Assembly (NCBI GenBank): GCA_008632985.1
Contig: QPGO01000132.1
Span: forward strand, 62,001-126,000
Reading direction: 5' to 3'
Source of the DNA: Psammoneis japonica
Lineage: Eukaryota
Length of the DNA stretch: 64,000 bases
Shown: piece after piece, positions 1 through 64,000 of the stretch
Layout of the letters: each line of letters opens with the position of its first letter
Position numbering within the stretch: position 1 is the first letter of the stretch
Notes under the pieces: model-generated
The model's input: the letters and a program-made list of their open reading frames with translations, nothing else
What the model was told of the DNA's origin: nothing
Databases searched by the model: none
Translations under genes and position numbers: made by a program

Positions 1-3000
1 AGAGAGGTAAGCTGTTTGTTGGGACTGACTATTATACCCGAGGTTCTTTGTGAATTTGCGTCTTACTTTGATTGTTTTTTTTTTATTCCTTTTACAGGAG
101 GACCCGTACATGATTTTGCCCAACATTTGCTCTTATGTGGAACAGCAGGACGTTCACGCACCGCGTCTCACAATCAAGGAGACGTTTGAATTCGCCTTTC
201 AGTGTAGGACGGGTGGAAAGCACCACAATGTCGGTGTCGCGGACAAAAAAATTGGAAGTCAGTACGATTCGGTGAATTTTACGGAAAACATTACCATTGA
301 GACCCTTGGCCTGGCGCACGTGGCGGACACCTTTGTGGGTGATGAAGACATTCGTGGTATTTCCGGTGGGCAACGCAGACGTGTCACGGTGGGTGAAATG
401 ATGCAGTCCTCGAGTCCCGTGGCGTGCGCCGACGAGATTTCGACCGGGTTGGATGCGGCTGTCGCCTTTGATATTTGTCGCAGTATTGTGACGTTTGCCA
501 AGGCAGCGAAAACGACGAGAGTCATGTCTCTTTTGCAGCCTGGACCGGAGGTGTTTAGTTTATTCGATGAGGTGATTATCCTCTCGGAGGGATACCTTGT
601 CTACGCTGGACCAGTTGACAGCGTCGTGGATTACTTTGAGGAGCTGGGATACCATTTGCCTGCCACGGTGGATGTGGCTGACTTTCTTCAGTCGTTGCCG
701 ACTCCGGACGGCGCCATGTATTTCGAGCCTCCCGATGGTTCTGAACAGACGACCCATTATTCCTCGGAAGGCTTTGCTTTGGCCTTCAACGAGAGCGACG
801 CAGGCCAAGCCATTCGAGATGAGCTGAACTCCAATCTCATTTGCAAGTGGCAAGCAGCAACCGCCCCCTCGGGCGAAGACGAAGAGCAAGCCACAGCCCG
901 TTTAGTCGTTCCCACTCCCGACGAGTTCAAGGTTGAGTTTCAAAACACCTTCCGAAAGGCAACTAGGTTGAATTTTAGGCGATTCCTTACCTTATGGACA
1001 CGTGATATTGGATACATCATTGGAAGATGCTGTGAGAATGTTGGTATGGCGGCTGCGACTGGTGGCATTCTATTTGGTAATGGCAAGGTCACGTGGGATC
1101 AAGACGCGCCCATTGATGCTGAGGCAGCCGAAAAATATTGAAGTTGGAGTCCTCCATTTTTGGAGCACTCTACATGGCTGCGTTCTATGTTGTGCAGGGT
1201 GCCAATGTTAATGCTCCCGAGGAACTCGGTGATCGTACCATTCATTACAAGCATGCGAACGCAAATTTCTACCAGAGTCTGTCGTTTGCAGTCGGAAGGC
1301 TTGTGGCAACATTCCCTCAACGAGCCATTGATATTACCGTCTTTGGACTTCCCTTGTATTGGATGGTTGGGCTCTACGCGGATGCAGGTGCCTTCTTCAT
1401 CTTTTTGCTGCTGCTCATCTTTCTGATTGTAGTTGAGAAGATCTTGTACGGAATCGCGGTTGCTTTGGTTCGAACAAAGCAGAATATATTGGGAATCGGG
1501 TCTTTCCTGATGCTCCTTCAGCTCCTCTTTAGTGGATACATTGTGTTTCCTGATGCCATTCCGGGGTACTATTACTGGATCTACTACATTAACCCAATGG
1601 CATGGGTGTTCCAGGGTCTTCTACTCAACGAGTTCCTATCGGATAAGTATGATGATGGAGAATCAATTCTACGCACAAGAGGCTTCCCCACTGAGAAGGC
1701 ATGGATTGGTTGGGCCTTTCTCTTCTTGGCTTTGGTCGGATTGGCGGCTACCTTGGCTCTGGCATACGCGCTGAAGAAGGTGCGTTTCGAGGCCGCGAAA
1801 CCGAAGGTAACCGCCGCCGATGAACATGCGGAAGACTCTGAGTACGACAGCAAGGCTTTCACTTTGCCATTCACTCCTGTCAACCTTACCTTTGAGAAGA
1901 TCGAATACGAAGTTAAGGCTTCAACGGGGAAGGAAATGATTAAGATTCTGAATGGCATTAGTGGCCATTTTCGTTCTGGGCGTCTATGCGCGCTGATGGG
2001 AAGGTAAGTTTTTGGATAATTAGAGCTGCATCGGACAGCCTTCTCCGCTAGGTTCATCTCAATTATATTTTTGCCTTTTTATCTGTGTAGCTCTGGAGCC
2101 GGGAAAACCACGTTGATGGACGTGGTCGCCCTGAGAAAGGAGAGTGGTACTGTCACTGGTGACGTACGACTCAACGGTTTTGAACAAGAGAGGACATCCT
2201 TTTTGCGTTCTTCGGGATATGTTGAACAGTTCGACGTTCAAACTCCTGAGCTTACTGTCCGCGAAACTGTCGCCTTTTCAGCGCGTTTGCGTCTCGACTC
2301 GAAAAATCCCGACTTGAGGAAGGACTCAGATAAGCTACGCTTCGTTGACGGCATTTTGAAGTTATTGGAGTTGACTCCCATTGAGAATGTGCAGGTTGGA
2401 AGTTATGATGAAGGTGGTCTCGCCTTTGAACAGAGAAAGCGATTGGCAATTGCCGTGGAACTCGCCGGCTCCCCGTCCGTTTTGTTCCTAGACGAGGTAA
2501 GATTGACGCTTGGTGCCATGTTCCTTCTACACGCGAAGGTTTGTCTTTGCTCAAAATTGATTTTTCCGTCTCTTTCCGTGCAACTCAGCCAACATCAGGG
2601 CTTGATGCACGTGCAGCCATTCTCGTCGTGCGACTTCTGAAAAGAATCGCCGACACTGGTCGCACTGTGTGCTCTACCATCCATCAGCCATCATCTGCCG
2701 TGTTTGAAATGTTCGTAAGTACTACTCGATTAATGCGACAGTTCGTTGTGTCCCTAGACACTCATTTTATCTGATTCACTGTTCGATCTTCTTAGGATGA
2801 TCTAATGCTGTTGGAGACCGGTGGAAGGGTTGTTTTCTTCGGTGAGCTGGGCGAGAAGAGCGCAAAGCTTATCGATTACTTTGAGTCTCACGGAGCCCCA
2901 CAAATCGAGCACGGTGAGAACCCGTCATCGTGGATGTTGCGCGTGCTTGAGAAGAAAAAAGATTGGAATTCTACCTACCTTTCATCAACGAACTACGAAA

Positions 3001-3983
3001 CTCTGAAAAAGGAGATCAAAGAGCTGAACGCATCTCCTGATGAAAGTAAGAAGCTTGCCTTCACGGAGCAGTATCCAACAACCTTCAAAAGGCGCTTCGA
3101 GCTGATGTTCAAGCGCATCAATATGATTTATCTAAGGTCTCCTGCCTACAATCTAACGCGTGTGGGGATCTCGCTGCTTTATTCCTTCATTCTGGGTTCA
3201 CTTTTCATCGGTACACCGAGGGATGGAAACGCTTGGACCGAGAATCAGGCTGAAGGTGTTCTTGGAACCATGTTCCTTTCTCTGACGATCATGGGTGTTA
3301 CTTGTATCACTATGGTGGTACCCGTGATGAAGAGAATCAGGGACGTATTTTACAAGCACCGAGCGTCGGGTATGGTTGAACAAAGTCCGTTGACTTTGGC
3401 ACTTTCCATCGGAGAGGGGCCGTATATTTGCGTCATTGCCATTATCTTTGGTGGCATTTACTACGCTACGATTGAACTCTTCAGTGGTGCGAGGAGTTTT
3501 GGGTTGTTCTGGATGTTTTTCATGTTTAGCCTTGCGACCTATTCTTATCTGGGACAGTCGTTCATGTGTCTTGTAAAAGACACTCAAACTGCTGGGGCCC
3601 TCATGGGTGCTCTGATTGGCTACAACGTTTTCTTTTCCGGGTTTGTGGTGAGACCTCAATACTTTATCGGTCCTTTTCAATTGGGATATTGGACGGCTCC
3701 TGGACGCTTTGCGTATGAAGGGTTGGTAGTTTCCCAATTCACTGATGTCGACGTTCCGTTGGAGGCATCTCCTGGAAGTCCGTACTTCTTTAACGAAGGT
3801 TGCACTATTGGTCAAACGGACCCTTGTCTTGGTGATATTGAGTCCTATGTGAACTTTACCTTTGGTGGGCGATTCAACAAAGATAACTTCTGGATTGATT
3901 TTGGTGGTCTTGTGGGCTACATTGTGTTAGCGTGGGTGTTGACTGGGTTCGCCTTGAAGAAATTTAACTACGTGAATACCTAG
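1..3983 (+). CDS. Full-size ABCG/PDR-type transporter (NBD-TMD-NBD-TMD), 5' end outside the window; introns 7-97, 2004-2090, 2497-2588, 2715-2795; frameshift near 1138
   Basis: ISGGQRRRV signature and [10 protein letters not shown] in NBD1. Spliced Walker [21 protein letters not shown] and FLDE/PTSGLD in NBD2. Two TMD blocks. GT-AG introns join the ORF pieces in frame. Confidence 0.93.
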
Positions 3984-4134
3984 TTCGGTGCATGTGTTTG
4001 TGTTAAAAGAGATAGTGGTGTTACTTTATTTTTTCTTATCGAATTAAATCTCCTTAGTGTGTTAGACTCTAAATGCACGGCTTTCCTCATTCCAAGTCGC
4101 GGCCAAAGCAACAAGAGGGAGTTCGAGTGAAAAG

Positions 4135-4262
4135 TCGTCAGCTACCGGTAGCTACTACTGCTCTAGCTACTCTAGAGCTAGCTCTAGCAAGAGCTACTCT
4201 CTACCGGTACTCTAGAGAGTAGGACCTAGAGTTTAGTTCGAGCATGGTTAGTAGTTCGAGTG
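4135..4262. repeat. CTAG/CTAC/TAG-rich low-complexity tract
   Basis: gctaccggtagctactactgctctagctactctagagctagctctagc... Similar tracts at ~5985-6078, 13555-13735 and 14180-14232. Confidence 0.75.
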
Positions 4263-4680
4263 TTCCTACTTCCGCGATTTCTCAAATGACATTCTTACTT
4301 AAGTCTGAATAGGAGATTGAAATGTCTGTCATTATCGCCCCGGAAGATGTCGTTTAACGTTACCTTAATCTATTTATATAGATTTATTCAACAATAGGAT
4401 TGATCATAATAAATGAATGCGCGAACTGGAGTGTCTTGACACGACTCGTTCGCGCGAAAAATGACCTGGAGTGCGATGCGCGGATGCGATCGAGCTTGCT
4501 TCATCAAGGAGAGCATTGGCGTTTTGTAGCTGATTGAGGATGCACAAAAAGCATGATTCACCCTGTAGCCTGTCGCGCCTTGATTCAATCCTCTTCAAGT
4601 CGCTGCGTTGTCCATGTGTCATGATAGTAAATCTCAAATACACTACATAGGTCATTGATAAACAAGCGGCCTTCTCTGAA

Positions 4681-5733
4681 ATGGATGACGAAACTCCGAC
4701 AGTCATTGTGGAATTGACAAGAAACGATGTCGTCTTAGGCAGGGGGCTCAACATCGACAAGCTTGACGGCAATAGACAGTTCCGACGATTTGTCAAAAAA
4801 TATGAAGCATTGTATAATGGTAGTAGGAACATGGAGAAACGAAAAATTGCGGGCATGGTCGTTGAAGAAATCGCCAAGCTAGGGGGAAGATTTGTTAGAA
4901 TCCTCGAAGACGACGACGAGGAGGATGCGGATGACAGATATGTCGAAGTTTCGATGGACAGAGCTCTCACAAAGGCTGCTCAAGCTCTTCGAGATGAAAA
5001 GAGACTAAAACCCGCCCCTCAACCTGTTCCCCAAATCACGCAAGCTCCTTCTGATCCTACTACTGCCAGAAGACAATTCGTGTCAACCGCCCCGAGAAAT
5101 GCTCCTGGAACTCCCATTTACATCACATCTAGAGGTGATCGGGGTTGGTATGGACACCCCCATCAGGTCTATCCTCTTTTACCCACTCCGTCTTTGCCAT
5201 ATGTTCATCAACGCACTGGTGATCATCAAAGATTTGTCAGCAGCTTTCCCCACCTACCGGTAGGAACGGGGGTGCCCCTTTATGGCCCTCACGCGAGTGA
5301 TAGGTACTCCCATGTAACGTATCCTGCAACTTTTCCATTCGTCATCCCTTTACTGCAAAGGATGGTCTCAAATAACTTACAACCCGTTCAAGTATCACAT
5401 CGAAGACGAAATGACTTCAATGCTCGGTCGATGTCGTCCCTGTCATCGATTTCGGGTGACAACGAACCCAACAGGACAAGTCAAAGAGACCATGGTATCT
5501 CTGATGACGCCCAATTCCAAGAACCTACAGTCAGCCAAAGAACGGAATCTTTCTGCATACTGAATGAACTTAACGTCGATTCCCAATTTCTGATGCGATT
5601 GAACCAGATTTTGACACGTCGTTATCGACGTTCGTTTTTTGTCAAAGAATGGGACTCCTCAAATGAAGGTCGTGTGGTCTACAATTTCTGCACTCATAAC
5701 GCTTGGTTGCGTGGTATGCCCTATCACCCGTAA
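4681..5733 (+). CDS. Diatom DUF6824-like domain protein with low-complexity C-terminus
   Basis: N-terminal NDVVLGRG...GNRQFRRFV...GGRFV...KAAQALRD pattern, recognised from the diatom-expanded family. 350 aa ORF. Confidence 0.75.
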   Translation: MDDETPTVIVELTRNDVVLGRGLNIDKLDGNRQFRRFVKKYEALYNGSRNMEKRKIAGMVVEEIAKLGGRFVRILEDDDEEDADDRYVEVSMDRALTKAAQALRDEKRLKPAPQPVPQITQAPSDPTTARRQFVSTAPRNAPGTPIYITSRGDRGWYGHPHQVYPLLPTPSLPYVHQRTGDHQRFVSSFPHLPVGTGVPLYGPHASDRYSHVTYPATFPFVIPLLQRMVSNNLQPVQVSHRRRNDFNARSMSSLSSISGDNEPNRTSQRDHGISDDAQFQEPTVSQRTESFCILNELNVDSQFLMRLNQILTRRYRRSFFVKEWDSSNEGRVVYNFCTHNAWLRGMPYHP

Positions 5734-6214
5734 CGATTCTCTCTTCTTCCTGAACTTAACACGCCCTTGGGTGTAACGAGCATTTGCTCAGTAAGCTCAC
5801 CCCATCATCTCGCTCTCATTGCGTTGAGCTTTGAAAGATTCAAGTAACAAATTCAAGTACGAGTCTGTTCTTTTCCCTCGTTTCAATCCTGGCACAACAA
5901 CTTTAACATGTCTTCTTCCAAGCCATGTAGAAAAACAGAATTTTTGTCGAGAACACAGAATTTCATCAAGAATCCTGAGGTGGCAAAGCTAGAGAGAGAA
6001 GCGCATAGCTAGTCTCTTCCAGCTACAGCACACTATGAATCACTGGATGAGTGTCTGCTCTAGAGAGTACAACTAGTTATAACGCGAAACCTCTTTTTTG
6101 CTTCGCTTGTCCCCATCGTCATTGCCGCGAAGTTTTTCCATCTCGTGAAAGTCCGATCGCATGGACGGACGGACGACATGGGACGGTTTCCGCGTCACCC
6201 CAGCAGCAGCTCCG

Positions 6215-7570
6215 AGGCAGGGGAGACTGGACAGAAGAAACTCTCAGCTGATGTGGCCCTTCTCAGACGGTGTTTTGCTGGGTCTCCCACAACCATTCTG
6301 GCCATTTCTTCTACCAAAGGTGCACCCTCATTTCAGCATGTCAAGCAATGTTTCTGTGGCAAGTGGAGAGCGAGATTGGGGGCATTGACTCATCATGGAC
6401 TCGCCTCACCAGCATCCTGTGGTGCTCATCCATCTTTTTTGCAATTTTCCTCATCAGATTCCAGGGAAAATTTTCTTCTACATGGACCTTCCAGCCACAA
6501 ATTCCCATGTGTGCCCTTGGGCAATGACCACCAACGAGTGCTTTGTCAAATCTCCAAAAGCCGCTTGCACCCATGTGCACATCTGTCCTCAACACATCCT
6601 TCTTCTTCTTCTTCTTCTTCTTTTTCTTCTTCTTCATTCATCCTGTCAGTCAGTCTCAAGTCCTTCACTCTGTTTGGTGAAAGTGCTGCCTCTGTTGCAG
6701 CACCAACAAGGGTGAGTGCAAGTCCTCCTTTGGCACCAATTGACAAGCTTCCATTTGCTGCATGCGCACCACTGGCATTTTTGCACAAGATCTGGCATGG
6801 TTTCTGCATGTGAAAAAGGTTTTTTTCTGATGATCAACTTCTCACATCATCAAGTGCTCTCATCTCTCTTCCCCCAGCCAGCCCTGGACAACCCTTCCAT
6901 CCTTTGCTCACCAACAAGTCAAGCTCTCTGCACTGTGCAACAATCTTTCTGCTGTTGTTGCACTGCCCAGAGTTGTGAAAGTGCCCCCCTTTTTGGCAAG
7001 CACCACTCAGTGGTTTGGCAGCCATGCTCTGATCTCACTTTTTTTGCTGATCTTAAGAGACAAGTTCATCTGAAAGCAGCTGATCTTTTTGTGCCATTGC
7101 AGCACACCAGCAGCTGTTGTGGCTGTTTCCAGACCATGCAAAAGCAACAAACTTTGCAAAGAGTCATCTCATTGCTCCTGGCTGCTTTGTTGGGGCATCA
7201 CCAAAAGGCAGTGCACAGCCCCCCAGCCAGCCCTTGTCCCCTTCTGCACTCCGCACAGCTGGCAAAGGAGTGAGAGCACCAAACAATCGGGTCTAATTTT
7301 CTTCCCCCCCCCCCCAATGACAATCTCCAAGAGGACCAGCTCTTTGCAGACACTGTGACTGTTCACCAGGGCTTGCAAGCCCCCTTGCTGCTCCCAGCTT
7401 GGCGGCGCTGTTGTTCTTGTGTGGCGCTGGCGCTGGAGAGCGGCTCTGCTGCCAGAGTGGAGAGGACAAATGCTGCTTGTGCAACTGCACATCTCTTAGG
7501 ACCAGCAGTTGCTGTCGTTTGAACTGGGGCACTTGTTGAGTGAGTGAGTTGGGTGTGGCGTGATTGATCT
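6215..7570 (-). mobile_element. Hypermutated (CpG/TpA-depleted) relic of an unclassified repeat, with a (TCT)n poly-Glu tract at 6598-6635
   Basis: TA and CG almost absent. The 6650-6840 segment (minus) resembles 39195-39690 (plus). Confidence 0.6.
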
Positions 7571-7886
7571 CATGCGCAAGAACTCGAAACTGCTGCCTTC
7601 GGGTTCACCTTGAACCTGATGCCATGTCAGACCCAAGTCCACGTTCGACTTTCTTCGAAACGCGCACTTCGCGTCGTAGAAAGCTACGTTGATCCCGTAT
7701 GCAGACGTGAGTCAGTCGTGTCAAGCTCGGTATGACAGCCACGAACCGATCAAAAAGGAATGCAAATACGGTACAAGGAGCCGATGCTTCCCAAGACACA
7801 AACAAGTGACGGAGATGAGACAACAGCAAGCAAATTGTGTCACTTGAATTATTCAGATCGCTTCGTGCAAGAATTGTAAAAACAAA

Positions 7887-10339
7887 ATGGGCTGCATTCA
7901 TAGTGTCGAAACCAATGTGACAACGTCTCCACCATCGCCGTCAAAAAGCGGTACAGCGACTCCCACCACCACTGCGACCTCTTCCAGTCATGCACAAGTA
8001 GTAGAAGCAAGGAGGGCATCTTTCGACGAAACTACACTCATAAAAGCAACAACAGATGTCGAATCACAAACACGACCAGTTCTCAAGAAATCAAAGAGTG
8101 CCGTCGAACAGGTGAAGGAAATAAGAAACGAGGAGGGAGATCTCAAATCCAAAGTTGTTCACCTAGAGTCTATTGACGTTCCATTCGGGAAACCGATTGA
8201 AGAGGTATACGATGGAGTACATGACGGCGACATACTTGGATCGGGTTTCAACGGGGACGTCCGTCTTGTGACACATAAGGCGACTGGCATCAAGTATGCC
8301 GTGAAACGTCTAGATCTGGGTCAGGTCAAGTCGGAATCAGAGGTAATGCAACTTCGTGAAGAAATTGTCAGCATGTGCCAGCTTGACCACCCAAATATTG
8401 TCCGACTCGAGGAAGTGTACGAGGGCTACTCTGAGATCTATCTCGTTCAAGAGCTTTGCGAAGGAGGCGACCTCTATGATAAACTCGACCAGCAGCCAGA
8501 CTATCACTATTCAGAAGCGCAGTGTGCCAGACTGGTGAAGGAGATGCTTTCTGCACTTCGATATCTTCATGAACACGGTATCATTCACCGCGATATAAAG
8601 CTGGAGAATTTTCTTTTCTCTTCCACCAGTCCGGACTCGGAACTGAAAATGATTGACTTTGGACTCAGCAAGCATTTCAAATTTGGTGAGGTTCACCATG
8701 ATGCTGTAGGAACACCGTACACGGTCGCCCCTGAGGTCATTCGTGGCTCCTATGACGAGGAGTGCGACATCTGGGCTATTGGTGTGTTGGCTTACCTATT
8801 ACTCAGTGGTTATTCTCCTTTTGGAGGCGATGAGAATGAGAAAGGCAAAGACTTGGCGGTCGTGAGAAACAGAATCCTTCACGTTGACGTTTGTTTTGAG
8901 CCCGAGGATTGGTCAGGTGTGAGCTCAGACGCACGAGACTTTATCGAGCTGCTTCTTAGAAAAGATCCAAAGGCTCGCCCAACAGCTGAAGAAGCACAGC
9001 AGCATCCCTGGATTAAAGGATGCTGTAGCCGCAGTTCATCGCAAAATGATCTGACGCTCAGGCCCGAAGTAGCTGAAGCATTGGTGTCTTTCAAGGAATA
9101 CTCTGACATTCATAAGCTACTTTGTGAAGTCTAAGCTTTACTCTTCTTCCGAACAGATTAAGGAGCTTCGAACGGAGTTTGAAAAGATGGACACGGACGG
9201 GTCTGGCGAGATTTCGCTTCGTGCGCTCAAGGCCGTCTTGATTGAGAATGCGAGCTCAGGGTCTCTCGGTGGATTAATGGAAGATGAAGTTGAAGATATT
9301 TTCAATGCATGCGTGTTCGTAAAACGGAGCAGCGTATACAATGGCATGAGTTTATTGCCGCTTGTATTACTCAATGCCATGTTGACGAAAGGAATCTACG
9401 TTTGGCATTTGACCGGGTTGATCATAACCACAAGGATTCATCACATTTGACGATTTTATTGATTTGGTGGGTTCAGATGGATCCCAGACCGAGGATACAC
9501 TCAGGATGATGTGGAGTGATAGCATGAAGTCCATCAACTGTCGGCATTCATGCATTACATATGATGACTTCTTGCTTTTGATGAAAGGCCAAGGACGCGA
9601 TGGCAGTTCCGCAAAGACACCCCTCTGCCCGCACTCCCCACTTATCAAGGGACTGCCTCTTGCGCCCATCATACCCGAAAATGGAAGCTTGTCATTGCCA
9701 CCACTTACAATGCCTTCATCCTCTTGCAAAAGCATCGACAATAGTCTCGAACCACAAATATTTGGACTTGACTCAAGACGGGTGTTGCTACCTCCAGAGC
9801 GCGAACGAAGTGGAAGTGATCTTCAAAATGTTATCGATGATGACGCAAGCACCCCTCTGGTCGTAAATAGGGCTTTGTACAGAGCTCATCGTCAGATGCG
9901 AAATGCCGTGCTGGATACATGTAAGCGCTTCGAAGAGCAGCAAGCTAAGAGAGCGAGAGAGACTCTACTCGCTCAGTCGGACGATGGCTCCTCGGCTGCA
10001 ACAGATATCACTACTGGTCCCGCTCTAGTCATGCGTCACCATAGTAATTCCAAGGACGTATCTCCTGAAGATGTCCAGAGATTTCTCATGCAAACTCAAA
10101 AGAAACGGGAGTATATGATCGAAACGGCAACAAGACGCGGTGGCCGAAGAGGGAAGGCACGCAAGAAAACCATTTCCGATATGAGTGGCATGATGGCATC
10201 TTTCGGAGACGACAAGTCTACTTTTTCGACGAATGTGAGGATGAACTTTGGGTCTCACGGGAAGGGTCCCTCACAACGAACATTTGCGACCATTGAAGAC
10301 GTGTTCCGTACACCCGAAACCGCAATCCGACAAGAATGA
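7887..10339 (+). CDS. Calcium-dependent protein kinase (CDPK-like) paralogue 1, apparently intronless; four 1-bp frameshifts between ~9130 and 9440
   Basis: MGC N-terminus, YAVK, HRDIKLEN, DFG, APE, EF-hand DTDGSGEI. Collinear with the CDPK at 19639-23035 once single-base deletions are restored. Confidence 0.9.
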
Positions 10340-10492
10340 ATAGCAATTCACTACAGCTTTGCATAAGGAGAGATAAAAGTTGATAGGTGAAATAGTGACG
10401 CTTTACGGTAGGTGTGCGTTATGACTCGTACGTAAGCTATTTTAAGATCGTGACGTGGTAAATATCGTGTACGGGAAGGACTTGTCGCATGC

Positions 10493-11190
10493 TCACTCCA
10501 AAAGAGGGGCAACCTTTGCATCACGAAGCGGAATCGAATTCATTCTTGAACCAACCGCTGCAACAACCGAAACATTGTGTGGCGATCCCTCGGGGTTGGC
10601 AATGCGGAGCCACAAGTCACCATCAACATGTTGGAGTTCGGGCTCCAATCCTGGCTTCTCTTCCTCGAGGACCGAGTCTTCAGATACGCCACGGAGCTTG
10701 CAACTGCGGTAATCTATGTGAGGACCGGGCTTGTATTTCGCTTTGCGTCCCGAAGTTTTCCCCACCAAAGTCGAACTTTGACTCAAACCTTCTTGGGTGC
10801 CGGTCGCTTCAGACTTCGATCCAATGATGGACAAATCAACAGCCGTGCATCTTTTCGTATGAGAAACGGCTTCACGGCCACCGTCAACCTTATGCTCGGC
10901 CAAGCGAGGATCGACCTTGTTCGAGTCAGACTCTTTCGCATTGACATCTGGTGCGTCACGCGAATCTTCGTTGCTAAGCACCTCCTTTTTGCACTGAGAA
11001 TCATCGCGTTCATGAGGAGGATTTGCTTCCTTGGAAGTCCCCAAGTCACCGAAAATGCCGTTACCCAACAAAAGAGACGAATCCATGGATGAATGAACGG
11101 TCCTGGATCGACGGTGACCACGTTTCTCGGCGGCGTGGCCATCAGCAAGGCGGGGTGGAACACTCAAAGGCGACGAGACAATCATTATGA
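10493..11190 (-). CDS. Hypothetical protein
   Basis: Long ORF in normal-composition DNA, convergent on CDPK1. No recognisable motif and the start is uncertain. Confidence 0.4.
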
Positions 11191-12079
11191 CTTTCACAAG
11201 CGGAGGATACAACAACAACGACAACAACAAAGCTTGTTGTTTGTGTGAATTGTGTTGCCGATGGCAGCGAAAATCACTCGTGGAAATCTGACCGTTTCCG
11301 TTCTCGAGAGCAGTCTTGTTTGACGCACGTTTCCACATTCTGACCAAACACGACTGATCGGAAAATGGCGGGAAACACGTAATTTTGAGGGGAGCGACTG
11401 CAATAAAGAATGGTCTTATCACTGTCATTACAATAGGCCCTGTGCCCGAGATCGTCCGTGGTCGGCCGAACCTTGCAGCCTGACAATCTATTTATCAACT
11501 TCATGTGGACACAATGGTACTACCAAATCGCAACAAGCGCGGGGTGTTTGTGTGCAACCTATGCAGTCTAACGTGTCAGTCTGTGGCTGCTGCCGTACCT
11601 TGTCCTCCCATGTTGGGAGCCTATCTTGTAACAGCGCCGTATCTGTAGTATATATATCGTATGCAGTGTAGCATGTTAATCTGATGTTGTTGATGTCAAC
11701 AACCGTCGTCGTTTTGCCGGGTCGCGTCTTGGTCGCGTTTTCGGTTTTGTTTTGGGAGAGGTGATGGCGGGAAGGGGACAGACCACTGGTGGTTGCTTTT
11801 CGGAATTTTCTTTTCTCATCATGATCACTCCAACGACTCATCTCAGACCTCAGACGTGTCAACCTCGAACATTCAGAGAGTAGAGACGACGATGTCAAGC
11901 ACCGCGGCAGGTTGTAAACACTGCGAATGAGATAGCTCTGTCACAGGGAAAGGTATCATCGCCTGATAGCCACTGTAGGGTGTATTATCGACTTCCGACA
12001 GCAACGCGCAAGGCCCAAGCATAGCAGTTCAAGGCAAAAAGAAAAGAACATTTGACAGAGAAAAAGGACTGCAAAAGTA

Positions 12080-13063
12080 ATGGATCGGTACGAAGACTTG
12101 AAGTCTCCATTGGGTCGCATGTCACCCTGGTTCAAAGGCCGCGATAGGACGACTGGTGAACTCGTCACAATTCACAGAATCCGCCTCGCGAAACCAGACG
12201 ACGACCCAAACAGGAGTGATGCCAGCTACGAGGACAGTCGTACCCTCGGTTCTGTTCAGCGGGAACTTTCCATTCTGTCCAAACTTCGAGGTCACGACAA
12301 CATTATCGAGCTAAAAGATGAATTTATCGATGAGGTGGGCGGGATTCGAAGGCCCAAGGGGAGGCAGTACATTGTGTATGGCTTTGTCCGGCACAGTTTG
12401 ATGGGCTACATGAATCAATATATGTACAAGAGGATGCTCCGCCCGTCCGTGGTCAAATCGTACCTCTACCAGTGCTGCCGTGGCCTTGCCCACTGCCATT
12501 CTGAGGGAGTCATTCATGCTGCTCTGCAACCATATAATCTTGTCTTATCTGACGACCTTGGCCGCCTCAAAATCGCCGGTTTTGATCGTGGTGCCCGTTT
12601 TGTAGAAACGCTCCCATTCGATGCTACTTCAAGCTCAGACGATCGTTTGGAATCCAACCCGTATGAAAAGCCATGGGACAAATCCCCCGAACAACTGCTC
12701 GGTGCTGGCTCGTACGGGCCTTCTGTAGATGTTTGGTCCATGGGCACAATCTTTGCCCGCATGGTTACCAAGAAACCGCTTTTTCCTGGCGATTCCGAGA
12801 TTGATCAGCTCTTTCAGATTTTTCGCCAGCGGGGCACTCCCACGGAGGAGACATGGCCAGGCGTTTCGGGACTGAGAGACTACAATGCCAATTTCCCCCA
12901 TTGGAACGAACGACCATTTGCAAAGGAGATTCGAGACAATTTGGAGGACGATGGGTTGCATCTTTTGGAGAAATGTCTGACTGTGAATCCTGCCGACAGG
13001 GTGACAGCGGCCGAGGCGCTCGACCATCCGTACTTTCGAGATGTTGATACGAAGGTAGCATGA
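12080..13063 (+). CDS. CDK-like protein, probable pseudokinase
   Basis: CDK C-lobe PLFPGDSEIDQLFQIFRQRGTPTEETWPGV is intact. The Gly loop is absent, VAIK->VTIH, HRD->HAA, DFG->GFD. Confidence 0.85.
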   Translation: MDRYEDLKSPLGRMSPWFKGRDRTTGELVTIHRIRLAKPDDDPNRSDASYEDSRTLGSVQRELSILSKLRGHDNIIELKDEFIDEVGGIRRPKGRQYIVYGFVRHSLMGYMNQYMYKRMLRPSVVKSYLYQCCRGLAHCHSEGVIHAALQPYNLVLSDDLGRLKIAGFDRGARFVETLPFDATSSSDDRLESNPYEKPWDKSPEQLLGAGSYGPSVDVWSMGTIFARMVTKKPLFPGDSEIDQLFQIFRQRGTPTEETWPGVSGLRDYNANFPHWNERPFAKEIRDNLEDDGLHLLEKCLTVNPADRVTAAEALDHPYFRDVDTKVA

Positions 13064-13554
13064 AGTTGTGGGCCAAACGTCTTGTTCTTTTTCTTTGGAT
13101 TAGTAAGCTGCAGAGTCCTCGACAGGCGCGACTGGCCCTCGTCCCGAAAAGCGACCGGTGCTTCGGCTTTGACACCTCCATGCAGATCGCGAGCGCTGAG
13201 CACAAGTACAAACACAAGATCCGATGCCATGTTTTTTAATCATGACATGAGTGCCGGCACTCCTCTGACAAGATTGGGAAATTGTTTTGAGTTTTACTAT
13301 AGAGACAACCTTAAATTCTGTCAGAGAATGCCGCATTCTGCTTCGGTGGTTGGCAACACTGCACACACTTCTCTGGCAGCAAATTAATAGTGTAGCACTA
13401 TACAAGCAAATTGCCCATGTGTTGTAGAGGACCCTTTCTCAGTTTGCCCCTAAGCCTTTTCTCCTGCTTACCCCTTCTTTTTCATGCAGAGAAAGATTGC
13501 CAATATACTACATGATGGAGAAATGAGAGGAAAGATAACTTTTGCAAGAGTAGC

Positions 13555-13735
13555 CCGCCCTCTCTTCTCCTAGCAAGAACTGCTACTCGTACTACCGGTA
13601 GCTACTCTCTACTCTAGCTAAGTAGCTAGCTATAGCTACTCTCTACTAGCTAGAGAGACTACTCTCTAGAGAGCCTACTAGAGAGTAGGGCCTACCGGTA
13701 GTAGTAGTAGAGCGAGTGCCGGTACCGGTAGGTAA
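13555..13735. repeat. CTAG/TAG-rich low-complexity tract upstream of 5S copy 1
   Basis: ctactcgtactaccggtagctactctctactctagctaagtagctagctatagc... Confidence 0.8.
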
Positions 13736-13817
13736 GGGGTCTCGTGTGTTTTGTTCGACGGAAGTACGTCCAGACGTAAATGTAGCCTTTAAGTATTTTG
13801 ATGTGCGCCTCAATAGT

Positions 13818-13935
13818 AGGAACGACCATACAAAGATGACAGCACCGCTTCCCGTCTGCTCAGCGAAGTTAAGCATCTTCTGGCCCGGTTAGTACTACGG
13901 TGGGGGACCACGTTGGAATCCCGGGTGTTGTTCTT
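13818..13935 (+). rRNA. 5S rRNA gene (copy 1), followed by an oligo-T Pol III terminator
   Basis: 118 nt. The 5' AGGAACGAC pairs with the 3' GTTGTTCTT. Conserved CGAAGTTAAGC and GGTTAGTACT...GGGGGACC motifs. TTTTT at the 3' end. Confidence 0.96.
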
Positions 13936-14424
13936 TTTGCTGTTCTCCCCAACTAACGCACAATCGACAAAGCTGTCGTTTTTGTTTCCTTGCTGTTGTC
14001 GGCGGCCGTCGGTTGCCTGCGACATGTACGATATGTTAGTTGGCTTGCAGTTGGAGTCGCTCCTCACGTGTTTTTTAGTATCTCTTTTTTTAGCCACGTC
14101 GCGCGGGTTGTCAATGTTTGTACCTTCGTTCACCGTGCCCCGCGGCCCGCGGTCGATCTCCCAAGCAAGGAGTAAAGGGTGAGCTCTACCTACTCTCTAT
14201 CGGTACCGTAGTAGAGAGCTACTAGCTAGAGACGTCAACGCCTTCAGAAAAGACTGAAACGAACTAAAGAATGCGGGAGCAATGCTAATTGCATTGAGGT
14301 CAATACATAGTAATATTTAGGAAGTTATATTGTAGTCAATAACTTTTGGGAAATTCCATTCAATCGCCAGATAAAAGTATTGTACAGTAATGGCAGCGCT
14401 GCCGTCAGATTCAGCGATTTCTAT

Positions 14425-16851
14425 CTAGCTAGCTGTGCATTGTCCACAAGCAACTGGACATGCGTCGTTGCCCGTCTCTCCATTCGTTCCACTTGCGTTG
14501 CAACGACGATTCTGATTATTGGCGTTGATACCTGAACAACCGAATGTTCTTCCATTTCGAGTTCCTTGCCAGGTGTCACTGTCCACACACTCTTGCTCTA
14601 CAGTTGGCGCAGGAGTTGATACCGTTGGACTTGGTGTAGGTGACGCCGTAGGAGTAGGTGAAGGTGCTGGTGTCGGACTCAGGGTAGGAGCAGGCGTCGG
14701 TGACGGCGTCGGTGCTGGAGTCGGAGCAGGCGTAGGTGACGGCGTCGGTGCTGGTGTTGGAGCAGGTGTAGGCGCTGGAGTCGGACTCGGGGTAGGAGCC
14801 CGTGTAGGGCTATCGGTAGCAATCGTGGGTGACGTCGTAGGGAAGTTGGTTGGGGCTATTGTAGGTGAACTTGTGGGTGTATTTGTAGCCTGAGGAGTTG
14901 GTGACTGAGTTGGACCTAGCGTAGGTGCCGTAGTCCCGATTTCACATTGACCACAAGCGATGGGGCATGCCTGGTTACCTGTTTCTTGGTCGGTGCCTTC
15001 TGTTGGACAACGTCGGACTTGATTATTGGCGTTGATACCCGCACAGCCAAATGTCCTATCATTTCGAGTTGCTTCCCAGGTATCACTATCTACGCACGCC
15101 CCCGTTGGGGAAACTGATGGAGAGGACGTCACGACTGGAGCACTGGTAGGTGAAGGCGTCGGTGAAATGGTCGGAGAGTTGGTAGGTGAAGCCGAAGGTT
15201 CTTCCGTTGGTCTTGCATACTGAGCATCGCATAAGCATTGTCCACCATCCGCGGGATCGTGGACGTCTTCTTGGGACATCATTCCTCGATCTTCGTGATC
15301 AAGACGGTGACAATGAAGCATGATACGTCCAAGATGTACCCTGGGCCAGTATCGCGTGGTGAGTGGCCCTCCCCGAAGACCATCAATGTAGATAACATCG
15401 TGCCAATCCCCGAGTTGAAAGTACGTCTCGACCTGAGCTTCATTGACACTGTTGCTCGAGACTGTCTGCACAATTTGAAACGGATAGACATGTTGGTGAT
15501 ATGGATGAGCGGCGACGCCTCCAAGCTCGCGTTCAACAACTTGCCCCAACTGGATAGTGTGAACAAATCTTGAAGCATCAAAGGGTTCACCATTTACGCA
15601 AAAGTTTCCACCCGTGCATGTAGCGCCTACCGCAAGGGTTGTGTTGCAACTGCAGTTGGTGTCGGATACCGAGGTATTGGTCAAGTCTTCCAGATACTCT
15701 GGAATGACGGGGAAACCAGCATCTGGAGAAAGGTCATTGGCGCCACCTGAAACTCCTTGCACATTCAAGTACATGAGAGGATTTCCCGTAAAGTCGTTGA
15801 CTTGATGTTCACCTGTGGCTTCACAACGAACCATAATATCGGCTCTCCCGGCGGTTGGAATGGGTGCCATGGTAATGACTCGAGGATAATCTGAAATGTA
15901 TATACCGTCCTTGGCAAGGAGCCGCATGTCACAGGCATCGTTCTGTATGGACAAATTGAGGGGATCCCTCAACCAACTAGCCCACGCAATACGCCAACGA
16001 TACCAGACTCCGGGCTGCATGGTTAGGGCAGGTTGGTCTGTTTGCAAAATAATAAAACAAGTACTGTAGTGAGCAAAGAACAAGACATACAATACACGAG
16101 GCGAGAGCTTGTGTGACTTTAAGAAAAAGTAAGACTTACATTTCCCATTCACGAGATTGAAAACCTCGTGGTCAAAGATATTTGTCTCTTCAAACGTAAG
16201 AATTTGATCTCTGCTTTGCGTCTTGACTGTAGTGAGTTGTCCAAGATCCATATGTTGAACAAACAACAAGACGTCTTCAGCTTGCTCTACTTCAGTAGGG
16301 AGAGTGTTTGGTTCATCCATGACAATCAATGCCGCGGCTGCTCCACCACCCACTTGCAGGGAACCGGCGCCGTGTACGTGACTGTGAATCCAATGAGTAC
16401 CAGGCATGTGATTGTCCGGGAATTCAGAAATGTACTGGTACTCGTGTCCAGGCTTGACGTTCATGGTAACATCATCCGACGGAAGCTCTCCAGAAACGTG
16501 CGCCCCATGGAAATGTAGATTTGAGTCATCCGGAAAGCTAAACTCGTTGGTGTCCGTGTTTTGGTTTTGCTGTTCCGTAAGCATATTCTTGAAGAGAATA
16601 CGCAAAGTATCACCAGCCCGAACCTTGAGTGTGGGTCCTGGGAGGGTTCCGTTGAACAAGCGGGTGTTGACAAGTGTATGGGATGCATGCGAATAGTTAG
16701 CATACTCGATCGTCAAAGTGACATCCAAAACGCCGTTGCTTGATTCAAACTCAGTTGGAAAAGTTAAAGGATCGCGTACAGCTTGGCCATGTGCGCCTCC
16801 AAGAAAGACAAGGAGAGAGGAGTAGACTACAGCCTTACGGAAAAACATCAT
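14425..16851 (-). CDS. Secreted multicopper oxidase with Thr/Pro mucin-like stalk and two Cys-rich modules; in-frame intron ~16139-16038
   Basis: Signal peptide. Copper motifs [18 protein letters not shown] and [13 protein letters not shown]. (TPAP/TPSP)n repeats. Duplicated CVDSDTW...C...RRC...ACP..CGQC module. Confidence 0.92.
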
Positions 16852-17240
16852 ATGTTCGAGTAAAAAGCTGATGTCTTTTCAGAAGTCTCAGCATCATCAT
16901 CTTCTCGCTTTGGAACAATCTTAGGGGGGGCGTGGCATAAATCCGATTTCACGTAGAGAATCGTAACAAATTGTCGTATGTAAAATTTATCGGCATTTCA
17001 TGTAGAAATTGTTCTTTTTGTCAATTTTGTTGGTTGGTGTCTCACATTAGTGACCCATCTGGTCATGATGTCCGTGTTATTTAGCATGTGGTTATCTTCA
17101 AGGCACAGTACGTTATTGTTTTTGCGAATGACCTTCGACATAAGTGCTGTATCACACTTCCTCAGTGTCACAGTTAGTAAGTACCGCGCCTGTCATATCC
17201 ACAAATTTGTCCGTTTAGCTACGTGTAGTTAGTTTGTGTC

Positions 17241-19164
17241 GGCTCGATTTTAGTCGATTGCGCTGGTCCTGCACTTGGGTTTCCTTCTTCGTACCGGGAT
17301 GAAGCACATGGCGTGCTCTCCTTTCTTTGATTCGTGCTCAGGGTCATGGAATGTTGTCAGACGGTTTTTCCCTTGGGCGTGGATTTACACTGCGACAGTT
17401 CTGCCATCATCGTCCGAGACATCGCAAGTTTGCAAAAGGCACCTCTTCCCCATCCCAGATGAAGCCAGCTCTTCCGAAGCTTGTCTTGATTTCCGCTGCA
17501 GACAACACACAGCTCATGCAATGTCAGCTGATTGGGATGTTCTGAATGAAATCTTTCATGTGGTTGGTTGCCTCTTTGAATTTCCGTCCTGAGAGCCATC
17601 AACAAGCACTCAAGTCGACGTGCAGGGGATCAAAGGACACCAAGACATCCAAGCCCCCTGCGAGTCATTGTCCCTTCTAGCAAAGATGAATGTCTGCATG
17701 GATTGAACATCAAAGGACATTTCCTGGCAGCACCTTGGTTGCTCCTTGGATGCCACATTGTTCTGCGAATCTTGCAGCTCAAGGTTTCTCCATGAGCTCC
17801 AAGTTTGGGTCTGCACTCTGATGCAAAGCATCAAGCCCAGCCCCAACCCTGCATGTGAAAGAGAAATGCAGATGAGCTGACAAGGTGTTTCAGTCTGTCA
17901 ACCAGCCTGCCCACTCCAAACTCATGTCTGGGAACATTCGCAGGAAAGTCAGCACTGTCAAGTCAGCTCAAGATCTTGTGCCTCCTGCCAAAAAGACAGC
18001 TTGCTGGCACAATCCCATCCAACCTGACTGCTGCATCCACTGTCAACTTTCTGGAAGACAGAGACCACATCTTGTGGTGCTCTCACAACAAAGCTTGGCA
18101 ATGCACATTCCTTCAAGCAAGGTTTGCATGAGAAATGTGGTGACATCAACAAGTCACCTCCTTTGCAAGACTTCCTTCTGGTGGCGCACTGGAATCTTGG
18201 TTCCACAAGGAATTGGTTTGTGCTGTCAAGCTTTGTCACTGTGCACCAGAGGCTTTTCACTCTCAGAAGCAGATTGGTTGGCAGCACTTGTTCAATGGTG
18301 GTTGATTTTCCTCTTGTTGGAACAAGGCACAACTCGAACATTTAGAGATGGTTTCCAGCTGTGACTCGCTCTGACACCTCCAGAGTGGATCAGGCAGAGC
18401 TGCAATTGGCAGCCACATCTGGTCTCAGTGGCGAGAATTGTGGGATCAACACAATGATGCAATTCATGGGTGGTGCTGGAATCTTGGTTCCATGTGAGGA
18501 ATTGGTTTGTGCTGTCAAGCTTCATTGCTGTGCATCAGAGGCTTTTCACTCTGAGAAGCAGATTGGTTGATGGCACTTGCTCAACGGTTGATTTTCCTCT
18601 CATTGGAACAAGGCACAACTTGAACATTGTTTGGAGATGGTTTCCAGCTGTGACTCGCTCTGATGCCTCCAGAGTGGATCAGGCAGCTGTGATTGGCAGC
18701 CACATCTGGTCTGAGTGGTGGGAATTGTGGGATCATCACAATGGTGCAATTCACATGGACATGATTCGGAAACTGGCAAGTTGTCAGTGCAACACCTTGA
18801 GACGGAAGTGGAGGTCATCCACTCATGGTGCAGCGACTGTTTGGCAAAGGATCGAGTGGAGCTGTTTGACTCTGTTGATGAGCACCCAACTCACTCCACA
18901 TGCAGGCTCAATGGGTTGGCGATGACAAGACCCGTGTTTAAATCAAGCACCCGAGAGGCAAAAAGGTTGGCTTTGCAAGGCACTCGTGCCATTGCCAGTT
19001 GCTCTGGTGCGACATCACTGTCAGGTGTGATGACGATTCAGGCTGATTGCCACATGCCCCTGCCACACTCAAGGTGCACTGGGGTTGTGGGTTAGCTTGT
19101 TTGCCAGAGTTGCGGGGTGGAAGCATGACAGCACTTTAAAAATAGATTTTGGGTTTTGTTTTGT
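17241..19164 (+). mobile_element. 5'-truncated non-LTR retrotransposon (Ambal-like: RNase H-like domain plus CCHC knuckle), hypermutated, with a 15-bp TSD
   Basis: Relic motifs GPALGFPSSYRDEAHGVLS, DLHCD, ADWDVLNEI, IKGHQD, CIHC..EDRDHILWC, IWSEWWELW. Direct repeat TAGTTAGTTTGTGTC at 17226-17240 and 19165-19179. Confidence 0.85.
18191..18759 (+). repeat. Tandem ~285-bp duplication inside the non-LTR relic
   Basis: Copies start at 18191 and 18478 (ggaatcttggttcca...). Many differences between them are TG<->CA swaps. Confidence 0.9.
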
Positions 19165-19638
19165 TAGTTAGTTTGTGTCACACACAGAGTCAGACATTCT
19201 GACTATTCTAGATAGATCGGTGACCACGGCCGGAAATCGTTTCTGACTCTCTCCTATGCATAGCTAGTAGAGAATAGCAGGGCGGTTCAGTGTTGGATGA
19301 TGCCTCAGGCCAGCACTGTTGTTACTGCACACATCTTGGGTAAACATGAGGATCCTGTCAGAAGCTCCATTTGCCAAGGAGATGATTGAACTCTTCTCAA
19401 GCTTCTTGTCTTCTCGCAAGCGATGGGAGTGGTCATCTACGAGACGAACTGGATGCATCTTCAGTCTTCGTATTACAATGTCAAAACGATTCGACGACAG
19501 CCTAACGACAGGCTACCCTTGGTGTTACTGCTTAAAAAGCGGTATATATGGGCAACTACTGTGTTTAGGGTGCTATGAGTACATCCATTTTGTACATCTA
19601 AAAGTTCGAATCAATGGCCACAAACCAAGACGAAGTCT

Positions 19639-22600
19639 CTAGTCTTCTTCGTCCTCGACAACCTTACTGCCATCCTTTGAGAATACCTCATCGATGGCAG
19701 AGAATTTTCGTGGAGCCGGCGCGCTTCCAAGCGACGATGAAATAGTTTTGTCAAAAGCCCCGTAAGGAGATTCTTGGTCGAATGCTCCGTATCTCCCGCC
19801 CTCAGCAAATGGATCCTTTGTTTTTCGAAACTTGCCAGGCACAGTCGCTTGGATTATATTGTCAAGGTCAAGATCATGTGCCAGCGCACTGTCAGAGAGT
19901 CCTCTATCAACTGAACGCTGTGGCGAGTCCGTCGGAGGACTGGCCCCTTGGTCGGCAGACGGGCTATCCACAATTTCAGCAATCTCTTGAGGACCGAGAC
20001 CACCGGCAGCCATCATTCCGGTCATATCCGACGTTGTCTTCTTTCGGTTTCTCCGTCCACGCTCACGTCCACCCCGTGTACTGGCCTTCTCGATGTCCTT
20101 CTGTTGCTGCGCTCGGTTCTGCAAGAGGAACTTACGAACAGAGTCTGAGGAAACCTGCTTGGTGAGCCCATGGCGCATTACAAGGCCTGCACCAACAGTG
20201 GGTCCTTCTCCCTTTTCCTTCTGCTGCGCCATGAGAATATCACGAGCTCTCCTCGCTTCTTGCTCTTCGAAACGTTTGCTAGCTTCGAGCACAGCGAGAC
20301 GCATCTGCCGATGAGCCCTGTACAGTGTCCGGTTTACCACGAGTGGCGTCTTGCTTTCATCCTTAATAACGCTTTCGATCTTTTCAATCTTGTCGTCTTG
20401 CAATTCTTCTGGCATGTGCTCCGGCAGCAAGAGCACCCGTCGCGAGTCTGCCTCAAATTGAGGTTCACCAAGGTCGTCGGCGGCCGGGGCCATTTCTTGT
20501 TGATCAAATGACCGGGACCTTCTCTTACCGAGCTGATCGATAGGGCTCAATGATGGACCGGGAAGAAACGGAATCTCGACTTTTCGGCCCTCGGGAACCG
20601 GGGGAACAGCTATTCTATCAGTTCGAGGAGTGATTCTCGGCGACTGAGGAGGAGTCATACCAGCACGCATCACTGCTCGATCCGCAGCTTCAGATATCAT
20701 CAAATCCAGGTTGGCATCGTCATCGTCCATAGACAAGGGCGTGTCGAGCTCTTCTGCCAACCTCGCGTCCATTGTCTGACGATTGTAAAGGGGTGTTACA
20801 GGGGCCGACGCTGGGTGGCGCTTGGCGGGGCTATCAAACGTGGCACCAACCGGAAGATCCATAATAGAACCATCATTGATGGTTACCACATCACCACTCG
20901 GAAGAACAACCGTGTGGGGTGACTTCTTCTCGTCGTCGTGGCTAGCAATGGATTGTCCGTCTTCGGAACGCTGCTCATGGACTTCATGCAATACGTGAAG
21001 CGGCTGGCCAGCACTCTTAATGTGTCCAAGCTCCGCAAAGTCAGGATCAACCTCCGTATCCTTTGTCTGTCCCTTCATCAACAACAAAAAGTCCTCATAC
21101 GTGATGCGGGCGTGTTGACTGTTCACAGCTTTCATACTATCTCCCCACATTTCTCTCATGGCTTCCTCGCTATCAGCAGCGTCGTTACCCATAAGATCCA
21201 TCACATTCTCGAGGGTAATGTACCCCTTGTGGTCGCTATCAAGTCGATCAAACGCCAAGCGCAAGTTTCGTTCGTCCACATGACACTGAGAGATTCCAGC
21301 AGCGATAAACTCATGCCAATGAATGCGCTTCTCACTTTTTCGAACGCGCATTGCATTGAAAATATCTTCAACCTCCTCTTCAGTGAGCGCCCCCAAAGAA
21401 CCAGCGCCTGCATTCTCAATCAGAACTTGCTTCAACGCAGCAAGTGAAATCTCTCCCGATCCGTCCGTGTCCATCTTCTCAAACTCCTTTCTCAGGTCCT
21501 TAATCTGCTCGGGAAGCAAGGTGAAACTCAAAACCTCGCACAACAGTTTTCGCATATCTGAGAATTCCTTGAATGACACCAAGGCCTTGACGACATTCGG
21601 GTTGAGCCTATTGTCGTCTTCGGTCTTGTCACGGTGCGACCATTCCCGTAACCATGCATGCTTCTGCGCTTCTTTTGCCGTTGGGCGCTTTTGTGTGTTT
21701 GTTACTAAAAGACTCTTGATGAATTCTCGCGCCTGTTGGCTAACAATCTCCCAGATATCCTCCGGCTCAAAGTAAAACTGCCCCTTGAGAATGTTTGCCC
21801 TCACAGTCATCAAAGGTTCTGGCCCTCCGCAGCCACCAAACGGGGGATCGCCACTCAGCAACAGAAAGGTAATGACACCAATCGCCCAAATATCGCATTT
21901 TTCGTCATATGAGCCACGAATAACCTCGGGAGCGACCGTGTAGGGCGTTCCAACAGCTTCATGATGAACCTCACCAAATTTGAAATGCTTACTGAGTCCA
22001 AAGTCAATCATTTTCAGTTCCGAGTCCGGACTGGTGGAAGAAAACAGAAAATTCTCCAACTTTAAATCGCGGTGAATGATACCTTTGGAGTGAAGGTACC
22101 GAACCGCACATAGCATCTGCTTGACAAGCCGGGCACACTGAGCTTCGGTGTAGTGATAATCGGGCTGTTCGTCGAGACGGTCAAAGAGCTCGCCACCCAG
22201 ACACAACTCTTGAACCAAGTAAATCTCAGAATGACTCTCATAGACTTCTTCAAGTCGCACGATATTCGGATGATCCAGCTGGCACATGATAAAAATCTCC
22301 TCACGCAGCTGCTGCAATCCCTCTTCGGTTTCGACAAGTCCCAAATCAAGGCATTTCACAGCATACTTGATTCCAGTTGTCTTATGCGTCACCAACCTCA
22401 CCAGTCCAGAAATACCCGATCCCAGAACGGGCCCCGTGTGAACTCCATCGTACGCTTCTTCGATAGGTTTCCCAAACGGAACTTCAATGTGCACCACGTT
22501 GCTCTTTAAATCTCCGGTATCCTTTCGGCTTTCAATCATGGAATCCAACCCAATCGCACTGGTCGAATGCACCAAATCAGGCTTGGGAAGCTTCGATAGA

Positions 22601-23035
22601 GAGCCCCGCTTTTCGTTGCCATTGCTGCTGTGTTCGGACGAGTCATCCGAAGACAATCCTCCCGCAGGAGTCGTAGCACCCGAGGAGTAGCCCGGCGTGT
22701 ATGCTCCCGTACTGTTTGTTTCCGAGTATTCCAATTTCGCCTTGGGTGATCCACTGGTAGTTGGTGCTTCCTTTTTCTCTGTACGAAAGCTCACCGACGT
22801 GTCCTTTTTGACACTGGCATCGTTCGCTATCATCAGAACAATCACGAACAAAATCGAAAATACGAAGAGAAGCCTGAACCGTGAGAAAAAAATAATATTC
22901 AGTTTTCTATATACATGAATATATATTAAACTCACGTTTTGCGCTACTCGAGGGCACTTGCTTTGATTGCGAAGCCGGAGCCGCTGGTTTCGATGGCGGT
23001 GTGACCGCTGCTTCTGTGCTTTGTGTACAACCCAT
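19639..23035 (-). CDS. Calcium-dependent protein kinase (CDPK-like) paralogue 2; exons 23035-22936 and 22826-19639
   Basis: MGCTQS N-terminus. A GT-AG intron gives an in-frame join (K-P-N-D). Kinase motifs YAVK, HRDLKLEN, DFG. EF-hands DTDGSGEI and DSDHKGYI. Confidence 0.95.
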
Positions 23036-23684
23036 CTGGTGGTGGTTTATGCCGACCCGGACGCTCTCTCTGGTGCATTCCAAACAAAAAACAACGACTC
23101 TGTCCTTGTTTTCGCAGAGCTCAAGCACACGGAAAAATTAGTGTTGTGTTGCGTGTTTGTTGTGGATGGGCGATGATGCAATGGTCACGCAAGACTGTTT
23201 CGCTGTATTTTCGGTACAGTTCTGCGTAGAATTCTACGCGGCCTTCGTATCGCTTGAAGCGGTGCGACAAAGCGACTTTGGGAGCCTCGTCATCACGTGC
23301 GTACGTGTGTAGTACTTTTCTACATACGAGAGTTTCTTACCGTTATTCGTGTGCACAACGGTTTTATTCCATATTCACTTCCGGATCTTGTATTGAAATA
23401 TCAAATTCACGTAGGTTTCAAGGTTGACTGTACCAGGATATATGGGCCTAATGGATGGATAAACTGAATGATCTAATGGAGGGAGGATCCGACGTTTCTC
23501 GCATTTGACACAGATTGCCGCGATGAAGATACTGTAAGATCAGAGATAGCCGAGACGCCAACAACCTCTTGGTATTTGCAACGAGGAGTAAAACGACAGA
23601 ATGCTGATGAGCAAGGCGGATCACTTGTTCTGACGCTATTTTCAGTTTGACTCAAAACATGCATTTTGTCTCGGGAGATTACAC

Positions 23685-24681
23685 GTGCGATCAGCAGCCT
23701 TCTTGTCGAGACCAGTGACGCGACGAATACAAAATCGTTGCATGCAAAGCAGTACTACTTGTTCCGATGAGGAACGCATTGTGGCAGACATGTTGTACAG
23801 AATTCGAGACACCAACAAAATGCCCGAATCCGTAAAATCAAATTTGTTGAGATTTCGAGTGGACGGTATCGATGTCGGCAAGGTGACACCCAGCATGGCA
23901 CGAAGGCTCTGTGATGAGGCTCCCAATGTGTTTCGTTTGGCAGTGGACGCGTCCGACAAGCACTTGACTCTGACAGACGCTGCCGGAGACACGTGTGAAT
24001 CTCGGACACAATCCGTGGCATCCGCCATGGAACTGTTGCGCGACGAAAACATCATCACGGGATGGCGCAATGAGTTGTATCCCATTTCACACGGTTTTTA
24101 CGAACCACCGGTGTTTTTGATGGAACGCGCCGCTGTTCCCGTCTTGGGTGGAATGGAATATGGTGTGCATATTAATGGAATTGTACAAGACAATGGTGAA
24201 ACTAAAATGGTCATGGCACGACGCGCCAAGAACAAATCCAAATATCCCGGCATGCTCGATCACATGGTTGCCGGCGGCCAACCGGTGGGATTGGGATTAC
24301 TGGACAATGTCGTCAAGGAGTGTCAAGAGGAAGCGGGTGTCCCCGAAAGCCTCACCGAAGCGGCATTCAAGCGGCTGGTGCCATTTCGTACGAAACCTAT
24401 TCTCAACAAAAAGACATGGTGAGCCGAGCCGTCTTGTTTTGCTATGATTTGCATCTGCCTCTTGACTTTGAACCCAAAGCGGTCGATGGAGAAGTGGACG
24501 AATTCTTTCTGTGGGATATGAATCAAGTCAAGGAAGCAATGGTGCGTGACTATCATGACCCCATGAAACCAAACTGTTATCCCGTGATTATCGATTATCT
24601 GCTGAGACAAGGCCACGTGTCGCCCGAGACTCCGGCTACCTGGACGTGTTGAGAGAGTTGCGCAGTGGGGATTGCTATTAG
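23685..24681 (+). CDS. Nudix hydrolase (YJR142W/NUDX20-like); frameshifts near 24360 and 24635
   Basis: GWRNELY, MERAA..GVHING, YPGMLDHMVAGG..KECQEEAG Nudix box, DGEVDEF, MKPNC. Start uncertain. Confidence 0.88.
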
Positions 24682-24997
24682 CTACAACACGAAAGCAAAG
24701 CAAAAACTGTTTTTGTTTTGCACCAGTCGCTCCACTGCAAGCCCTTTTCAGCAAATGATTCGAGGTCTAATAATATGATATTAAAGTATATCAATGTGGC
24801 TAACGCATGTACTGTATTTGGAAACAAGGTTCACTGCATAGATTCTTCTTTCTATACATTCAACATTCTACATGCGCCCAAGTTCTTCTGCGAGATAACA
24901 GCATGTCGAGTAGAAGACGTAGATTTTAAGGGACCGCTTCATTTTCCCCATTTTGTAATCAATCTGGCTACAAGTATGCCCCGACTTTCAAGGATCG

Positions 24998-27693
24998 TCA
25001 CTGGTTACATATAATGCTTGCCCAACAATCTTGGCCAGGACGACAGTCATTTTTGGTTCTACAAGGATCACTACAGATTGCCTGAGCATCAGTCCAAGAG
25101 ACGCCACACCTTGACGCCGTCATTAGGTTGCTTGATGGACCTCTGGAAGAACAATCTTCCGACCCACAAGTCACCAAGTTTGCGTGGTTACAGGTCTGGA
25201 AGGATTCGTCAAAGAGTGTGCCTCTGGGACAAGGAATAGGTGATCCAGTCACAACTCCATTGACGCAATGATAGAACTGTGAGCACGAACCAAACGACTT
25301 GAGAGAAGTTTGACCACTCGCGCAACACATGCTAGGAGATCCCGAAGGTGGAGTTGGATGCGTTCGCGATATCGGTCGCTGTGAGTACTTTCTATATGGT
25401 GTTGGTTTGCGTGTTGGAGTAGGCGTGGGTTTCGGCGTTGGTTTGCTGGTGGGTTTTCTTGTTGGCTTTGGCGTGGGTTTTTGTGTTGGCTTACGAGTTG
25501 GCTTAGGTGTTGGATTCGGTGTGGGTCTCAGAGTTGGATTTGCCGTAGGTAGCCGTGTCGGATTTCCTGTTGGAGACATTGTCGGGCGTGCCGTTGGGGA
25601 CGTAGACGGCTCTCTGGATGGACTGGTGGTGGGTGAAAGTGTTGGGGGTAGTGTCGGTGACTGCGTAGGTGAAGGACTTGGGCTTTCCGTTGGTGACAGT
25701 GTCGGCGGAAACGATGGTGACGTTGTCGGCTTTGACGCAAAGTCCCTTGGTAGTGGAGTCGGCGACACGGTTGATGGAATTGTTGGCTGAGGCGATGGTG
25801 AGGCAGTTGGAGGACATCTTGCACAAGTAGCTGGGCAAGAAACAAATCCCGACGTGCTGTTACCGAACTTATCGGCACCCACAAGTTGACAACGTGTAGC
25901 TGGATTGACCTTTAAGTACTTGCACTTTTTTCTTCCTCCTTTCGGATTGATGAATATCCAGTCTTTATCATCACGACAGGCGCCACTGCTCTCCTCGGTT
26001 TTTCCCGTTGCTTGCGCAGGCTGGACCGTTCGTAGGTTGAGATTCATACCAAGCGTGACTACATCTTCAGCTTCAAAACTACCGCCCTTCTTAATCAGAT
26101 CACCATCGAAGTACACAGAGTAGCTTCCGTTGCCATATTGCAGCACATCCCGTCTGTTTCGGAATCCCTTATTGTAAACGTGTACACGTCTTGTGGCAAA
26201 CATAGCCGCTCCACATACGTCGTTAACTTGCGATAAGAGCCACCGGATCCCACTATCGCATTGTTCGAGTTTCTTATATTCCATGAAGTTTCTTCAGCCC
26301 ATTCGTCGGTGGTAAGTTCAAGCAGAAAGATGGTCTCGGAGCAGCCGAATGGAGTAGGGGAAAACGTTGGCGTTGCAGTATATTGCGAATCCTGAAAACA
26401 GCCTCCGATCGCTCCTTCTGACAGAGGCGTTGGAGATTTGTCACCGGCAATGCATCCCTCTTTGTTCAAAATGACAAAAGCATCTTTTGCTTGGACGACA
26501 CCGAAGCCCATCTCATGGCTGCACCCGACGCCATTGGCGGTTCGAATGAGCACATTGCGAATCTGATTATTCGAACACTCGGGAAAGTGCCCCCAAACCA
26601 GTGCCGCTACTCCAGCAACGTAGGGTGTTGCCATGGAAGTGCCACTCCAACTAGCGTATCCAAACTGCCGTCCGTTACCTGTAGTGACTGTGGAAACAAT
26701 ATCTACCCCCGGCCCTGCAATCTCCACTTGGTCATTGTACTGGGAGAATCCAGCAATTTTCATTTCCCTATCAACGGCTGCTACGGACATAACTTCTGGA
26801 TAGCTCGCAGGATACGAATACGTAGAATCTCCACGATTACCAGCTGCAGCCACTACGAGAATACCGTCATCATAGGCGCCTTGGCATGCCTTTCTAACAG
26901 ATTCACTGTAGTCTTCTCCACCGAGACTCATGCTTATGACATTTGCGCCGGCATCTATGCAGCTTTCAAAAGCATCAATCAAGTCCGATTCAGTCCCTTC
27001 TCCCTTGGCATCTAAACATTTGCCAATGTGGAACTTGAACGGGTTTGCATCTCCCATGACACCAACAACACCTTGATTATTCTTTGCAATGGCCCCGATT
27101 ACCCCGCAAGTATGTGAGCCATGACCATAAACATCTTGTCCCCAATACCCAGTCCGCGTGGAGCTTCCTGTAACACCTGAATCAATATTCGGTAAATCTG
27201 GATGTCCAAGGGCGTACCCACTGTCAATGACACAGATGGTTACCTCTGACGCATTTGGAATATTCCATAGCTGGGAGGCTTGTACCATGTCGATGCCATA
27301 TCCAACGGATTCTTGAAAGTTGTGAACGAGTTTTCGTCTGCCTTGAGGTAATGCACGTACACGGTGAACTGGTTCAACATATTCAATAAAGCGGCTTTTC
27401 GAAAGAACCCTCAGAGCGGTTCTGTTCAGTGGTCGCATGGTTAGAAGATTCTTCTTTGGATAATTCTTTTGAAATTTTCCATTCTTTGCCCAGCGCTTTG
27501 CAAGTCGTTTTCCTTTTTTGTTCTTGTACTTGACAAACAGGGATAGTTCTGCAGGTATTTGTATTCTTCCACCGAGAATGCCTTGGAGGTTTGCCTTGTC
27601 TTGTTTGCTCATGAGACTCGGAAACCCGCCATTTGCGTGGGGACAACAGCATGCAAGCAGCGACAAGCAATAAGCAACCGCATCGATGCGCAT
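24998..27693 (-). CDS. Secreted S8 subtilisin-like protease with Thr/Pro linker, CBM14-like chitin-binding module and Cys-rich C-terminus; frameshift near 26137
   Basis: Catalytic triad motifs VIDSG, HGSHTCG and GTSMATP. Signal peptide. The second ORF continues DGMCC-YGNGSY and carries CSQFYHCVNG..CPRGTLFD...CN. Confidence 0.88.
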
Positions 27694-28323
27694 GGCAACT
27701 TTGTATTAATTCAATAATGCTGTAGTCAACTTGAGCGCAACATGTGGTAGGGCCCTACTGTTTTTCATCAACAACTGCCGCGGTGTCTATCCATGCCGGC
27801 CATCTGGAGAAATTGTGAGGAGACTTGATTTAAGCCCATAAGAAATGACCGATAACGGCTTCGTAGCTTGGACATGCATTTCAGTATGACATGCTCGTAT
27901 GTTAATTTTACCCCTTTCGAGGAGAGCTGGGGGTTTTCAAACGTCAAATCATCCACGCGCAAAGCAGCGACTTATAAATCCTTGCAAAGCAGGACTTTGG
28001 AACAAACATACCGTACCAGCCTTCATTTTTCGAAACAAAAACAGTTCAAGGCCATGTCTGGCCCACGTTTGTTGAGACCAAGTACTACACACGATGGTCT
28101 CGGCGGGATCTGACTCCAGTTAGTACAATACAGCGTTGAATTTTCAAGAAAAATGTGTTCTAACGTATAACTCATGTAGATAATTATGGGTGCCATAATT
28201 CCGCAACTACAACTATTGTGGAATTCCCTCCACGGGCGCGCAAACGGATTCAATCTCGCAGAGCGCTCTTGGGGTAAAAAACAAGGTCTATTCTCCACAC
28301 TAGAACCACACAGTGCCTCTTCC

Positions 28324-29373
28324 CTAATACATATTGTACGCTTCACTTCCCGGCATGCGTGGCGACGTTGTCGTGGTAGCATACCCTTGTTGTTGCGGAT
28401 ACCCATACTCAAAGGTAGTGGGGGCGTGAGCAGCATAATCGGGTCCACGCTGCTGCGGTGTTTCTTGGGTCAGCACAGACTCCAACAAATTGTGTTGCTG
28501 ACAATACTCGAGCAAATCACGAGGTAACATTTCCTCCAATACCGGCATGGTAGTCTTGTCCCTGAAAAGAAAAAGAATTAGAAAAAGAAATAAAAATTAG
28601 AGTGAGTCAGTACACTTCAATCCATACTGCACGATTCAACTGTTTCTGGTACTTCACTCACATTCCAAGACGCTTCAAAATGGTATTGTCATCATTGATT
28701 TCAAAAGGCGCACTGAAGTCAAACATGACATCGGTCCGATCGGGTGACATTTTGCACTGAATGACAGCCGAGCTGTGCGTATTAACGACAATAAAGGGGA
28801 GCGGAATTTTTTCGTCTCCCGAGGATTGCGCTTCACGCGCTTGATTGTATTGCACAAGATTACGAAAACAAATCTGTTGCACCAACAACTCCCTCAAAGA
28901 CTCCCGCTTACGTTCCACTTCCGCACGACGAAAGGCTCCCTCCCGCTGCAGCATGTCTAGATCGTGATGGGCATTCGACGGCAGACCCTTCCAGCGGATC
29001 GTCTTTTTTTCTTTCGAAATGATATCCATCGCCATGAGGACATTGAGTGCGTCGTAGACGCGACGACGGATATTCTTTTCGTCATACGTTCCACGAGGTT
29101 GTCCGACACGTTCTGCCATGACGTCCTTGACTAAATCGTCGGCAACCTCATTGTACGTGGTTTCACCCCGTTGCTCCACCTTGCGACAAACCTTCATGGA
29201 AAAATGACGCAAACCCTTGCTGCTTTATCAATAGCGGGCGGTTTGGTGGCGGCTGCAGCTGATGCTGTGGCTGATGCTGTTGTTGTTTTGGTTTTGCGAC
29301 TGCGTTTGCTCGAGCCACCGGAAGCAGCAGCGGCGGCGGCACTGCGTTTGCGGTCTCCGGCAGGCGGCGCCAT
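28324..29373 (-). CDS. DP: E2F dimerisation partner (DP) transcription factor; intron ~28661-28563; frameshift near 29225
   Basis: KGLRHFSMKVCRKV, TTYNEVAD, NIRRRVYDALNVLMAMDII (DEF box), LPFIVVNT, FEINDD. Confidence 0.93.
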
Positions 29374-29939
29374 GGTGCTGTCTGTGCAAGTATGGGAGTA
29401 GACGTGCCAGAAATTTTCGGCCGCCCGCGCGGGTGTGTGCGCGCATTCTGATTGGTGAGCTCGGGACGTGGAATTGTACGTAAGCTCACTACCAGAAAAT
29501 TCGGAAAAAAGGCGTCATCGATGTGAATATGCTTTTATACGATTCTGTACTTTTGCATAAAATCTGGTCGTGGAATACTACCCAAACGGTCGAAACCGAT
29601 AGACAAAAATGTGTCATTTAAAAATCATTAATGTTTTTAGTTCTTTTAATACCTCAACGGATGAAAGTCTGGAGTTGAACGCCTCCAGTAGCGAATGTAT
29701 ATAAATATGGATTTATTCTGCCTGAACTTTATTATATTTCAATTTCATTATCGATAATTCTCTCTCTATTTCAGTTGAATCGCTTCCTTAGTCCAATATT
29801 GAAACCTACGAGTGTTAATACAAACGATACCATCCAAAATTTTCCACTCATTTTTTGCGACGCCAAATTTTTGGTGTGACCATACACAAGACCACCATCA
29901 ACGTTCTTTTTGAATGCATCATTCTTTAGGAGATAAACA

Positions 29940-30832
29940 ATGGGTATTTGGGGAAAGAGACGGCAATCAGGATTGGATTCCAAACTAAAAGATTATGATC
30001 ATTCGGTAGCCTTCACACTGGAATCGAACGATCAATTTACGCTACAAGTTCCAACTCCAAAACAACAACAACAGCTTGTCGGTGTAGATATTTCATCAAC
30101 ACATGCCAGTGCGTCGCATCATGGCCATCATGACGAAAAGGATGTCATTAGTACGGTTTCATCCATTACAAGCCATTCCAGTGACGGTTCATCATCATCC
30201 TCGTCGTCATGCTCTGTATCAACCTATACCTCATCTTCGTTGAATCAAGTCACGTCCAACGATTTGACCATGACTACTACCAAGCGACAAACTATAGTAC
30301 CGGAAAAGGAAACATGTTTTGCATCCTTTTAATGGATTTGTGTGGTTATGGTGGAGCCTCCGATTGGTGTCCAGCCTGTGCCGACGTGCAACCGACACCC
30401 TCCATGACGAGCGATTATGACGTCTTTGCACCACCCAGTCCAGACGATTATGATGTTTATGCTTCGTCGCCGTCCTCGCCGTGTTGTTCATGGCCAACCG
30501 CCGCTGAACATGACTTTGTACAAGAAATTCCTGTAAAAAAAGATAATGATGTGTATGCTGTCCAAGAAAAGGACAAGTATGCTGTCCATGACGACATTGA
30601 AAAGAAGGATCAACAACAACAAGTTCAACAACACAAGAGTCGAAAACACAAGCGACGACAACAACGGAAAAACAAGAAGAAAAAGAAAAAACACCAAGAC
30701 AAGGCAAACAAGGATGATCAAGCAGCTGCACCAAAATCATCCAAACCAAAGTCGAACGAAAAAAAGGGAAAACATGTCTTTCGATCCTTTCGCCGAAAAC
30801 GACCATCCTCTTCTGCTCCGCCTGCACAATAA
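29940..30832 (+). CDS. Hypothetical Ser-rich/Lys-rich protein, probable frameshift near 30325
   Basis: Two overlapping ORFs with coding-like low-complexity composition. Confidence 0.5.
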
Positions 30833-31712
30833 CTCGCTCATCTCATAACTACTTTATAATTTACACATGACAAACTGCTAGCACAATTACAAATGTCACT
30901 CTAAAGTCAAACGTCTCTCTAGAGGTTACTCCTGACTATCTACGACGAGCGAGCGGGAAAAAATTTCAAAACAGAGTTCAGGTAAAGCCTCTTGTCGTCA
31001 CGTGTGTATTCATTTTCCGTCTCCACTAGCTAGTGACCATATTGTCATGCATCCAGTTCCTCCACTGTTTCTGTACCTACAATAATTGTCGTTATCGTTT
31101 TGACCAATGCTAGCTGCTAGAGCACGTTCTTCCAATGTGAGCAAGGAAATACACTAAAGTGCGATGAGAGTCGGTTTCGCCAGTCACCGTCCCGTGTACA
31201 TTTTCCGTCTCCTCTGGTGACCATAATGTGAAGCTGGAACTACAGTACGGTACAAGCGCAATCCATCCGATAGAGTCTAATTGATAATTGTCAATGCTAC
31301 ATTTTTGGACTTTCTTCCAATCTTCCAATGAGCGGTTTCACCAATAATGCTTATAGGTCCTAGGATCTTGTGCTCCAATCACCGTGCATTCGAAAATAAT
31401 AAAAAAATTGCGCCAGCAACGAAGCAACTATGATACAGTCTGCAATCTGCAATGAGTTTGTGATGGAGAATGACATTTGCATGACGACCCCAGCAAATGA
31501 ATCTTTTGACGGGTTTCTCGTTGCCAGCGGTCTGCAGTTTTATTACCATTGCATCATCTCGGTGCACGATGATTTCGCGCATTCCGCAACGCTCTTGTCA
31601 TCAATTTTGTGTGGGCTCAACGGTCGAATCCCCTCCTTTTGTCCCTTTTCCTTTTAGCCGCCAGTGTTGGGAACAAAGGCCTTCTTGTTGGTGACTGTTT
31701 CCTCCATGTACA

Positions 31713-32854
31713 TTGGCACTGACGTTGATCGGTGGTTCCGAATCGAAAATGATAACTCCCCAAAGAAAGGCGCTAGCCCTCCTGGTCCTCCTATTGGCTG
31801 TACCAAAAATTCAGCAGAGTGCGCATGGCTTTCAGGTGTTGGTCAATCGTCGTAAAATAGCTCCTCTTGCTCCGATGGTTCGACCAATGACACAACTTGA
31901 CAATGAAGGAGCAGACAAGATAATAGACAACCAAGAGTTCAATAACAGTCAAAGCTTCCTTCGAAAGGCGGCGAGCTTTGTCAAGTTCAACATTGTAAAC
32001 AAAATATCGTGAAACAAAACGCCTTTGACTGTTGGGCTATTATTGGGGATGTTCCTTTCAACTCTTCTTCCCATCTCCAAACCAATGGATCCTGGTACGC
32101 AAAAGCTTCTCTCATCAGCTATTAATGTGTTTCCTCTCTGCTACATTGCTAGTCTTTTCAAGCCATTCGCGGTTGGCTTTTATGTCATGATTTCGACAAT
32201 GGTTTCGACTACGACAGAGGTTCTCAATTTGCTGCAAACGGCCTTGGACTACTTCTAGCTGAAGTGGATGATACACTTCCAAACGGAGAACTGCGAGAAA
32301 GAGATTTCCAAAAGCCCTTCTTTCTTCTCTATCGAAGCAATATCCCAATGAGCTCCGTGTATTCCGTTGCTACGGGCGGCCTGGTTGTGGAATCTCGGTT
32401 CAATTCTCTAAAGGAAGCACGACAACAGTTTGATGAGAAAAAGAGCAAACGTCATGGCTACGGCATTTGCGACATTACGGGGAAAATCGATCGGTACAAT
32501 GCTGCGTACACTATATCGTTCGCTCCAGCCTATTGCAAGAATGCGGTCGATCAATCGAGTCTGAAAACAAGAGAGGACGAGAAACGATTGCGAAGAAAGC
32601 CTCCTTTTTACCTTCTCTACAAGAGCAACGTGAGTCAAACATTGCAAGTGGAATCAAAGCACAGAAAACGAGAGGAGGCCAAGCAGGCCTACGACAGCGC
32701 AACGGCATTGTGGTCAAACTATGCAAACGCGTATGGTTTCTGCGACAGTGAAGGCAGTGTTATCGAAAACAATGGTCAGTTCACCGCCATGTTTGGTGAC
32801 ACGAAATCTTGTCAGCGAGCCATTGATTCATTCAACAGTAGAGCAAAACGTTAG
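31713..32854 (+). CDS. Hypothetical protein with an internally duplicated ~65-aa domain; 5' structure uncertain
   Basis: PFFLLYRSN...VESRF...YGICD..G and PFYLLYKSN...VESKH...YGFCD..G repeats in ORF 32264-32854. Upstream ORFs contain hydrophobic segments. Confidence 0.5.
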
Positions 32855-33565
32855 CTTTACAACGTCACTCGTCACTGGCGAATACGACAGAGCCTCGTTT
32901 CCCATCAGGCACTTGAGCTCGACTCGTAGCCAGAGAAAGCGAAGCTACGACGCTTCTATCAGTAGATTCTCAATCTCTACTAGCAAGAACTGTGTACAAT
33001 GTTGGCTGGGTCTTGTGTTTTACAGTCTTAGTATATCTCTCACTGTGGCGGCTGGTGTCCAAGCTTCCTCAACGACAGTCTAACCGTAAACCATCTTTGG
33101 TTGCGAGATAACATGAGGCGAGCGAACTTTCGAGCACGACTCCCAGCACAACACTCTGTCGAAACAACACATGGAACAAAACAGCCAAGCAACTTGATGT
33201 TGTTCACAGGTCGGATAATTGGCAAGCCATTCGATCGGGTCGAAGCAAACGGACCCCAAGGAACTAGACGAGAGTTGTGGGAAAACGACATCTGCGATTA
33301 TGTCAGAATACTCCCTACGTGGATTGCTGATTCAGCGGCCAATGTGGAGTGGCTCGACGTGTTCGACGCCATCATGAAGCATGCTTTCTTCAAAGGTACA
33401 AGAATCAAAGCATTGATTCCGAAGAAAACACAGTTGCCGCAGTTGTCTGACACCACCGACCTCACAAATGGATTAACGATCGATTCAAATATACCAACCA
33501 CAACTCCAGAATCCACTTTGTCAGTGGACTTGTCTTCATGTTGCAACCCGCGCTCTCGCCAGATA

Positions 33566-35083
33566 CTATTCCAATGTATTATTCTGGCAAGGAGGACTAA
33601 ATATTAAACCAGTACTTCTCCCTACCAAAGTACACCCGACGCCATAGATGAGGCGTTGTTCTCTTGATTCTAGTATAGCCCGAGTTTTCTTGAGAAAATT
33701 CAATACTGTATTCCGTTTAGAGCTTTGACGTCTACCGGTAAAATATCTTCTTCTTGAAGAACGAGCTGAAACGAGTAGCCTGATACCGCGCACGGTCTTC
33801 ATGCTTCTACCTTGACACTTGCTTGTTAATCTTCTCGTTCGCTTGCCACTTATCAGGATCCACCCATCCAACTCCTTTTCGACCTTCAAGTCTGTAAAGA
33901 AAGGTTCATACGCATCCATTACCATTTGCGCTTGCGGTGCAAGAATGCCACTCAATCCCAGAGCCCCCCCTGGCTTGACGAGTGACTTGAGGGTGGGAGC
34001 AAGCGTGACGAGCGGTGCTGCCAAAATGTTGGCAACGCAAGCGTCATAATATGGTCCGTTAAGATCAAGAGGCAAAATCTCGTTTTCCTCCACTTGCTTG
34101 GAATGCGCCTTGAGCAAGACGCTCTTGGATTCACTGTCGGACGTTTCTTCGAGCGGTGGCAGATAAGCTTGCATATTCAATTTATTTGTGGCTGCATTCG
34201 CATTGGCAATCCGCACCGCATCCGCATCGATATCCACACCCACCGCTGCAACCCGGTTGGATAAGGCACAGGCAGCCAAGCCTAATACGCCGGATCCAGA
34301 CCCGTAATCCATGAGTCTCAACTCATCCTTTTGCATTGGCATTACTTTTCGTTGAATCCATGACAAGCACAGTTGCGTCGTGGGGTGTTCTCCCGTACCA
34401 AAAGCGATACCTCCCTCCAATTGAAGCTCCACCATCATGCGCTCCTGTTGCTGTTCTGTCGAATGCTCTTGAATTGCTTCTCTTACATCCTCATCGGAAT
34501 GCCATGGAAATCTCAACACGAGTCCCGAAACGACAATTGGTTTCCAACTCGACTGAACATGAACGACCCAGTCTCGGTCTGGAACCTCTTGTACCGAAAA
34601 ATCCAGAGGAATGTTTAGCACCGTTCGGACAAGCTCCGCAACTCCTGTCAAATTCATGCTGGTTGGAAAATGAGCGGTTACGTTGCATCGATTCCATACA
34701 TTTCGTCCTACAGCCGCATCACCACAAATGACTGCAGCTCCTCCTTCCCATGGATCGTCATTGCCTGATGGTTCTTGATAAATGGCTTGTTCCAACGGAG
34801 TGTCACGATCCGCGTCTGTAATGGAGGTGGAACAGGCACCAATTTCCATGAGAAATTCACACAACAATTGTGGTTCCTTGGTCTTGTCTAAATTACAAAA
34901 CGTCATGGATCGTAGCGTAGAAGCGGAAATATCGTCTTGTTTGGCCGTGGTTTGTCGTGGAGTCAATATTATTCTCTTTTTTTGAAAGGTTGACATCAAA
35001 CCAAACGCGGCGGCCTCTACAGCGTGTTTTGTTGTGCTTGCCACAAAGAACAAAAATATATGAAACAAAGTATAAACCAACAT
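33566..35083 (-). CDS. prmA: Ribosomal protein L11 methyltransferase, probably plastid-targeted; 3' end uncertain
   Basis: AFGTGEHPTTQLC, DYGSGSGVL, GVDID, ANILA, LSGIL. Signal peptide followed by an AAAF cleavage-like motif. Confidence 0.9.
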   Translation of the reverse strand: MLVYTLFHIFLFFVASTTKHAVEAAAFGLMSTFQKKRIILTPRQTTAKQDDISASTLRSMTFCNLDKTKEPQLLCEFLMEIGACSTSITDADRDTPLEQAIYQEPSGNDDPWEGGAAVICGDAAVGRNVWNRCNVTAHFPTSMNLTGVAELVRTVLNIPLDFSVQEVPDRDWVVHVQSSWKPIVVSGLVLRFPWHSDEDVREAIQEHSTEQQQERMMVELQLEGGIAFGTGEHPTTQLCLSWIQRKVMPMQKDELRLMDYGSGSGVLGLAACALSNRVAAVGVDIDADAVRIANANAATNKLNMQAYLPPLEETSDSESKSVLLKAHSKQVEENEILPLDLNGPYYDACVANILAAPLVTLAPTLKSLVKPGGALGLSGILAPQAQMVMDAYEPFFTDLKVEKELDGWILISGKRTRRLTSKCQGRSMKTVRGIRLLVSARSSRRRYFTGRRQSSKRNTVLNFLKKTRAILESREQRLIYGVGCTLVGRSTGLIFSPPCQNNTLE

Positions 35084-35322
35084 CTTGCTGACTATTCGGT
35101 AAAACGTGCGGTGTGTCTTTGCTTTCTCGATGATCTTACACCACAAAATCCGAACGCGCGATCTTTCTGATGTTGCGCGGCAAGGTAGAAAAAACGGCAC
35201 AAAAAAGGCACCTTACAATGACTCCAACTCTTGACCATGGCGGTCATCCGTAAAGCGAAAACGATGGGAAAGGACGGTAACGGGAACACCAAGAAAACAA
35301 CTCTTGTTATTGACATCATCAA

Positions 35323-35440
35323 AAGAACAACACCCGGGATTCCAACGTGGTCCCCCACCGTAGTACTAACCGGGCCAGAAGATGCTTAACTTCGCTGAGC
35401 AGACGGGAAGCGGTGCTGTCATCTTTGTATGGTCGTTCCT
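35323..35440 (-). rRNA. 5S rRNA gene (copy 2), identical to copy 1
   Basis: Exact reverse complement of 13818-13935, with a TTTT terminator. Confidence 0.96.
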
Positions 35441-38079
35441 ACTTGCGAGAGCGAAATTTATTTATATGAAGGCTGTAGTTGCAAGTTACGGCACGTCTGG
35501 ACGCCGTTGAACAAAACACGAGACCCCTGCACTGCCTGCTGCTCAAGAGCCAGCAGCAGCTGGCCACTCTCTAGAGTGGAGAGCAGCTCCAGCAAGAGCA
35601 GAGAGTGGTTGCCAAAATGTCCAAAGGCTGCATTTTCATCTGGACGTGGTTCTGTTGAAAATTTCGGCACTGCAAAACACGCGCGGAAAAAGCCGAGCAC
35701 TGTGCTGTGTTGGCTCAAGAGAGGTTGGGCTGCCGCGTGCCTGCTCACATTCATCCAATCATCTCTTTTCATTCACACAGGTTCCAAATTTGGAACACCT
35801 CAATTTTGAGCAAGGAGCATCTTGTCTGCCAGCACATTGACTCTGAGAAGTCATCAGGAAACCTTGCAATGGATTCAGCTTCTTCTTGCCAGCTGAAAAT
35901 TGGTGCTTGGTTTTGCACGATGACAGCCTGCATGTGGGGCTCACATGGCTGTTGAAAAAACAAAAACAAAAGCAAAAAAAAAACAACATGCAGAAGCCAC
36001 ACCAGTTTCTGTGCACACTCATGAACAGACTCTAAGACATCAAAGAGCAGTGCACAGAATGTGAAAAAAAGAACACGCACATGAGTGTCTTGATGGAAAA
36101 TGGCGGCATGTTTTGCGCCCTTTCTTTTTTGGCCATGTGCCACTGTGCACCAGATTTTGTCTCTCCAAAAGCCAAGAAGAGCACACACACACCAGCCAGG
36201 CACCAGTTTGAAACTTTGTGTGCTCATGAAATGTTTGGCGAGTCAGTTGGCAGAGGAGTGCTGGCATCTCATGGTGATGCAGGCACCTTGACAAAAGAGA
36301 AGGTTGCCATGCTGTTGTGCAGATGACGTGCAATGTGATGTTGCAAATCATCAAAAGAAAAAGCAAGTGAGAGGATCAGTGTTCATTCTGAGGGCTTCTG
36401 TGCAGCACCAGGCATTCAAAATTTCTTGCATTTGTTGGTGGGTTGTTGGATGGCACAGAACAGCAAACACAGCAATCTGAAGTGTTGCAGCAACATCAAA
36501 GTTGATGCCCAAGCACAAGTGGGGCCTGTGAGCACACCAAAGAAGAGTCAGAGGAGGCAGCTGTTCTTCAACCACGCAACCTTCTTGGCTTTTTTGTTGA
36601 TGATTGTGAAAACAAGAAGCAATCTTGGGATCTCTGTTGGCAATCTGGCCAGGCCAACAGACCTCATTGAGGTTGTCAGGGAGGCATTGCAAAACTTGCA
36701 CAAGAAAGCTGTGAGGGCTCAACTGTCTGAACAACTTTGGCCCAATGGCGCCAGAGCAGTTGGGCAATTGCAGCCACACTCAAGCTGACTGAGAGGCATT
36801 CAAAACCTGTCAACAAAGCTTTCTTTGGCTGCTTCTGGCACACAACATTTCCACCAATGGAGAGCTGGAAGAGGAGTGTTGCAAGGACGTTGACACACTG
36901 ACACTGTTGCTGAAAAATCATGCAAAGGTGATGAGACAAGATGCAGAATGGGTTTGAGACATTTTGGTGAGAGGCAGCAAGAACAAAGCACTTCAAATTG
37001 ACTCTTGAAGGAAAACCACATGATGATGCAGTGCCAGAATGTGCTGTGCCATCATGCTGCAACTGTCTTTTCACCCAGCTGCAGAGCAAGGGATGCTGCT
37101 GGTGCAAGCATGCACAGATTGTTGCAGATCTGATGATGTCGACCAATGGAGCCCACCTTGGTCAAATCCCAAGAGATGCTGGTGCAAACATGTGCACAGA
37201 TCAGACTGATGATGTTGGCCAATGAAGCCCACCTTGGTCAAATCCCCAATTGGACAAAGAGAGTGCAAGGTGATTCCAGCTGCTCTGGCACCAAGGATGA
37301 TCTGATTGAGTTGCTGAAAATGACACATCTGATCCCTTGCATTTTGACTCAATGAGAGGTTGACATCCACTCCACTCACTTGCCAAGACACTGAAAAACA
37401 CACCAGATGCCAGGCAACAAAAGAACAAAATGCTGAGTTGCCACCTGTCAAGATTCAAAAATTGGCAAGATGCTGCACCATGCAAAGGACTTGGGGGCAG
37501 AGTGCTGGACAGATTTGTCTCCAATGCCAAGGAGTGCAAGGAAGGTGACACAATGCTTTGCAACATGCTGAAGAAGTCAGCACTCAAAGAGCAGCTGACA
37601 TTTCTGCATGTGGAGAACAACACCAGTGGCAGTGGATGCACTGCTGAATCAATTGACACAAGAGGAGGAAGAACAAAAAACAAAAGGGCAAGATGGCAAC
37701 AGCAACAGTCAGCCCAACAACACAAGAGACAGGCCCAGAAGAGCAGCCAGAGCAATGCTGTGGTGCATCACTCTCATGGCAAAATGGGGCACAAGTTCCC
37801 AGACTGCAAACATTGAAATGACATTGCTCGCAGTCATTGGCTCAAGAATGCCAGAAGGAAGCTGGGCATTGGGAGACAGAGTTGTGCACAGACATGAGTC
37901 AGGAATGATGACTGCTCACACATTGGTGGATGGCAACAACATGAGCATTGACGCCACTGGATCCAATCAGTCAACCCACTTGGGCTGGAGCAGGAGTGCT
38001 GCACGGCACGGGTCACAGCTGGTGAATGAAAAACTGGAAATGTGTGAGCCAGCAAGCCAACATTGGCATCAAGACAGCT

Positions 38080-41000
38080 GAGATCATCCTCAACAATTGA
38101 GCGTGAGCATGCAGAAAGAGGGGATTTCCAACACTTGCAGCCCACACAGTTGTGCAACAAAGGAACGTTGACAGTGACAAGCACTTCAAGCTCACCTTTG
38201 AAGAATTTGTCCTGTCTTGTGTTGAGAACAACTTGATGAGCACATTGGACATGCACGGCATTGACAGCATGCCATGTTTCGACATTGCCAATGGTGATCA
38301 CTGCACCACAAACTTGTGACACTCAATGGGCAAAAACTTCTAAGTCCCTGCAAGTGCACTGTCAGACCCCTCACTGACACACACATGAGTGGTCAAGAAG
38401 ATGGCCACAGCACAAGGCATCAAAGGTTTTGATTTTGCAGGCAAGTGTGGAAACAACCTGCATGATGCTGATTGGGCCACAGGAGTGGCAGATGACAAAA
38501 GCTGCAAAGATGAAAGTGACAACAAAGAAAAAAAGCAAGCCAATGAAGATGAAACCAAAAATGTTGTGAAAAGATCCTGGCCAGTAGAAGATCCAGCCCT
38601 GATCAACAGCATGAGAACCAAGAAGCTGAGGAAGAGGGCTGGGCAAGCCAAAAAAGACAAGTGTGGCAAGCGGTCAGAAGAAGACAATGAAACCCAAGAA
38701 GGCACAAGATGGGGTGGAAGAGAAAGAAACTGGGGAAGAGGCAAGAGCCACATCTGCCAGAACAAAAAAAAAGATCCAACTTTCAAGTGCTGTCACTCCT
38801 TTGCCAGCTGCATGCCAGCACAGGCTGACCCACACTTCCAGTGCATGCACTGCAACAGTGCAGCAGAAGCCGGCATGGACTGGCTGGGATGGGCATCACC
38901 AGAAGGTGACACCCCACCAAAATGACTGAGAAGGAACAATTTGCACCTGGAATTGCGTGTTGGTGACAGCCACAGAAGGCACCCCACAGATGCAAAGGAC
39001 AGTCACATGTGCTTCCAAAACCAATGCTCATTTGAGTTCCAAAGCCACTCATTCTTGCACCAAGGAGAGCTGCGCTCACAAGAACATCACGGCCACTCAA
39101 AGGAGCAGTGAACTGGGACAGCTGGCATGCAAAGGAAAGATTGCACAGGACTTGGAGGTGTGCAGCTGGGAGCCTTGAAGGCAAGATGGGCAGGTCATCA
39201 GAAAAAATGTTCATCACATGTGGAAACAATGCCAGACATCATGCAGAAATGCCAACACATGCATCAAACAGAAAACAATCAACTGACACCAAAGGATGAC
39301 TCTTGTTCTTGCAGGAAAAGGCCACAACAGAGGAGAGTTGCTTTCACCCCAAAGAGCAAAAAACTTCGTTGAACAACAGAAAGAAGAAGTGGCATTGAAG
39401 ACCAATTGGCAGGAACAGAAGATGACCAGAGAAGTGCAATGTTGATCGTCAATGGCAACATTTGTCACATGCAGAAACAATGCCAGATGTCACACAGAAA
39501 TGCCAATGCACGTGGCAAACAAATGACAATCACTTGACACCAAAGGATGGCTCTCATTCTTGCTCTAAAAAAGCCACAACAGGGGAGCTGCTTTCACCCC
39601 AAAGAGCAAAAGACTTGGTTGAACAACAGAGCAAAGAAGTGGCATTAAAGACCAATTGGCAGGGGCAGAAGATGACCAGAGATGTGTCACACAGATCCTC
39701 AGCGGTTTCTGCAGAGATGGCAGAATTTGCACTGGAGCCTGTGCAGCAAAGTTTCTAAGATGACAGAAAATTGTGAGAAACAACAACACCACCAGCATCA
39801 TGCAAACCACAACAAGGCTTTGACACCCATCATTTTCCACTGAAGAACATTGCTTGTGATGCTGCAATGATGTTGCGCCAGCGGCAAACCATCTGAGAAG
39901 GGTGACATCAGCACAAGAAGTCACACAGAAATCCATTTGGAAGAAGCTGTGAATGTGCAGCTGACATCAAAAAGCATCAGCCAGAACAATCAGGTCTGGC
40001 AGATCCTTTGATGCTGAAGCACACATTCAGAAACACAAAAAAGCATGCTGAGAAAAGAAAGCTCAGTTTGCAGCAGGAGTGGCAGACAGCGCAAAAGAGA
40101 AGCTCAAACAAAACAGACTCAAATGCTGCTGCCATTTGCAAATGAATGTGAGCCCCAATCCAAAGGATGACATCAAGTGCGGGGTTGCTGATGTGGAAAC
40201 AGCAATGGTGCTGCTGGCGCAAGCAGTGATGTGCAAGATTGACAACCAAATCTGACCAGGAAAGGGCACCTTGGCACTTTTTTTTTTCAGCAACATTTGC
40301 TGCATGAAAGCCCAAAAGCATTTGGCTGGAAGGGGCATGTGATGACTCAGAGAAGGAGAGCAAGCAACTCTGTGACTGGGTGTGCTTTGCACCAATGTCA
40401 ATTGAAGACACAACTCCAACTGAGTGGGTGAAAGCTGTGATTGCTTCAGTGTTTCTGACAAAAGGGCAAATGGTTTGCAGTGGAAAACCAGCCAGACAAC
40501 AGCCAGACAAGGATGAGTCAGCCAGCTCAATGGCATTGTTGGAAGGAATGCCAATGACAGCCATTGTCAATGCTGTGGAAGAGCATGATGTGATGAGCGC
40601 TGGCACGCAAATTGCATTCATGCAGACATCAGACATTGACCGCCCAGAACCCAAGGAGGGTGAAGACCAGATCATGACAAGAAAGACTGCAGGAGTGTTG
40701 CTCAACATGCTGGTGGGCATTGATCCCAACCCACATGGGCCATTTGTGGTCATGGCAAAGGTGAAAAGAGTTCTCTGCATCTAAGTCACTGGAGCTGCAC
40801 ATGACATGCTGGTTGCAGCTCTGCTGTGACACAAACAACTTGGCAAGGACTTGGAGAAAATTTTGCTCAAATTCAACCCACATGATCTGTGCATTGCCAA
40901 TCAATCAGTCAATGGCAAGCAGCACACTGTGCATTTCCATGTGAACAACCTGCTGCCAAGCCACATGAGCCCAAAAGCAAAGACAAGCTCTCAAGCTGGC

Positions 41001-41600
41001 TTGACAAGACATGTGTGGAAGCCACAGCAAAGCTGCCACAACACAAGGAAAGAAGCACAAGAACTGCCTTGGATGGTTGTCCTGGACTTTGGTCACAAGG
41101 ACAAAGTGAAAGTTGACATGACTGACTGCTGCACTTGCAAGATGGTTTGTCAGTTCCAGGAAAAAATCAAGAACACAGAGGATGCTGCCATGATGCCAAC
41201 TGGAGAGGATCCATTTGACCCTGGCAGCGCGAGACTGCTGACCAACAAGAAAGCAAAGACATTGCATGCATGGGTGGCCAAGGGACCATTTGCATCTAAG
41301 AGAGGCTCCTGCATGGATGTGCGCCCCACTGTCACAGCTTCATGCACACAAGTCATGGAGCCCAGCACCAACAAGGGCTGGGAAAAACCAGTCTGTGTTG
41401 CATCAAGTGTTTGAACTGGACATGAAATGAAGTTGCTGTGCTGAGCACAAAGAGGGCCTCTGAGCAAACACCGCTGAGTTGTGGCTGCAGGCAACAGAGC
41501 AGTGCAGGCAACGTCAAAGTGCATCAAAAGCTCAACACCCAGAGCAGCACAGAGGCTGAACTCACAGGAGCCAACAACACAATGACCATGACTTCATTGA
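38080..41600 (+). mobile_element. Degenerate Ty1/copia (CoDi-like) pol: integrase tail 38080-38560, RT/RNase H ~39960-41600, interrupted by another element
   Basis: QRNVDSDKHFKLTF, LHDADWATGV, KGQMVCSGKP, FNPHDLCIAN..VNGKQHTVHFHVNN, HAWVAKGPFASKR, QKLNTQSSTEAEL. Confidence 0.88.
39205..39686 (+). repeat. Tandem ~230-250-bp duplication
   Basis: Copies at ~39205-39436 and ~39457-39686 (…gaaacaatgccaga…gaccaattggcagg…gaagatgaccagaga). Confidence 0.9.
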
Positions 41601-43026
41601 TCAAGGGGCACAGTTCAATGGGGGGAACTCACAAAAGCATTGAACAGTGGAGCACAGAAGCTTCCCAGTGTGTGTCCACTGCCATGCCAATGTGTTCCTT
41701 TTGCAATGATTGGGCTGCATCATTTGAACTGAATTGCGTGCCAGTGAGAGTGCACCCTTGACCAAGGAACATTGGCAAATTCTTGGAAGCCAAGCCAAAA
41801 GACAATGCAAAGCATTTTGTTGTCACTTCAGACAGCACAACAACATCAGCAAATGCAGCCACAAATGACAAAGAAGCAATTGGATCCAGAAGCAACAAGA
41901 AGCTGCAGTTGGCCCCAGACAAACAACATGGCATTGAAGGGTTGAGTGAGCTGTTGATGATGGTGAGTTGCCCCACCTGCAGCATGGATTCATTTGAGGT
42001 TTGTGGTCTCCTCATCTCCACTCAAGCAAAAAATCAAACCACTCACAGTGACTTGCAACCACCTGGACAGCATGGCAAAGCAGTGCCTGCCTGTGCACAA
42101 CAGACCTGTTGATGGAGAAGGCAAAAAGCCACCATCCTCAATGTGCTGCATTGTTGGGAAGCAGCACTTGTGTGTCAAAAAACACTGCCATCAAAATCAC
42201 CATCATGGCCATCAGCAGTGACTTCTGCTCCTGCAAAAAGCACCACAGAGCAGTGCCAGAAAATGATGCCAAACCACCCAGTGGTTCTCTGTGCACAGAT
42301 GAGTGCCAAGAGCCCCACAGAATTGACAAGCCATGACACACATGGCTCAGGCCAAGGTGCATGCTGCTGGAAGCATGTGTGCAATTTGCACTGCCAAATT
42401 TCACAGAAAAATGAGGCTCACAATGAACAAGATGGCAGCAGTGTGAATGAGCTGCTGAAACAAAGCATGCGCACATTGTGCCAAATGGACTTTGCTGCAT
42501 TGACTGATGTGATGTCATGGACATCTCATCATCTTCTGCATTTTTGCCAACAATCTGTCATGTCATTTTTGGCTCACTGCAAAACTGCACTTGATGGTTT
42601 GGGGAGCTGATTGTGTGCATGCATGGTTTCATGTGGCAAACCACTGCATGGTTTGTGGCAGGAGTGGGGTTGTGAAGAAGCTCAACACCAGCTGCGCTGA
42701 AGACAAAGCGAGTCATCTTGTGGACTCTCATGGCATTTTCCTTTGTCCGCAGTGGCACCAATCAAGCAAGGTCCAAGCTGGAATGGACTTGCCACTAAAA
42801 AATGTTGGAGTTCTTTGAGTTGACTCCTCCCAAGACAGTCAACAGTTGGATCATGGACCTGCTTGTTGGTCCATGCTGCAGAATCCTGTTGAAGAGGATC
42901 CATTGTGCCTGTGTGGAGCATTCTGTGGAGAATGTCTGAAGGACAACAGACTGTTCAATGATGTGGTTGATTTCTCCAACAAGGAACAGCATGCCCATTG
43001 GCACATTTTTCAGTGTTGCAATGGCA

Positions 43027-43594
43027 GACGTGTTCCAGTCCCAGGTGACACGCAAAACGACAATCGATTTTGAATGTAAATTATGTATCTATAAGTGTAT
43101 GGAGCATTTTCATATAAAATACTTAAGCGAATTGGCTTTTATAGGCGTCTAGAGTATGCATAATTATGAAGAATTAAATAGTTTTTTGTGGGGTATCAAA
43201 TTCCTCATGGAATATGTATCATAAACTTCCTCAGTAGACTCAATACTGATTGTACGTCCTTACTCTTTATACGAAAATTTCTTTGTAAGTAGCAAATATA
43301 CGAAACATCATCGTAGAAAGATATATTTAGTTAACATCCAAATAACGGCAATAATTTCGCCGAAAATCATCCGTTGTGTTACGATTCGTTTATCGCAATG
43401 AAAAACATTGATGGCACAATAACAATGATTTTGCAACACTCACACGAGTCTTGTTAGTGTTGCAAAACAATAGAATTTGAATAAATCTATACTTTTGGTG
43501 GTGAAAAACCGTTCGTAAGTCAGAGACCGCGCAAAAATCGCGCAAACATGTCGTTTTTGTGCACGATTTGGGTCACGTGCGGCTGGAACACGTC
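43027..43594. mobile_element. 568-bp non-autonomous DNA transposon (MITE) with ~23-bp TIRs and a 4-bp TSD (GGCA)
   Basis: Left end GACGTGTTCCAGTCCCAGGTGAC; reverse complement of right end GACGTGTTCCAGCCGCACGTGAC. GGCA at 43023-43026 and 43595-43598. AT-rich non-coding interior. Confidence 0.88.
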
Positions 43595-45158
43595 GGCAGA
43601 TGTGGCTGATGTCAATCTAGTTGCTGTTTCAGAGGGACCCAGACGCAGACCTCAAGGCTGTTGGTCCAAATTTTAAAACATTGATCATGCAAGTGGCAGG
43701 AGTGCATTGGAGCATTTAGATCACAGGCATTGCAAGGTGCTTGGATGTCATGTTGAAGGAAAGAGATGCTTTGTTTCCTGACATGGTTTGCTGGGTGACT
43801 CTCTGTGAGAAGAGCTTTGCCATCATCAGCCACTCACCTCTGTTTTTCATCTCATTGGTTGGATTGAATCATTTGGTTCATTTGATTGTTTGTTTTTCAG
43901 CATCAGCACGTGCCTGTCATTTTGTGAGTTTGCAGTTTACGTTGATGACTTTCAGCAACCCACAGCCATTGCAGATTGCCAAAGCAAGTGTGTCAAGTGG
44001 CAGAGCAGGAAGCCCAAAAGGACTCCCTTTTGGTGACATTGACTTGCTGACTCAACAGGACTGCAGAGGAGGAGCTCTCCAAGCATGCCAGTGGAAAGCA
44101 TTGGAGCACAATCAAGAAGAGGTTTGGCTTCACACAATTGGTAGCAGCCAGCATGCCACCTGGACTTGATGGTGCAATGTTTCATGTGCTGGTGGTCAGG
44201 GACAGAAGCAAAGCCAGGAATTTGGAGCTGGAGCAGTGCACTCTTTGGCGCTGCATTTCCAACTGCAGCGGACAATGCAGAGAGTGCACACTGCACAGCA
44301 GACAAGCCAATGAGTGTGTTGTCTCCTGTGTGCACCACCAGCACCAACGACATTGTGTTTTTGTGGGAGGCAATGAAAGAAGGTGATGTGAGCAGCACAT
44401 CTCCATGTGCTGAGCATTGGCAAACAAGCCACATTGTGTGAACATCACAACGAATCCAGCTGCCCTGCTGAGGAAGAGTGCAAATGTGGTGGCGTGCGTG
44501 CTGTCAAGAAAGCCAAGAAGTGGCAGACAAGTGACCCAAGTCACATGTGCAGGCCTGCAACCATGATTTGGCTGGCAGCAAGAACACCACCAAGTTTGTT
44601 CTGGGGGGGGGGGGGCAGCAGCACAAAGCTTGTGGTGCTCTCATTCCATGAGGTTAAATGTGAAGCTTGCGATGTCCACAATGCAGGTGCCGGAGGCAGG
44701 CAGGCAGCGCAGGACGAGGAGATACACATCCGCCGGAAACTGATAGATATCGCAGTCATAAGTATATCTAATTGCCCCCAAATGTCCGAGGCTTAGCTAT
44801 GATATATTCATCATTGAATTACTATCATTCAAAATTTATAAGATTTCAAAACACCGGCACTTCTACCCTTCCGATACAAAGATTTAATATGTACTAAGAG
44901 GATTTAGGTATCATATCGACGTTACTATCAAGGATTATTTGTCCGTTGCGGTGAAAACCCCGCGTAAAATTTGGTACTGTATGTACGAAAGTTACGAGCG
45001 GTCACAGACTTGTGAAATCATCCAAGAAGTAATCATCAAAAAATAAGTTGTCGACGTTCGTGCCAAATATGCCCATGGCGGAAGGTGTGTTTGCAGAACG
45101 CTTTAGAACAAAACACCACATAGTGATACTTGATACATAGAGTGCTTGATATCATAGC

Positions 45159-46428
45159 ATGTCGGTTCGACACAAGGAGAAGTAAGTGTGTGTATAATCT
45201 GACAATGGCTGCTGTTGAATTGTTGAAGCATCGTAATGACTCGTACCTAACCGCTTCTCAACGCTTCAAACGCAAGACCCATTGAGCTGGAAGTCAATAA
45301 TGTGTTTGCCAACTCCGCCATGACCTCACCACCGGAAGCGTTGACGCCATCGCCGGAAGCGTTGACTCCATCACCGGAACCGTTGACCTCATCACCGGAA
45401 CCACGGTGTATCACCACACCCGGTGGGTTTTTGGTGAATTTAATGGCGATTATTCCAAGGAGATCAGTTATCGCTATCAGGTGGAAACCGTTCCACAAGA
45501 AGAGTTGGAACCAGAAATCGTTTCAAGAGTCGAGACTGCTGTTTTGGATTCGCTATTACCAGAGCTTTTCGAAGGTGAATGTATTTCAGATGCAAAGAGA
45601 TCAATACGAAGAAGAAGACTTGAGTTGATCGGGGCTAGTGTACAGCCACCTGATCGACAGATGGTGGGAGGTGAGGAACAAAGAACGTTATCTTGCAGAT
45701 TGAAGCTCGCGAGGTGTAACTTATGATTCACCTATATGTATATTTTTCTTTTTTGTAGTTGATTGTGAGGGCGAACTATCGGAAGGTAACAGTTGCTTCG
45801 TCATGGATGGGAAGTTAACTCTGTTTGGGGACGATCCGGGGGAACTCGTTGGGCTTGTTGAACCTTCTCGTGATGTTATCCGAGAACGCATGAATAGTGG
45901 GGCTTACAATGGTGCACATTGGCGAGTCATTAACATATCCTTTCGTAACGACCTAGACGCCACTAGCAATAGTGGGGCCTTGTCCACAAAAGGAGGGGAT
46001 AGTGGCGATTCGTCCAACAGCAGCGGAGTACCAACGTATGGTTGGGTATTCGTTGCCCTTGTTCCTGCAGTTCTTTGCATGGGATTGCTTTATTGGAGGC
46101 ATCGTCGGGATAAAGAAAACGACAAGAAGAAGAGATGGGTGGTTTTCCGGTTGCAGTGTCAAGTGAAGAGGTTGAATCTTACCGTGATTCACACGAAGAT
46201 CCAGTGGTTGGACTTACCGTGAATACCCCAGAAGTGACGGACAAGAGCGCGCCACGCATGGCTCCCTCCTCTTTTTCAGATGATGATCTTGGTAGCCCCA
46301 ACAGCAGCAGCCCGGATCGGGGAATCGGTATTGCCAGCCGACAGTCGCGTTCTCTCAATGAAGATTACCTTGCTGGGATGCAATCAATGAGCGAACCAGA
46401 TGAGTGGGAGCCACACGAGTTGACTTGA
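45159..46428 (+). CDS. Hypothetical single-pass membrane protein, spliced and frameshifted, with a 21-bp (TPSPEAL)x4 repeat at ~45321-45402
   Basis: Chain of ORFs joined by GT-AG introns or indels. TM segment YGWVFVALVPAVLCMGLLYW followed by basic residues. Confidence 0.6.
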
Positions 46429-46894
46429 TTAGTTTGATCTGAAGCGCAAGGTTGGGGTATTTGTCGCATGAAGAATTCATCAAGTCCATAAACGAAATTC
46501 ATGTCGATCTTGAGGTTAAAGTAGCAAGATGTAGATGAGCAGTTGAATTTATATCTCCTATTGTCGTACTTGGGCTCGTTCGGGTGAGTGCCAATACAGT
46601 AGTGTAGTGGGCGGAGACGACGTATTTTTTTTATGCGAGATTTGTTGGATACAACATCTCTACCGGTACTAAACTCTGTGCGGTTGCGGTACCGTACACT
46701 TGACCATCGAAGGATCTTTGGCAATTTTCTGTTGCCCGTTGTGTGGGAGGTGCGCTTAGCATCTATCAGAGGTGTTGAAAATGCAGCTTCTACTCTGTCG
46801 AGCAATCAAGCATGAGTACACTATGATAAGGGTAGGCTATGTTATACTAGTGACGCTGTCGAGATGATCTAAGGTAAGTTTACAGTGGCAGAAT

Positions 46895-48542
46895 TTATAG
46901 CTCAGGGCCAATGTTCAATGCTCCCAACTTCTTCAAGTATCGTGAGAGTGGGTGGTTCTCTCCCTGATGTTGAATGGCAAGGTACAGCGGCGAACCTCCC
47001 TTTCCATGATTACTTCGCTCATTCACGTCGGCGCCGTAGCTCAAGAGCGTTTTGACGGCCTTCTTGTGCCCCGCACGAGCAGCCTCGTGAATTGGTTTCC
47101 ACCCATTTCGATCCTTGGCATGAAGAAAGCTTTCATTCTCCTTGGCAAGGCGTTCCAGAGTCTCAACATCTCCATAAGCGGCAGCCTTGTGTCCTTCGCC
47201 TAGCTCATATTGAGTTGCGGTCGGTCCAGGGTTCTTCCATCCACCAGGGTTGCGCTTCCTCCAGTAGGCTTCTTCTGGCGTGCCCCTGACAATGTACGGG
47301 GGTAGATCTCGGTCCACATAGTCCGGAATATCAGGACGGTTACTCTTCCCCGTCGGAGTAAAGTGAATAAAGATGTTAGCTGTAGGCAAGCAATAAACAA
47401 TGACGTAAGTAATATAAAACAAGAAGGAAACAAAGAAAATGAGGTGAGTGCATCGATATTCTTACCAAAGTACTTTCCCTTGAGCGGGAAGGGACGACCA
47501 TGAATGAGAGAGTGCGATTCGTATAGCACCTGAAAATAAAATTCACAAACATGAGCACAAGAATACTACAGCTCTGAATTGCACACAAGGCGTTTTACTT
47601 ACCATATCGCCAGGAGCCATCGTGACATTGACCGCTTTTCCCTCTCGATCTGAAAATATTATACAACCGTAAAGGTCAGCACAAGAATACCTTTGAATTT
47701 GCAATAACAAGACGTTTTACTTACCATACACTTCAAGCGGCCAATCTTCCTCAACATCCTGCGCAACATTAATGATACAGCTGCTAACCAACGGGATCCT
47801 ATCAACGTGCGGACTAAGAATGGCGCCTTCGGTGTACACGCGAATTCCGTATTGGCTTGCGGGCTCAAGCTCCATGCCCGTCCACTCTTCAATCGTTGGC
47901 TTGACAGCGTTCCAAATATCATTCTTGAGGCCAACACCACCGCCACGAAGCGAAGTGTCTTCCACGCTCACCATGAGCGTGGGACTCTTCCAGTGATTAG
48001 TATAAGTGTTTCCAGTTCCCCACTGTTCGACCTTTTGACTGTCTTTGTGCTCTTCCCAGTGACCGGAAAGAAGTTTCATGACTGCCTCTGGAGCACGGAT
48101 CTTCATAAAGCCAGTTTCTGTGTAATTCTGCCAGAACGAAACGTCATTGTGAGCAACAACAAAGCAACAACCGAGAGCACACTGATGAGAATATAACTTC
48201 CTACAAAAAAAGACGTACCCTCATGGACTGTGTTTGCCTCACGCTCATGGCGAGCCTCTCCTCTTCGGTAACATCACAAATGTGACCTCGGTCGCCGTAG
48301 CGAGCCCTGCATCCATCCATAAATTCCTTGTAGAGCGCCTCCTTGTTACCAAGAGTCTGAACAGGCATGCCTTCATACTCCTTGGGAACGGGATGATTCT
48401 TGGGGTCCACGTTATGTGGAAGCCAGGCATAGTTTGTCGAAAGACCGTGATGGATCGGAAACGAAACATCAACGCCATAACGTTCGTCTGCGTGGACGAC
48501 ACGAAGAAGCAGCGCTGCTGCAAAGAGACCAAGCTTCATCAT
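46895..48542 (-). CDS. Secreted 2OG-Fe(II) oxygenase-like protein with C-terminal ankyrin repeats; about 5 exons
   Basis: Signal peptide. YGIRVY..LSPHVDR (HxD), LYESHSLIHGRP (distal H). Ankyrin motif GWKPIHEAARAGH...GADVN. Confidence 0.8.
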
Positions 48543-48911
48543 TTCTCTGGTTTGTAGTTATACAGTATTGTCGTTCAACGGCGTCCTGTGCTGTTGTTGG
48601 TTATTTGTGTCGGTTCAACGGCGTCCTGTGTTGTTGGTTTGTGTGAAGAACAAAACGTGACAGTCATCGAGTGATCGAGTGAGGGTTCGTGTTCGTGCCG
48701 CCCTGGGTGTTCTCATTTTGTCCCCACGTAGAATCCTACATACGTGTTGGCTACATATCTTCGTTGGTACGCGAGCTTTTTGGAGAGTAAAATACTTATG
48801 TAGCTAGAAGCGAGCCACGTACAGACACCCATTTAGGATTGCGGTTAGGTTAGGTTCGTTCGTTCATCAGTAGATTGCACAAAACCCCATTTACTAGCTT
48901 TTAAAGTCTGC

Positions 48912-50362
48912 TTAGCTAAAGATGTATGAGATTGCAATGTATCCGAGAATCATGGCATAAAACCCAAACGAGGAATTCTTGTTACTTTCCGGTCCAAGCT
49001 GCTGCACAGCCTTTGCAACATTGGCATTCGAGCTTTGCAAGCGTTCCTGCAGTTCCTTGATTTTTCCAGTGGGCGTGGCACGTGTCAAGGGAACCGCCGA
49101 CGCATTGGTAGGCACTGCTCCGCCGCCACCCGCCGCGAGACGATTTCCGCCACCACCCGCTTGAACGTTTTGAATCCCAATTTGCACATCACGCAAAACA
49201 AGCAAAATGTCCTTGGACTGGTCCTGAAGCGCCAAGAGCAGTTGTCGGGTCTGTGCATCTAAATCCACATAGAGAAAGGCTCCTAACGACCGACAGCCAT
49301 TTAAAAATGCTGGAAAGAGAGAATGCATCAGCCACACCACCTCGTACTCTGTCGATTGCGGAAACGCCCACGTCGGCAGTGGGTTGCTTTGCGCGGATAT
49401 GAGAGCAATCTCCACAACAAGCATCACAACCAATCCTGTAAACACCCAGTTACGAGCTTCGCCACTCTTTTTGCCAAGCGTCAGCATAAAAGCCATCATG
49501 CCCCACGTCAGGTAAAACACACCACACTCAATCAAAAACTGCGTCTCATCGTAGCGCTTGTTGTTTTTGATACCGTCCTTTCCGAATTTATTGTACACCT
49601 CACGGAGTTCCATATCAAGCAAAACATCGTAGGCTTGTTTGACATTGTCGAATTCTTCCACCGCATTGGCACTGGGGTTTTTATCCGGGTGGAGTTGGAG
49701 ACTCATCTTTTTGTAGGCGCGCTTGATTTCCAAGGGGTTTGATGCGCGAGTGACACCGAGAGTAGCGTAATAGTTTGGTCCCTTGGCATGTAACTCGTAG
49801 CCTAAGCGAGAAGACAAGAGAGAAAGAGAGTAGAGTGTCAGACAGGGATAAATAAAATTGGTCCTACACAACTTCGGTACGACCAAAACCGAGGCGCCAT
49901 GCGCCATCAAAATTTGCCGCCATTACGTAGAAACATACGGGCTTTCTACGGGTAGCTTGGCCACGTGGAACCAACTTTCTGAGAAACAATGGAGACTGGG
50001 ATGGTAGCGCTTGTTCGACACCATCTCTGGTTGTTTGCAGGCTTTGAACTGACGTTCGAACCTCTAGCCCCCTTTTCTTTAGCGCTTTCGTCCGCAGATC
50101 ATGCGTTTCAGCACCGAGATTGACAGAACGACGATACGAACAGCAGCAAAGAACAAAATACCACGAGGGATGCTGTCGAACACTCACCAGTCTTGACGGC
50201 GGCAAGAGCTGCCAAGAAAGCAATCGCATACATGATGCTCTTTTTTCTCTCAAATCGACCGGGTCTCAAAATCCATGCCGTACACGGATGAACGATGAAA
50301 ACGTAAAAGAAAAATCCGGACAAACCGGAGAGGTCGTCCCCGCCATTTTCTGTTTCACTCAT
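48912..50362 (-). CDS. Membrane DnaJ-domain protein; exons 50362-50188 and 49801-48912
   Basis: NYYATLGV...IKRAYKKMSLQLHPDKN J-domain. The GT-AG intron joins in frame (TG-YEL). TM segments present. Confidence 0.9.
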
Positions 50363-50574
50363 TCTTTATTCTTTTGTTCCAAAAAATTATTCTTGTACAG
50401 GAATTATTTCCTACTACAACCAAAGGATAGCTTGCAAGACTTTTTGACGTTGTGTGTCTTTTTTGTGTCGAGCAGATGATGCAATGATGTGTTTCAACAA
50501 CGTCTTGAGCACGAAACACTCACGGAGTTGTTTTGTTGTTATTGACGTGTTCCACATGGAAGATGGAATTTCGT

Positions 50575-50586
50575 TTTCGCGCCAAA
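50575..50586 (+). promoter_or_regulatory. Candidate E2F site TTTCGCGCCAAA
   Basis: Matches the classic overlapping E2F element. Lies in the divergent DnaJ/MATH-BTB promoter and is conserved at 60918-60929. Confidence 0.55.
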
Positions 50587-50788
50587 AATCGCGCTCAAAG
50601 ACTGCGCCATTTGAACTCTCATGCGCGAATCGCTGCGCGCGCTTGTTTCAAACCGAAATCGGAAGCGACGATCGACGATCAACGATAACGACAACAACGA
50701 ACCAACGACCAAAAAGAACGACATCAAACAAACGACGTTCGGGATAATGTACCACTCATTCTTGCATATCAATCGATAAGGATACGAC

Positions 50789-52030
50789 ATGACTGATTTC
50801 ATTGAAGCTTCTGTAGTCGTTGGGGCCCAGCTTCCATCCACCAACACTCGATCCATCAAATTTCTTTTTCCAAACTTTGAAAATCTTCAGCAGAAACGCG
50901 GAGAGTTTGTCAGATGCCCATCGCTTCCTTGCCATGGTTACTTGTGGAAACTTGTGCTTTACCCACGTGGATCCGAAGGATCAAACGAAAGTGTGGAACA
51001 CATTTCTGTCTTTTTGAAAATTGAAGACACGCACCACGAAACATTTCGGTTTAATGTGATGTTCCGTGCAGGTGGAACAAGCGTCCTTTCTTCCAGACCA
51101 CAGACAATGGAAGTAATCGGAGGAAATTGTGGTGTACAGAATTTTGTTGCCCGTGAACATATCCTGAATCCAGCCAGTGGATGCCTCGTGAATGGGGCTC
51201 TCACGGTCGTGGTTGATTTGCAGGTTCCTCCGGGATTACGCAACGTTCATTGGCAACCCTCCAGCACGCTTCCGAGGGACATGACAAAGATTTACAAGTC
51301 ACAGGACTATTGCGATGTCACCTTTGCCGTCGGCAACAAAACGTTTCATGCTCATAAAGCCATTCTAGCGAAACGCGCTCCCGGGTTTGCAGAAGTATTC
51401 GAGTGCGAATCCAACAAAGAGAATAAGAAGGATGAGACGATTGTGATCGATGGTATTGAGCCTTCTCTCTTTTCGTACTTTCTCCATTACGTATACGCAG
51501 ATGAACTGTCGGATGAAATTCGCACAGTCAACGATGCCATGGCAATGCTCGACCTTGCGGACAAGTTTGACTGCACTGGTCTCAAACTTCAGGTAGAATC
51601 CAAAATGGCAGAAGCACCCAGCATCACAGAAGGCAACGTGTTGGACTTGCTTTCCTACGCGGACCGTAGGAATTGCGCCCTCCTCAAGGAAGCTGCCATT
51701 GGCTTTTTCGTGGCCCACAGTAATAACGTGATGCAGTCGAACGCATTCAAGGCTCTCGATTCGCCCGACTTGCTCCGCGAGATCATGACGGCCACGGTTC
51801 ACCCCCGAGCTTTGGACCAACAAGACACGGACAAGGATGTGGATAGCATGAGCGTTGCTGCAATGCGTGGCAAGCTCGAGAAAATGGGACTCGATGTGGA
51901 TGGTTCTCGGGAAACTCTAGTGGAGCGTCTCAAAGCGGTTGCGGCTGCTGAGGGCTCGAACGAGGGTTCGCGAGAACAATCCGAGAATCTTGGATCGGAC
52001 GAGCAATCCAACAATGGCGGTGCTGAATAG
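50789..52030 (+). CDS. MATH-BTB (SPOP/BPM-like) protein copy A with a SAP-like C-terminal motif
   Basis: HGYLWKLVLYPRG (MATH), DVTFAVG..FHAHKAILAKR (BTB), LEKMGLDVDGSRETLVERL. Confidence 0.92.
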   Translation: MTDFIEASVVVGAQLPSTNTRSIKFLFPNFENLQQKRGEFVRCPSLPCHGYLWKLVLYPRGSEGSNESVEHISVFLKIEDTHHETFRFNVMFRAGGTSVLSSRPQTMEVIGGNCGVQNFVAREHILNPASGCLVNGALTVVVDLQVPPGLRNVHWQPSSTLPRDMTKIYKSQDYCDVTFAVGNKTFHAHKAILAKRAPGFAEVFECESNKENKKDETIVIDGIEPSLFSYFLHYVYADELSDEIRTVNDAMAMLDLADKFDCTGLKLQVESKMAEAPSITEGNVLDLLSYADRRNCALLKEAAIGFFVAHSNNVMQSNAFKALDSPDLLREIMTATVHPRALDQQDTDKDVDSMSVAAMRGKLEKMGLDVDGSRETLVERLKAVAAAEGSNEGSREQSENLGSDEQSNNGGAE

Positions 52031-52509
52031 CAACATGTTCCAACAGGGGAGATTTGATACGTATGAAAACAATGGAGTTTGTTTGTTCTTTCATCTGCAC
52101 CGAGTTGGACTCGGGAGCATCTTGATGTTTGTTGTACACCGCAGCTTCTTTTGGACGCCGCTGGTTTGTACAATATCAATTTGTTGTACACCGTAGCTTC
52201 TTTTGGACGCGGCTGGACTATTGTAGGGTACTAGAGTACTGCATAGAAGTAAAATATTCATAGACAATCATCCTATTGTAACTTGAGCACAAAGAAAGAC
52301 TTCCTGATTTTGCGAATCTCAACCTGAAGCAACCCACGGAATACCCTGCTGCTCTAACGAGAGACGAGTACACAACCTTATAGGCAGATAATAAGAAGAT
52401 TATGTCTAATCGACATGCGATAAACGGTGTCCCTGAAGAGTGAGATAGATTGCTCAACTGCCACAACCGTCTATGTTCGACAAACCCAAAGTGATCCCCA
52501 GAACCCCGC

Positions 52510-52793
52510 TCCTTCGCATTCCACCTTTCTTAGGTCGCCTTGACGATGTGTGTGAGATATTTGGTTTTCGAAATGCTGATTGCACTGGTTGTGGATTTTT
52601 CCTTGATTTGGTTTCTCAACATACGGTAGCAGTTAAAAATTTTATCGACCACGTCCATGCCACTGCAGGAAACGAAGCAGGAAGCATCTGTAAGATCAAC
52701 TCACAAATAACACTTGAAATCCTATCCCCAACATACGGTATTATGTTACTCACCGAACGACTTCCCTAATCTGACTGAAACCTTGTTCATCTA
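52510..52793 (-). pseudogene. Duplicated 3' fragment of the cyclophilin gene (end of exon 1, intron, exon 2)
   Basis: Aligns with 62812-63072 (tggacgtggtcgataaaa…gagaaaccaaatcaagg) and carries indels. Confidence 0.8.
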
Positions 52794-52889
52794 CGAGCTC
52801 CGTTTCAGCTCAAGTCCCGAACATGGTTTAAGACCGTGATTTCCAACACGAGGTATGAGGAGTCGAGCAACTCTAGATGCTAATTTTAC

Positions 52890-55800
52890 ATCTCAGCTCT
52901 TATTTTCACAGCCTTTTGTGAATCTCTCTGCATCACCAGACCCCAGAACCACTTCTCATCACCCATCACAAGAAGGCAATTCCCTCTGCCAAGCCCCCGG
53001 TTGTTTTGGCAATGAACTGAGAAAATCACAACACTTCTTCTTCTGTTCAGTTCTCAGCAGTGGGATTGCGCTCAGCATGCAACTTGTGTCCCTTGCGAGA
53101 CGCAACCCACCTCCAAATGGCAGCAGAGCACCAGCCGTTTACACTTGCCTCCAAGCCCAGTCACAAATGCTTTTGATTTTTCCGCAATGCATCCACTGTT
53201 TGATGAAAGGTTGCTGCAAGAGAATGTTGCACCACTTTGCCTCCCAAAATGATGTCGAATCTGTCCATGCATCCAATGCCCGACACCTCTTCTTCACCAC
53301 TTCAAAGAATGTGTTGCACTCTGCTCTTGTCACATTCTCCAAGTTCTCAGCCACTTGCTGCTTGCAGTCTTTCAGTGCATGGATGCACCCATTTGTGAGA
53401 ACTCTCACTTGGCAAGTTCAGGGCTGTCAATGACAGTTGTCACAACCTCATCATGGAGACAATCATCACACTCATTGTTGACCCCCTTCTGCTTCATTGT
53501 CTCTGCCTTCAATTGGTCAAGACACTTGCATGGTGCAGGATCATGCTTTGTCACAAAATTGTGAAGCTCCTGCACATGCTGCTCTGAAAAAACCAACCCA
53601 TGTGAGCAATTGTTTTTTTTGTCATTGAGCTTCTTTCTGTCACCATCCACATGGCTTGCTTCATCCTGCTCTAACTGACTGCCAGTGCATTAACCAGAGT
53701 CTCAGCTGGGGCAAAGATGCTCATTTCCAACAGTCTTTTTGGTGGAAATGGGCAGTGCACAGATCTCTGCAGCCCACTTTTGATGCTTGGAAGCACAATG
53801 AAATGAACACTTCTCTGCTTGCATGAGAAAACATGCAAGCTCACCATGCAAGAACACATGTGTGTGGCTGCACTGATCACAGCACTGTGTGACAGCTGCT
53901 GGGGCTTGTGTCCCTTCCCATGCCAGATTGCAGAGACAACAATTTCTCACAGAAGAGTGCTCACACCACCAATGGCCAACTGCACCTGTTGACAGTTGGA
54001 GAGTTCCCAAACCCAAAACAAAGCACAAAATTTACATTTGAAGTGCTGTGCCACACCCTTCTGCCCAGAGACCCACACCCCCAGTGCCCTGATGAAATGG
54101 TTTGAGCACCTCAAGCAGCAAAATACCAAGTTTCTCAAATGCTCAGCTTGAGCACAAGCTCAAACATTGTCAGCAATTTTCTCAACCTCTGTGCACTGCC
54201 TGAGTGAGCAAGGCATTTGTGAGCCAAATGATGTGGGTGCTTTGTTCTTTGCCATGCAGCAACTTCCAATGATGCAACCACACCTTTGCTTCTGCATTTT
54301 GGCACAGTGGCACCTTCCCAGTGGTTTCAAAATCATGGCCATGAATGCCATCATTGTTGTGCAAGTTTCATGACTCCCACCATTGGAGCCAGACAAAGGC
54401 ACCAATTGGAGCCACTGACTGCCCAGCCCAGACACTGATCCTCCAAATCTGCCATCCAAAAGACAAAGCATGTGAGCTTCACTCTGCAAGTGGGGAAATC
54501 ATCCATTGAAAAGGTGAGACAAACTGTTTGGAACCTTTGACAACATTGAAGATGGCAAGTTCATTGGCATCTCTCCTGAAATTTAACTCTGTGCCAGTTG
54601 TTGACACACACAAAACATGCAAAGGTGAGCTTTTTGCAAGAAGTGCCAAGACAATGAGAACAAAAAGGACCTGTGCTGCCAGGCACCAAAAGCTCCAGGA
54701 CCAGAATGATTCAAACCAGAGGGTGCCTCTTGGCCCTCAGCAGAGATCAGCTGCAGAGCAGCCAATTGGGGGGTGCCTGAAGTTTGACAGAGATGATTCA
54801 CAAAACAATCCTGAAGCTTTGTGCATCATTGTTGAACAAGCACACATTTGGCACATTCAGCCAAGGTGACAGCAGAAAAACTGTGGCCAGTCAGAGCAAG
54901 GGGCAAGACAATCCTGGAACTTCAGATGCAAATGTCCCACATGCCAAAGCCTCATGGGAAAGAAAATCCCTTGAGGAACACCCCAAACCTGCCGACAAAT
55001 CTGAGAGTGCACTGTCTAAAAATGGTGCCAACAACACACCAAGAGGAAGTGGCAATTTTTTCTCAAGCATGTGACATTGGGTCAGCAAGCATCTGCAGAA
55101 AGAACAGTGACAGAGCATGATTTGCCAAAGCCATGAGAATGACATTCTTTTGCTTTTGCAATGACAACCTTGAACAATGTTTTAAGTGCTGACATCAAAG
55201 CAATGGCAACTCTGCCCAATCAATGTGCAAGAAGAAACTGCAAGAATCTGAAGAACAGAGTGTGAGAGGCATCATCAGAGGATGGAGGATCTGCAAGCCC
55301 ACATTGACTTGTGGCCAACTGAGTGTCTGGCCAAATGTTTTGACAACACATGGAAGACCTTGCTGTTCTCAGTGGAAAAGTTGGTGGCCAGCAAAGGATG
55401 GTGCAAATCAGAAAATGCCAGTCAACAAGGCAATGAGAGGCATGAGGTGGCTGAGCAACTCTAAAACAAAAACTCTGCAAAAGCTGCTTTCATGATTGTG
55501 AGTGGATGTCATCTGCAACTGTGACAAGCAACAACAAATGCAAAGGACAAATGACAGATTGGGTCTCACAATGCATGATGACCCAGTTGATGCAGGGTGG
55601 GAATCACAGAGAGATGTGATCCTCAACTTTGTCAGGAAGTCCAAAGCATCAGCAGAGGCCACTGGAGAAACCTTGGAGGAGGCAGCCCCCCTGCTGGCTG
55701 CAAACAGCCATGCCACTCAATGAAGAAGAAGCATCAATGTGGGACAGTCTGCCATCTTTTAAGTTGCACTGCAAGCCATCATTTGTGGAAAAAGGAAAAG

Positions 55801-58800
55801 ATCCAGCCAGGCCAAGCAGACAGACAATGTGGGCTCAGCTGAGTGGCAAGGCAGGAATGCGTGCAAGAGCCACAACTGCCTGCAGGTTGGTTGTGAACAA
55901 CAGCGCAAATCCAGGAAGAGTTTGCTCTCAACATGAGACTCATGTGTTGTCTCAAACAAACATCAGACATCAGAGACAATTTTTGCTGGACAAGCAGCTC
56001 TCAAGTGCAGAAATTGAACAAAATGGCAGGACCAAGGAGACCTTGCTCTTGTTCTTGGAGGAGACTCAAATGATGGTGTGGGAGCCACTCCCTTCTAAAC
56101 ATGGGCAAATGTGCTTTGCACAAAGGTGCAATGACCCAGAGGCACCTGTCTCTCCCATCACCAGTGCACAGCATTTTGTGGCAAGAACTGCTGGCTGGGT
56201 GTGCAAATTGATGCTGTGCTGGCTTCATCAGCTGTGGAAGTTGGCAAAGAAATTGCAGCTGGCTTTGGAGACTTTGACTGCACCTCAGATCATCAACTGC
56301 TTTGGACAGATCATGAAAAGGTGAGTTTGTCTGGATGACCTCTGCTTTCAGCATTGTCCGGGTTGACAACAGACCAGCTGGCAGGCAAGTTGCACAAACT
56401 GAAGATCTCAACAAAGCACCACAAATGGCATCAGAGCGTGCAACATGGTGATCAGACAGACTTTCTTGTGGTGAATTTTTTTAATCTGTCACAGTTAAAA
56501 ATTTTTTGTGGTTTCAAACCTCATTGGTTGTGTGCGTGGTGACAATTTGTCAACTGTGAAAGATGAGCTTCATTGCTGTGGAGCCCGCAACTGTCCTGTG
56601 AGGCAACACCATTCACTGTGAAACAGCCCACCATTTTCCCTGTGAGAGTGATTCCTGCAAAACCTGCAATTTAAAATCATTTGCATTGCAAACATTCCAT
56701 TTTGTTGTTTGCGCTTAATTCAAATGATGCAGACAGAGACAAAGGCTTGTCAATGAATTCAAAGAGGCGATGGCTGAATTCCAAGAGAAAGGCACAAAGC
56801 TGATGCACAAAATGGTGGAGAGCCGGAGCTCACTGCAGCAAAAGTGGAGTGCACCACCACCTTCGTAAGTGCAAGCTTGGACCTCTTTGAACTCTGCTTG
56901 CACTGCCACGCAGTTGAGAGCACAATCTCAATGCCAAGACACAGCAAGCAATCCAAACACAACGCCTTCAAATGAGTGACACTCTGTTCACAACGGCAAA
57001 TCATTGCAAAGAAGTGCAAAATTTTTTGTGAGAGTGCACGGGACAACAACAGCAACCAATTGAAACTGCAACACAGACTTGCTGGTGCATCTGCGGTGGC
57101 AGATTCGGTCACTTCTGCCGCCAGTTCCCGATCCCGCAAAGCTGATTCTGGACCAGTCAGGTGAAGCAACATTGCTCTGATCCACCTTGTTCATTGCAAA
57201 CAAATGAAAAATGCTTTGTGAGAGTGTGCAGGACAACAACAGCAACCAATTGAACAAAGCCGCAATGCAGACTTGCAGGTGCATCTGCCGCCGCCGATTT
57301 TGGAGCTTCTGCTGCCGGCTCCCAACCCATCGACATGGAATTGGCAGCTGCTGCGGTTGTTGCAGTTGACCCCCCCTGCTCTTGACCACAAACAGCAGAG
57401 AAACTTGGGAAGCCTTTTAAAATGAGCCCAACAACTCAGGCAACCTCCAATGGGTTGCCTCCCCACTCTCTGCCTCTGCAGTCTTTCTGGATCTGGATGC
57501 AGAAATTGGAGAAGACGGATGCAACGTAAGTGAACACATCAAAAACAAATGAGGCTCTTTTCGTGCATGCCTTTTTTGAAGAGTTTCACATGTGGCAAAG
57601 AACTTTTCATGCGGTGATTCTGAGAGCTGCAGGAACAAGCACCGCCTGCAGTCTTTCTGGATCTGGACACAGAAATTGGAGAAGACAGATGTGTTGTTGG
57701 CAAATGTGTCAAAAACCAATGAACCTCTTTTTGCACACACCTTGTTTGAACAGTGTAATTTGTGGCAACTTGTGACAATTCTGGACGCAAAACTCTGACA
57801 TGCGCGATTGTGCCAACACTGCAGAAAAGCAAGTTTGTGATGTGCGTGCACACAACACACAACAACACGCCAGAGCTCAGCATTCTGGACATGGCAGATT
57901 CGTGACACCACACTCGCGATCCCAAAATTCAAGCTGCACCCAAATAAAACCCCATCTTGACCAACCAGAAGCATGTGTTGAGCCACTGTCATTGGCCAAT
58001 GGGGCAAAGTCTTTCACCGCCATGGCCGGTTGTCGATTTGCAGATTTGCAACCACACACAGGATCCACGTGAATCACAACAGCGCATGCTCTTGTTTTTC
58101 AAACTTTGGGGAGAGGGTGTGCTGTTGTGAAGTGTGTAGAAAATTGCGCATGTAAAACATGCACTGAAAATGCCACAGAGCAACGGGCTGCGCAAATCTG
58201 GGAAACATGAAGAAAAATGAAGGTGGGTCACGTGCATGCGCGAAGTGCTGCAGACTGCACACGTGCAAAGACACACACACGTGAGTGAGGAGGACAAAGT
58301 TAAAACCAAGTTCAAATTGATTGTGATCAAAAGGAAACCAAACCATGCATCACAAAAAACAGATTTTGATCCCAATTAAATTGAACATTGCACGCATTTG
58401 ATTGAAGCTTGTAAAAGAAAAGTCAATGAGACATCAGATGAAATTCAAGAAACAGCTTCATTTTGTGGAGCACTTTTGCTGGCAATTTTTCAATTCTGCT
58501 TGTCAACAATTTGGACAATGCACATTAAAAAAATTTACAAAGGAAAGTGGATGCCACTGTGTTGCCACCTCTGATGGGGTCAAAAGAAGCTTGAGCATGA
58601 CAGCCTTCTACCAGAAAGAACAATGACTCTCATGAGCAGCACAGATCATTTCAGAGGATGCGAGGAACAACTTGAACACAAGACACTCTTCTTCTTCAGA
58701 AGCAATGATCTGTGACAAGAGGCAAAGTGCAAGTGTGGTGTTGCAAGCTCCACATGAATAAAGTTGAGTCAAGCAATGCAGCAAACAAGGCAAGAAAGGA

Positions 58801-60900
58801 AATCCAACCACACGGCCACTTGCAAAAAAACTTTGGCACAATCAGAGAGCATGTCTTGATGCCACTCATTGATGAGTGCACTGCACACAAAATGATGTGG
58901 GTGCCATGGCATGTCACTCAAACCAGATTGTGGCACAGCACCTGCAAGCAACAACAAGAGAGTGCTGCAAGCCAAAAAAGGAAGCCAAAGATCTGCAGCA
59001 AGTGGAGAGTTCAAAACACAATGTCCACAAAGGGTGAATGCCAAAGGAGCTGCACCCAAACACAAAGAAAAAATGATTGACCACAACTGCACAATCAGAA
59101 AAGAGCCCACCACAGAGTCAAGCAAGCTGCTGGGAAAATCACACTGGCTCTGCAATGGTCACAGGGGGGCAGGAGAATCAAGCACAGACAAGGTCTTGTG
59201 GGCCAAGAGTGGCATGGAGAATGAAGAATGCAAACATTTGCAAAATGGTTGAAAGCTCTCCTTTCATTTGGGCTCCACTCTTCCAAATGACTTTGGATGC
59301 TCCACAGGCACAGAAGCAGCAACTTTGGTGCAGCTTGCATCAAATCCTGCAGGGAGTTGAAGAGCATGCAGTGAAATTTGTCAAACAGCTCAAATGACGC
59401 TTGTGACAGACCACACAACACCTTTGGCAAGAACAATGTCATGGATCAAGTTGTTGCAAAAATTCTACTTCAATTGCAACATTGATTTTCTTGCTCCCAT
59501 GCCAACTCTTTGTCCTTCTTGTTGAGTCAACAACAACTTTCTCATTGCAGTGTTTGCCAATTTGGGGTGCAAGAGGGAGCAGCTTCTCACAAGACAAACA
59601 TCTGCCAATTTTGTGGCAAAAAGCAGCATGCTTCTGACATTGCAAGAGTGGTGGTGACAGGGCTGGAATCTTGCCATGCCACTGGAACAGAGAAAAATGG
59701 TGTGACATGCACTGTGGCTGGCCAAAAGCAGGACACCCATCAAGATCTTGTTGGAGAGACTTTGGCAAGAAGAAGCATTCACAGCATGATGTGCTCTCTG
59801 TCAATGGGCCAGAACCCACACCTCTCCCACCTGCGCAAACACAAACTGGACAAGCAGATTTTCAAACCAATTTCACCCTGGTCACATTCCTTGGCAGATG
59901 ATGGAGATCACAAAATGCTTGATTCTGGAGCAGAACTCTGCTGCACAAGACTGCTGCTGCAAAGATGTGGCCAGCACAAGCAGGTGTGTTGCCTTGCTGG
60001 GAGGACAGAGGTGCCACCAGATGACACACTTCCTGCAAAAGTTTTGACAGAGTGGAGTTGAGATTGCACCCACAGGCACCAGTTCATCTCAGCTGACCAA
60101 GAGGGCTTGGACAAGTGGTTGTTTGTGCAGCACAAAGCACAACCAATGGTGGAGACCGCACCTGCTCAAAGAGTTTGAGCAGGTGCCACGCTGTGACACA
60201 AGCATTGCTGATGGCTCCTTCAAAGATGCCATGGCAGCAGCAGCAATGATTTTGCCCCCCCCCCCCCTTCCAAAGGACACTCTTGCAGATGCCACGGAGT
60301 TGACAAAATGCCAGTCCAGAACTCAGATTTTGCTGCTTGCACTTTAGAGGTGAGCTTGTGCAGCACTTGCTTTGCAATGAATGCAATGGTCAAAATCTCT
60401 TTGACACAGTTCACTGGATTCAGAAAGTGATGCAAGCAGCTGTGCCTGCATGTGCCAACAAGGTCCAAGGTGTGTGTGTTGAGATCGAGAAGTCGCCAGC
60501 TCAGCGACCTCACACTTGTTGGTCCGCAGTCTCCTGGAGATGCTGAGCGTGGAGGAGATGGATTGAATGACCAAACAATGTAAAAGAAAAATCTGGACAA
60601 GTCCTCAGAGAGGTCGTCCTTGCCATTTTCTGTTTCACACCTGTGCTTGTGCTGCAAGCAAGTCGCTCTTTTGCAGAGAAAAGAAAGTGCACTTCATCTG
60701 TCCAACACCAGCAGCTGACACAGCTTGCAAGACTTTGCACCAATGTTTTGTGTCTTTTTTCGTCGAGCAGGAGCAGATGATGCAGTGATGTGTTCAACAA
60801 CGTCTTGAAGCACGAAACACTCGCCGCGGTGTTTTGTTTCATGTGGACGTGTCCCACATTGTGGAGGACGCAAGCAGCGTGCAAGCAGAGCACATTTTTC
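52890..60900. mobile_element. Hypermutated transposon block between the duplicated segments; includes an Ambal-like non-LTR relic at ~58600-60500 (+)
   Basis: TA/CG depletion. Relic motifs VTGG..KVLW, WPKAGHPS, IADGSFKDAMAAAA, FRGEL. Short internal duplications at ~57000/57190 and ~57475/57645. Confidence 0.75.
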
Positions 60901-60917
60901 ATTTTGGGATCCTGATC

Positions 60918-60929
60918 TTTCGCGCCAAA
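60918..60929 (+). promoter_or_regulatory. Candidate E2F site, copy B
   Basis: TTTCGCGCCAAA is retained upstream of MATH-BTB copy B. Confidence 0.5.
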
Positions 60930-61109
60930 ATCCCACGCGCGCGAATCGGTGCGCGCTTGTTTCAAACGAAACTCGAGGCAACGACCAACGACGATCATGA
61001 CGACAACGGCAACAACGAACGACCACAAAGAACGACATCAAACAACAAACAAACGACGTTCGGCATACTGTGCCACTCATTCTTGCACATCAATCGATAA
61101 AAAGGCGGC

Positions 61110-62339
61110 ATGACTGATTTCATTGAAGCTTCTTTAGTCGTTGGGGCCCAGCTTCCATCCACCAACACGCGATCCATCAGTTTTGTTTTTCCAAACTTTG
61201 AAATTCTTCAGCAGAAACGCGGAGAGTTTGTCAGCTGCCCATCGCTTCCTTGCCATGGTTACTTGTGGAAACTTATGCTTTACCCACGTGGATCCAAAAG
61301 ATCGAACGAAAGTGTGGAACACATTTCTGTCTTTTTGAACCGTGAAGACACGCAGCCGGAATCAATTCAGGCTCAGCTGACGTTAACCATAGGAGGAAAA
61401 AGCGCTCCTTCTCCCAGACCATATACATGGGTGGTAAATGGAGATGAGTTGGGTGTACATGATTTTATTGCCCGTGAATATGTCCTGAATCCAGCCAGTG
61501 GATACCTCGTGAATGGGACTCTCACGGTCGTGGTTGATTTGAAGGTCACTCCGGGATCACGCAAAGTTCATTGGCATCCCTCAAGCACGCTTCCGAGGGA
61601 AATGACAAAGATTTACGAGTCACAGGACTATTGCGATGTCACCTTTGCCGTCGGTGACAAAACGTTTCGTGCTCATAAAGCCATTCTAGCGAAACGCGCT
61701 CCCGGGTTTGCAGAAGCATTCGAGTGCGAATCCAACAAAGAGAACAAGAAGGATTGGGATGAGACGATTGTGATCGATGGTGTCGAGCCTTCTCTCTTTT
61801 CACACGTTCTCCATTACGTATACGCAGATGAACTGTCGGATGAAATTCGCACAGTCAACGATGCCATGGCACTGCTCGACCTTGCGGACAAGTTTGACTG
61901 CACTGCTCTCAAACTTCAGGTAGAATCCAAAATGGCAGAAGCACCCAGCATCACAAAACGCAACGTGTTGAATTTGCTTCTCTACGCGGACCGTAAGAAT
62001 TGCGCCCTCCTCAAGGAAGCTGCCATTCGCTTTTTCGTGGCCCACAGTGAAAATTTGATGCAGTCGAACGCATTCAAGTCTCTCGATTCTCCCGACTTGC
62101 TCCGCGAGATCATGACGGCCATGGTTCACCCCCGGGCTTTGGACCAACAAGAAACGGCCAATGATGTGGATAGCATGAGCGTTGCTACCATGCGTGGCAA
62201 GCTCGAGAAAATGGGACTCGACGTGGAAGGTTCTCGGGAAACTCTGGTGAAGAGTCTCAAAGCGGTTGCTGCTGTTGAGGGCTCCAACGAGGGTTCGCAA
62301 GGATCGGAGGAGCTATCCAACAATGGTGGAGCTGAGTAG
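61110..62339 (+). CDS. MATH-BTB protein copy B
   Basis: Intact 409-aa ORF, highly similar to 50789-52030. Confidence 0.92.
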   Translation: MTDFIEASLVVGAQLPSTNTRSISFVFPNFEILQQKRGEFVSCPSLPCHGYLWKLMLYPRGSKRSNESVEHISVFLNREDTQPESIQAQLTLTIGGKSAPSPRPYTWVVNGDELGVHDFIAREYVLNPASGYLVNGTLTVVVDLKVTPGSRKVHWHPSSTLPREMTKIYESQDYCDVTFAVGDKTFRAHKAILAKRAPGFAEAFECESNKENKKDWDETIVIDGVEPSLFSHVLHYVYADELSDEIRTVNDAMALLDLADKFDCTALKLQVESKMAEAPSITKRNVLNLLLYADRKNCALLKEAAIRFFVAHSENLMQSNAFKSLDSPDLLREIMTAMVHPRALDQQETANDVDSMSVATMRGKLEKMGLDVEGSRETLVKSLKAVAAVEGSNEGSQGSEELSNNGGAE

Positions 62340-62811
62340 GAGTATGTTCTAACAGGGGGAGATTTGATACGTATGAAAAGGATGGAGTTCGCTTGCTTCT
62401 TTCATCTGCACCGAGTTGGACACGGGAGCATCTTGATGTTTATTGTACACCGCAGCTTCTTTTGGACGCGGCTGGTTTATACAAAGTAGGGTACTAGAGT
62501 ACCACATAGAAGTAAAATATGAATAGACCATCATCCTATTGTGACTTGTGTGCAAACAAACAGTTGGTGATTTAGCGAATCATCTCAACGTGGAACAGCC
62601 TAAGGGATACATACCCTCCTTCTCTAACGAGAGACTAGATTACAACTTTAGGCAGACGCTAATAAGGAGACTATTTATAACCAATAGGCGATGAATGCTA
62701 TCCCTAAAGAGTGAGAAAGATTGTTCAATAACCGCAACCGTCTACAGTATGTTCAACAGTCCCAAACTGAAGCCCTCATATTTATACCCGCCCTTTCGCA
62801 TCCCACCTTTC

Positions 62812-63709
62812 TTAGGTTGCCTTGACGATGTACGAGAGCTTGGGAAACTCCTTTTCCAAATATGCATTTCCCTGGTTCTGGATTTTGCCTTGATTTGGTT
62901 TCTCACCATAGCCGTTAAAGATTTTATCGACCACGTCCATGCCGCTGTAAGAAGAACGAAACAGGAAGTATCTCTTATGAGATCAACTCACAAATACTTG
63001 AAAAGCTAACACCAACATAAACTGTTACTCACCTAACGACTTCCCCAATCGGACTGAAACCTTGTTCATCTAGAAACTTGTTTCCACCCTCTCGTGTACT
63101 AGTATTGATAAACATTTGAGTGGTGCGCGTGTTGGGCCCGGATGTGGCAAACGTGACGGTACCACGCGCGTTGGTTTGTTTGACGGGATCGTCCTTTAAG
63201 TTCTTGTTCCGCCATTCCCGCTGAGTGGCGGGATCGCCATTGATTCCAAACTGCACAATAAAGTTATCCACCACACGAAAGAAACGGCAGCCGTCCCAAA
63301 ATCCTGCGTCCGTAAGCTCTTCAAACCGCTCAACTCCAATGGGTGCCCACTCGGGACGGGTCTCCACGACAAAGGTACCGACGCTGCCCTCGTTGCCATT
63401 GAGATTGGAAATCTCAAACTCAATCATCCTTCCTCCAGAATCAGTCTTACCACCACCATAAGTTGCGTCGCCTCGAACTTGTTTCTTTTGCGTAGACGTT
63501 TTTGTCAGCACGACAACCATCACCACAACTAAACAAAAGGTTCCCAGAATCAACGCTGTCCGTAAGAGGGACCTGCTCTTGTTATTGGGCCGCTTGATGG
63601 ACGTCATTTCCTCTTGGATAAAAATACCGTCCTCCTCTTCTTCTGCTTCTTCCGGTTCTTCTTGCTCGAGCGGTTGCATCGGCGCTGCGGCTGCGGCTGC
63701 TGTGGTCAT
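62812..63709 (-). CDS. Cyclophilin-type peptidyl-prolyl isomerase with N-terminal TM anchor; exons 63709-63033 and 62944-62812
   Basis: [31 protein letters not shown]. The spliced join [19 protein letters not shown] is in frame. Confidence 0.92.
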
Positions 63710-64000
63710 TGTCTCGCGGCAGTCGGCCGGCAGACGACAGATTTCAGGATTTCACAATTTCAGAGATAAATGAAAAGCCTTGCGTAGCGCTCTGGAGAGC
63801 TCGCACTTATGAATTTGACTCACTCGATTGAACAAAATAATTGACGTTGAACGTTGCGGCTGGCGCGCTTTTTTCCAACGGCTAGATTTGGATTTTCTGG
63901 TCCTGCTACTTCGACTTCTGACAGCATCATCAATCATCACAAAGCACATGTATTTGTTCGTGCAACCCCCGGCATTGACAGCAAGAACATACAAGCGATT

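Follow-up and report, generated by a model that had tools for sequence, protein, structure and literature searches.

The window analysed here is a 64-kb stretch in which otherwise ordinary host sequence is interrupted by four blocks, A to D, of aberrant composition (Table 1). The host features include a 5S rRNA gene adjoining block C that is identical to a second copy at 13818-13936 (each scoring 100.8 bits against RF00001), a segment with a MATH-BTB-SAP gene that is present twice, and a DUF6824 domain detected in the window, which, given the taxonomic range of that family, makes a diatom source plausible.

Table 1. Features of the 64-kb window and the segments obtained by two-state segmentation
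Feature	Position	Strand	Remarks
Block A	6081..7676		TA-depleted, 5 TA in 1596 bp; CG-depleted core 6214-7402
Block B	17293..19092		TA-depleted; CG-depleted part 17495-19217; no protein match
5S rRNA gene adjoining block C	35322..35440	-	RF00001, 100.8 bits; retains its TA
Left edge of block C	35445..35760		Upstream 5S-rDNA spacer; its homologue lies at the second 5S locus
Block C	35488..43076	+	Predicted copia-type LTR retrotransposon relic, TA and CG erased; basis: composition, segmentation, reverse transcriptase
Gag-like stretch of block C, weak	37364..37849	+	P0029 residues 41-212, E 8.8e-4
Reverse transcriptase of relic	40248..41393	+	Single frame, two TGA stops and one other stop
RNase H-like stretch, weak	41495..41638	+	Downstream of the reverse transcriptase; P0044, E 6.6e-4
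Insert in block C	43030..43600		Normal TA/CG composition; high-copy repeat, not hypermutated
Block C continued past insert	43718..44654		Segmentation; CG-depleted part 43595-44669
Duplicated host segment, copy 1	50280..52793	+	MATH-BTB-SAP gene and upstream region; normal composition; reference paralogue
Block D proper	52794..60554		TA- and CG-depleted; exactly between the copies of the 2.5-kb host duplication
Right margin of block D	60555..61065	+	Host-derived; upstream region of second MATH-BTB gene copy
Copy 2, remainder	61066..63072	+	Normal composition: TA o/e 0.58, CG o/e 0.91
TA-depleted segments	6081-7676, 17293-19092, 35488-43076, 43718-44654, 52902-61065		Two-state segmentation
CG-depleted segments	6214-7402, 17495-19217, 35737-43028, 43595-44669, 52865-60485		Two-state segmentation

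An earlier note on this DNA had described four sharply bounded blocks poor in TA and CG and rich in TG and CA; sliding windows and 100-bp bins recover them at the same coordinates, and dinucleotide counts pooled over the 19,215 bp of the blocks and the 44,785 bp of the window outside them agree. TA occurs 58 times in the blocks (observed/expected ratio, o/e, 0.05) and 1836 times outside (o/e 0.59), and CG 185 times (o/e 0.17) as against 2513 times (o/e 1.00), while TG rises to 2048 (o/e 1.92; outside 3297, o/e 1.16) and CA to 2335 (o/e 1.75; outside 3192, o/e 1.16). When the outside frequencies are scaled to the length of the blocks, 1623 TA and CG are missing and 1599 TG and CA are in excess. 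The AA ratio is 1.15 both inside and outside, and the block sequence is complex rather than microsatellite. In the two-state segmentation the TA-depleted segments overhang the CG-depleted ones at five of the ten segment ends. A simple model in which every TA and CG is converted predicts ratios of 1.94 for TG and 1.96 for CA (observed 1.92 and 1.75), although it misses an excess of the GC dinucleotide (1.04 predicted, 1.32 observed) and a deficit of AT (0.92 predicted, 0.82 observed); the GC excess may reflect a wider TAC/GTA preference.

Block C is, to judge by its RVT_2-type reverse transcriptase, the relic of a Ty1/copia-type retrotransposon. An exhaustive phmmer search with the reverse transcriptase ORF found 334 homologues at E<=1e-3 (best 7.9e-25); all 17 long homologues match 40248-41393, with E-values down to 2e-44, and Pfam RVT_2 is present in eight of the nine that were scanned. 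Pfam sees nothing in the relic reverse transcriptase itself, nor in the plus-strand frames of block C (E<=0.1), and a search with the same ORF for homologues of near its length gave 42 candidates, none of them significant. The weak gag-like stretch contains the zinc-knuckle-like sequence HHSHGKMGHKFPDC, which we take to be such a motif. The long reverse transcriptase homologues revealed no integrase match in block C, and nothing above chance resembles an LTR pair at the ends of blocks C and D. In the public run X1, where single-copy DNA has a depth of 55-70, the summed depth over block C is 220-830, which indicates related copies elsewhere. Over the insert that interrupts this block it reaches 3000-10500, against about 60 for single-copy sequence, corresponding to roughly 50-150 copies; this insert and the second 5S spacer escape the TA loss.

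The other blocks are less informative. Block A, when reversed, has short collinear matches (64-82 % identity) to 38766-39912 in block C and appears weakly related to the copia relic, in an alignment too gapped for substitution counts. Block B contains a tandem duplication of 287 bp (18189-18466 and 18476-18753). No mobile-element gene was recognized in blocks B and D by protein comparison or by six-frame Pfam searches (E<=0.1), 20 block ORFs gave no Pfam match at E<=0.01, and a protein atlas contained no usable match for a 234-aa ORF of block D. A Pfam match to TMEM213 (E 0.09) in a read-through search of blocks B, C and D was set aside as due to chance. Because blocks B and D have no recognizable element gene, and the first 1.5 kb of block D is single-copy in X1 at at least 85 % identity, their status as transposons is only assumed; the view that the blocks are transposon relic thus stands for block C and weakly for block A, and finds nothing recognizable to support it in blocks B and D.

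At conserved columns of the relic reverse transcriptase, all six tyrosine positions now read CAT or CAC (four) or TGC (two), four of seven arginine positions read TGG, CAA or CAT, leucine codons have become TCA or CCA, and valine codons GCA. On this codon evidence the TA loss in block C is mutational in origin. The CG part, with its o/e of 0.17 and arginine CGN codons turned into TGG, CAA or CAT, would fit a decay pattern of the 5-methylcytosine (5mC) type.

Relatives of the relic are not equally TA-poor. Among 79 metagenome loci with related reverse transcriptases, TA o/e is mostly a normal 0.5-0.8 and falls below 0.46 only in L013 (0.16) and L001 (0.30); these loci were found by reverse transcriptase homology, so that the restriction of the signature to retroelements is partly a selection effect. 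Six database proteins, picked for low tyrosine content, absent from the 79 loci and compared as proteins only, have histidine or cysteine at most or all conserved tyrosine positions (P0010 10/11, P0016 7/8, P0015 7/8, P0141 3/3, P0070 4/4, P0054 4/4), whereas control reverse transcriptases keep the tyrosine (12/13, 8/9, 12/13 and 11/13). Partly converted loci also exist (L019 3/8, L001 5/11, L013 6/8). P0010 retains an open frame of 541 aa and 13 of 14 conserved arginines, and changes that have nothing to do with TA or CG affect 30 of 235 conserved columns, in the range of the controls (23-32 of about 250); in L013, 141 of 166 conserved columns and the CGN arginine codons are intact, yet six of the eight tyrosines are converted. 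From the sequences of P0010 and L013 we take the process to be hypermutation rather than slow decay, since saturation at TA without other divergence implies a rate about 50 times the background at one dinucleotide.

The spectrum can be read directly from a four-way alignment of L013, L019, L007 and L026, polarized by majority and made up of metagenome contigs rather than of this genome. It contains 16 TA>TG/CA changes at 14 TA sites (nine of them in L013), eight TG/CA>TA changes at 124 sites and 11 CG>TG/CA changes at 17 sites; the remaining transitions number 18 and the transversions 14. In L013, nine of 14 TpA sites have changed as against 12 of 635 other sites (p=1e-11). When A>G events are sorted by 5′ neighbour, T gives 15 events at 27 sites, A 5 at 81, G 6 at 81 and C 1 at 121, so the enrichment of A>G at TpA that the earlier note had anticipated is present, whereas the loss of ApA predicted by its suggestion of Pol eta-type mutagenesis at WA motifs is not (5/81 against 15/27, and an unchanged AA ratio), and that suggestion is abandoned. 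Both strands are affected about equally: Tyr>His and Tyr>Cys changes number 30 and 21 (p=0.26), and TA>TG and TA>CA events nine and seven in the four-way alignment. Some converted sites are common to L013 and L019 and others are found in only one of the two, which implies several rounds of conversion.

The strand-symmetric transitions at TpA are distinct from CpG decay, as had been proposed, and the two losses are separable. CGN arginine codons have been lost while tyrosines are kept in L067 (9/9), L052 (8/8) and L053 (13/13), and CG decay occurs alone in L052, L053, L062 and L070; conversely, TA has been lost without CG in P0010, in L013 and in the margin of block D. Within block D, positions 56500-58500 have a CG o/e of 0.4-0.56 although TA o/e is 0.06-0.1.

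The right margin of block D belongs to the second copy of the host duplication (60555-63072 as a whole), which is linked to copy 1 at 50280-52793. The margin has a single TA (o/e 0.03) and retains 23 CG (o/e 1.15), and its paralogue at 50280-50745 has 11 TA. Aligned copy-1 TA sites correspond to TG at four positions, CA at three and TA at three, with no change in the reverse sense (7:0, a small sample compared between two sequences without an outgroup). The TA loss in copy 2 is limited to about 500 bp touching block D and stops at no structural boundary; outside the margin the TA-bearing differences between the copies are symmetric (13 vs 16), and transitions involving TA are the largest class in the normal duplicate (30/78). 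At the left edge of block C, TA sites of the paralogous 5S spacer read TG at 10 positions, CA at 9-10 and TA at two, with one reverse case (20:1, again from two sequences without an outgroup and with an inferred, uncertain polarity); here the TA are gone and seven of 11 CG are kept. The reference spacer is itself odd (TA o/e 1.6, TG o/e 0.37) and is not depleted. As far as sequence comparison goes, these two flanks show that the TA-erasing process acts on the chromosome and reaches adjoining host DNA. Sequence duplication is not the trigger: the 2.5-kb duplicate is untouched save for the 500 bp at block D, and the insert of 50-150 copies has normal composition, so that the description of the process as repeat-targeted does not hold.

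Run X1, whose source may be a lineage closely related to that of the assembly, offers independent support for the block sequence. X1 contigs match the window at 35414-37532 with four differences and at 43567-44417 with two, and at 37504-38422, 38959-39844, 39825-40898 and 52101-54400 with none each; 8.1 kb of block sequence is thus reproduced with six differences in total, in agreement with the assembly. X1 and the window differ in the flanks, and X1 is therefore not the same sequence re-filed. In single-copy X1 contigs, all four differences from the window inside the blocks lie at such dinucleotides, two as CG/CA differences and two as TG>CA doublets, and indicate continuing instability at these sites. 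TG<>CA doublets also make up 22 of the 110 difference events between tandem copies inside the blocks, as against 3 of 194 and 0 of 246 in duplicates of normal composition (p=3.5e-8). We considered one-step dinucleotide flips for these doublets and dropped them in favour of two steps that pass through TA or CG as an unstable intermediate; which of the two was used cannot be read from the doublets alone. Run X2, which is RNA-like (GT..AG joints), gives no cover in the blocks, and is not evidence on expression.

We think it likely that the blocks record a hypermutation of A:T to G:C that is specific to TpA and starts from transposon relics, and to which ordinary CpG decay has been added. The blocks would be the remains of dead mobile elements in the nuclear genome of a diatom-like eukaryote, rewritten on the chromosome by two separable, strand-symmetric and context-specific transition processes. 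The first would convert TA to TG and to CA in about equal measure, at a rate tens of times the background, and may be complete before other decay begins; it would be seeded at the relic and extend 130-580 bp into adjoining host DNA, and duplication is not its trigger. The second would be the usual CpG>TpG/CpA decay expected of methylated transposons, over a domain slightly smaller than that of the TA loss and incomplete or absent in places. We infer that silent chromatin recruits an enzyme as the agent, and that the process serves as, or resembles, genome defence. The enzyme might deaminate adenine at TpA, as the TadA-like deaminase also put forward in the earlier note would, or it might oxidize thymine there to 5hmU or 5fU that mispairs with G. 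In its most specific form, to which we give a little less than even weight, the proposal is that the lineage has a chromatin-guided TpA base modifier (a dsDNA adenine deaminase or a thymine dioxygenase), seeded at elements, which spreads a few hundred bp in cis and converts TA irreversibly to TG or CA. The lineage with such an activity would probably comprise diatoms and the hosts of the metagenome contigs.

A less likely reading, to which we still allow some weight, needs no dedicated system: as a by-product of copying or repair, for instance where a polymerase or a repair system mis-pairs bases at TpA, silent, methylated, late-replicating chromatin would drift to an equilibrium free of TA and CG. 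The regional effect, which spreads into neighbours as a chromatin state would, and the block sites that are still changing accord with it, as do the general under-representation of TA outside the blocks and the prominence of TA transitions even in the normal duplicate. It does not, however, readily explain why P0010 and L013 are saturated at TA when they are otherwise no further diverged than intact relatives, nor why intergenic DNA elsewhere in the window keeps a TA o/e of 0.5-0.9 in sliding windows, and the known error-prone WA context of Pol eta does not match.

Editing before integration is improbable. An ADAR-, ADAT- or TadA-like deaminase would here edit retroelement RNA and minus-strand cDNA at U/TpA, so that new copies would lack TA from the start, with CpG decaying later on the chromosome, and the demonstration of the signature in copia reverse transcriptase relics, the sharp block edges, the sparing of repeats that are not retroelements (the 2.5-kb duplicate and the high-copy insert) and the erasure of TA in P0010 and L013 without other decay all accord with it; yet host DNA beside blocks D and C is affected and the loss stops inside the duplicated host unit, erasure is near-complete on both strands about equally, ApA is spared in contrast to the neighbour preference of ADAR, and the several rounds implied by L013 and L019 are hard to accommodate. 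That modified bases in heterochromatin led to errors of assembly or base calling is largely refuted and merits hardly any belief, for although modified bases cause systematic long-read errors and the pattern is limited to the blocks, the X1 contigs reproduce the blocks while differing in their flanks, the same local context is resolved as TG in one copy and as CA in the other, and the signature recurs in unrelated public contigs. An ancestral or foreign composition, in elements that never had TA or CG, has nothing but the composition itself to commend it and is refuted for block C, where the conserved tyrosine codons are all CAY or TGY, and it is scarcely credible given the normal TA of most of the 79 loci, the partly converted intermediates (L019, L001 and L013) and host-derived margins in the same state.

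The hypermutation at TpA that we favour is like fungal RIP in that mobile DNA is hypermutated on the chromosome by two-strand transitions at one dinucleotide, saturating, with sharp limits and with destruction of coding; as in RIP, the effect spills over by hundreds of bp into neighbouring single-copy sequence. Unlike RIP, in which C:G>T:A changes, typically CpA>TpA as in Neurospora, create TpA, the dominant change here is A:T>G:C and destroys it, only the CpG part being C>T, and whereas RIP is triggered by duplicates of several hundred bp or more, the linked 2.5-kb duplicate, the high-copy insert and the second 5S spacer are spared. RIP depends on an enzyme of the RID/DNMT4 type and takes place before meiosis. 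Many diatoms encode DNMT4, which is related to fungal RID and of unknown function, according to a published study (PMC9998398). Decay of CpG through deamination of 5mC resembles half of the signature, CG>TG/CA on mobile-element DNA and partly incomplete, but is unable to remove TpA, the loss of which is here both more complete and more extended; the LTR retrotransposons of P. tricornutum are CpG-methylated (PMC2806351). APOBEC3 and ADAR likewise inactivate retroelements by context-specific hypermutation, and ADAR gives A>G, but they act on single-stranded cDNA or dsRNA before integration and with a one-strand bias, whereas here the strands are equal and the flanks are affected. ADAR favours a 5′ U or A and disfavours a 5′ G; in our data a 5′ A is not favoured (5/81 against 15/27 for T) and both strands are changed, and in place of the plus-strand G>A in GG or GA of APOBEC3 the changes lie symmetrically at TA and CG. 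Oxidized thymine can mispair with G, giving T>C, and older work has 5hmU preferring TpA. By analogy, a TET/JBP-type thymine-modifying route acting on transposons would be comparable to the 5hmU system of dinoflagellates, a SAR lineage, in which TET/JBP-type thymine modification is repeat-enriched and silences transposons, although the passages that describe it report no mutational signature (PMC11572971).

Joint erasure of TpA and CpG in repeats was not found in the literature listings covered, subscription journals lying outside that coverage, and the searched passages of diatom transposon papers make no mention of hypermutation, dinucleotides, TpA or RIP. The hypermutation at TpA described here appears new and points to an undescribed process. 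To our knowledge, every hypermutation defence against mobile DNA described so far works either by cytosine deamination (RIP, APOBEC) or by RNA editing (ADAR). If our reading is true, A:T>G:C mutation would bring to eukaryotic genome defence a new chemistry that differs from those of RIP and APOBEC, would be a naturally occurring parallel to engineered adenine base editors, and would remove all tyrosine codons, TAA and TAG from its targets. Because the spill-over reaches host promoters, the process would matter for how genes next to transposons evolve, and it would offer a sequence-only marker of old silenced DNA. It would also explain swarms of TA-free, tyrosine-free pseudo-ORFs that can mislead gene prediction. 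The earlier note had ascribed the many Cys/His/Trp/Gln-rich ORFs of the blocks to the loss of TAA and TAG stops, which holds in part: those four residues are indeed enriched in block translations, and tyrosine amounts to 0.1 % as against 2.4 %, but the frequency of stops declines no further than from 36.6 to 27.4 per 1000 triplets because TGA rises.

Pooled over 19,215 bp, the four blocks contain 58 TA dinucleotides (observed/expected ratio, o/e, 0.05) and 185 CG (0.17), with 2048 TG (1.92) and 2335 CA (1.75), compared with o/e values of 0.59 for TA, 1.00 for CG and 1.16 for TG/CA in the other 44,785 bp of the window. The loss of TA relative to flanking DNA (0.05 against 0.59) and the sharp edges of the blocks, both proposed in the earlier note, are thus borne out, the edges being seen at the positions it had given in sliding windows as well as in 100-bp bins. 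The GC content is the same in the blocks and the rest (48.0% and 47.5%), and the block sequence is complex, so that simple repeats are excluded. When the outside frequencies are scaled to block length, 1623 TA and CG have been lost and 1599 TG and CA gained. Simulated conversion of all outside TA and CG to TG/CA gives TG 1.94 and CA 1.96, matching the blocks, and over the 16 dinucleotides this joint model fits better (rms 0.128) than conversion of CG only (0.196) or of TA only (0.257). Simple conversion does not predict the scarcity of AT (o/e 0.82 in the blocks, 0.93 outside) or the 2.2-fold enrichment of GCA/TGC, the highest of any trinucleotide, and GC also exceeds the model (1.32 in the blocks, 1.04 simulated, 0.98 outside); these deviations may reflect a longer motif, for instance GTA/TAC, or else the ancestral composition of the elements.

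Features of the window, with their coordinates
Feature	Position	Strand or orientation	Description
Block A	6081-7676		TA- and CG-depleted
Block B	17293-19092		TA- and CG-depleted
Block C	35488-43076 and 43718-44654		TA- and CG-depleted
Region of block C matched by homologues	40248-41393	+	reverse transcriptase
Block D	52794-60554		TA- and CG-depleted; 7.8 kb
Host duplication	50280-52793 and 60555-63072	direct	2.5 kb; MATH-BTB-BACK-SAP gene, 413 and 409 aa; 84-95% DNA identity
5S rRNA gene	13818-13936	+	RF00001, 100.8 bits
5S rRNA gene	35322-35440	-	RF00001, 100.8 bits
Insert in block C	~43030-43600		570 bp; GC ~40%; 39-nt palindrome at 43429-43467
Protein-kinase paralogues	8172-9435 and 21225-22488	+ and - (inverted)	75-79% DNA identity
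Larger kinase paralogue	19639-22935		1098 aa; additional EF-hands

An artefact of assembly can largely be rejected, since contigs of X1, the sole public run covering the region (single-copy depth 55-70), reproduce the block sequence. This run is independent sequence because many flank positions differ from the window, and comparison of its contigs confirms the assembly in the blocks: four differences were found over 35414-37532, none over each of 37504-38422, 38959-39844 and 39825-40898, two over 43567-44417 and none over 52101-54400. All four places in the blocks where single-copy contigs and window disagree are sites of TA/CG/TG/CA type, with CG versus CA at positions 35683 and 35891 and a TG>CA doublet at both 36086-7 and 44178-9; the process may still be active, but every one of these differences may be a CpG event.

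The earlier note took the recognizable content of the blocks to be transposon relic, which holds for block C, finds a weak echo in block A and is an assumption for blocks B and D. A Pfam search found nothing in the blocks, but the ORF at 40830-41414 brought up 334 homologues when used as the query of an exhaustive phmmer search (best E-value 7.9e-25), RVT_2 is present in eight of the nine long homologues scanned, and 17 of 17 long homologues match block C by tblastn (E-values down to 2e-44). Together with weak RNase H-like and gag-like matches in the expected order, this reverse transcriptase homology identifies block C as a copia-type retrotransposon relic; searches revealed neither paired LTRs nor an integrase in it. 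With a summed X1 depth of 220-830, block C has relatives at other places in the genome; block D, over its first 1.5 kb, is single-copy in X1 at an identity of at least 85%. In the opposite orientation, block A shows weak similarity to block C. Protein searches found no recognizable content in blocks B and D, and their mobile-element nature is therefore assumed.

That the loss of TA and CG is mutational follows from codon changes at conserved columns of the reverse transcriptase (134 columns with 20 or more homologues, of which 60% or more agree). All six conserved Tyr columns are changed in block C, to CAT or CAC at four and TGC at two, four of seven conserved Arg columns read TGG, CAA or CAT, and conserved Leu has become TCA or CCA and Val GCA. 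Nor is the composition of block C ancestral: related elements are not TA-poor, most of 79 metagenome loci with a related reverse transcriptase having a TA o/e of 0.5-0.8, and only L013 (0.16) and L001 (0.30) fall below 0.46. Several of 150 database homologues are without any Tyr; these proteins, which come from Logan and ENA contigs, were chosen for that very property and were examined as protein only, and they carry His or Cys at 45 of 49 conserved Tyr columns (51 of 55 with block C included), whereas four intact controls keep Tyr at 43 of 48. Tyr>His and Tyr>Cys stand at 30:21 (p=0.26), so the two strands are hit about equally.

The loss of TA can be separated from that of CG. One Tyr-free homologue, P0010, is an open 541-aa frame in which 10 of 11 conserved Tyr are converted and 13 of 14 conserved Arg kept, and its changes unconnected with TA or CG affect 30 of 235 columns, compared with 23-32 of about 250 in intact elements. 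Intermediates exist among the metagenome loci, with Tyr converted at three of eight columns in L019, five of 11 in L001 and six of eight in L013; all three retain Arg CGN codons, and 85-90% of their conserved columns are intact. In block D, CG o/e is 0.4-0.56 over 56500-58500 while that of TA is 0.06-0.1, and TA-depleted segments extend 130-580 bp past CG-depleted ones at five of ten segment ends. Conversely, loci L067, L052 and L053 keep all conserved Tyr (9/9, 8/8 and 13/13) and have lost CGN codons, and in L052, L053, L062 and L070, which are related copia elements, CpG is strongly depleted (o/e 0.12-0.28) although TA is normal (0.62-0.77) and the Tyr codons are intact. The latter four, presumably from other hosts, show the usual decay of methylated DNA with no sign of the TpA process, and each loss is thus found without the other (L013, P0010 and the margin of block D as against L067, L052 and L053).

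The context of the change is seen in L013 and its close DNA relatives L019, L007 and L026 (92-93% identity), one copia family whose four members have each reached a different stage in the loss of TpA. In a four-way alignment of these metagenome contigs, which are not from the Psammoneis japonica window, polarized by a majority rule that favours no direction, 14 consensus TA sites show 16 TA>TG/CA events (nine TG, seven CA), nine of them in L013; 124 TG/CA sites show eight changes to TA, 17 CG sites 11 changes to TG/CA, and the remaining sites 18 transitions and 14 transversions. L013 has changed at nine of 14 TA sites versus 12 of 635 others (p=1e-11). In this family A>G occurs at 15 of 27 sites after T, five of 81 after A, six of 81 after G and one of 121 after C; the enrichment at TpA anticipated in the earlier note is therefore present, and the Pol eta-type mutagenesis at WA motifs that it had offered as a mechanism is excluded by the low rate at ApA. 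The converted sites of L013 and L019 are partly common and partly different, pointing to several successive rounds. Some former TA sites of L013 are now CG.

Of the 110 difference events that distinguish tandem copies within the blocks, 22 are TG<>CA doublets, compared with three of 194 in a normal-composition 2-kb duplicate and none of 246 in a kinase paralogue pair (p=3.5e-8). Such doublets are expected if the two copies independently resolved a TA or CG of their ancestor. Alternatively, they may arise from a new TA or CG made by ordinary transition and then quickly resolved; a TA and a CG intermediate give the same doublet.

The process also reaches host DNA. Block D exactly fills the interval between the two copies of the host duplication, an arrangement that could have come about by insertion with a long target duplication, or by unequal exchange. 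Copy 2 begins with a 510-bp stretch (60555-61065) that precedes the second MATH-BTB gene and contains one TA (o/e 0.03) with normal CG (1.15), as against 11 TA in the paralogous stretch of copy 1. Aligned copy-1 TA sites read TG at four, CA at three and TA at three positions in copy 2, no site shows the reverse change (7:0, p=0.016), and the copies have 23 CG in common; in the other 2 kb of both copies the composition is normal and TA differences are symmetric (13 versus 16). The depletion thus stops within the duplicated unit, where there is no structural boundary. The two 5S rRNA genes are identical, are separated by 21 kb, point in opposite directions and belong to no tandem array, and one adjoins block C, whose left edge (35445-35760) is the upstream spacer of that gene and can be aligned with the spacer of the other locus. 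TA of the paralogous spacer is TG at ten, CA at 9-10 and TA at two positions at the block C edge, with the reverse once, in a comparison of the two spacers alone, so that its polarity is inferred, and with a reference spacer of CTAG-type low complexity that is the opposite extreme to the blocks (TA o/e 1.6, TG 0.37). This edge has kept seven of 11 CG. Both affected flanks, the right margin of D and the left spacer of C, speak against editing of the elements only before integration, and on these alignments the TA-erasing process acts on the chromosome and spreads to neighbouring DNA.

The targeting of repeats as such, which the earlier note had supposed, is not borne out, since three repeats in the window escape depletion, namely the linked 2.5-kb duplicate, the spacer of the other 5S locus and the insert lying in block C. 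Over the insert, whose composition is normal, X1 depth sums to 3000-10500, compared with about 60 where sequence is single-copy (roughly 50-150 copies), so that it is a high-copy short repeat, possibly a MITE or solo LTR. It would seem that the relic or its chromatin, and not homology, acts as the trigger.

We conclude that there is a strand-symmetric TA>TG/CA process, tens of times faster than background and separable from CpG decay, which is seeded at mobile-element relics (assuming that B and D are such) and spreads to adjoining DNA. Its agent is most likely an enzyme recruited to silent chromatin. This could be a DNA adenine deaminase that works on TpA, or a TET/JBP-type enzyme that would oxidize thymine to a product pairing with G; oxidized thymine can mispair with G, and 5hmU prefers TpA. 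In dinoflagellates, a TET/JBP-type enzyme makes 5hmU that marks and silences transposons (PMC11572971). The CpG loss fits deamination of 5mC, and CpG methylation is found on the LTR retrotransposons of Phaeodactylum tricornutum (PMC2806351). Many diatoms encode DNMT4, related to the RIP enzyme RID and reported as of unknown function (PMC9998398), but these are cytosine methyltransferases and would not obviously explain A:T>G:C. Like RIP, the TpA process is chromosomal, element-directed and saturating, has leaky edges and destroys genes; unlike RIP, it is without the defining C>T chemistry, creation of TpA or trigger by duplication. APOBEC, ADAR and Pol eta differ in context or strand pattern; ADAR accepts a 5' A, which is not favoured in the L013 family. 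A full-text search of mostly open-access literature brought up no account of TpA and CpG being erased together in repeats, and two diatom transposon papers (PMC2806351 is one) do not mention hypermutation, dinucleotides, TpA or RIP. We regard the process as a form of hypermutation of mobile DNA, with a substantial chance that its chemistry is categorically new.

The window as a whole is gene-dense eukaryotic DNA of 48% GC, encoding protein kinases, an ABC transporter, a subtilase, a multicopper oxidase, DnaJ, MATH-BTB proteins and a DUF6824 protein. Contigs of a second public run, X2, skip short GT..AG-ended stretches at 45668-45757, 49800-50187 and in other flanking genes, so that X2 has the look of RNA data and speaks for small introns in these genes. 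The larger kinase paralogue is CDPK-like because of its added EF-hands. In the normal-composition duplicate (50721-52793 versus 61042-63072) the largest class of transitions is that in which one copy has TA (30 of 78, with about 23% expected as estimated from site counts), and TpA may thus be somewhat unstable throughout the genome, where the TA o/e outside the blocks is 0.59.

Follow-up and report, generated by a model that had tools for sequence, protein, structure and literature searches.

The window analysed here is a 64,000-nt stretch of Psammoneis japonica DNA (contig QPGO01000132.1, positions 62,001 to 126,000, forward strand). A scan of its whole length showed that TpA and CpG are nearly absent from five blocks, at 6081-7676, 17387-19092, 35500-43076, 43718-44654, and 52902-61065. 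These blocks and the features associated with them are as follows, in window coordinates and without strand assignment:

6081..7676, block 1, intergenic; TpA-depleted (5 TA) and partly CpG-depleted (42 CG)
17387..19092, block 2; 3 TA and 28 CG; contains a tandem duplication (18189-18466 and 18476-18753)
35500..43076, block 3, 7.6 kb; 10 TA (9 YTAR) and 60 CG; TG and CA at about twice expectation
43029..43595, MITE-like high-copy insertion with 12-nt inverted ends, splitting block 3 from block 3b; normal TA and CG
43718..44654, block 3b, the continuation of block 3 past the MITE-like insertion; 2 TA and 8 CG
50304..50790, upstream region of MATH-BTB gene copy A; unmutated paralogue and proxy for the ancestral state
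52902..61065, block 4, 8.2 kb; 32 TA
56471..58538, TIR element inside block 4, 2.07 kb; inverted ends of 18 nt; read depth indicates about 80 copies
60581..61088, promoter side of MATH-BTB gene copy B at the edge of block 4; TpA removed, CpG retained

Expected dinucleotide counts in the blocks were taken from the density outside blocks in the same window. On this basis the five blocks hold 52 TA against 834 expected (0.06 of expectation, a deficit of 782) and 246 CG against 1113. CA/TG stands at 1.57 of expectation, with 4525 TG and CA in total, and the remaining pooled dinucleotide classes lie between 0.84 and 1.37, with AA/TT at 1.04. Within the blocks, GC is raised and AT and AC/GT are lowered, as predicted from changes of TAC to TGC and TAT to TGT. 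When an ancestor resembling the outside DNA is assumed, the dinucleotide flows remain unbalanced for AA/TT (+132) and GA/TC (-348). The G+C content of the blocks is unchanged, and an A>T skew is present in blocks 3 and 4. Each block edge resolved to a single 250-bp bin with normal sequence around it, indicating that these are discrete regions. The two strands were mutated about equally; CA makes up 0.50 to 0.55 of TG plus CA in each block, and no strand bias hinting at transcription or replication coupling was visible in this share.

The depletion of the blocks is genuine mutation in place, from TpA to TpG or CpA, as indicated by a mass balance, by CA-TG exchanges between tandem copies, and by direct changes of TA to TG or CA in a paralogous promoter. 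Across the five blocks, the combined deficit of TA and CG (1650) nearly equals the combined excess of TG and CA (1643), and two subsets also match (1040 and 1043; 457 and 443). In five tandem repeat pairs, each within one block, transitions account for 89 of 119 substitutions and CA-TG exchanges for 22 of 42 adjacent double differences; the two copies of the block 2 duplication differ chiefly by such exchanges. The MATH-BTB copies form a 2.4-kb duplication in which unmutated copy A served as the reference. From copy A to copy B, the TpA changes are ATAG to ACAG, ATAA to ACAA, TTAT to CTGT, TAT to TGT, GTAC to GTGC, and ATAT to ACAT, and GTAA(AA) of copy A stays unchanged in copy B. All informative changes between the copies lie on the TAY strand, in the direction that a TAY preference predicts.

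A sequence-only reading of positions 35520-60900 had held that residual TpA sites in the blocks are mostly YTAR, with few exceptions. The eight sites that it quoted are all present (TA at 35572, 36033, 39646, 40782, 41297, and 55183; exceptions at 38585 and 54124), and the main observation is borne out. YTAR accounts for 32 of 52 TpA in the five blocks and 284 of 1838 outside (Fisher odds ratio 8.75, p=1.8e-13), and RTAY for 1 of 52 and 564 of 1838, respectively (p=2.6e-7); this survivor set excludes 5 boundary TpA (57 if included). The rarity of exceptions was overstated, since 18 of the 44 block TpA within 35520-60900 are non-YTAR: 26 are YTAR (13 TTAA, 11 CTAA, 1 CTAG, and 1 TTAG), 11 RTAR, 6 YTAY, and 1 RTAY. 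The share varies by region, with YTAR making up 9 of 10 TpA in block 3 and non-YTAR sites making up 10 of the 18 block TpA in the repeat zone at 56341-59008.

The YTAR enrichment is robust because it holds under every null tried: non-ORF DNA outside the blocks (YTAR at 170 of 853; odds ratio 6.4, p=3.5e-10), the flanks of in-block TG/CA (Y..R in 23%; binomial p=4e-9), and random sampling of 52 TpA from outside, repeated 100,000 times (mean YTAR count 8.0, maximum 20, compared with the 32 observed). Block cores trimmed by 200 bp retain it as well (29 of 49). In addition, the context extends beyond the adjacent bases. YYTARR accounts for 19 of 52 survivors and 67 of 1837 outside sites, and on the 104 strands flanking survivors the share of A is 55% at +1 and reaches 60% at +2, where 21-27% would be expected, with A+T at 72% at +3. 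On the product side, TGY and RCA together account for 69% of the excess in TG/CA, a figure that rises to 74% in sequence retaining CpG (inside versus outside, Fisher p=3.6e-14).

The argument that a palindromic TpA escapes only when neither strand presents a pyrimidine after the A proved sound. Relative to the outside density, survival is 32 of 129 for YTAR (no TAY strand), 19 of 449 for YTAY and RTAR together (one), and 1 of 256 for RTAY (two), so that the effects of TAY strands on survival combine close to multiplicatively. A two-strand Poisson model favours a pyrimidine/purine distinction over the null (chi2 67.8) and four separate bases over that distinction (chi2 22.7), leaving a deviance of 17.8 on 12 df. 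With +1 exposures refined and +2 modelled, the rates are 0.56 for TAA (resistant), 1.97 for TAG, 2.54 for TAC, and 4.26 for TAT, all on the assumption that TpA contexts in the ancestral blocks were those seen elsewhere in the window. The rate per strand by the base after A thus runs T > C >= G >> A, in which the order of TAC and TAG, estimated from 52 survivors, is tentative (bootstrap P=0.93). An A at +2 multiplies the rate by 0.39 (bootstrap 0.25-0.52), a cut of about 2.6-fold (likelihood ratio chi2 25.5, p=4.5e-7) and an effect beyond the TAY rule as originally put forward.

Loss of CpG is a separable process, as its footprint is narrower than that of TpA loss. At block edges TpA loss reaches 250-350 bp past CpG loss, and the interval at 60750-60999 on the edge of block 4 holds 0 TA and 24 CG. 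CpG loss may reflect decay of methylated cytosine, which it resembles in its products (CG to TG or CA), in the unchanged G+C content, and in its setting in silent non-genic DNA; such decay would account for only the CpG half of the depletion.

The blocks are single-copy. The parts of block 4 flanking the TIR element (52101-56489 and 58522-61164) show single-copy depth in run X1, with 1 and 2 differences, respectively; the X1 contigs were built from exact 31-letter words at about 67x. Among the sequencing runs listed, a single DNA run and no RNA run contained the stretch, and that DNA run may be the assembly's own source. No contig of run X2 lay on 53006-62343, which has no bearing on expression. 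That the blocks might be copies of one repeat was considered and rejected, as self-BLAST of the window found no similarity between them. The MITE-like insertion, at a read depth of about 11800 compared with about 67 for single-copy DNA (roughly 175 copies), is unmutated. Being untouched within a block, it indicates either that mutation at this locus has come to an end or that some of the sequence there is not a target. An exact 33-mer of this insertion had 0 matches in metagenome contigs. Depletion of the TIR element is only partial (16 TA and 49 CG), and much of the non-YTAR survivor set lies within it. The blocks are intergenic, without recognisable coding remnant among the stop-to-stop ORFs scanned: a Pfam scan of 131 such ORFs of at least 80 aa, lying inside the blocks or no more than 300 bp away, found no domains bearing on block origin, its matches being a sub-threshold Roquin and, in the flanking gene, the MATH domain. 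Named protein homologues of the window are all from diatoms (PrmA at 46-69% identity). Among metagenome contigs, 37 pattern matches to PrmA yielded 0 confirmed relatives.

We therefore favour, at a probability of roughly 65%, context-graded local mutation of TpA to TpG or CpA together with separable CpG decay in single-copy intergenic blocks. A local, DNA-level process in a diatom-like nuclear genome would convert A to G on either strand of TpA. Each TpA would be open to attack on both strands and would escape only when both contexts are poor, which would leave survivors that are mostly TTAA and CTAA and generally YYTARR. The rate on each strand would be set by the bases 3' of the A, following the order above at +1 with the further reduction by A at +2, and a second decay of CpG to TpG or CpA would act over the narrower footprint. 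The data themselves show the depletion, its origin by mutation, the gradient of contexts, the near equality of the strands, and the unequal reach of TA and CG loss. The agent behind them may be an adenine deaminase with sequence selectivity that targets DNA in chromatin that is silenced or foreign, as has been proposed for Bigelowiella natans.

Several alternatives must be considered. The sequence-only reading had made TAY the target, and its strict form, in which only an A before a pyrimidine is attacked and YTAR is immune, is unlikely. The near extinction of RTAY and the confinement of informative paralogue changes to the TAY strand agree with it, and to this extent the TAY claim survives. 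However, about 75% of the expected YTAR sites were also lost, tandem copies in the blocks show TTAG to TTGG and TTAA to TTGA, and the rate of TAG approaches that of TAC once +2 is modelled. Inside the blocks, moreover, CTAG and TTAG survive at only 2 of 34 and 3 of 32 expected sites, compared with 15 of 34 for TTAA. TAY is thus a graded preference, not the definition of the target. Alternatively, TpA in YYTARR or A-tract settings may have been shielded by structure, bound protein, or modification from a mutator without 3' preference. The extension of the enrichment to +2 and +3 and the excess of YYTARR would fit such protection, which sequence alone cannot discriminate from enzyme preference; we nevertheless hold it to be rather improbable, as T and C, and likewise G and A, differ along the +1 gradient, for which a binding-pocket preference is simpler, and nothing else in the sequence points to a bound factor. 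Very little likelihood attaches to the residual TpA being newly created, or a relic of odd ancestral composition, rather than survivors. With 4525 TG/CA in the blocks, ordinary G-to-A and C-to-T changes must make some TpA, but the flanks of these dinucleotides (23% Y..R, with A at 22-25% at +1 and +2) would not give 62% YTAR, AA/TT is at its expected level, and at steady state the context would mirror the rate of destruction anyway.

Two further alternatives remain. Polymerase-eta makes A-to-G errors at WA motifs, as seen in somatic hypermutation; WA includes AA, and transversions occur as well. Error-prone repair of this kind after cytosine deamination would explain why C-to-T changes at CpG and A-to-G changes at TpA occur in the same blocks, and yet we find it hard to credit. 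AA/TT is undepleted although WA covers AA, transitions account for nearly all of the mass balance and leave little room for transversions, and TpA loss beyond the reach of CpG loss, including a 250-bp bin that lacks TA and keeps its CG, implies that the A:T changes are independent of local CpG deamination. Least probable of all is ADAR-like A-to-I hyperediting of RNA copied back into DNA, or an artefact of assembly or base calling. ADAR shares a preference for a 5' U (10.64898/2026.01.13.699255). Against such an origin, the blocks are single-copy, both strands are equally affected, and the effect enters a promoter flank that is unique and whose paralogue is unmutated. Furthermore, the 3' order found here is not the 3' G preference of ADAR. 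An artefact would not yield CA-TG differences between tandem copies, and the X1 contigs match the window at about 67x.

The TpA mutation seen here most closely resembles that described in the chlorarachniophyte B. natans, in which 230 of 231 de novo mutations were A to G or T to C, all at TpA and in two integrated viral regions (10.64898/2026.01.13.699255). The B. natans genome carries 124 clusters of at least 3 kb that are depleted in TpA and enriched in CpA and TpG (Mettrop et al., 10.64898/2026.01.13.699255), and TpA hypermutation targets integrated NCLDV and virophage DNA, at a rate raised about 1000-fold in some lines; an ADAT2 homologue was named as the candidate enzyme, without certainty (10.64898/2026.01.13.699255). 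As far as that preprint describes them, the two systems share the dinucleotide, the products (TpG or CpA, from either strand), and the restriction to discrete nuclear regions. In the present window, change at TpA gives TpG and CpA, as seen in the TA deficit, the mass balance, and the paralogue, and is confined to five sharply bounded blocks in otherwise normal DNA. The host here, however, is diatom-like by its homologues, and TA falls to 0.06 of expectation compared with a Rho of 0.45 given for the B. natans NCLDV region. CpG is co-depleted in our blocks, whereas the main text of the preprint contains no occurrence of "CpG", "context", "trinucleotide", or "flanking" (10.64898/2026.01.13.699255). 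The targets in B. natans are foreign DNA, comprising integrated viruses and transposons; in the present blocks, which are single-copy, the 131 ORFs scanned with Pfam revealed no recognisable viral or TE domains, and of the inserted elements one TIR element is partly mutated and one MITE untouched.

Comparison with other systems is less close. Like fungal RIP, the process is region-limited, transition-only, and dinucleotide-specific, degrades non-genic DNA, and leaks into unique neighbours. RIP converts CpA to TpA in duplicated DNA, so that TpA rises and CpA/TpG falls, whereas here TpA is erased, CpA/TpG is doubled, and the blocks are single-copy. The tRNA adenosine deaminases TadA and ADAT2-ADAT3, like the DNA editors derived from them, need a pyrimidine (U/T) immediately 5' of the A that they edit, and UAC is the natural TadA context; TAA and TAG are natural ADAT substrates, and TAT is not known among natural A34 tRNA substrates. 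A DNA adenine deaminase of this class would carry the HxE-PCxxC motif and act on T-A-N. The likeness to these enzymes is limited to the 5' T requirement and to TAC as a good target, as TAT is the best target here, TAG intermediate, and TAA the poorest, and a preference of TAT over TAC is not predicted by tRNA substrates alone.

In sum, the literature searched offers a single 2026 chlorarachniophyte preprint in which nuclear DNA is naturally edited from A to G in a targeted way, and it contained no other description of TpA-to-TpG hypermutation. This study adds the same end product, near completion, in a diatom-like genome, together with a context signature (TAT > TAC >= TAG >> TAA, with A at +2 protective), a flanking rule absent from the text of the preprint. 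This signature can be set against the preprint's 231 de novo mutations, applied in screening deaminases in vitro, and turned to the search for similar regions in the genomes of other algae. For those working on base editing, a DNA adenine deaminase that occurs naturally and has a defined context would be of interest. More speculatively, TpA-directed DNA editing may be an old, SAR-wide genome defence shared by diatoms and chlorarachniophytes, whose enzyme would be marked by the 5' T, the +1 order T > C >= G >> A, and the disfavoured A at +2. In diatoms it might be coupled to a YCG-preferring cytosine deamination, or be the work of the same dual A/C deaminase, such that both self-complementary pyrimidine-purine steps would be erased from silenced DNA.

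The window is eukaryotic and dense in genes, among them a kinase with EF-hands, a subtilase, a multicopper oxidase, MATH-BTB proteins, and PrmA. Its 1-kb dinucleotide table contains five stretches ("blocks") in which TpA and CpG fall to 0 to 0.15 of expectation and TpG and CpA reach roughly 2, with G+C unchanged at 0.46 to 0.50. These blocks, whose limits were drawn from TpA-free gaps, total 19,980 bp and are all intergenic:

Block 1: 6081–7676, intergenic
Block 2: 17387–19092, intergenic
Block 3: 35500–43076, intergenic
Block 3b: 43718–44654, intergenic
Block 4: 52902–61065, intergenic

Compared with one another, the blocks showed no similarity, and none of the 131 open reading frames of at least 80 amino acids within or up to 300 bp from them had a Pfam match bearing on block origin. 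The plus strand of blocks 3 and 4 carries an excess of A over T (skew of +0.10 to +0.21, locally +0.34) that coexists with near-balanced TG and CA. Elsewhere in the window, inverted paralogous segments (8172–9591 and 21068–22488; 72% identity over 1.4 kb) are common to two kinases, one of 415 aa and the EF-hand kinase of 1098 aa.

The TpA and CpG of the blocks were lost by mutation in place. Relative to outside density, the blocks lack 782 TA and 867 CG and have gained 644 TG and 1000 CA, a total loss of 1650 against a total gain of 1643, and the balance also holds separately in CpG-poor (1040/1043) and CpG-retaining (457/443) parts. In five within-block tandem repeat pairs, 89 of 119 substitutions are transitions, and 22 of 42 adjacent double differences oppose CA to TG, as expected if each copy resolved the same ancestral TA or CG on its own. 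A 2.4-kb duplication (50429–52793 and 60722–63072; 81% identity) carrying two MATH-BTB-BACK-SAP genes offers a direct comparison, with copy A outside all blocks and block 4 taking in the upstream portion of copy B. TpA sites of copy A have changed in copy B (ATAG→ACAG, ATAA→ACAA, TTAT→CTGT, TAT→TGT, GTAC→GTGC, and ATAT→ACAT), while GTAAAA is retained and most CpG are identical. The copy B promoter is the only one of the pair in a depleted block, and depletion ends about 45 bp before the start codon. At 44178–44179, the window reads TG and a contig from public DNA run X1 (851 bp, depth 64) reads CA; a possible explanation is a pair of alleles in which the same ancestral TA or CG was resolved in different ways.

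The sequence-only reading had proposed that surviving TpA sites are mostly YTAR, which suggested a TAY target. All the sites it quoted are present and correct, and YTAR is strongly enriched among the 52 survivors (odds ratio of 8.75, p=1.8e-13).

Flanking classes of TpA (blocks; outside)
YTAR: 32/52; 284/1838
RTAR: 11/52; 493/1838
YTAY: 8/52; 497/1838
RTAY: 1/52; 564/1838

The enrichment held against four further nulls: outside non-ORF DNA contained only 170/853 YTAR, only 23% of in-block TG/CA had Y..R-type flanks, trimmed block cores retained 29/49 YTAR, and 100,000 resampling draws yielded at most 20 YTAR (observed, 32). The statement that exceptions are few within 35520–60900 was right about the YTAR majority (26/44) but not about the exceptions, many of which lie in a younger 2-kb element (56471–58538) and the surrounding repeat zone.

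With outside TpA density assumed to be the ancestral state of the blocks, survival was 32/129 for sites where neither strand presents TAY, 19/449 where one does, and 1/256 where both do, with the context signal coming from only 52 survivors; these ratios are near a product rule, as expected if strands were hit independently. The proposed TAY target is therefore partly supported: the preference is real but graded, and about 75% of YTAR sites were also lost. A Poisson model that assigns one exposure to each 3′ base fits (deviance of 17.8, 12 df) and gives 0.37 for TAA, 1.16 for TAG, 2.02 for TAC, and 3.78 for TAT; a pyrimidine/purine split improved on the null (chi2 of 67.8), and four separate bases improved on that split (chi2 of 22.7). 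On the 104 survivor-adjacent strands, A makes up 55% of +1 and 60% of +2 bases (expected, 21 to 27%), and +3 is rich in A/T. TAAA, TAGA, and TAAG survive best per strand, and TATN is almost absent (3/104, all TATT). Adding a factor for A at +2 bettered the model (chi2 of 25.5, p=4.5e-7), with such an A multiplying the rate by 0.39, exposures of 0.56 (A), 1.97 (G), 2.54 (C), and 4.26 (T), and bootstrap support of 0.93 for both pyrimidines exceeding both purines at +1. Stated more sharply, the order is TAT > TAC >= TAG >> TAA, and an A at +2 protects. On the product side, TGY plus RCA account for 69% of the excess in TG/CA (74% in CpG-retaining parts). The dinucleotide GC is increased 1.37-fold and AT and AC/GT are reduced, which TAC→TGC and TAT→TGT would predict.

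CpG is depleted along with TpA in all five blocks (246 against 1113 expected; e.g., at 36000–43076 and 52902–56340). The two losses are separable because their footprints differ at block edges, where TpA loss extends 250 to 350 bp beyond CpG loss (0 TA and 24 CG at 60750–60999). RCGY accounts for 87/246 remaining CpG inside and 579/2453 outside, and GCGC is the best-surviving tetramer, which suggests that YCG was lost first; this lean is a side observation only, because many remaining CpG cluster in a few CpG-rich patches.

Run X1, which may be the assembly's own sample, contains 88% of sampled words from 52001–62000. Its contigs over 52101–56489 and 58522–61164 have 1 and 2 differences and a depth of about 67x, equal to that of neighboring genes, so these stretches are single-copy. 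Two inserted elements are high-copy:

43029–43595: MITE-like element, 12-nt inverted ends, X1 depth of about 11,800 (about 175 copies by depth)
56471–58538: 2.07-kb element, 18-nt inverted ends, X1 depth of up to about 5,300 (about 80 copies by depth)

The MITE-like element has normal TA and CG counts though inside a fully depleted block, which leaves two options: a recent insertion, or a process that has ceased to act here. The 2.07-kb element is depleted only in part (16 TA, 49 CG) and contains tandem repeats (57001–57129/57191–57323 and 57476–57598/57646–57768). Contigs of another run, X2 (filed as "DNA?"), jump over 45669–45756 and 49801–50186; since the former is bounded by GT..AG, X2 behaves like RNA and both stretches are probably introns.

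Three observations favor a process that acts on DNA and is directed to regions: the strands were hit about equally (CA share of 0.50 to 0.55 in every block), the loss spread into a unique promoter, and the targets are single-copy. They also count against two alternatives, RNA editing followed by copy-back and a process triggered by repeats. A polymerase-eta-like process acting at WA is argued against by AA, which shows no depletion in the blocks, and by TpA loss that is independent of nearby CpG loss. The simplest candidate agent would be an adenine deaminase for which T on the 5′ side is required and A on the 3′ side is disfavored.

Beyond a 2026 bioRxiv preprint on Bigelowiella natans (10.64898/2026.01.13.699255), we found no other matching description of such TpA loss in the literature searched. 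According to that preprint, two integrated viral regions accumulated 231 de novo mutations, of which 230 were A→G/T→C, reportedly all at TpA; 124 TpA-poor clusters occur across the genome, and an ADAT2 homologue is proposed as the candidate enzyme (10.64898/2026.01.13.699255). The words "context," "trinucleotide," "flanking," and "CpG" do not occur in its main text. The host of the window differs from B. natans, being diatom-like by protein homologues: named homologues of PrmA are all diatoms (Seminavis, Nitzschia, Cylindrotheca, and Bacillariaceae; 51 to 55% identity; outside this named set, the best match has 69%), as are those of MATH-BTB, and the protein-atlas cluster ranked first for the kinase occurs most often in Bacillariophyta. 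The blocks record the same kind of genome editing as this single preprint, now in a diatom-like genome. They add to it a flanking-sequence rule in quantitative form and a CpG decay that is co-located yet separable.

Follow-up and report, generated by a model that had tools for sequence, protein, structure and literature searches.

Within a 64,000-nucleotide stretch of the Psammoneis japonica genome (contig QPGO01000132.1, positions 62,001 to 126,000; hereafter the window) lies the relic of a copia-type reverse transcriptase (RT), in which none of the 369 codons encodes tyrosine, compared with a mean tyrosine content of 3.4% in its homologs. The locus raises the question of how a decaying gene can lose one amino acid so completely. 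Our analysis indicates that tyrosine is missing because the dinucleotide TA has been removed throughout the surrounding block of DNA, of which the altered protein is a shadow. The relic probably belongs to a dead copia element that sits within blocks of dinucleotide-specific transition hypermutation of chromosomal DNA, with TpA as the main target and CpG as the second. The changes run from TA towards CA or TG, fall on both strands alike, are arranged in tracts, occur separately from the loss of CG, and extend beyond the element's own sequence.

The segment 40830-41414 of the relic matches 334 proteins at E ≤ 1e-3 in a phmmer search (best 7.9e-25); all nine hits scanned with Pfam contain RVT_2, seven of them above the cut-off. 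Each of the 17 long phmmer hits aligns by tblastn to 40320-41411 on the forward strand in one frame (best E 2.5e-48), with no frameshift over 1.1 kb. These searches bear out a sequence-only reading of this DNA, which had described a copia reverse transcriptase relic. The nearest relatives of the relic come from aquatic metagenomes and are long gag-pol ORFs. The frame is interrupted by stops at 40782 (TAA) and 40827 (TGA), and the HVDD motif of the homologs reads HVNN, so that the catalytic Asp-Asp pair is not intact. The relic's own ORFs (40308-40784 and 40830-41414) match no Pfam family at E ≤ 1, and no transposon domain was detected by Pfam in ten relic ORFs and the longest ORFs of every block; for the RT relic, this silence likely reflects the distance of the family from the profile together with hypermutation. 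A comparison of the relic ORF with predicted proteins gave 42 word-sharing candidates, none at E ≤ 1e-3, and no close protein from other mutated copies among them.

The gag, integrase C-terminal, RT and RNase H relics are colinear on the forward strand in the gene order of a copia element, with the matches outside the RT being the weaker ones; protease and integrase core are absent ahead of the integrase C-terminal relic (Table 1). The tandem duplication between integrase and RT is related, in inverted orientation, to the segment 6571-6913 in block 1. Self-comparison of the window, either raw or with all YR dinucleotides merged, revealed no flanking direct repeat that could represent a pair of LTRs. 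As judged by its sequence, the RT relic is a piece of a rearranged, dead Ty1/copia-type retrotransposon that lacks protease and integrase core. The diatom Ty1/copia elements of the CoDi lineages (PMC2806351) likewise have an RVT_2-related RT with the integrase upstream of it; in contrast to these elements, the copy studied here is dead and rearranged, with no LTR pair found. Excerpts of that description make no mention of RIP, deamination or point mutation.

Table 1. Features of the window, in window positions.
Feature	Coordinates	Strand	Remarks
Hypermutated block 1	6081..7676		5 TA in 1.6 kb
Hypermutated block 2	17387..19092		3 TA in 1.7 kb; holds tandem duplicate 18189-18466 / 18476-18753
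5S rRNA gene bordering block 3	35322..35440	-	Upstream flank hypermutated from ~35529
Hypermutated block 3, left part	35530..43023		9 TA and 53 CG in 35573-43023; CA/TG about doubled; holds copia relic
gag-like relic of copia element	37337..37954	+	Full-length pol ORFs from metagenome relatives, tblastn: L001 aa 184-410, E 2.5e-8; weaker match P0028
Integrase C-terminal region and acidic tail relic	38128..38805	+	Includes LHDADW; L011 aa 613-749, E 1e-7; L029 aa 836-1091, E 1.5e-6
Tandem duplication, ~250-bp units	39207..39746	+	Part of an additional ~1.5 kb that separates integrase from RT
Copia-type RT relic	40308..41414	+	Single frame; 0 Tyr
RNase H relic, start	41477..41650	+	Frame differs from RT; tblastn match at 41477-41590
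MITE-like insertion, 574 bp	43024..43597		26-nt terminal inverted repeats; interrupts block 3
Hypermutated block 3, continuation past insertion	43620..44654		4 TA and 9 CG in 1,035 bp
Hypermutated block 4	52902..60760		32 TA and 76 CG in 7.9 kb

To assess the loss of tyrosine, 29 homologs were aligned, and a column was taken as conserved when one residue was present in at least 70% of them. None of the eight conserved Tyr columns is kept in the relic, compared with 60 of the 98 other conserved columns (Fisher p = 8.7e-4). His stands in four of the eight, Cys in two, Val in one and Leu in one (codons CAT, TGC, CAT, CAC, CAT, GTG, CTG and TGC). The proposal that Tyr had been lost more often than other conserved residues, with a bias to His and Cys, is thus upheld, six of eight columns now being His or Cys. 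The motifs PHGPF, VLCI, AHDML and FNPHD, named in its support, do fall on conserved Tyr columns; MVCSGKP has to be dropped from that list, as the consensus there is not Tyr and only P0004 has Tyr at this place, and LHDADW (~38450, in the integrase C-terminal region) is ambiguous, its His facing Tyr in the homolog P0010 (IYDSSW) and a residue that is already His in P0032 (IHDEAW). When conserved Arg and Leu columns were tallied in the same way, three of nine conserved Arg columns were kept, with Gln, His, Cys or Trp in five of the six changed ones, and conserved Leu columns had become Pro in four cases and Ser in two.

TA to CA/TG or CG to CA/TG steps can explain 29 of the 93 mismatches at conserved columns, whereas shuffles explain 5.6 ± 2.2 (maximum 14, n = 2000). 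The other 64 fall outside both processes, which implies ordinary divergence or decay of the relic as well, and part of the pattern could be a slow build-up. The direction TA to CA/TG that had been read from the protein is supported by the Tyr columns, by this excess over shuffles and by a polarised DNA comparison in a related family, described below. The focus on tyrosine was correct and at the same time too narrow, since the removal of TA and CG is block-wide and reaches non-coding DNA, three further blocks and some flanking host DNA.

Four sharply bounded blocks make up about 19.6 kb of the window, and the RT relic lies in one of about 9 kb (block 3). Inside them TA falls to 2.7 per kb (41.5 outside) and CG to 10.6 per kb (56.2 outside), while CA and TG together rise to 227.4 per kb (144.4 outside); the loss of 84.4 TA and CG per kb equals the gain of 83.0 CA and TG per kb. 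Chance is excluded at the level of the block by the nine TA found in the 7.5 kb between 35572 and 43077, where DNA outside the blocks has about 41 in every kb. The edges are sharp to tens of bases and the blocks within the window are all-or-none. AA is not depleted. Surviving TA sites show a strong bias to TTAA and CTAA and never occur as TAT. CG loss is uneven among blocks, with half kept at 56.5-58.5 kb, and TA is nearly gone everywhere. Searches of blocks 1, 2 and 4 with copia proteins (tblastn) gave no convincing matches. The MITE-like element that interrupts block 3 has normal TA and CG densities and is present in high copy in the reads (depth 5,500-11,400, compared with 56-70), which argues against a simple rule by which any repeat is mutated at all times.

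Duplicated sequences within the blocks highlight how the individual sites were resolved. Five pairs of tandem duplicates inside blocks differ by 119 substitutions, among which 22 are CA<->TG double changes, including six between the copies at 39207-39746 and seven between the tandem duplicates of block 2; two normal duplicates taken as controls show 4 in 227 and 4 in 392. Merging all YR dinucleotides raises the identity of duplicates, for example from 87.3% to 93.1%. This discordance indicates that each TA or CG site was resolved on its own once the duplication had occurred, with both strands affected.

The flanks of the blocks show that the changes are not confined to the element. The last ~200 bp of block 4 (60559-60760) belong to a host segment that is present twice; its counterpart at 50285-50480 has stayed unmutated, and compared with this paralogous copy seven of eight aligned CG and six of seven aligned TA have changed; further out, 61101-63072 shows no directional change. 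An extension of block 4 affecting TA alone into 60761-61100 was considered and set aside as too weak (4 of 6 TA sites). Block 3 borders on a 5S rRNA gene, for which an identical copy at 13818-13936 provides a reference for the hypermutated upstream flank; TA there has become CA at 14 sites, TG at 11 and CG at three, with one kept, as counted in a YR-merged alignment that leans toward this result. A tRNA identity was rejected for the 100%-identical 107-bp repeat found here, since ARAGORN reported none; the repeat is the 5S rRNA. The leak of ~200 bp into duplicated host DNA and into the 5S upstream flank suggests that chromosomal DNA was acted on in situ.

The metagenomic relative L039 separates the two dinucleotides. 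Five intact relatives at 82-89% nucleotide identity allow its changes to be polarised: 31 of 33 ancestral TA in positions 207-1497 have been converted, 19 to TG and 12 to CA, so that the outcome is near even here (CA:TG 12:19) as in the 5S flank (14:11), while the intact relatives keep TA at 27-34 of 33-44 sites. CG is kept at 34 of 59 sites in L039 and at a similar 28-35 of 43-58 in the intact relatives. The erasure of TA with CG spared shows a TpA process that is separate from CpG decay and is not confined to the P. japonica genome. The L039 tract is 1.3 kb long; its right end coincides with the end of copia homology and its left end (~207) lies inside it, and the sequence still reads through in one long frame, broken by one stop. 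The eight Tyr columns are all kept in 59 of 80 metagenome relatives; L039 has His or Cys at seven of them and a stop at the eighth, L043 has five such replacements and L045 three. As the 80 relatives were collected by intact peptide motifs, the hypermutated share of 3 in 80 is not a frequency.

These observations suggest a model with two processes. The main one would convert TpA to CpA or TpG, an A:T to G:C change on either strand with an independent choice at each site, and would act in tracts with sharp ends, nearly to completion; since a site altered on one strand has ceased to be TA, double hits that yield CG would be rare. The second would convert CpG to TpG or CpA, the outcome expected when methylated CpG in silenced transposons is deaminated, and CA and TG would be the common sink of both. 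In the encoded protein every Tyr would be removed, as TAY becomes CAY (His) or TGY (Cys), CGN codons for Arg would turn into Gln, His, Cys or Trp codons, NTA codons for Leu and Val would give Pro, Ser or Ala, and the element would be killed. The main process may be the work of a dedicated enzyme directed against repeats or the chromatin of transposons, with two candidate activities, a DNA adenine deaminase acting on TpA and an enzyme that oxidises or modifies the thymine of TpA; by analogy with fungal RIP, its role may be one of genome defence.

The alternative that survives best is slow decay in silenced, modified heterochromatin, in which CpG would be lost by deamination of 5mC and TpA by a chronic lesion or a base modification such as an altered thymine or adenine at TpA, with no dedicated mutator; old relics would then drift slowly towards CA and TG. 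It can draw on the uneven loss of CG among blocks in which TA is nearly gone, and on the 64 of 93 conserved-column mismatches that are ordinary divergence. The context bias of the leftover TA also fits a rate-limited, context-dependent process, and differences between assembly and reads inside block 3, of the types CG/CA (35683, 35891) and TG/CA (36086-7, 44178-9), suggest that some conversion is recent or continuing. We nevertheless consider slow decay unlikely, because L039 has lost nearly all TA in its tract yet retains one long frame and high identity to its relatives with CG decay no greater than theirs, the RT relic has accumulated no frameshift, the blocks are all-or-none with sharp edges, and the younger insertion within block 3 is untouched.

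The element would have arrived already mutated if an ADAR- or APOBEC-like activity had edited its RNA or cDNA ahead of integration. Such a route agrees with the presence of retroelement relics in the blocks and with the L039 tract stopping where the copia fragment stops. Editing of a single strand would, however, give one type of product, while both types are about equally frequent and intermixed in L039 and in the 5S flank. The mutation of duplicated host DNA, of the 5S upstream flank, and of tandem duplicates and non-copia sequence of the same block also speaks against this explanation, which we regard as very unlikely.

Errors of sequencing, base calling or assembly caused by modified bases, such that 5mC is called T and modified A is called G, would run in the observed direction of change, and the only run that contains this stretch may be the assembly's own data. 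When reads of this public run were reassembled, block 3 was reproduced at an even, single-copy depth of 56-73 by a run that may be the source of the assembly itself and whose library type is not on record; the reassembled contigs differ from block 3 at 0-4 positions per piece of 0.6-2.1 kb, and runs X2 and X3 have almost no cover of it. The independently built contigs, the many other changes and stops in the relic, the clean resolution of every site to CA or TG with discordance between duplicates, and the presence of the pattern in unrelated metagenome assemblies make an artefact highly improbable. Depletion of TA and CG by selection on a functional class of transcript or sequence has a precedent in the joint scarcity of CpG and UpA in RNA viruses, but is scarcely credible for an element that is dead, carries stops and has lost its catalytic residues, in which the CA<->TG discordance between duplicates shows a mutational origin and not conservation, and the mass balance is exact. 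Pol-eta-type mutagenesis at WA linked to mismatch repair was rejected, as AA is not depleted and TA was erased in L039 without a change in CG.

Dinucleotide-specific hypermutation of chromosomal DNA, the reading we prefer, has its closest counterpart in the RIP of Neurospora and other fungi. Both act at the DNA level on both strands of transposon or repeat DNA by dinucleotide-specific transitions, and both produce near-saturated tracts with some leakage into flanks, graded doses among copies, and inactivation by missense and nonsense changes. RIP replaces C by T, chiefly within CpA, and TpA is thereby created; here TpA is destroyed by A:T to G:C changes polarised from TA to CA/TG, which is the opposite direction on a different target base. 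While mutation of both strands and leakage into flanks are seen here, the high-copy short repeat inside block 3 is spared. Decay of methylated CpG fits the CG to TG/CA component, with its unevenness among blocks and its polymorphism, and within the L039 family CG has decayed to a similar degree in the mutated and the intact copies; such decay cannot cause the loss of TA, which is more complete than that of CG and occurs in L039 without it. APOBEC editing of cDNA and ADAR hyperediting share with our data the clustered transitions that inactivate retroelements, but they act on one strand and within the element, whereas here CA and TG are intermixed and flanking chromosomal DNA is affected. ADAR-type editing changes A to G with a preference for 5' U and 3' G, and the survival of TA as TAA and never as TAT does not match the 3' preference.

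RIP in fungi is, to our knowledge, the main known case of hypermutation of chromosomal DNA directed at transposons, and the natural DNA hypermutators established so far all act on cytosine. No earlier description of a TA-erasing pattern, in diatoms or elsewhere, was found in the openly accessible article texts searched, and a TpA specificity that resembles the fungal defence yet differs from it is apparently undescribed. We tentatively propose that diatoms, and relatives in aquatic and microbial-mat samples, possess a dedicated defence mutator that erases TpA by A:T to G:C changes in kilobase tracts over transposon DNA and acts on double-stranded chromosomal DNA. Such a mutator could be a naturally occurring editor that acts on the adenine of TpA in DNA, or one that modifies the thymine; functionally it would mirror fungal RIP, and it would be the first of its kind outside the fungi. 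If this proposal is true, a tract-wise, nearly complete, TpA-specific process in a major marine algal group would be a new kind of genome defence, would account for the killing of diatom transposons, and could lead to a naturally occurring enzyme that edits adenine in DNA. It would also provide a handle on the RID-like and deaminase- or oxidase-fold genes of diatoms; diatom DNMT4 is reported to be related to RID and to have an unknown function (PMC9998398).

The blocks contain nearly no TAA or TAG stops and hence long spurious ORFs in all six frames, which, together with the escape of the relics from Pfam, would mislead the annotation of genes and repeats in genomes of this kind.

A per-kilobase profile of the window reveals four zones in which TA is nearly absent (observed/expected 0.00-0.12), CA and TG are over-represented (1.6-2.3) and CG is depleted across most of each zone (0.02-0.23), with higher CG values at 57-58 kb and at the zone edges. 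Summed over the 19,647 bp of these blocks and set against the remaining window, TA stands at 2.7 versus 41.5 per kb, CG at 10.6 versus 56.2 and CA+TG at 227.4 versus 144.4, so that a TA+CG deficit of 84.4 per kb is matched by a CA+TG excess of 83.0 per kb. The edges are sharp; just nine TA fall within 35572-43077, and from 43077 onwards they recur at intervals of a few bases, within an inserted element past which the TA-free sequence of block 3 restarts at ~43620 and continues to ~44655. On the sequence comparisons reported here, the phenomenon is best described as a hypermutation that erases TpA from transposon DNA, accompanied by decay of CpG. The near-absence of TAA and TAG leaves long stop-free ORFs in all six frames of the blocks; in 35600-44650 these reach 267 aa (39977-40780, minus strand), and none of them has a Pfam match. 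Such spurious ORFs are liable to mislead gene prediction. Thirteen consecutive G occupy 44604-44616, in the final part of block 3.

Features of the window discussed in the text
Feature	Position	Strand	Remarks
Block 1	6081-7676		TA-poor
Block 2	17387-19092		TA-poor
Block 3	35530-44654		TA-poor, minus inserted 43024-43597
Block 4	52902-60760		TA-poor
gag	37337-37954	+	E 2.5e-8
Integrase C-terminus and acidic tail	38128-38805	+	E 1e-7 to 1e-5
RT	40.3-41.4 kb	+	gag-pol ORF matches
RNase H	41477-41590	+	frame differs from RT
MITE-like element	43024-43597		574 bp; 26-nt terminal inverted repeats 43024-43049 and 43572-43597
5S rRNA gene, dispersed	13818-13936	+	Rfam 100.8 bits
5S rRNA gene, dispersed	35322-35440	-	Rfam 100.8 bits
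Tandem gene duplication flanking block 4	50285-52793 and 60559-63072		2.5 kb, about 81-82% identity; MATH-BTB-BACK-SAP protein gene

The protein-level trace of this process is clearest in a reverse-transcriptase (RT) remnant at 40308-41414 (+). ORFs of this stretch have no Pfam match, even at E<=1; a HMMER search of 1.84 billion representative proteins with 40830-41414 returned 334 matches at E<=1e-3, of which 28 reach E<=1e-10 (best 7.9e-25). All nine homologs scanned belong to Pfam family RVT_2, seven above the curated cut-off and two below it, and all 17 homologs of at least 600 residues align by tblastn to 40320-41411 (+), each in a single frame. The RVT_2-bearing homologs and single-frame alignments, the best of them to protein P0002 (E 2.5e-48, 34% identity over 344 residues), identify the stretch as a copia-type RT relic, as the sequence-only reading had proposed. 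Two in-frame stops interrupt it (TAA at 40782, TGA at 40827), and the tblastn alignments show no frameshift over its 1.1 kb.

Alignment of the relic with 29 homologs, each spanning at least 280 of its residues, confirms the earlier claim that tyrosine is preferentially lost, with a bias to His and Cys. At none of the eight columns with Tyr in at least 70% of homologs does the relic retain it (His 4, Cys 2, Val 1, Leu 1), against 60 of 98 residues retained at the remaining columns conserved at this level (Fisher p = 8.7e-4). Tyrosine is missing from all 369 codons because TA is absent; the homologs average 3.4% (range 0.3-5.0). Four of the motifs on which the claim had relied (PHGPF, VLCI, AHDML, FNPHD) do fall on conserved Tyr columns, but the position in MVCSGKP is Tyr in one close homolog only; for LHDADW, in the integrase C-terminal region, homolog P0010 has Tyr but P0032 has His. 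The observation and its reading hold, but what they capture is the imprint, at protein level, of something broader. The composition of the relic lies outside the entire homolog range for Cys and Trp (above) and for Arg (below). Only three of nine Arg columns conserved at >=50% are retained, and five of the six changes give Gln, His, Cys or Trp, as CGN->CAN/TGN would produce. At conserved Leu columns Pro has appeared four times and Ser twice (NTA->NCA), and conserved Ile has become Val at five of six columns. In the relic's own sequence context, TA->CA/TG or CG->CA/TG steps that start from a codon for the consensus residue can account for 29 of 93 conserved-column mismatches, compared with a mean of 5.6 (sd 2.2, maximum 14) in 2000 shuffles of consensus residues among columns; the other 64 are ordinary divergence or decay.

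Long gag-pol ORFs from 25 metagenome loci give colinear matches to the surrounding element. The protease and integrase core, ~420 residues, is absent from it between 37954 and 38128, and its integrase and RT are separated by ~1.5 kb of additional sequence that includes a tandem duplication. Self-comparison of the window, either raw or with all YR dinucleotides (TA, CG, CA, TG) merged into one symbol, revealed no LTR pair. The source is taken to be a diatom-like alga. The unmutated parts of the window carry intron-poor or intronless genes of ordinary eukaryotic types, including ABCG transporters, EF-hand protein kinases, a multicopper oxidase, a subtilase, E2F/DP, BTB-MATH proteins and a DUF6824 protein. 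Two paralogous protein-kinase genes, at 8164-9599 and, inverted, at 21055-22496, share ~72-75% identity, and one is fused to EF-hands (ORF 19642-23046).

The direction of change can be polarised in a metagenome relative. Scanning metagenome contigs with a 12-homolog alignment, which relied on intact peptide motifs and is biased against mutated copies, yielded 80 copia loci with TA observed/expected of 0.25-1.09, none of which resembles the blocks overall. All eight tyrosines are retained in 59 of the 80, and six loci have one His/Cys. Locus L039 reads *HCHCCHH at these columns (seven of eight His/Cys, and a stop), and two others, L043 and L045, have His/Cys at five and three of the eight. L039 remains in one frame with a single stop over ~560 codons and lacks TA between positions 470 and 1521; its contig name points to a microbial-mat metagenome. 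Five intact relatives in the set share 82-89% nucleotide identity with it, and a state common to >=75% of at least three of these was taken as ancestral. Among 33 ancestral TA in 207-1497, 19 are now TG, 12 CA and one GA, and one is kept, which upholds the direction TA->CA/TG given by the sequence-only reading; before 207, five of six are kept and one is TC. Each intact relative, compared with the other four, retains 27-34 of 33-44 TA. Ancestral CG is retained at 34 of 59 sites in L039 and at 28-35 of 43-58 in the relatives. The comparison shows that the TpA process is polarised TA->CA/TG on both strands within the tract, near-complete where ordinary divergence amounts to a few percent, and, because TA is erased while CG is retained as in the relatives, separable from CpG decay; it is also present in other samples, in graded doses. 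The 1.3-kb tract (207-1503) begins inside copia homology and stops no more than ~20 bp from where the copia fragment ends, the first TA after it being at 1521; sites 1538 and 1544, past the end of homology at ~1503, were excluded from the counts.

Three observations argue firmly that the target of the mutation is chromosomal DNA and not a retroelement intermediate. Firstly, the two MATH-BTB-BACK-SAP gene copies are set apart by the 7.9-kb block 4, and in the first 200 bp of the copy abutting it (60559-60760) seven of eight CG and six of seven TA aligned to the other copy are altered, while changes in the coding part (61101-63072) have no direction. Secondly, two 5S rRNA genes, identical over at least 107 bp, have ~370 bp of upstream flank in common; the flank at 13.5-13.8 kb is TA-rich and its counterpart bordering block 3 is TA-free from ~35529. 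Aligned TA have become CA (14), TG (11) and CG (3), with one kept, in a YR-merged alignment that leans towards this result and with which the raw local alignment agrees over 35529-35607. Thirdly, CA and TG outcomes are about equally frequent and intermixed, both in this flank and in L039. Editing of a single RNA or cDNA strand would not yield such a mixture. Upstream of the 13818-13936 5S copy, 13480-13740 is an unusual TA-rich stretch full of CTAG, GTAG and TACCGGTA, whose kilobase has TA observed/expected of ~1.0 versus ~0.55 elsewhere.

Duplicates within the blocks carry the same signature and point to mutation instead of mere composition. Five tandem-duplicate pairs differ by 119 substitutions, 44 of which make up 22 CA/TG sites, the outcome expected of independent resolution of an ancestral TA or CG; they also show 12 CG/TG or CG/CA sites and two TA/TG sites. 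In two ordinary duplicates of the window, used as a control, there are four CA<->TG sites in 227 substitutions and four in 392. YR-merging brings the duplicates closer together (in two instances 87.3% identity becomes 93.1%, and 76.4% becomes 87.8%) and reveals that block 1 has homology to block 3, and block 2 to block 4. The 53 TA that remain in the blocks are biased in context relative to what would be expected had they arisen anew by mutation of CA/TG sites in the blocks: A occupies the 3' position in 36 versus 15.7 expected (p = 2e-8) and T in none versus 10.7 (p = 9e-6), the 5' base mirrors this, and TTAA (16 versus 3.5) and CTAA (12 versus 3.3) are enriched. This suggests a preference beyond the dinucleotide, in which susceptibility is highest for TAT/ATA and lowest for TAA/TTA, although TA newly created within A-rich sequence may also contribute.

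These alignments show the direction and specificity of the process, its symmetry between strands, its tract form and its action in place, and they show that TA loss is separable from CG loss. We propose a model in which a factor aimed at transposon DNA acts at TpA on either strand, such that the adenine would come to pair as guanine, or the thymine as cytosine. The first fixed change would destroy the TpA site, which would explain one change per site and the few CG products; CpG decay via methylation would then contribute a second component over time. The two likeliest candidate chemistries are a DNA adenine deaminase and a thymine oxidase or modifier. In its logic the process resembles fungal repeat-induced point mutation (RIP), but its chemistry is different. 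A RIP-like rule based simply on homology length is disfavoured, because the left end of the L039 tract lies inside homology and because the MITE-like element was spared: its TA and CG content is normal despite its position inside block 3. Its depth of 5,500-11,400 in read-derived contigs versus 56-70 around it (about 100-200x) marks this element as a high-copy, MITE-like insertion that either postdates the mutation or is not subject to it. We found no description of the pattern, in diatoms or elsewhere, in the openly available full texts searched, and a prior one may exist. A text search of the CoDi paper (PMC2806351) found nothing on RIP, dinucleotides, deamination, degenerate copies or point mutation, and 'transition' only in unrelated senses; similar searches of 10.1101/2025.10.24.684338 and PMC8147415 found nothing relevant to the pattern. 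PMC9998398 describes the DNMT4 enzymes of diatoms as relatives of fungal RID whose function is unknown.

The mutated sequence recurs in reads. A fraction of 0.96 of sampled words from 39500-42500 is present in one public run, whose contigs span block 3 in 0.6-2.1 kb pieces at a word depth of 56-73 with 0-4 differences each; this run, of unrecorded library type, may be the assembly's own source, and the result is a reassembly and does not amount to independent sampling. For the metagenome cases, the assemblies are unrelated ones. Among 721 aligned read contigs, 411 are 90-95% alike, and related sequence is therefore frequent in that genome. Differences between assembly and read contigs in block 3 fall at the same class of site as the hypermutation: CG/CA at 35683 and 35891, and two-base differences at 36086-36087 and 44178-44179, where the assembly has TG and the read-derived contig CA, the kind expected if two haplotypes or strains independently resolved one ancestral TA or CG.
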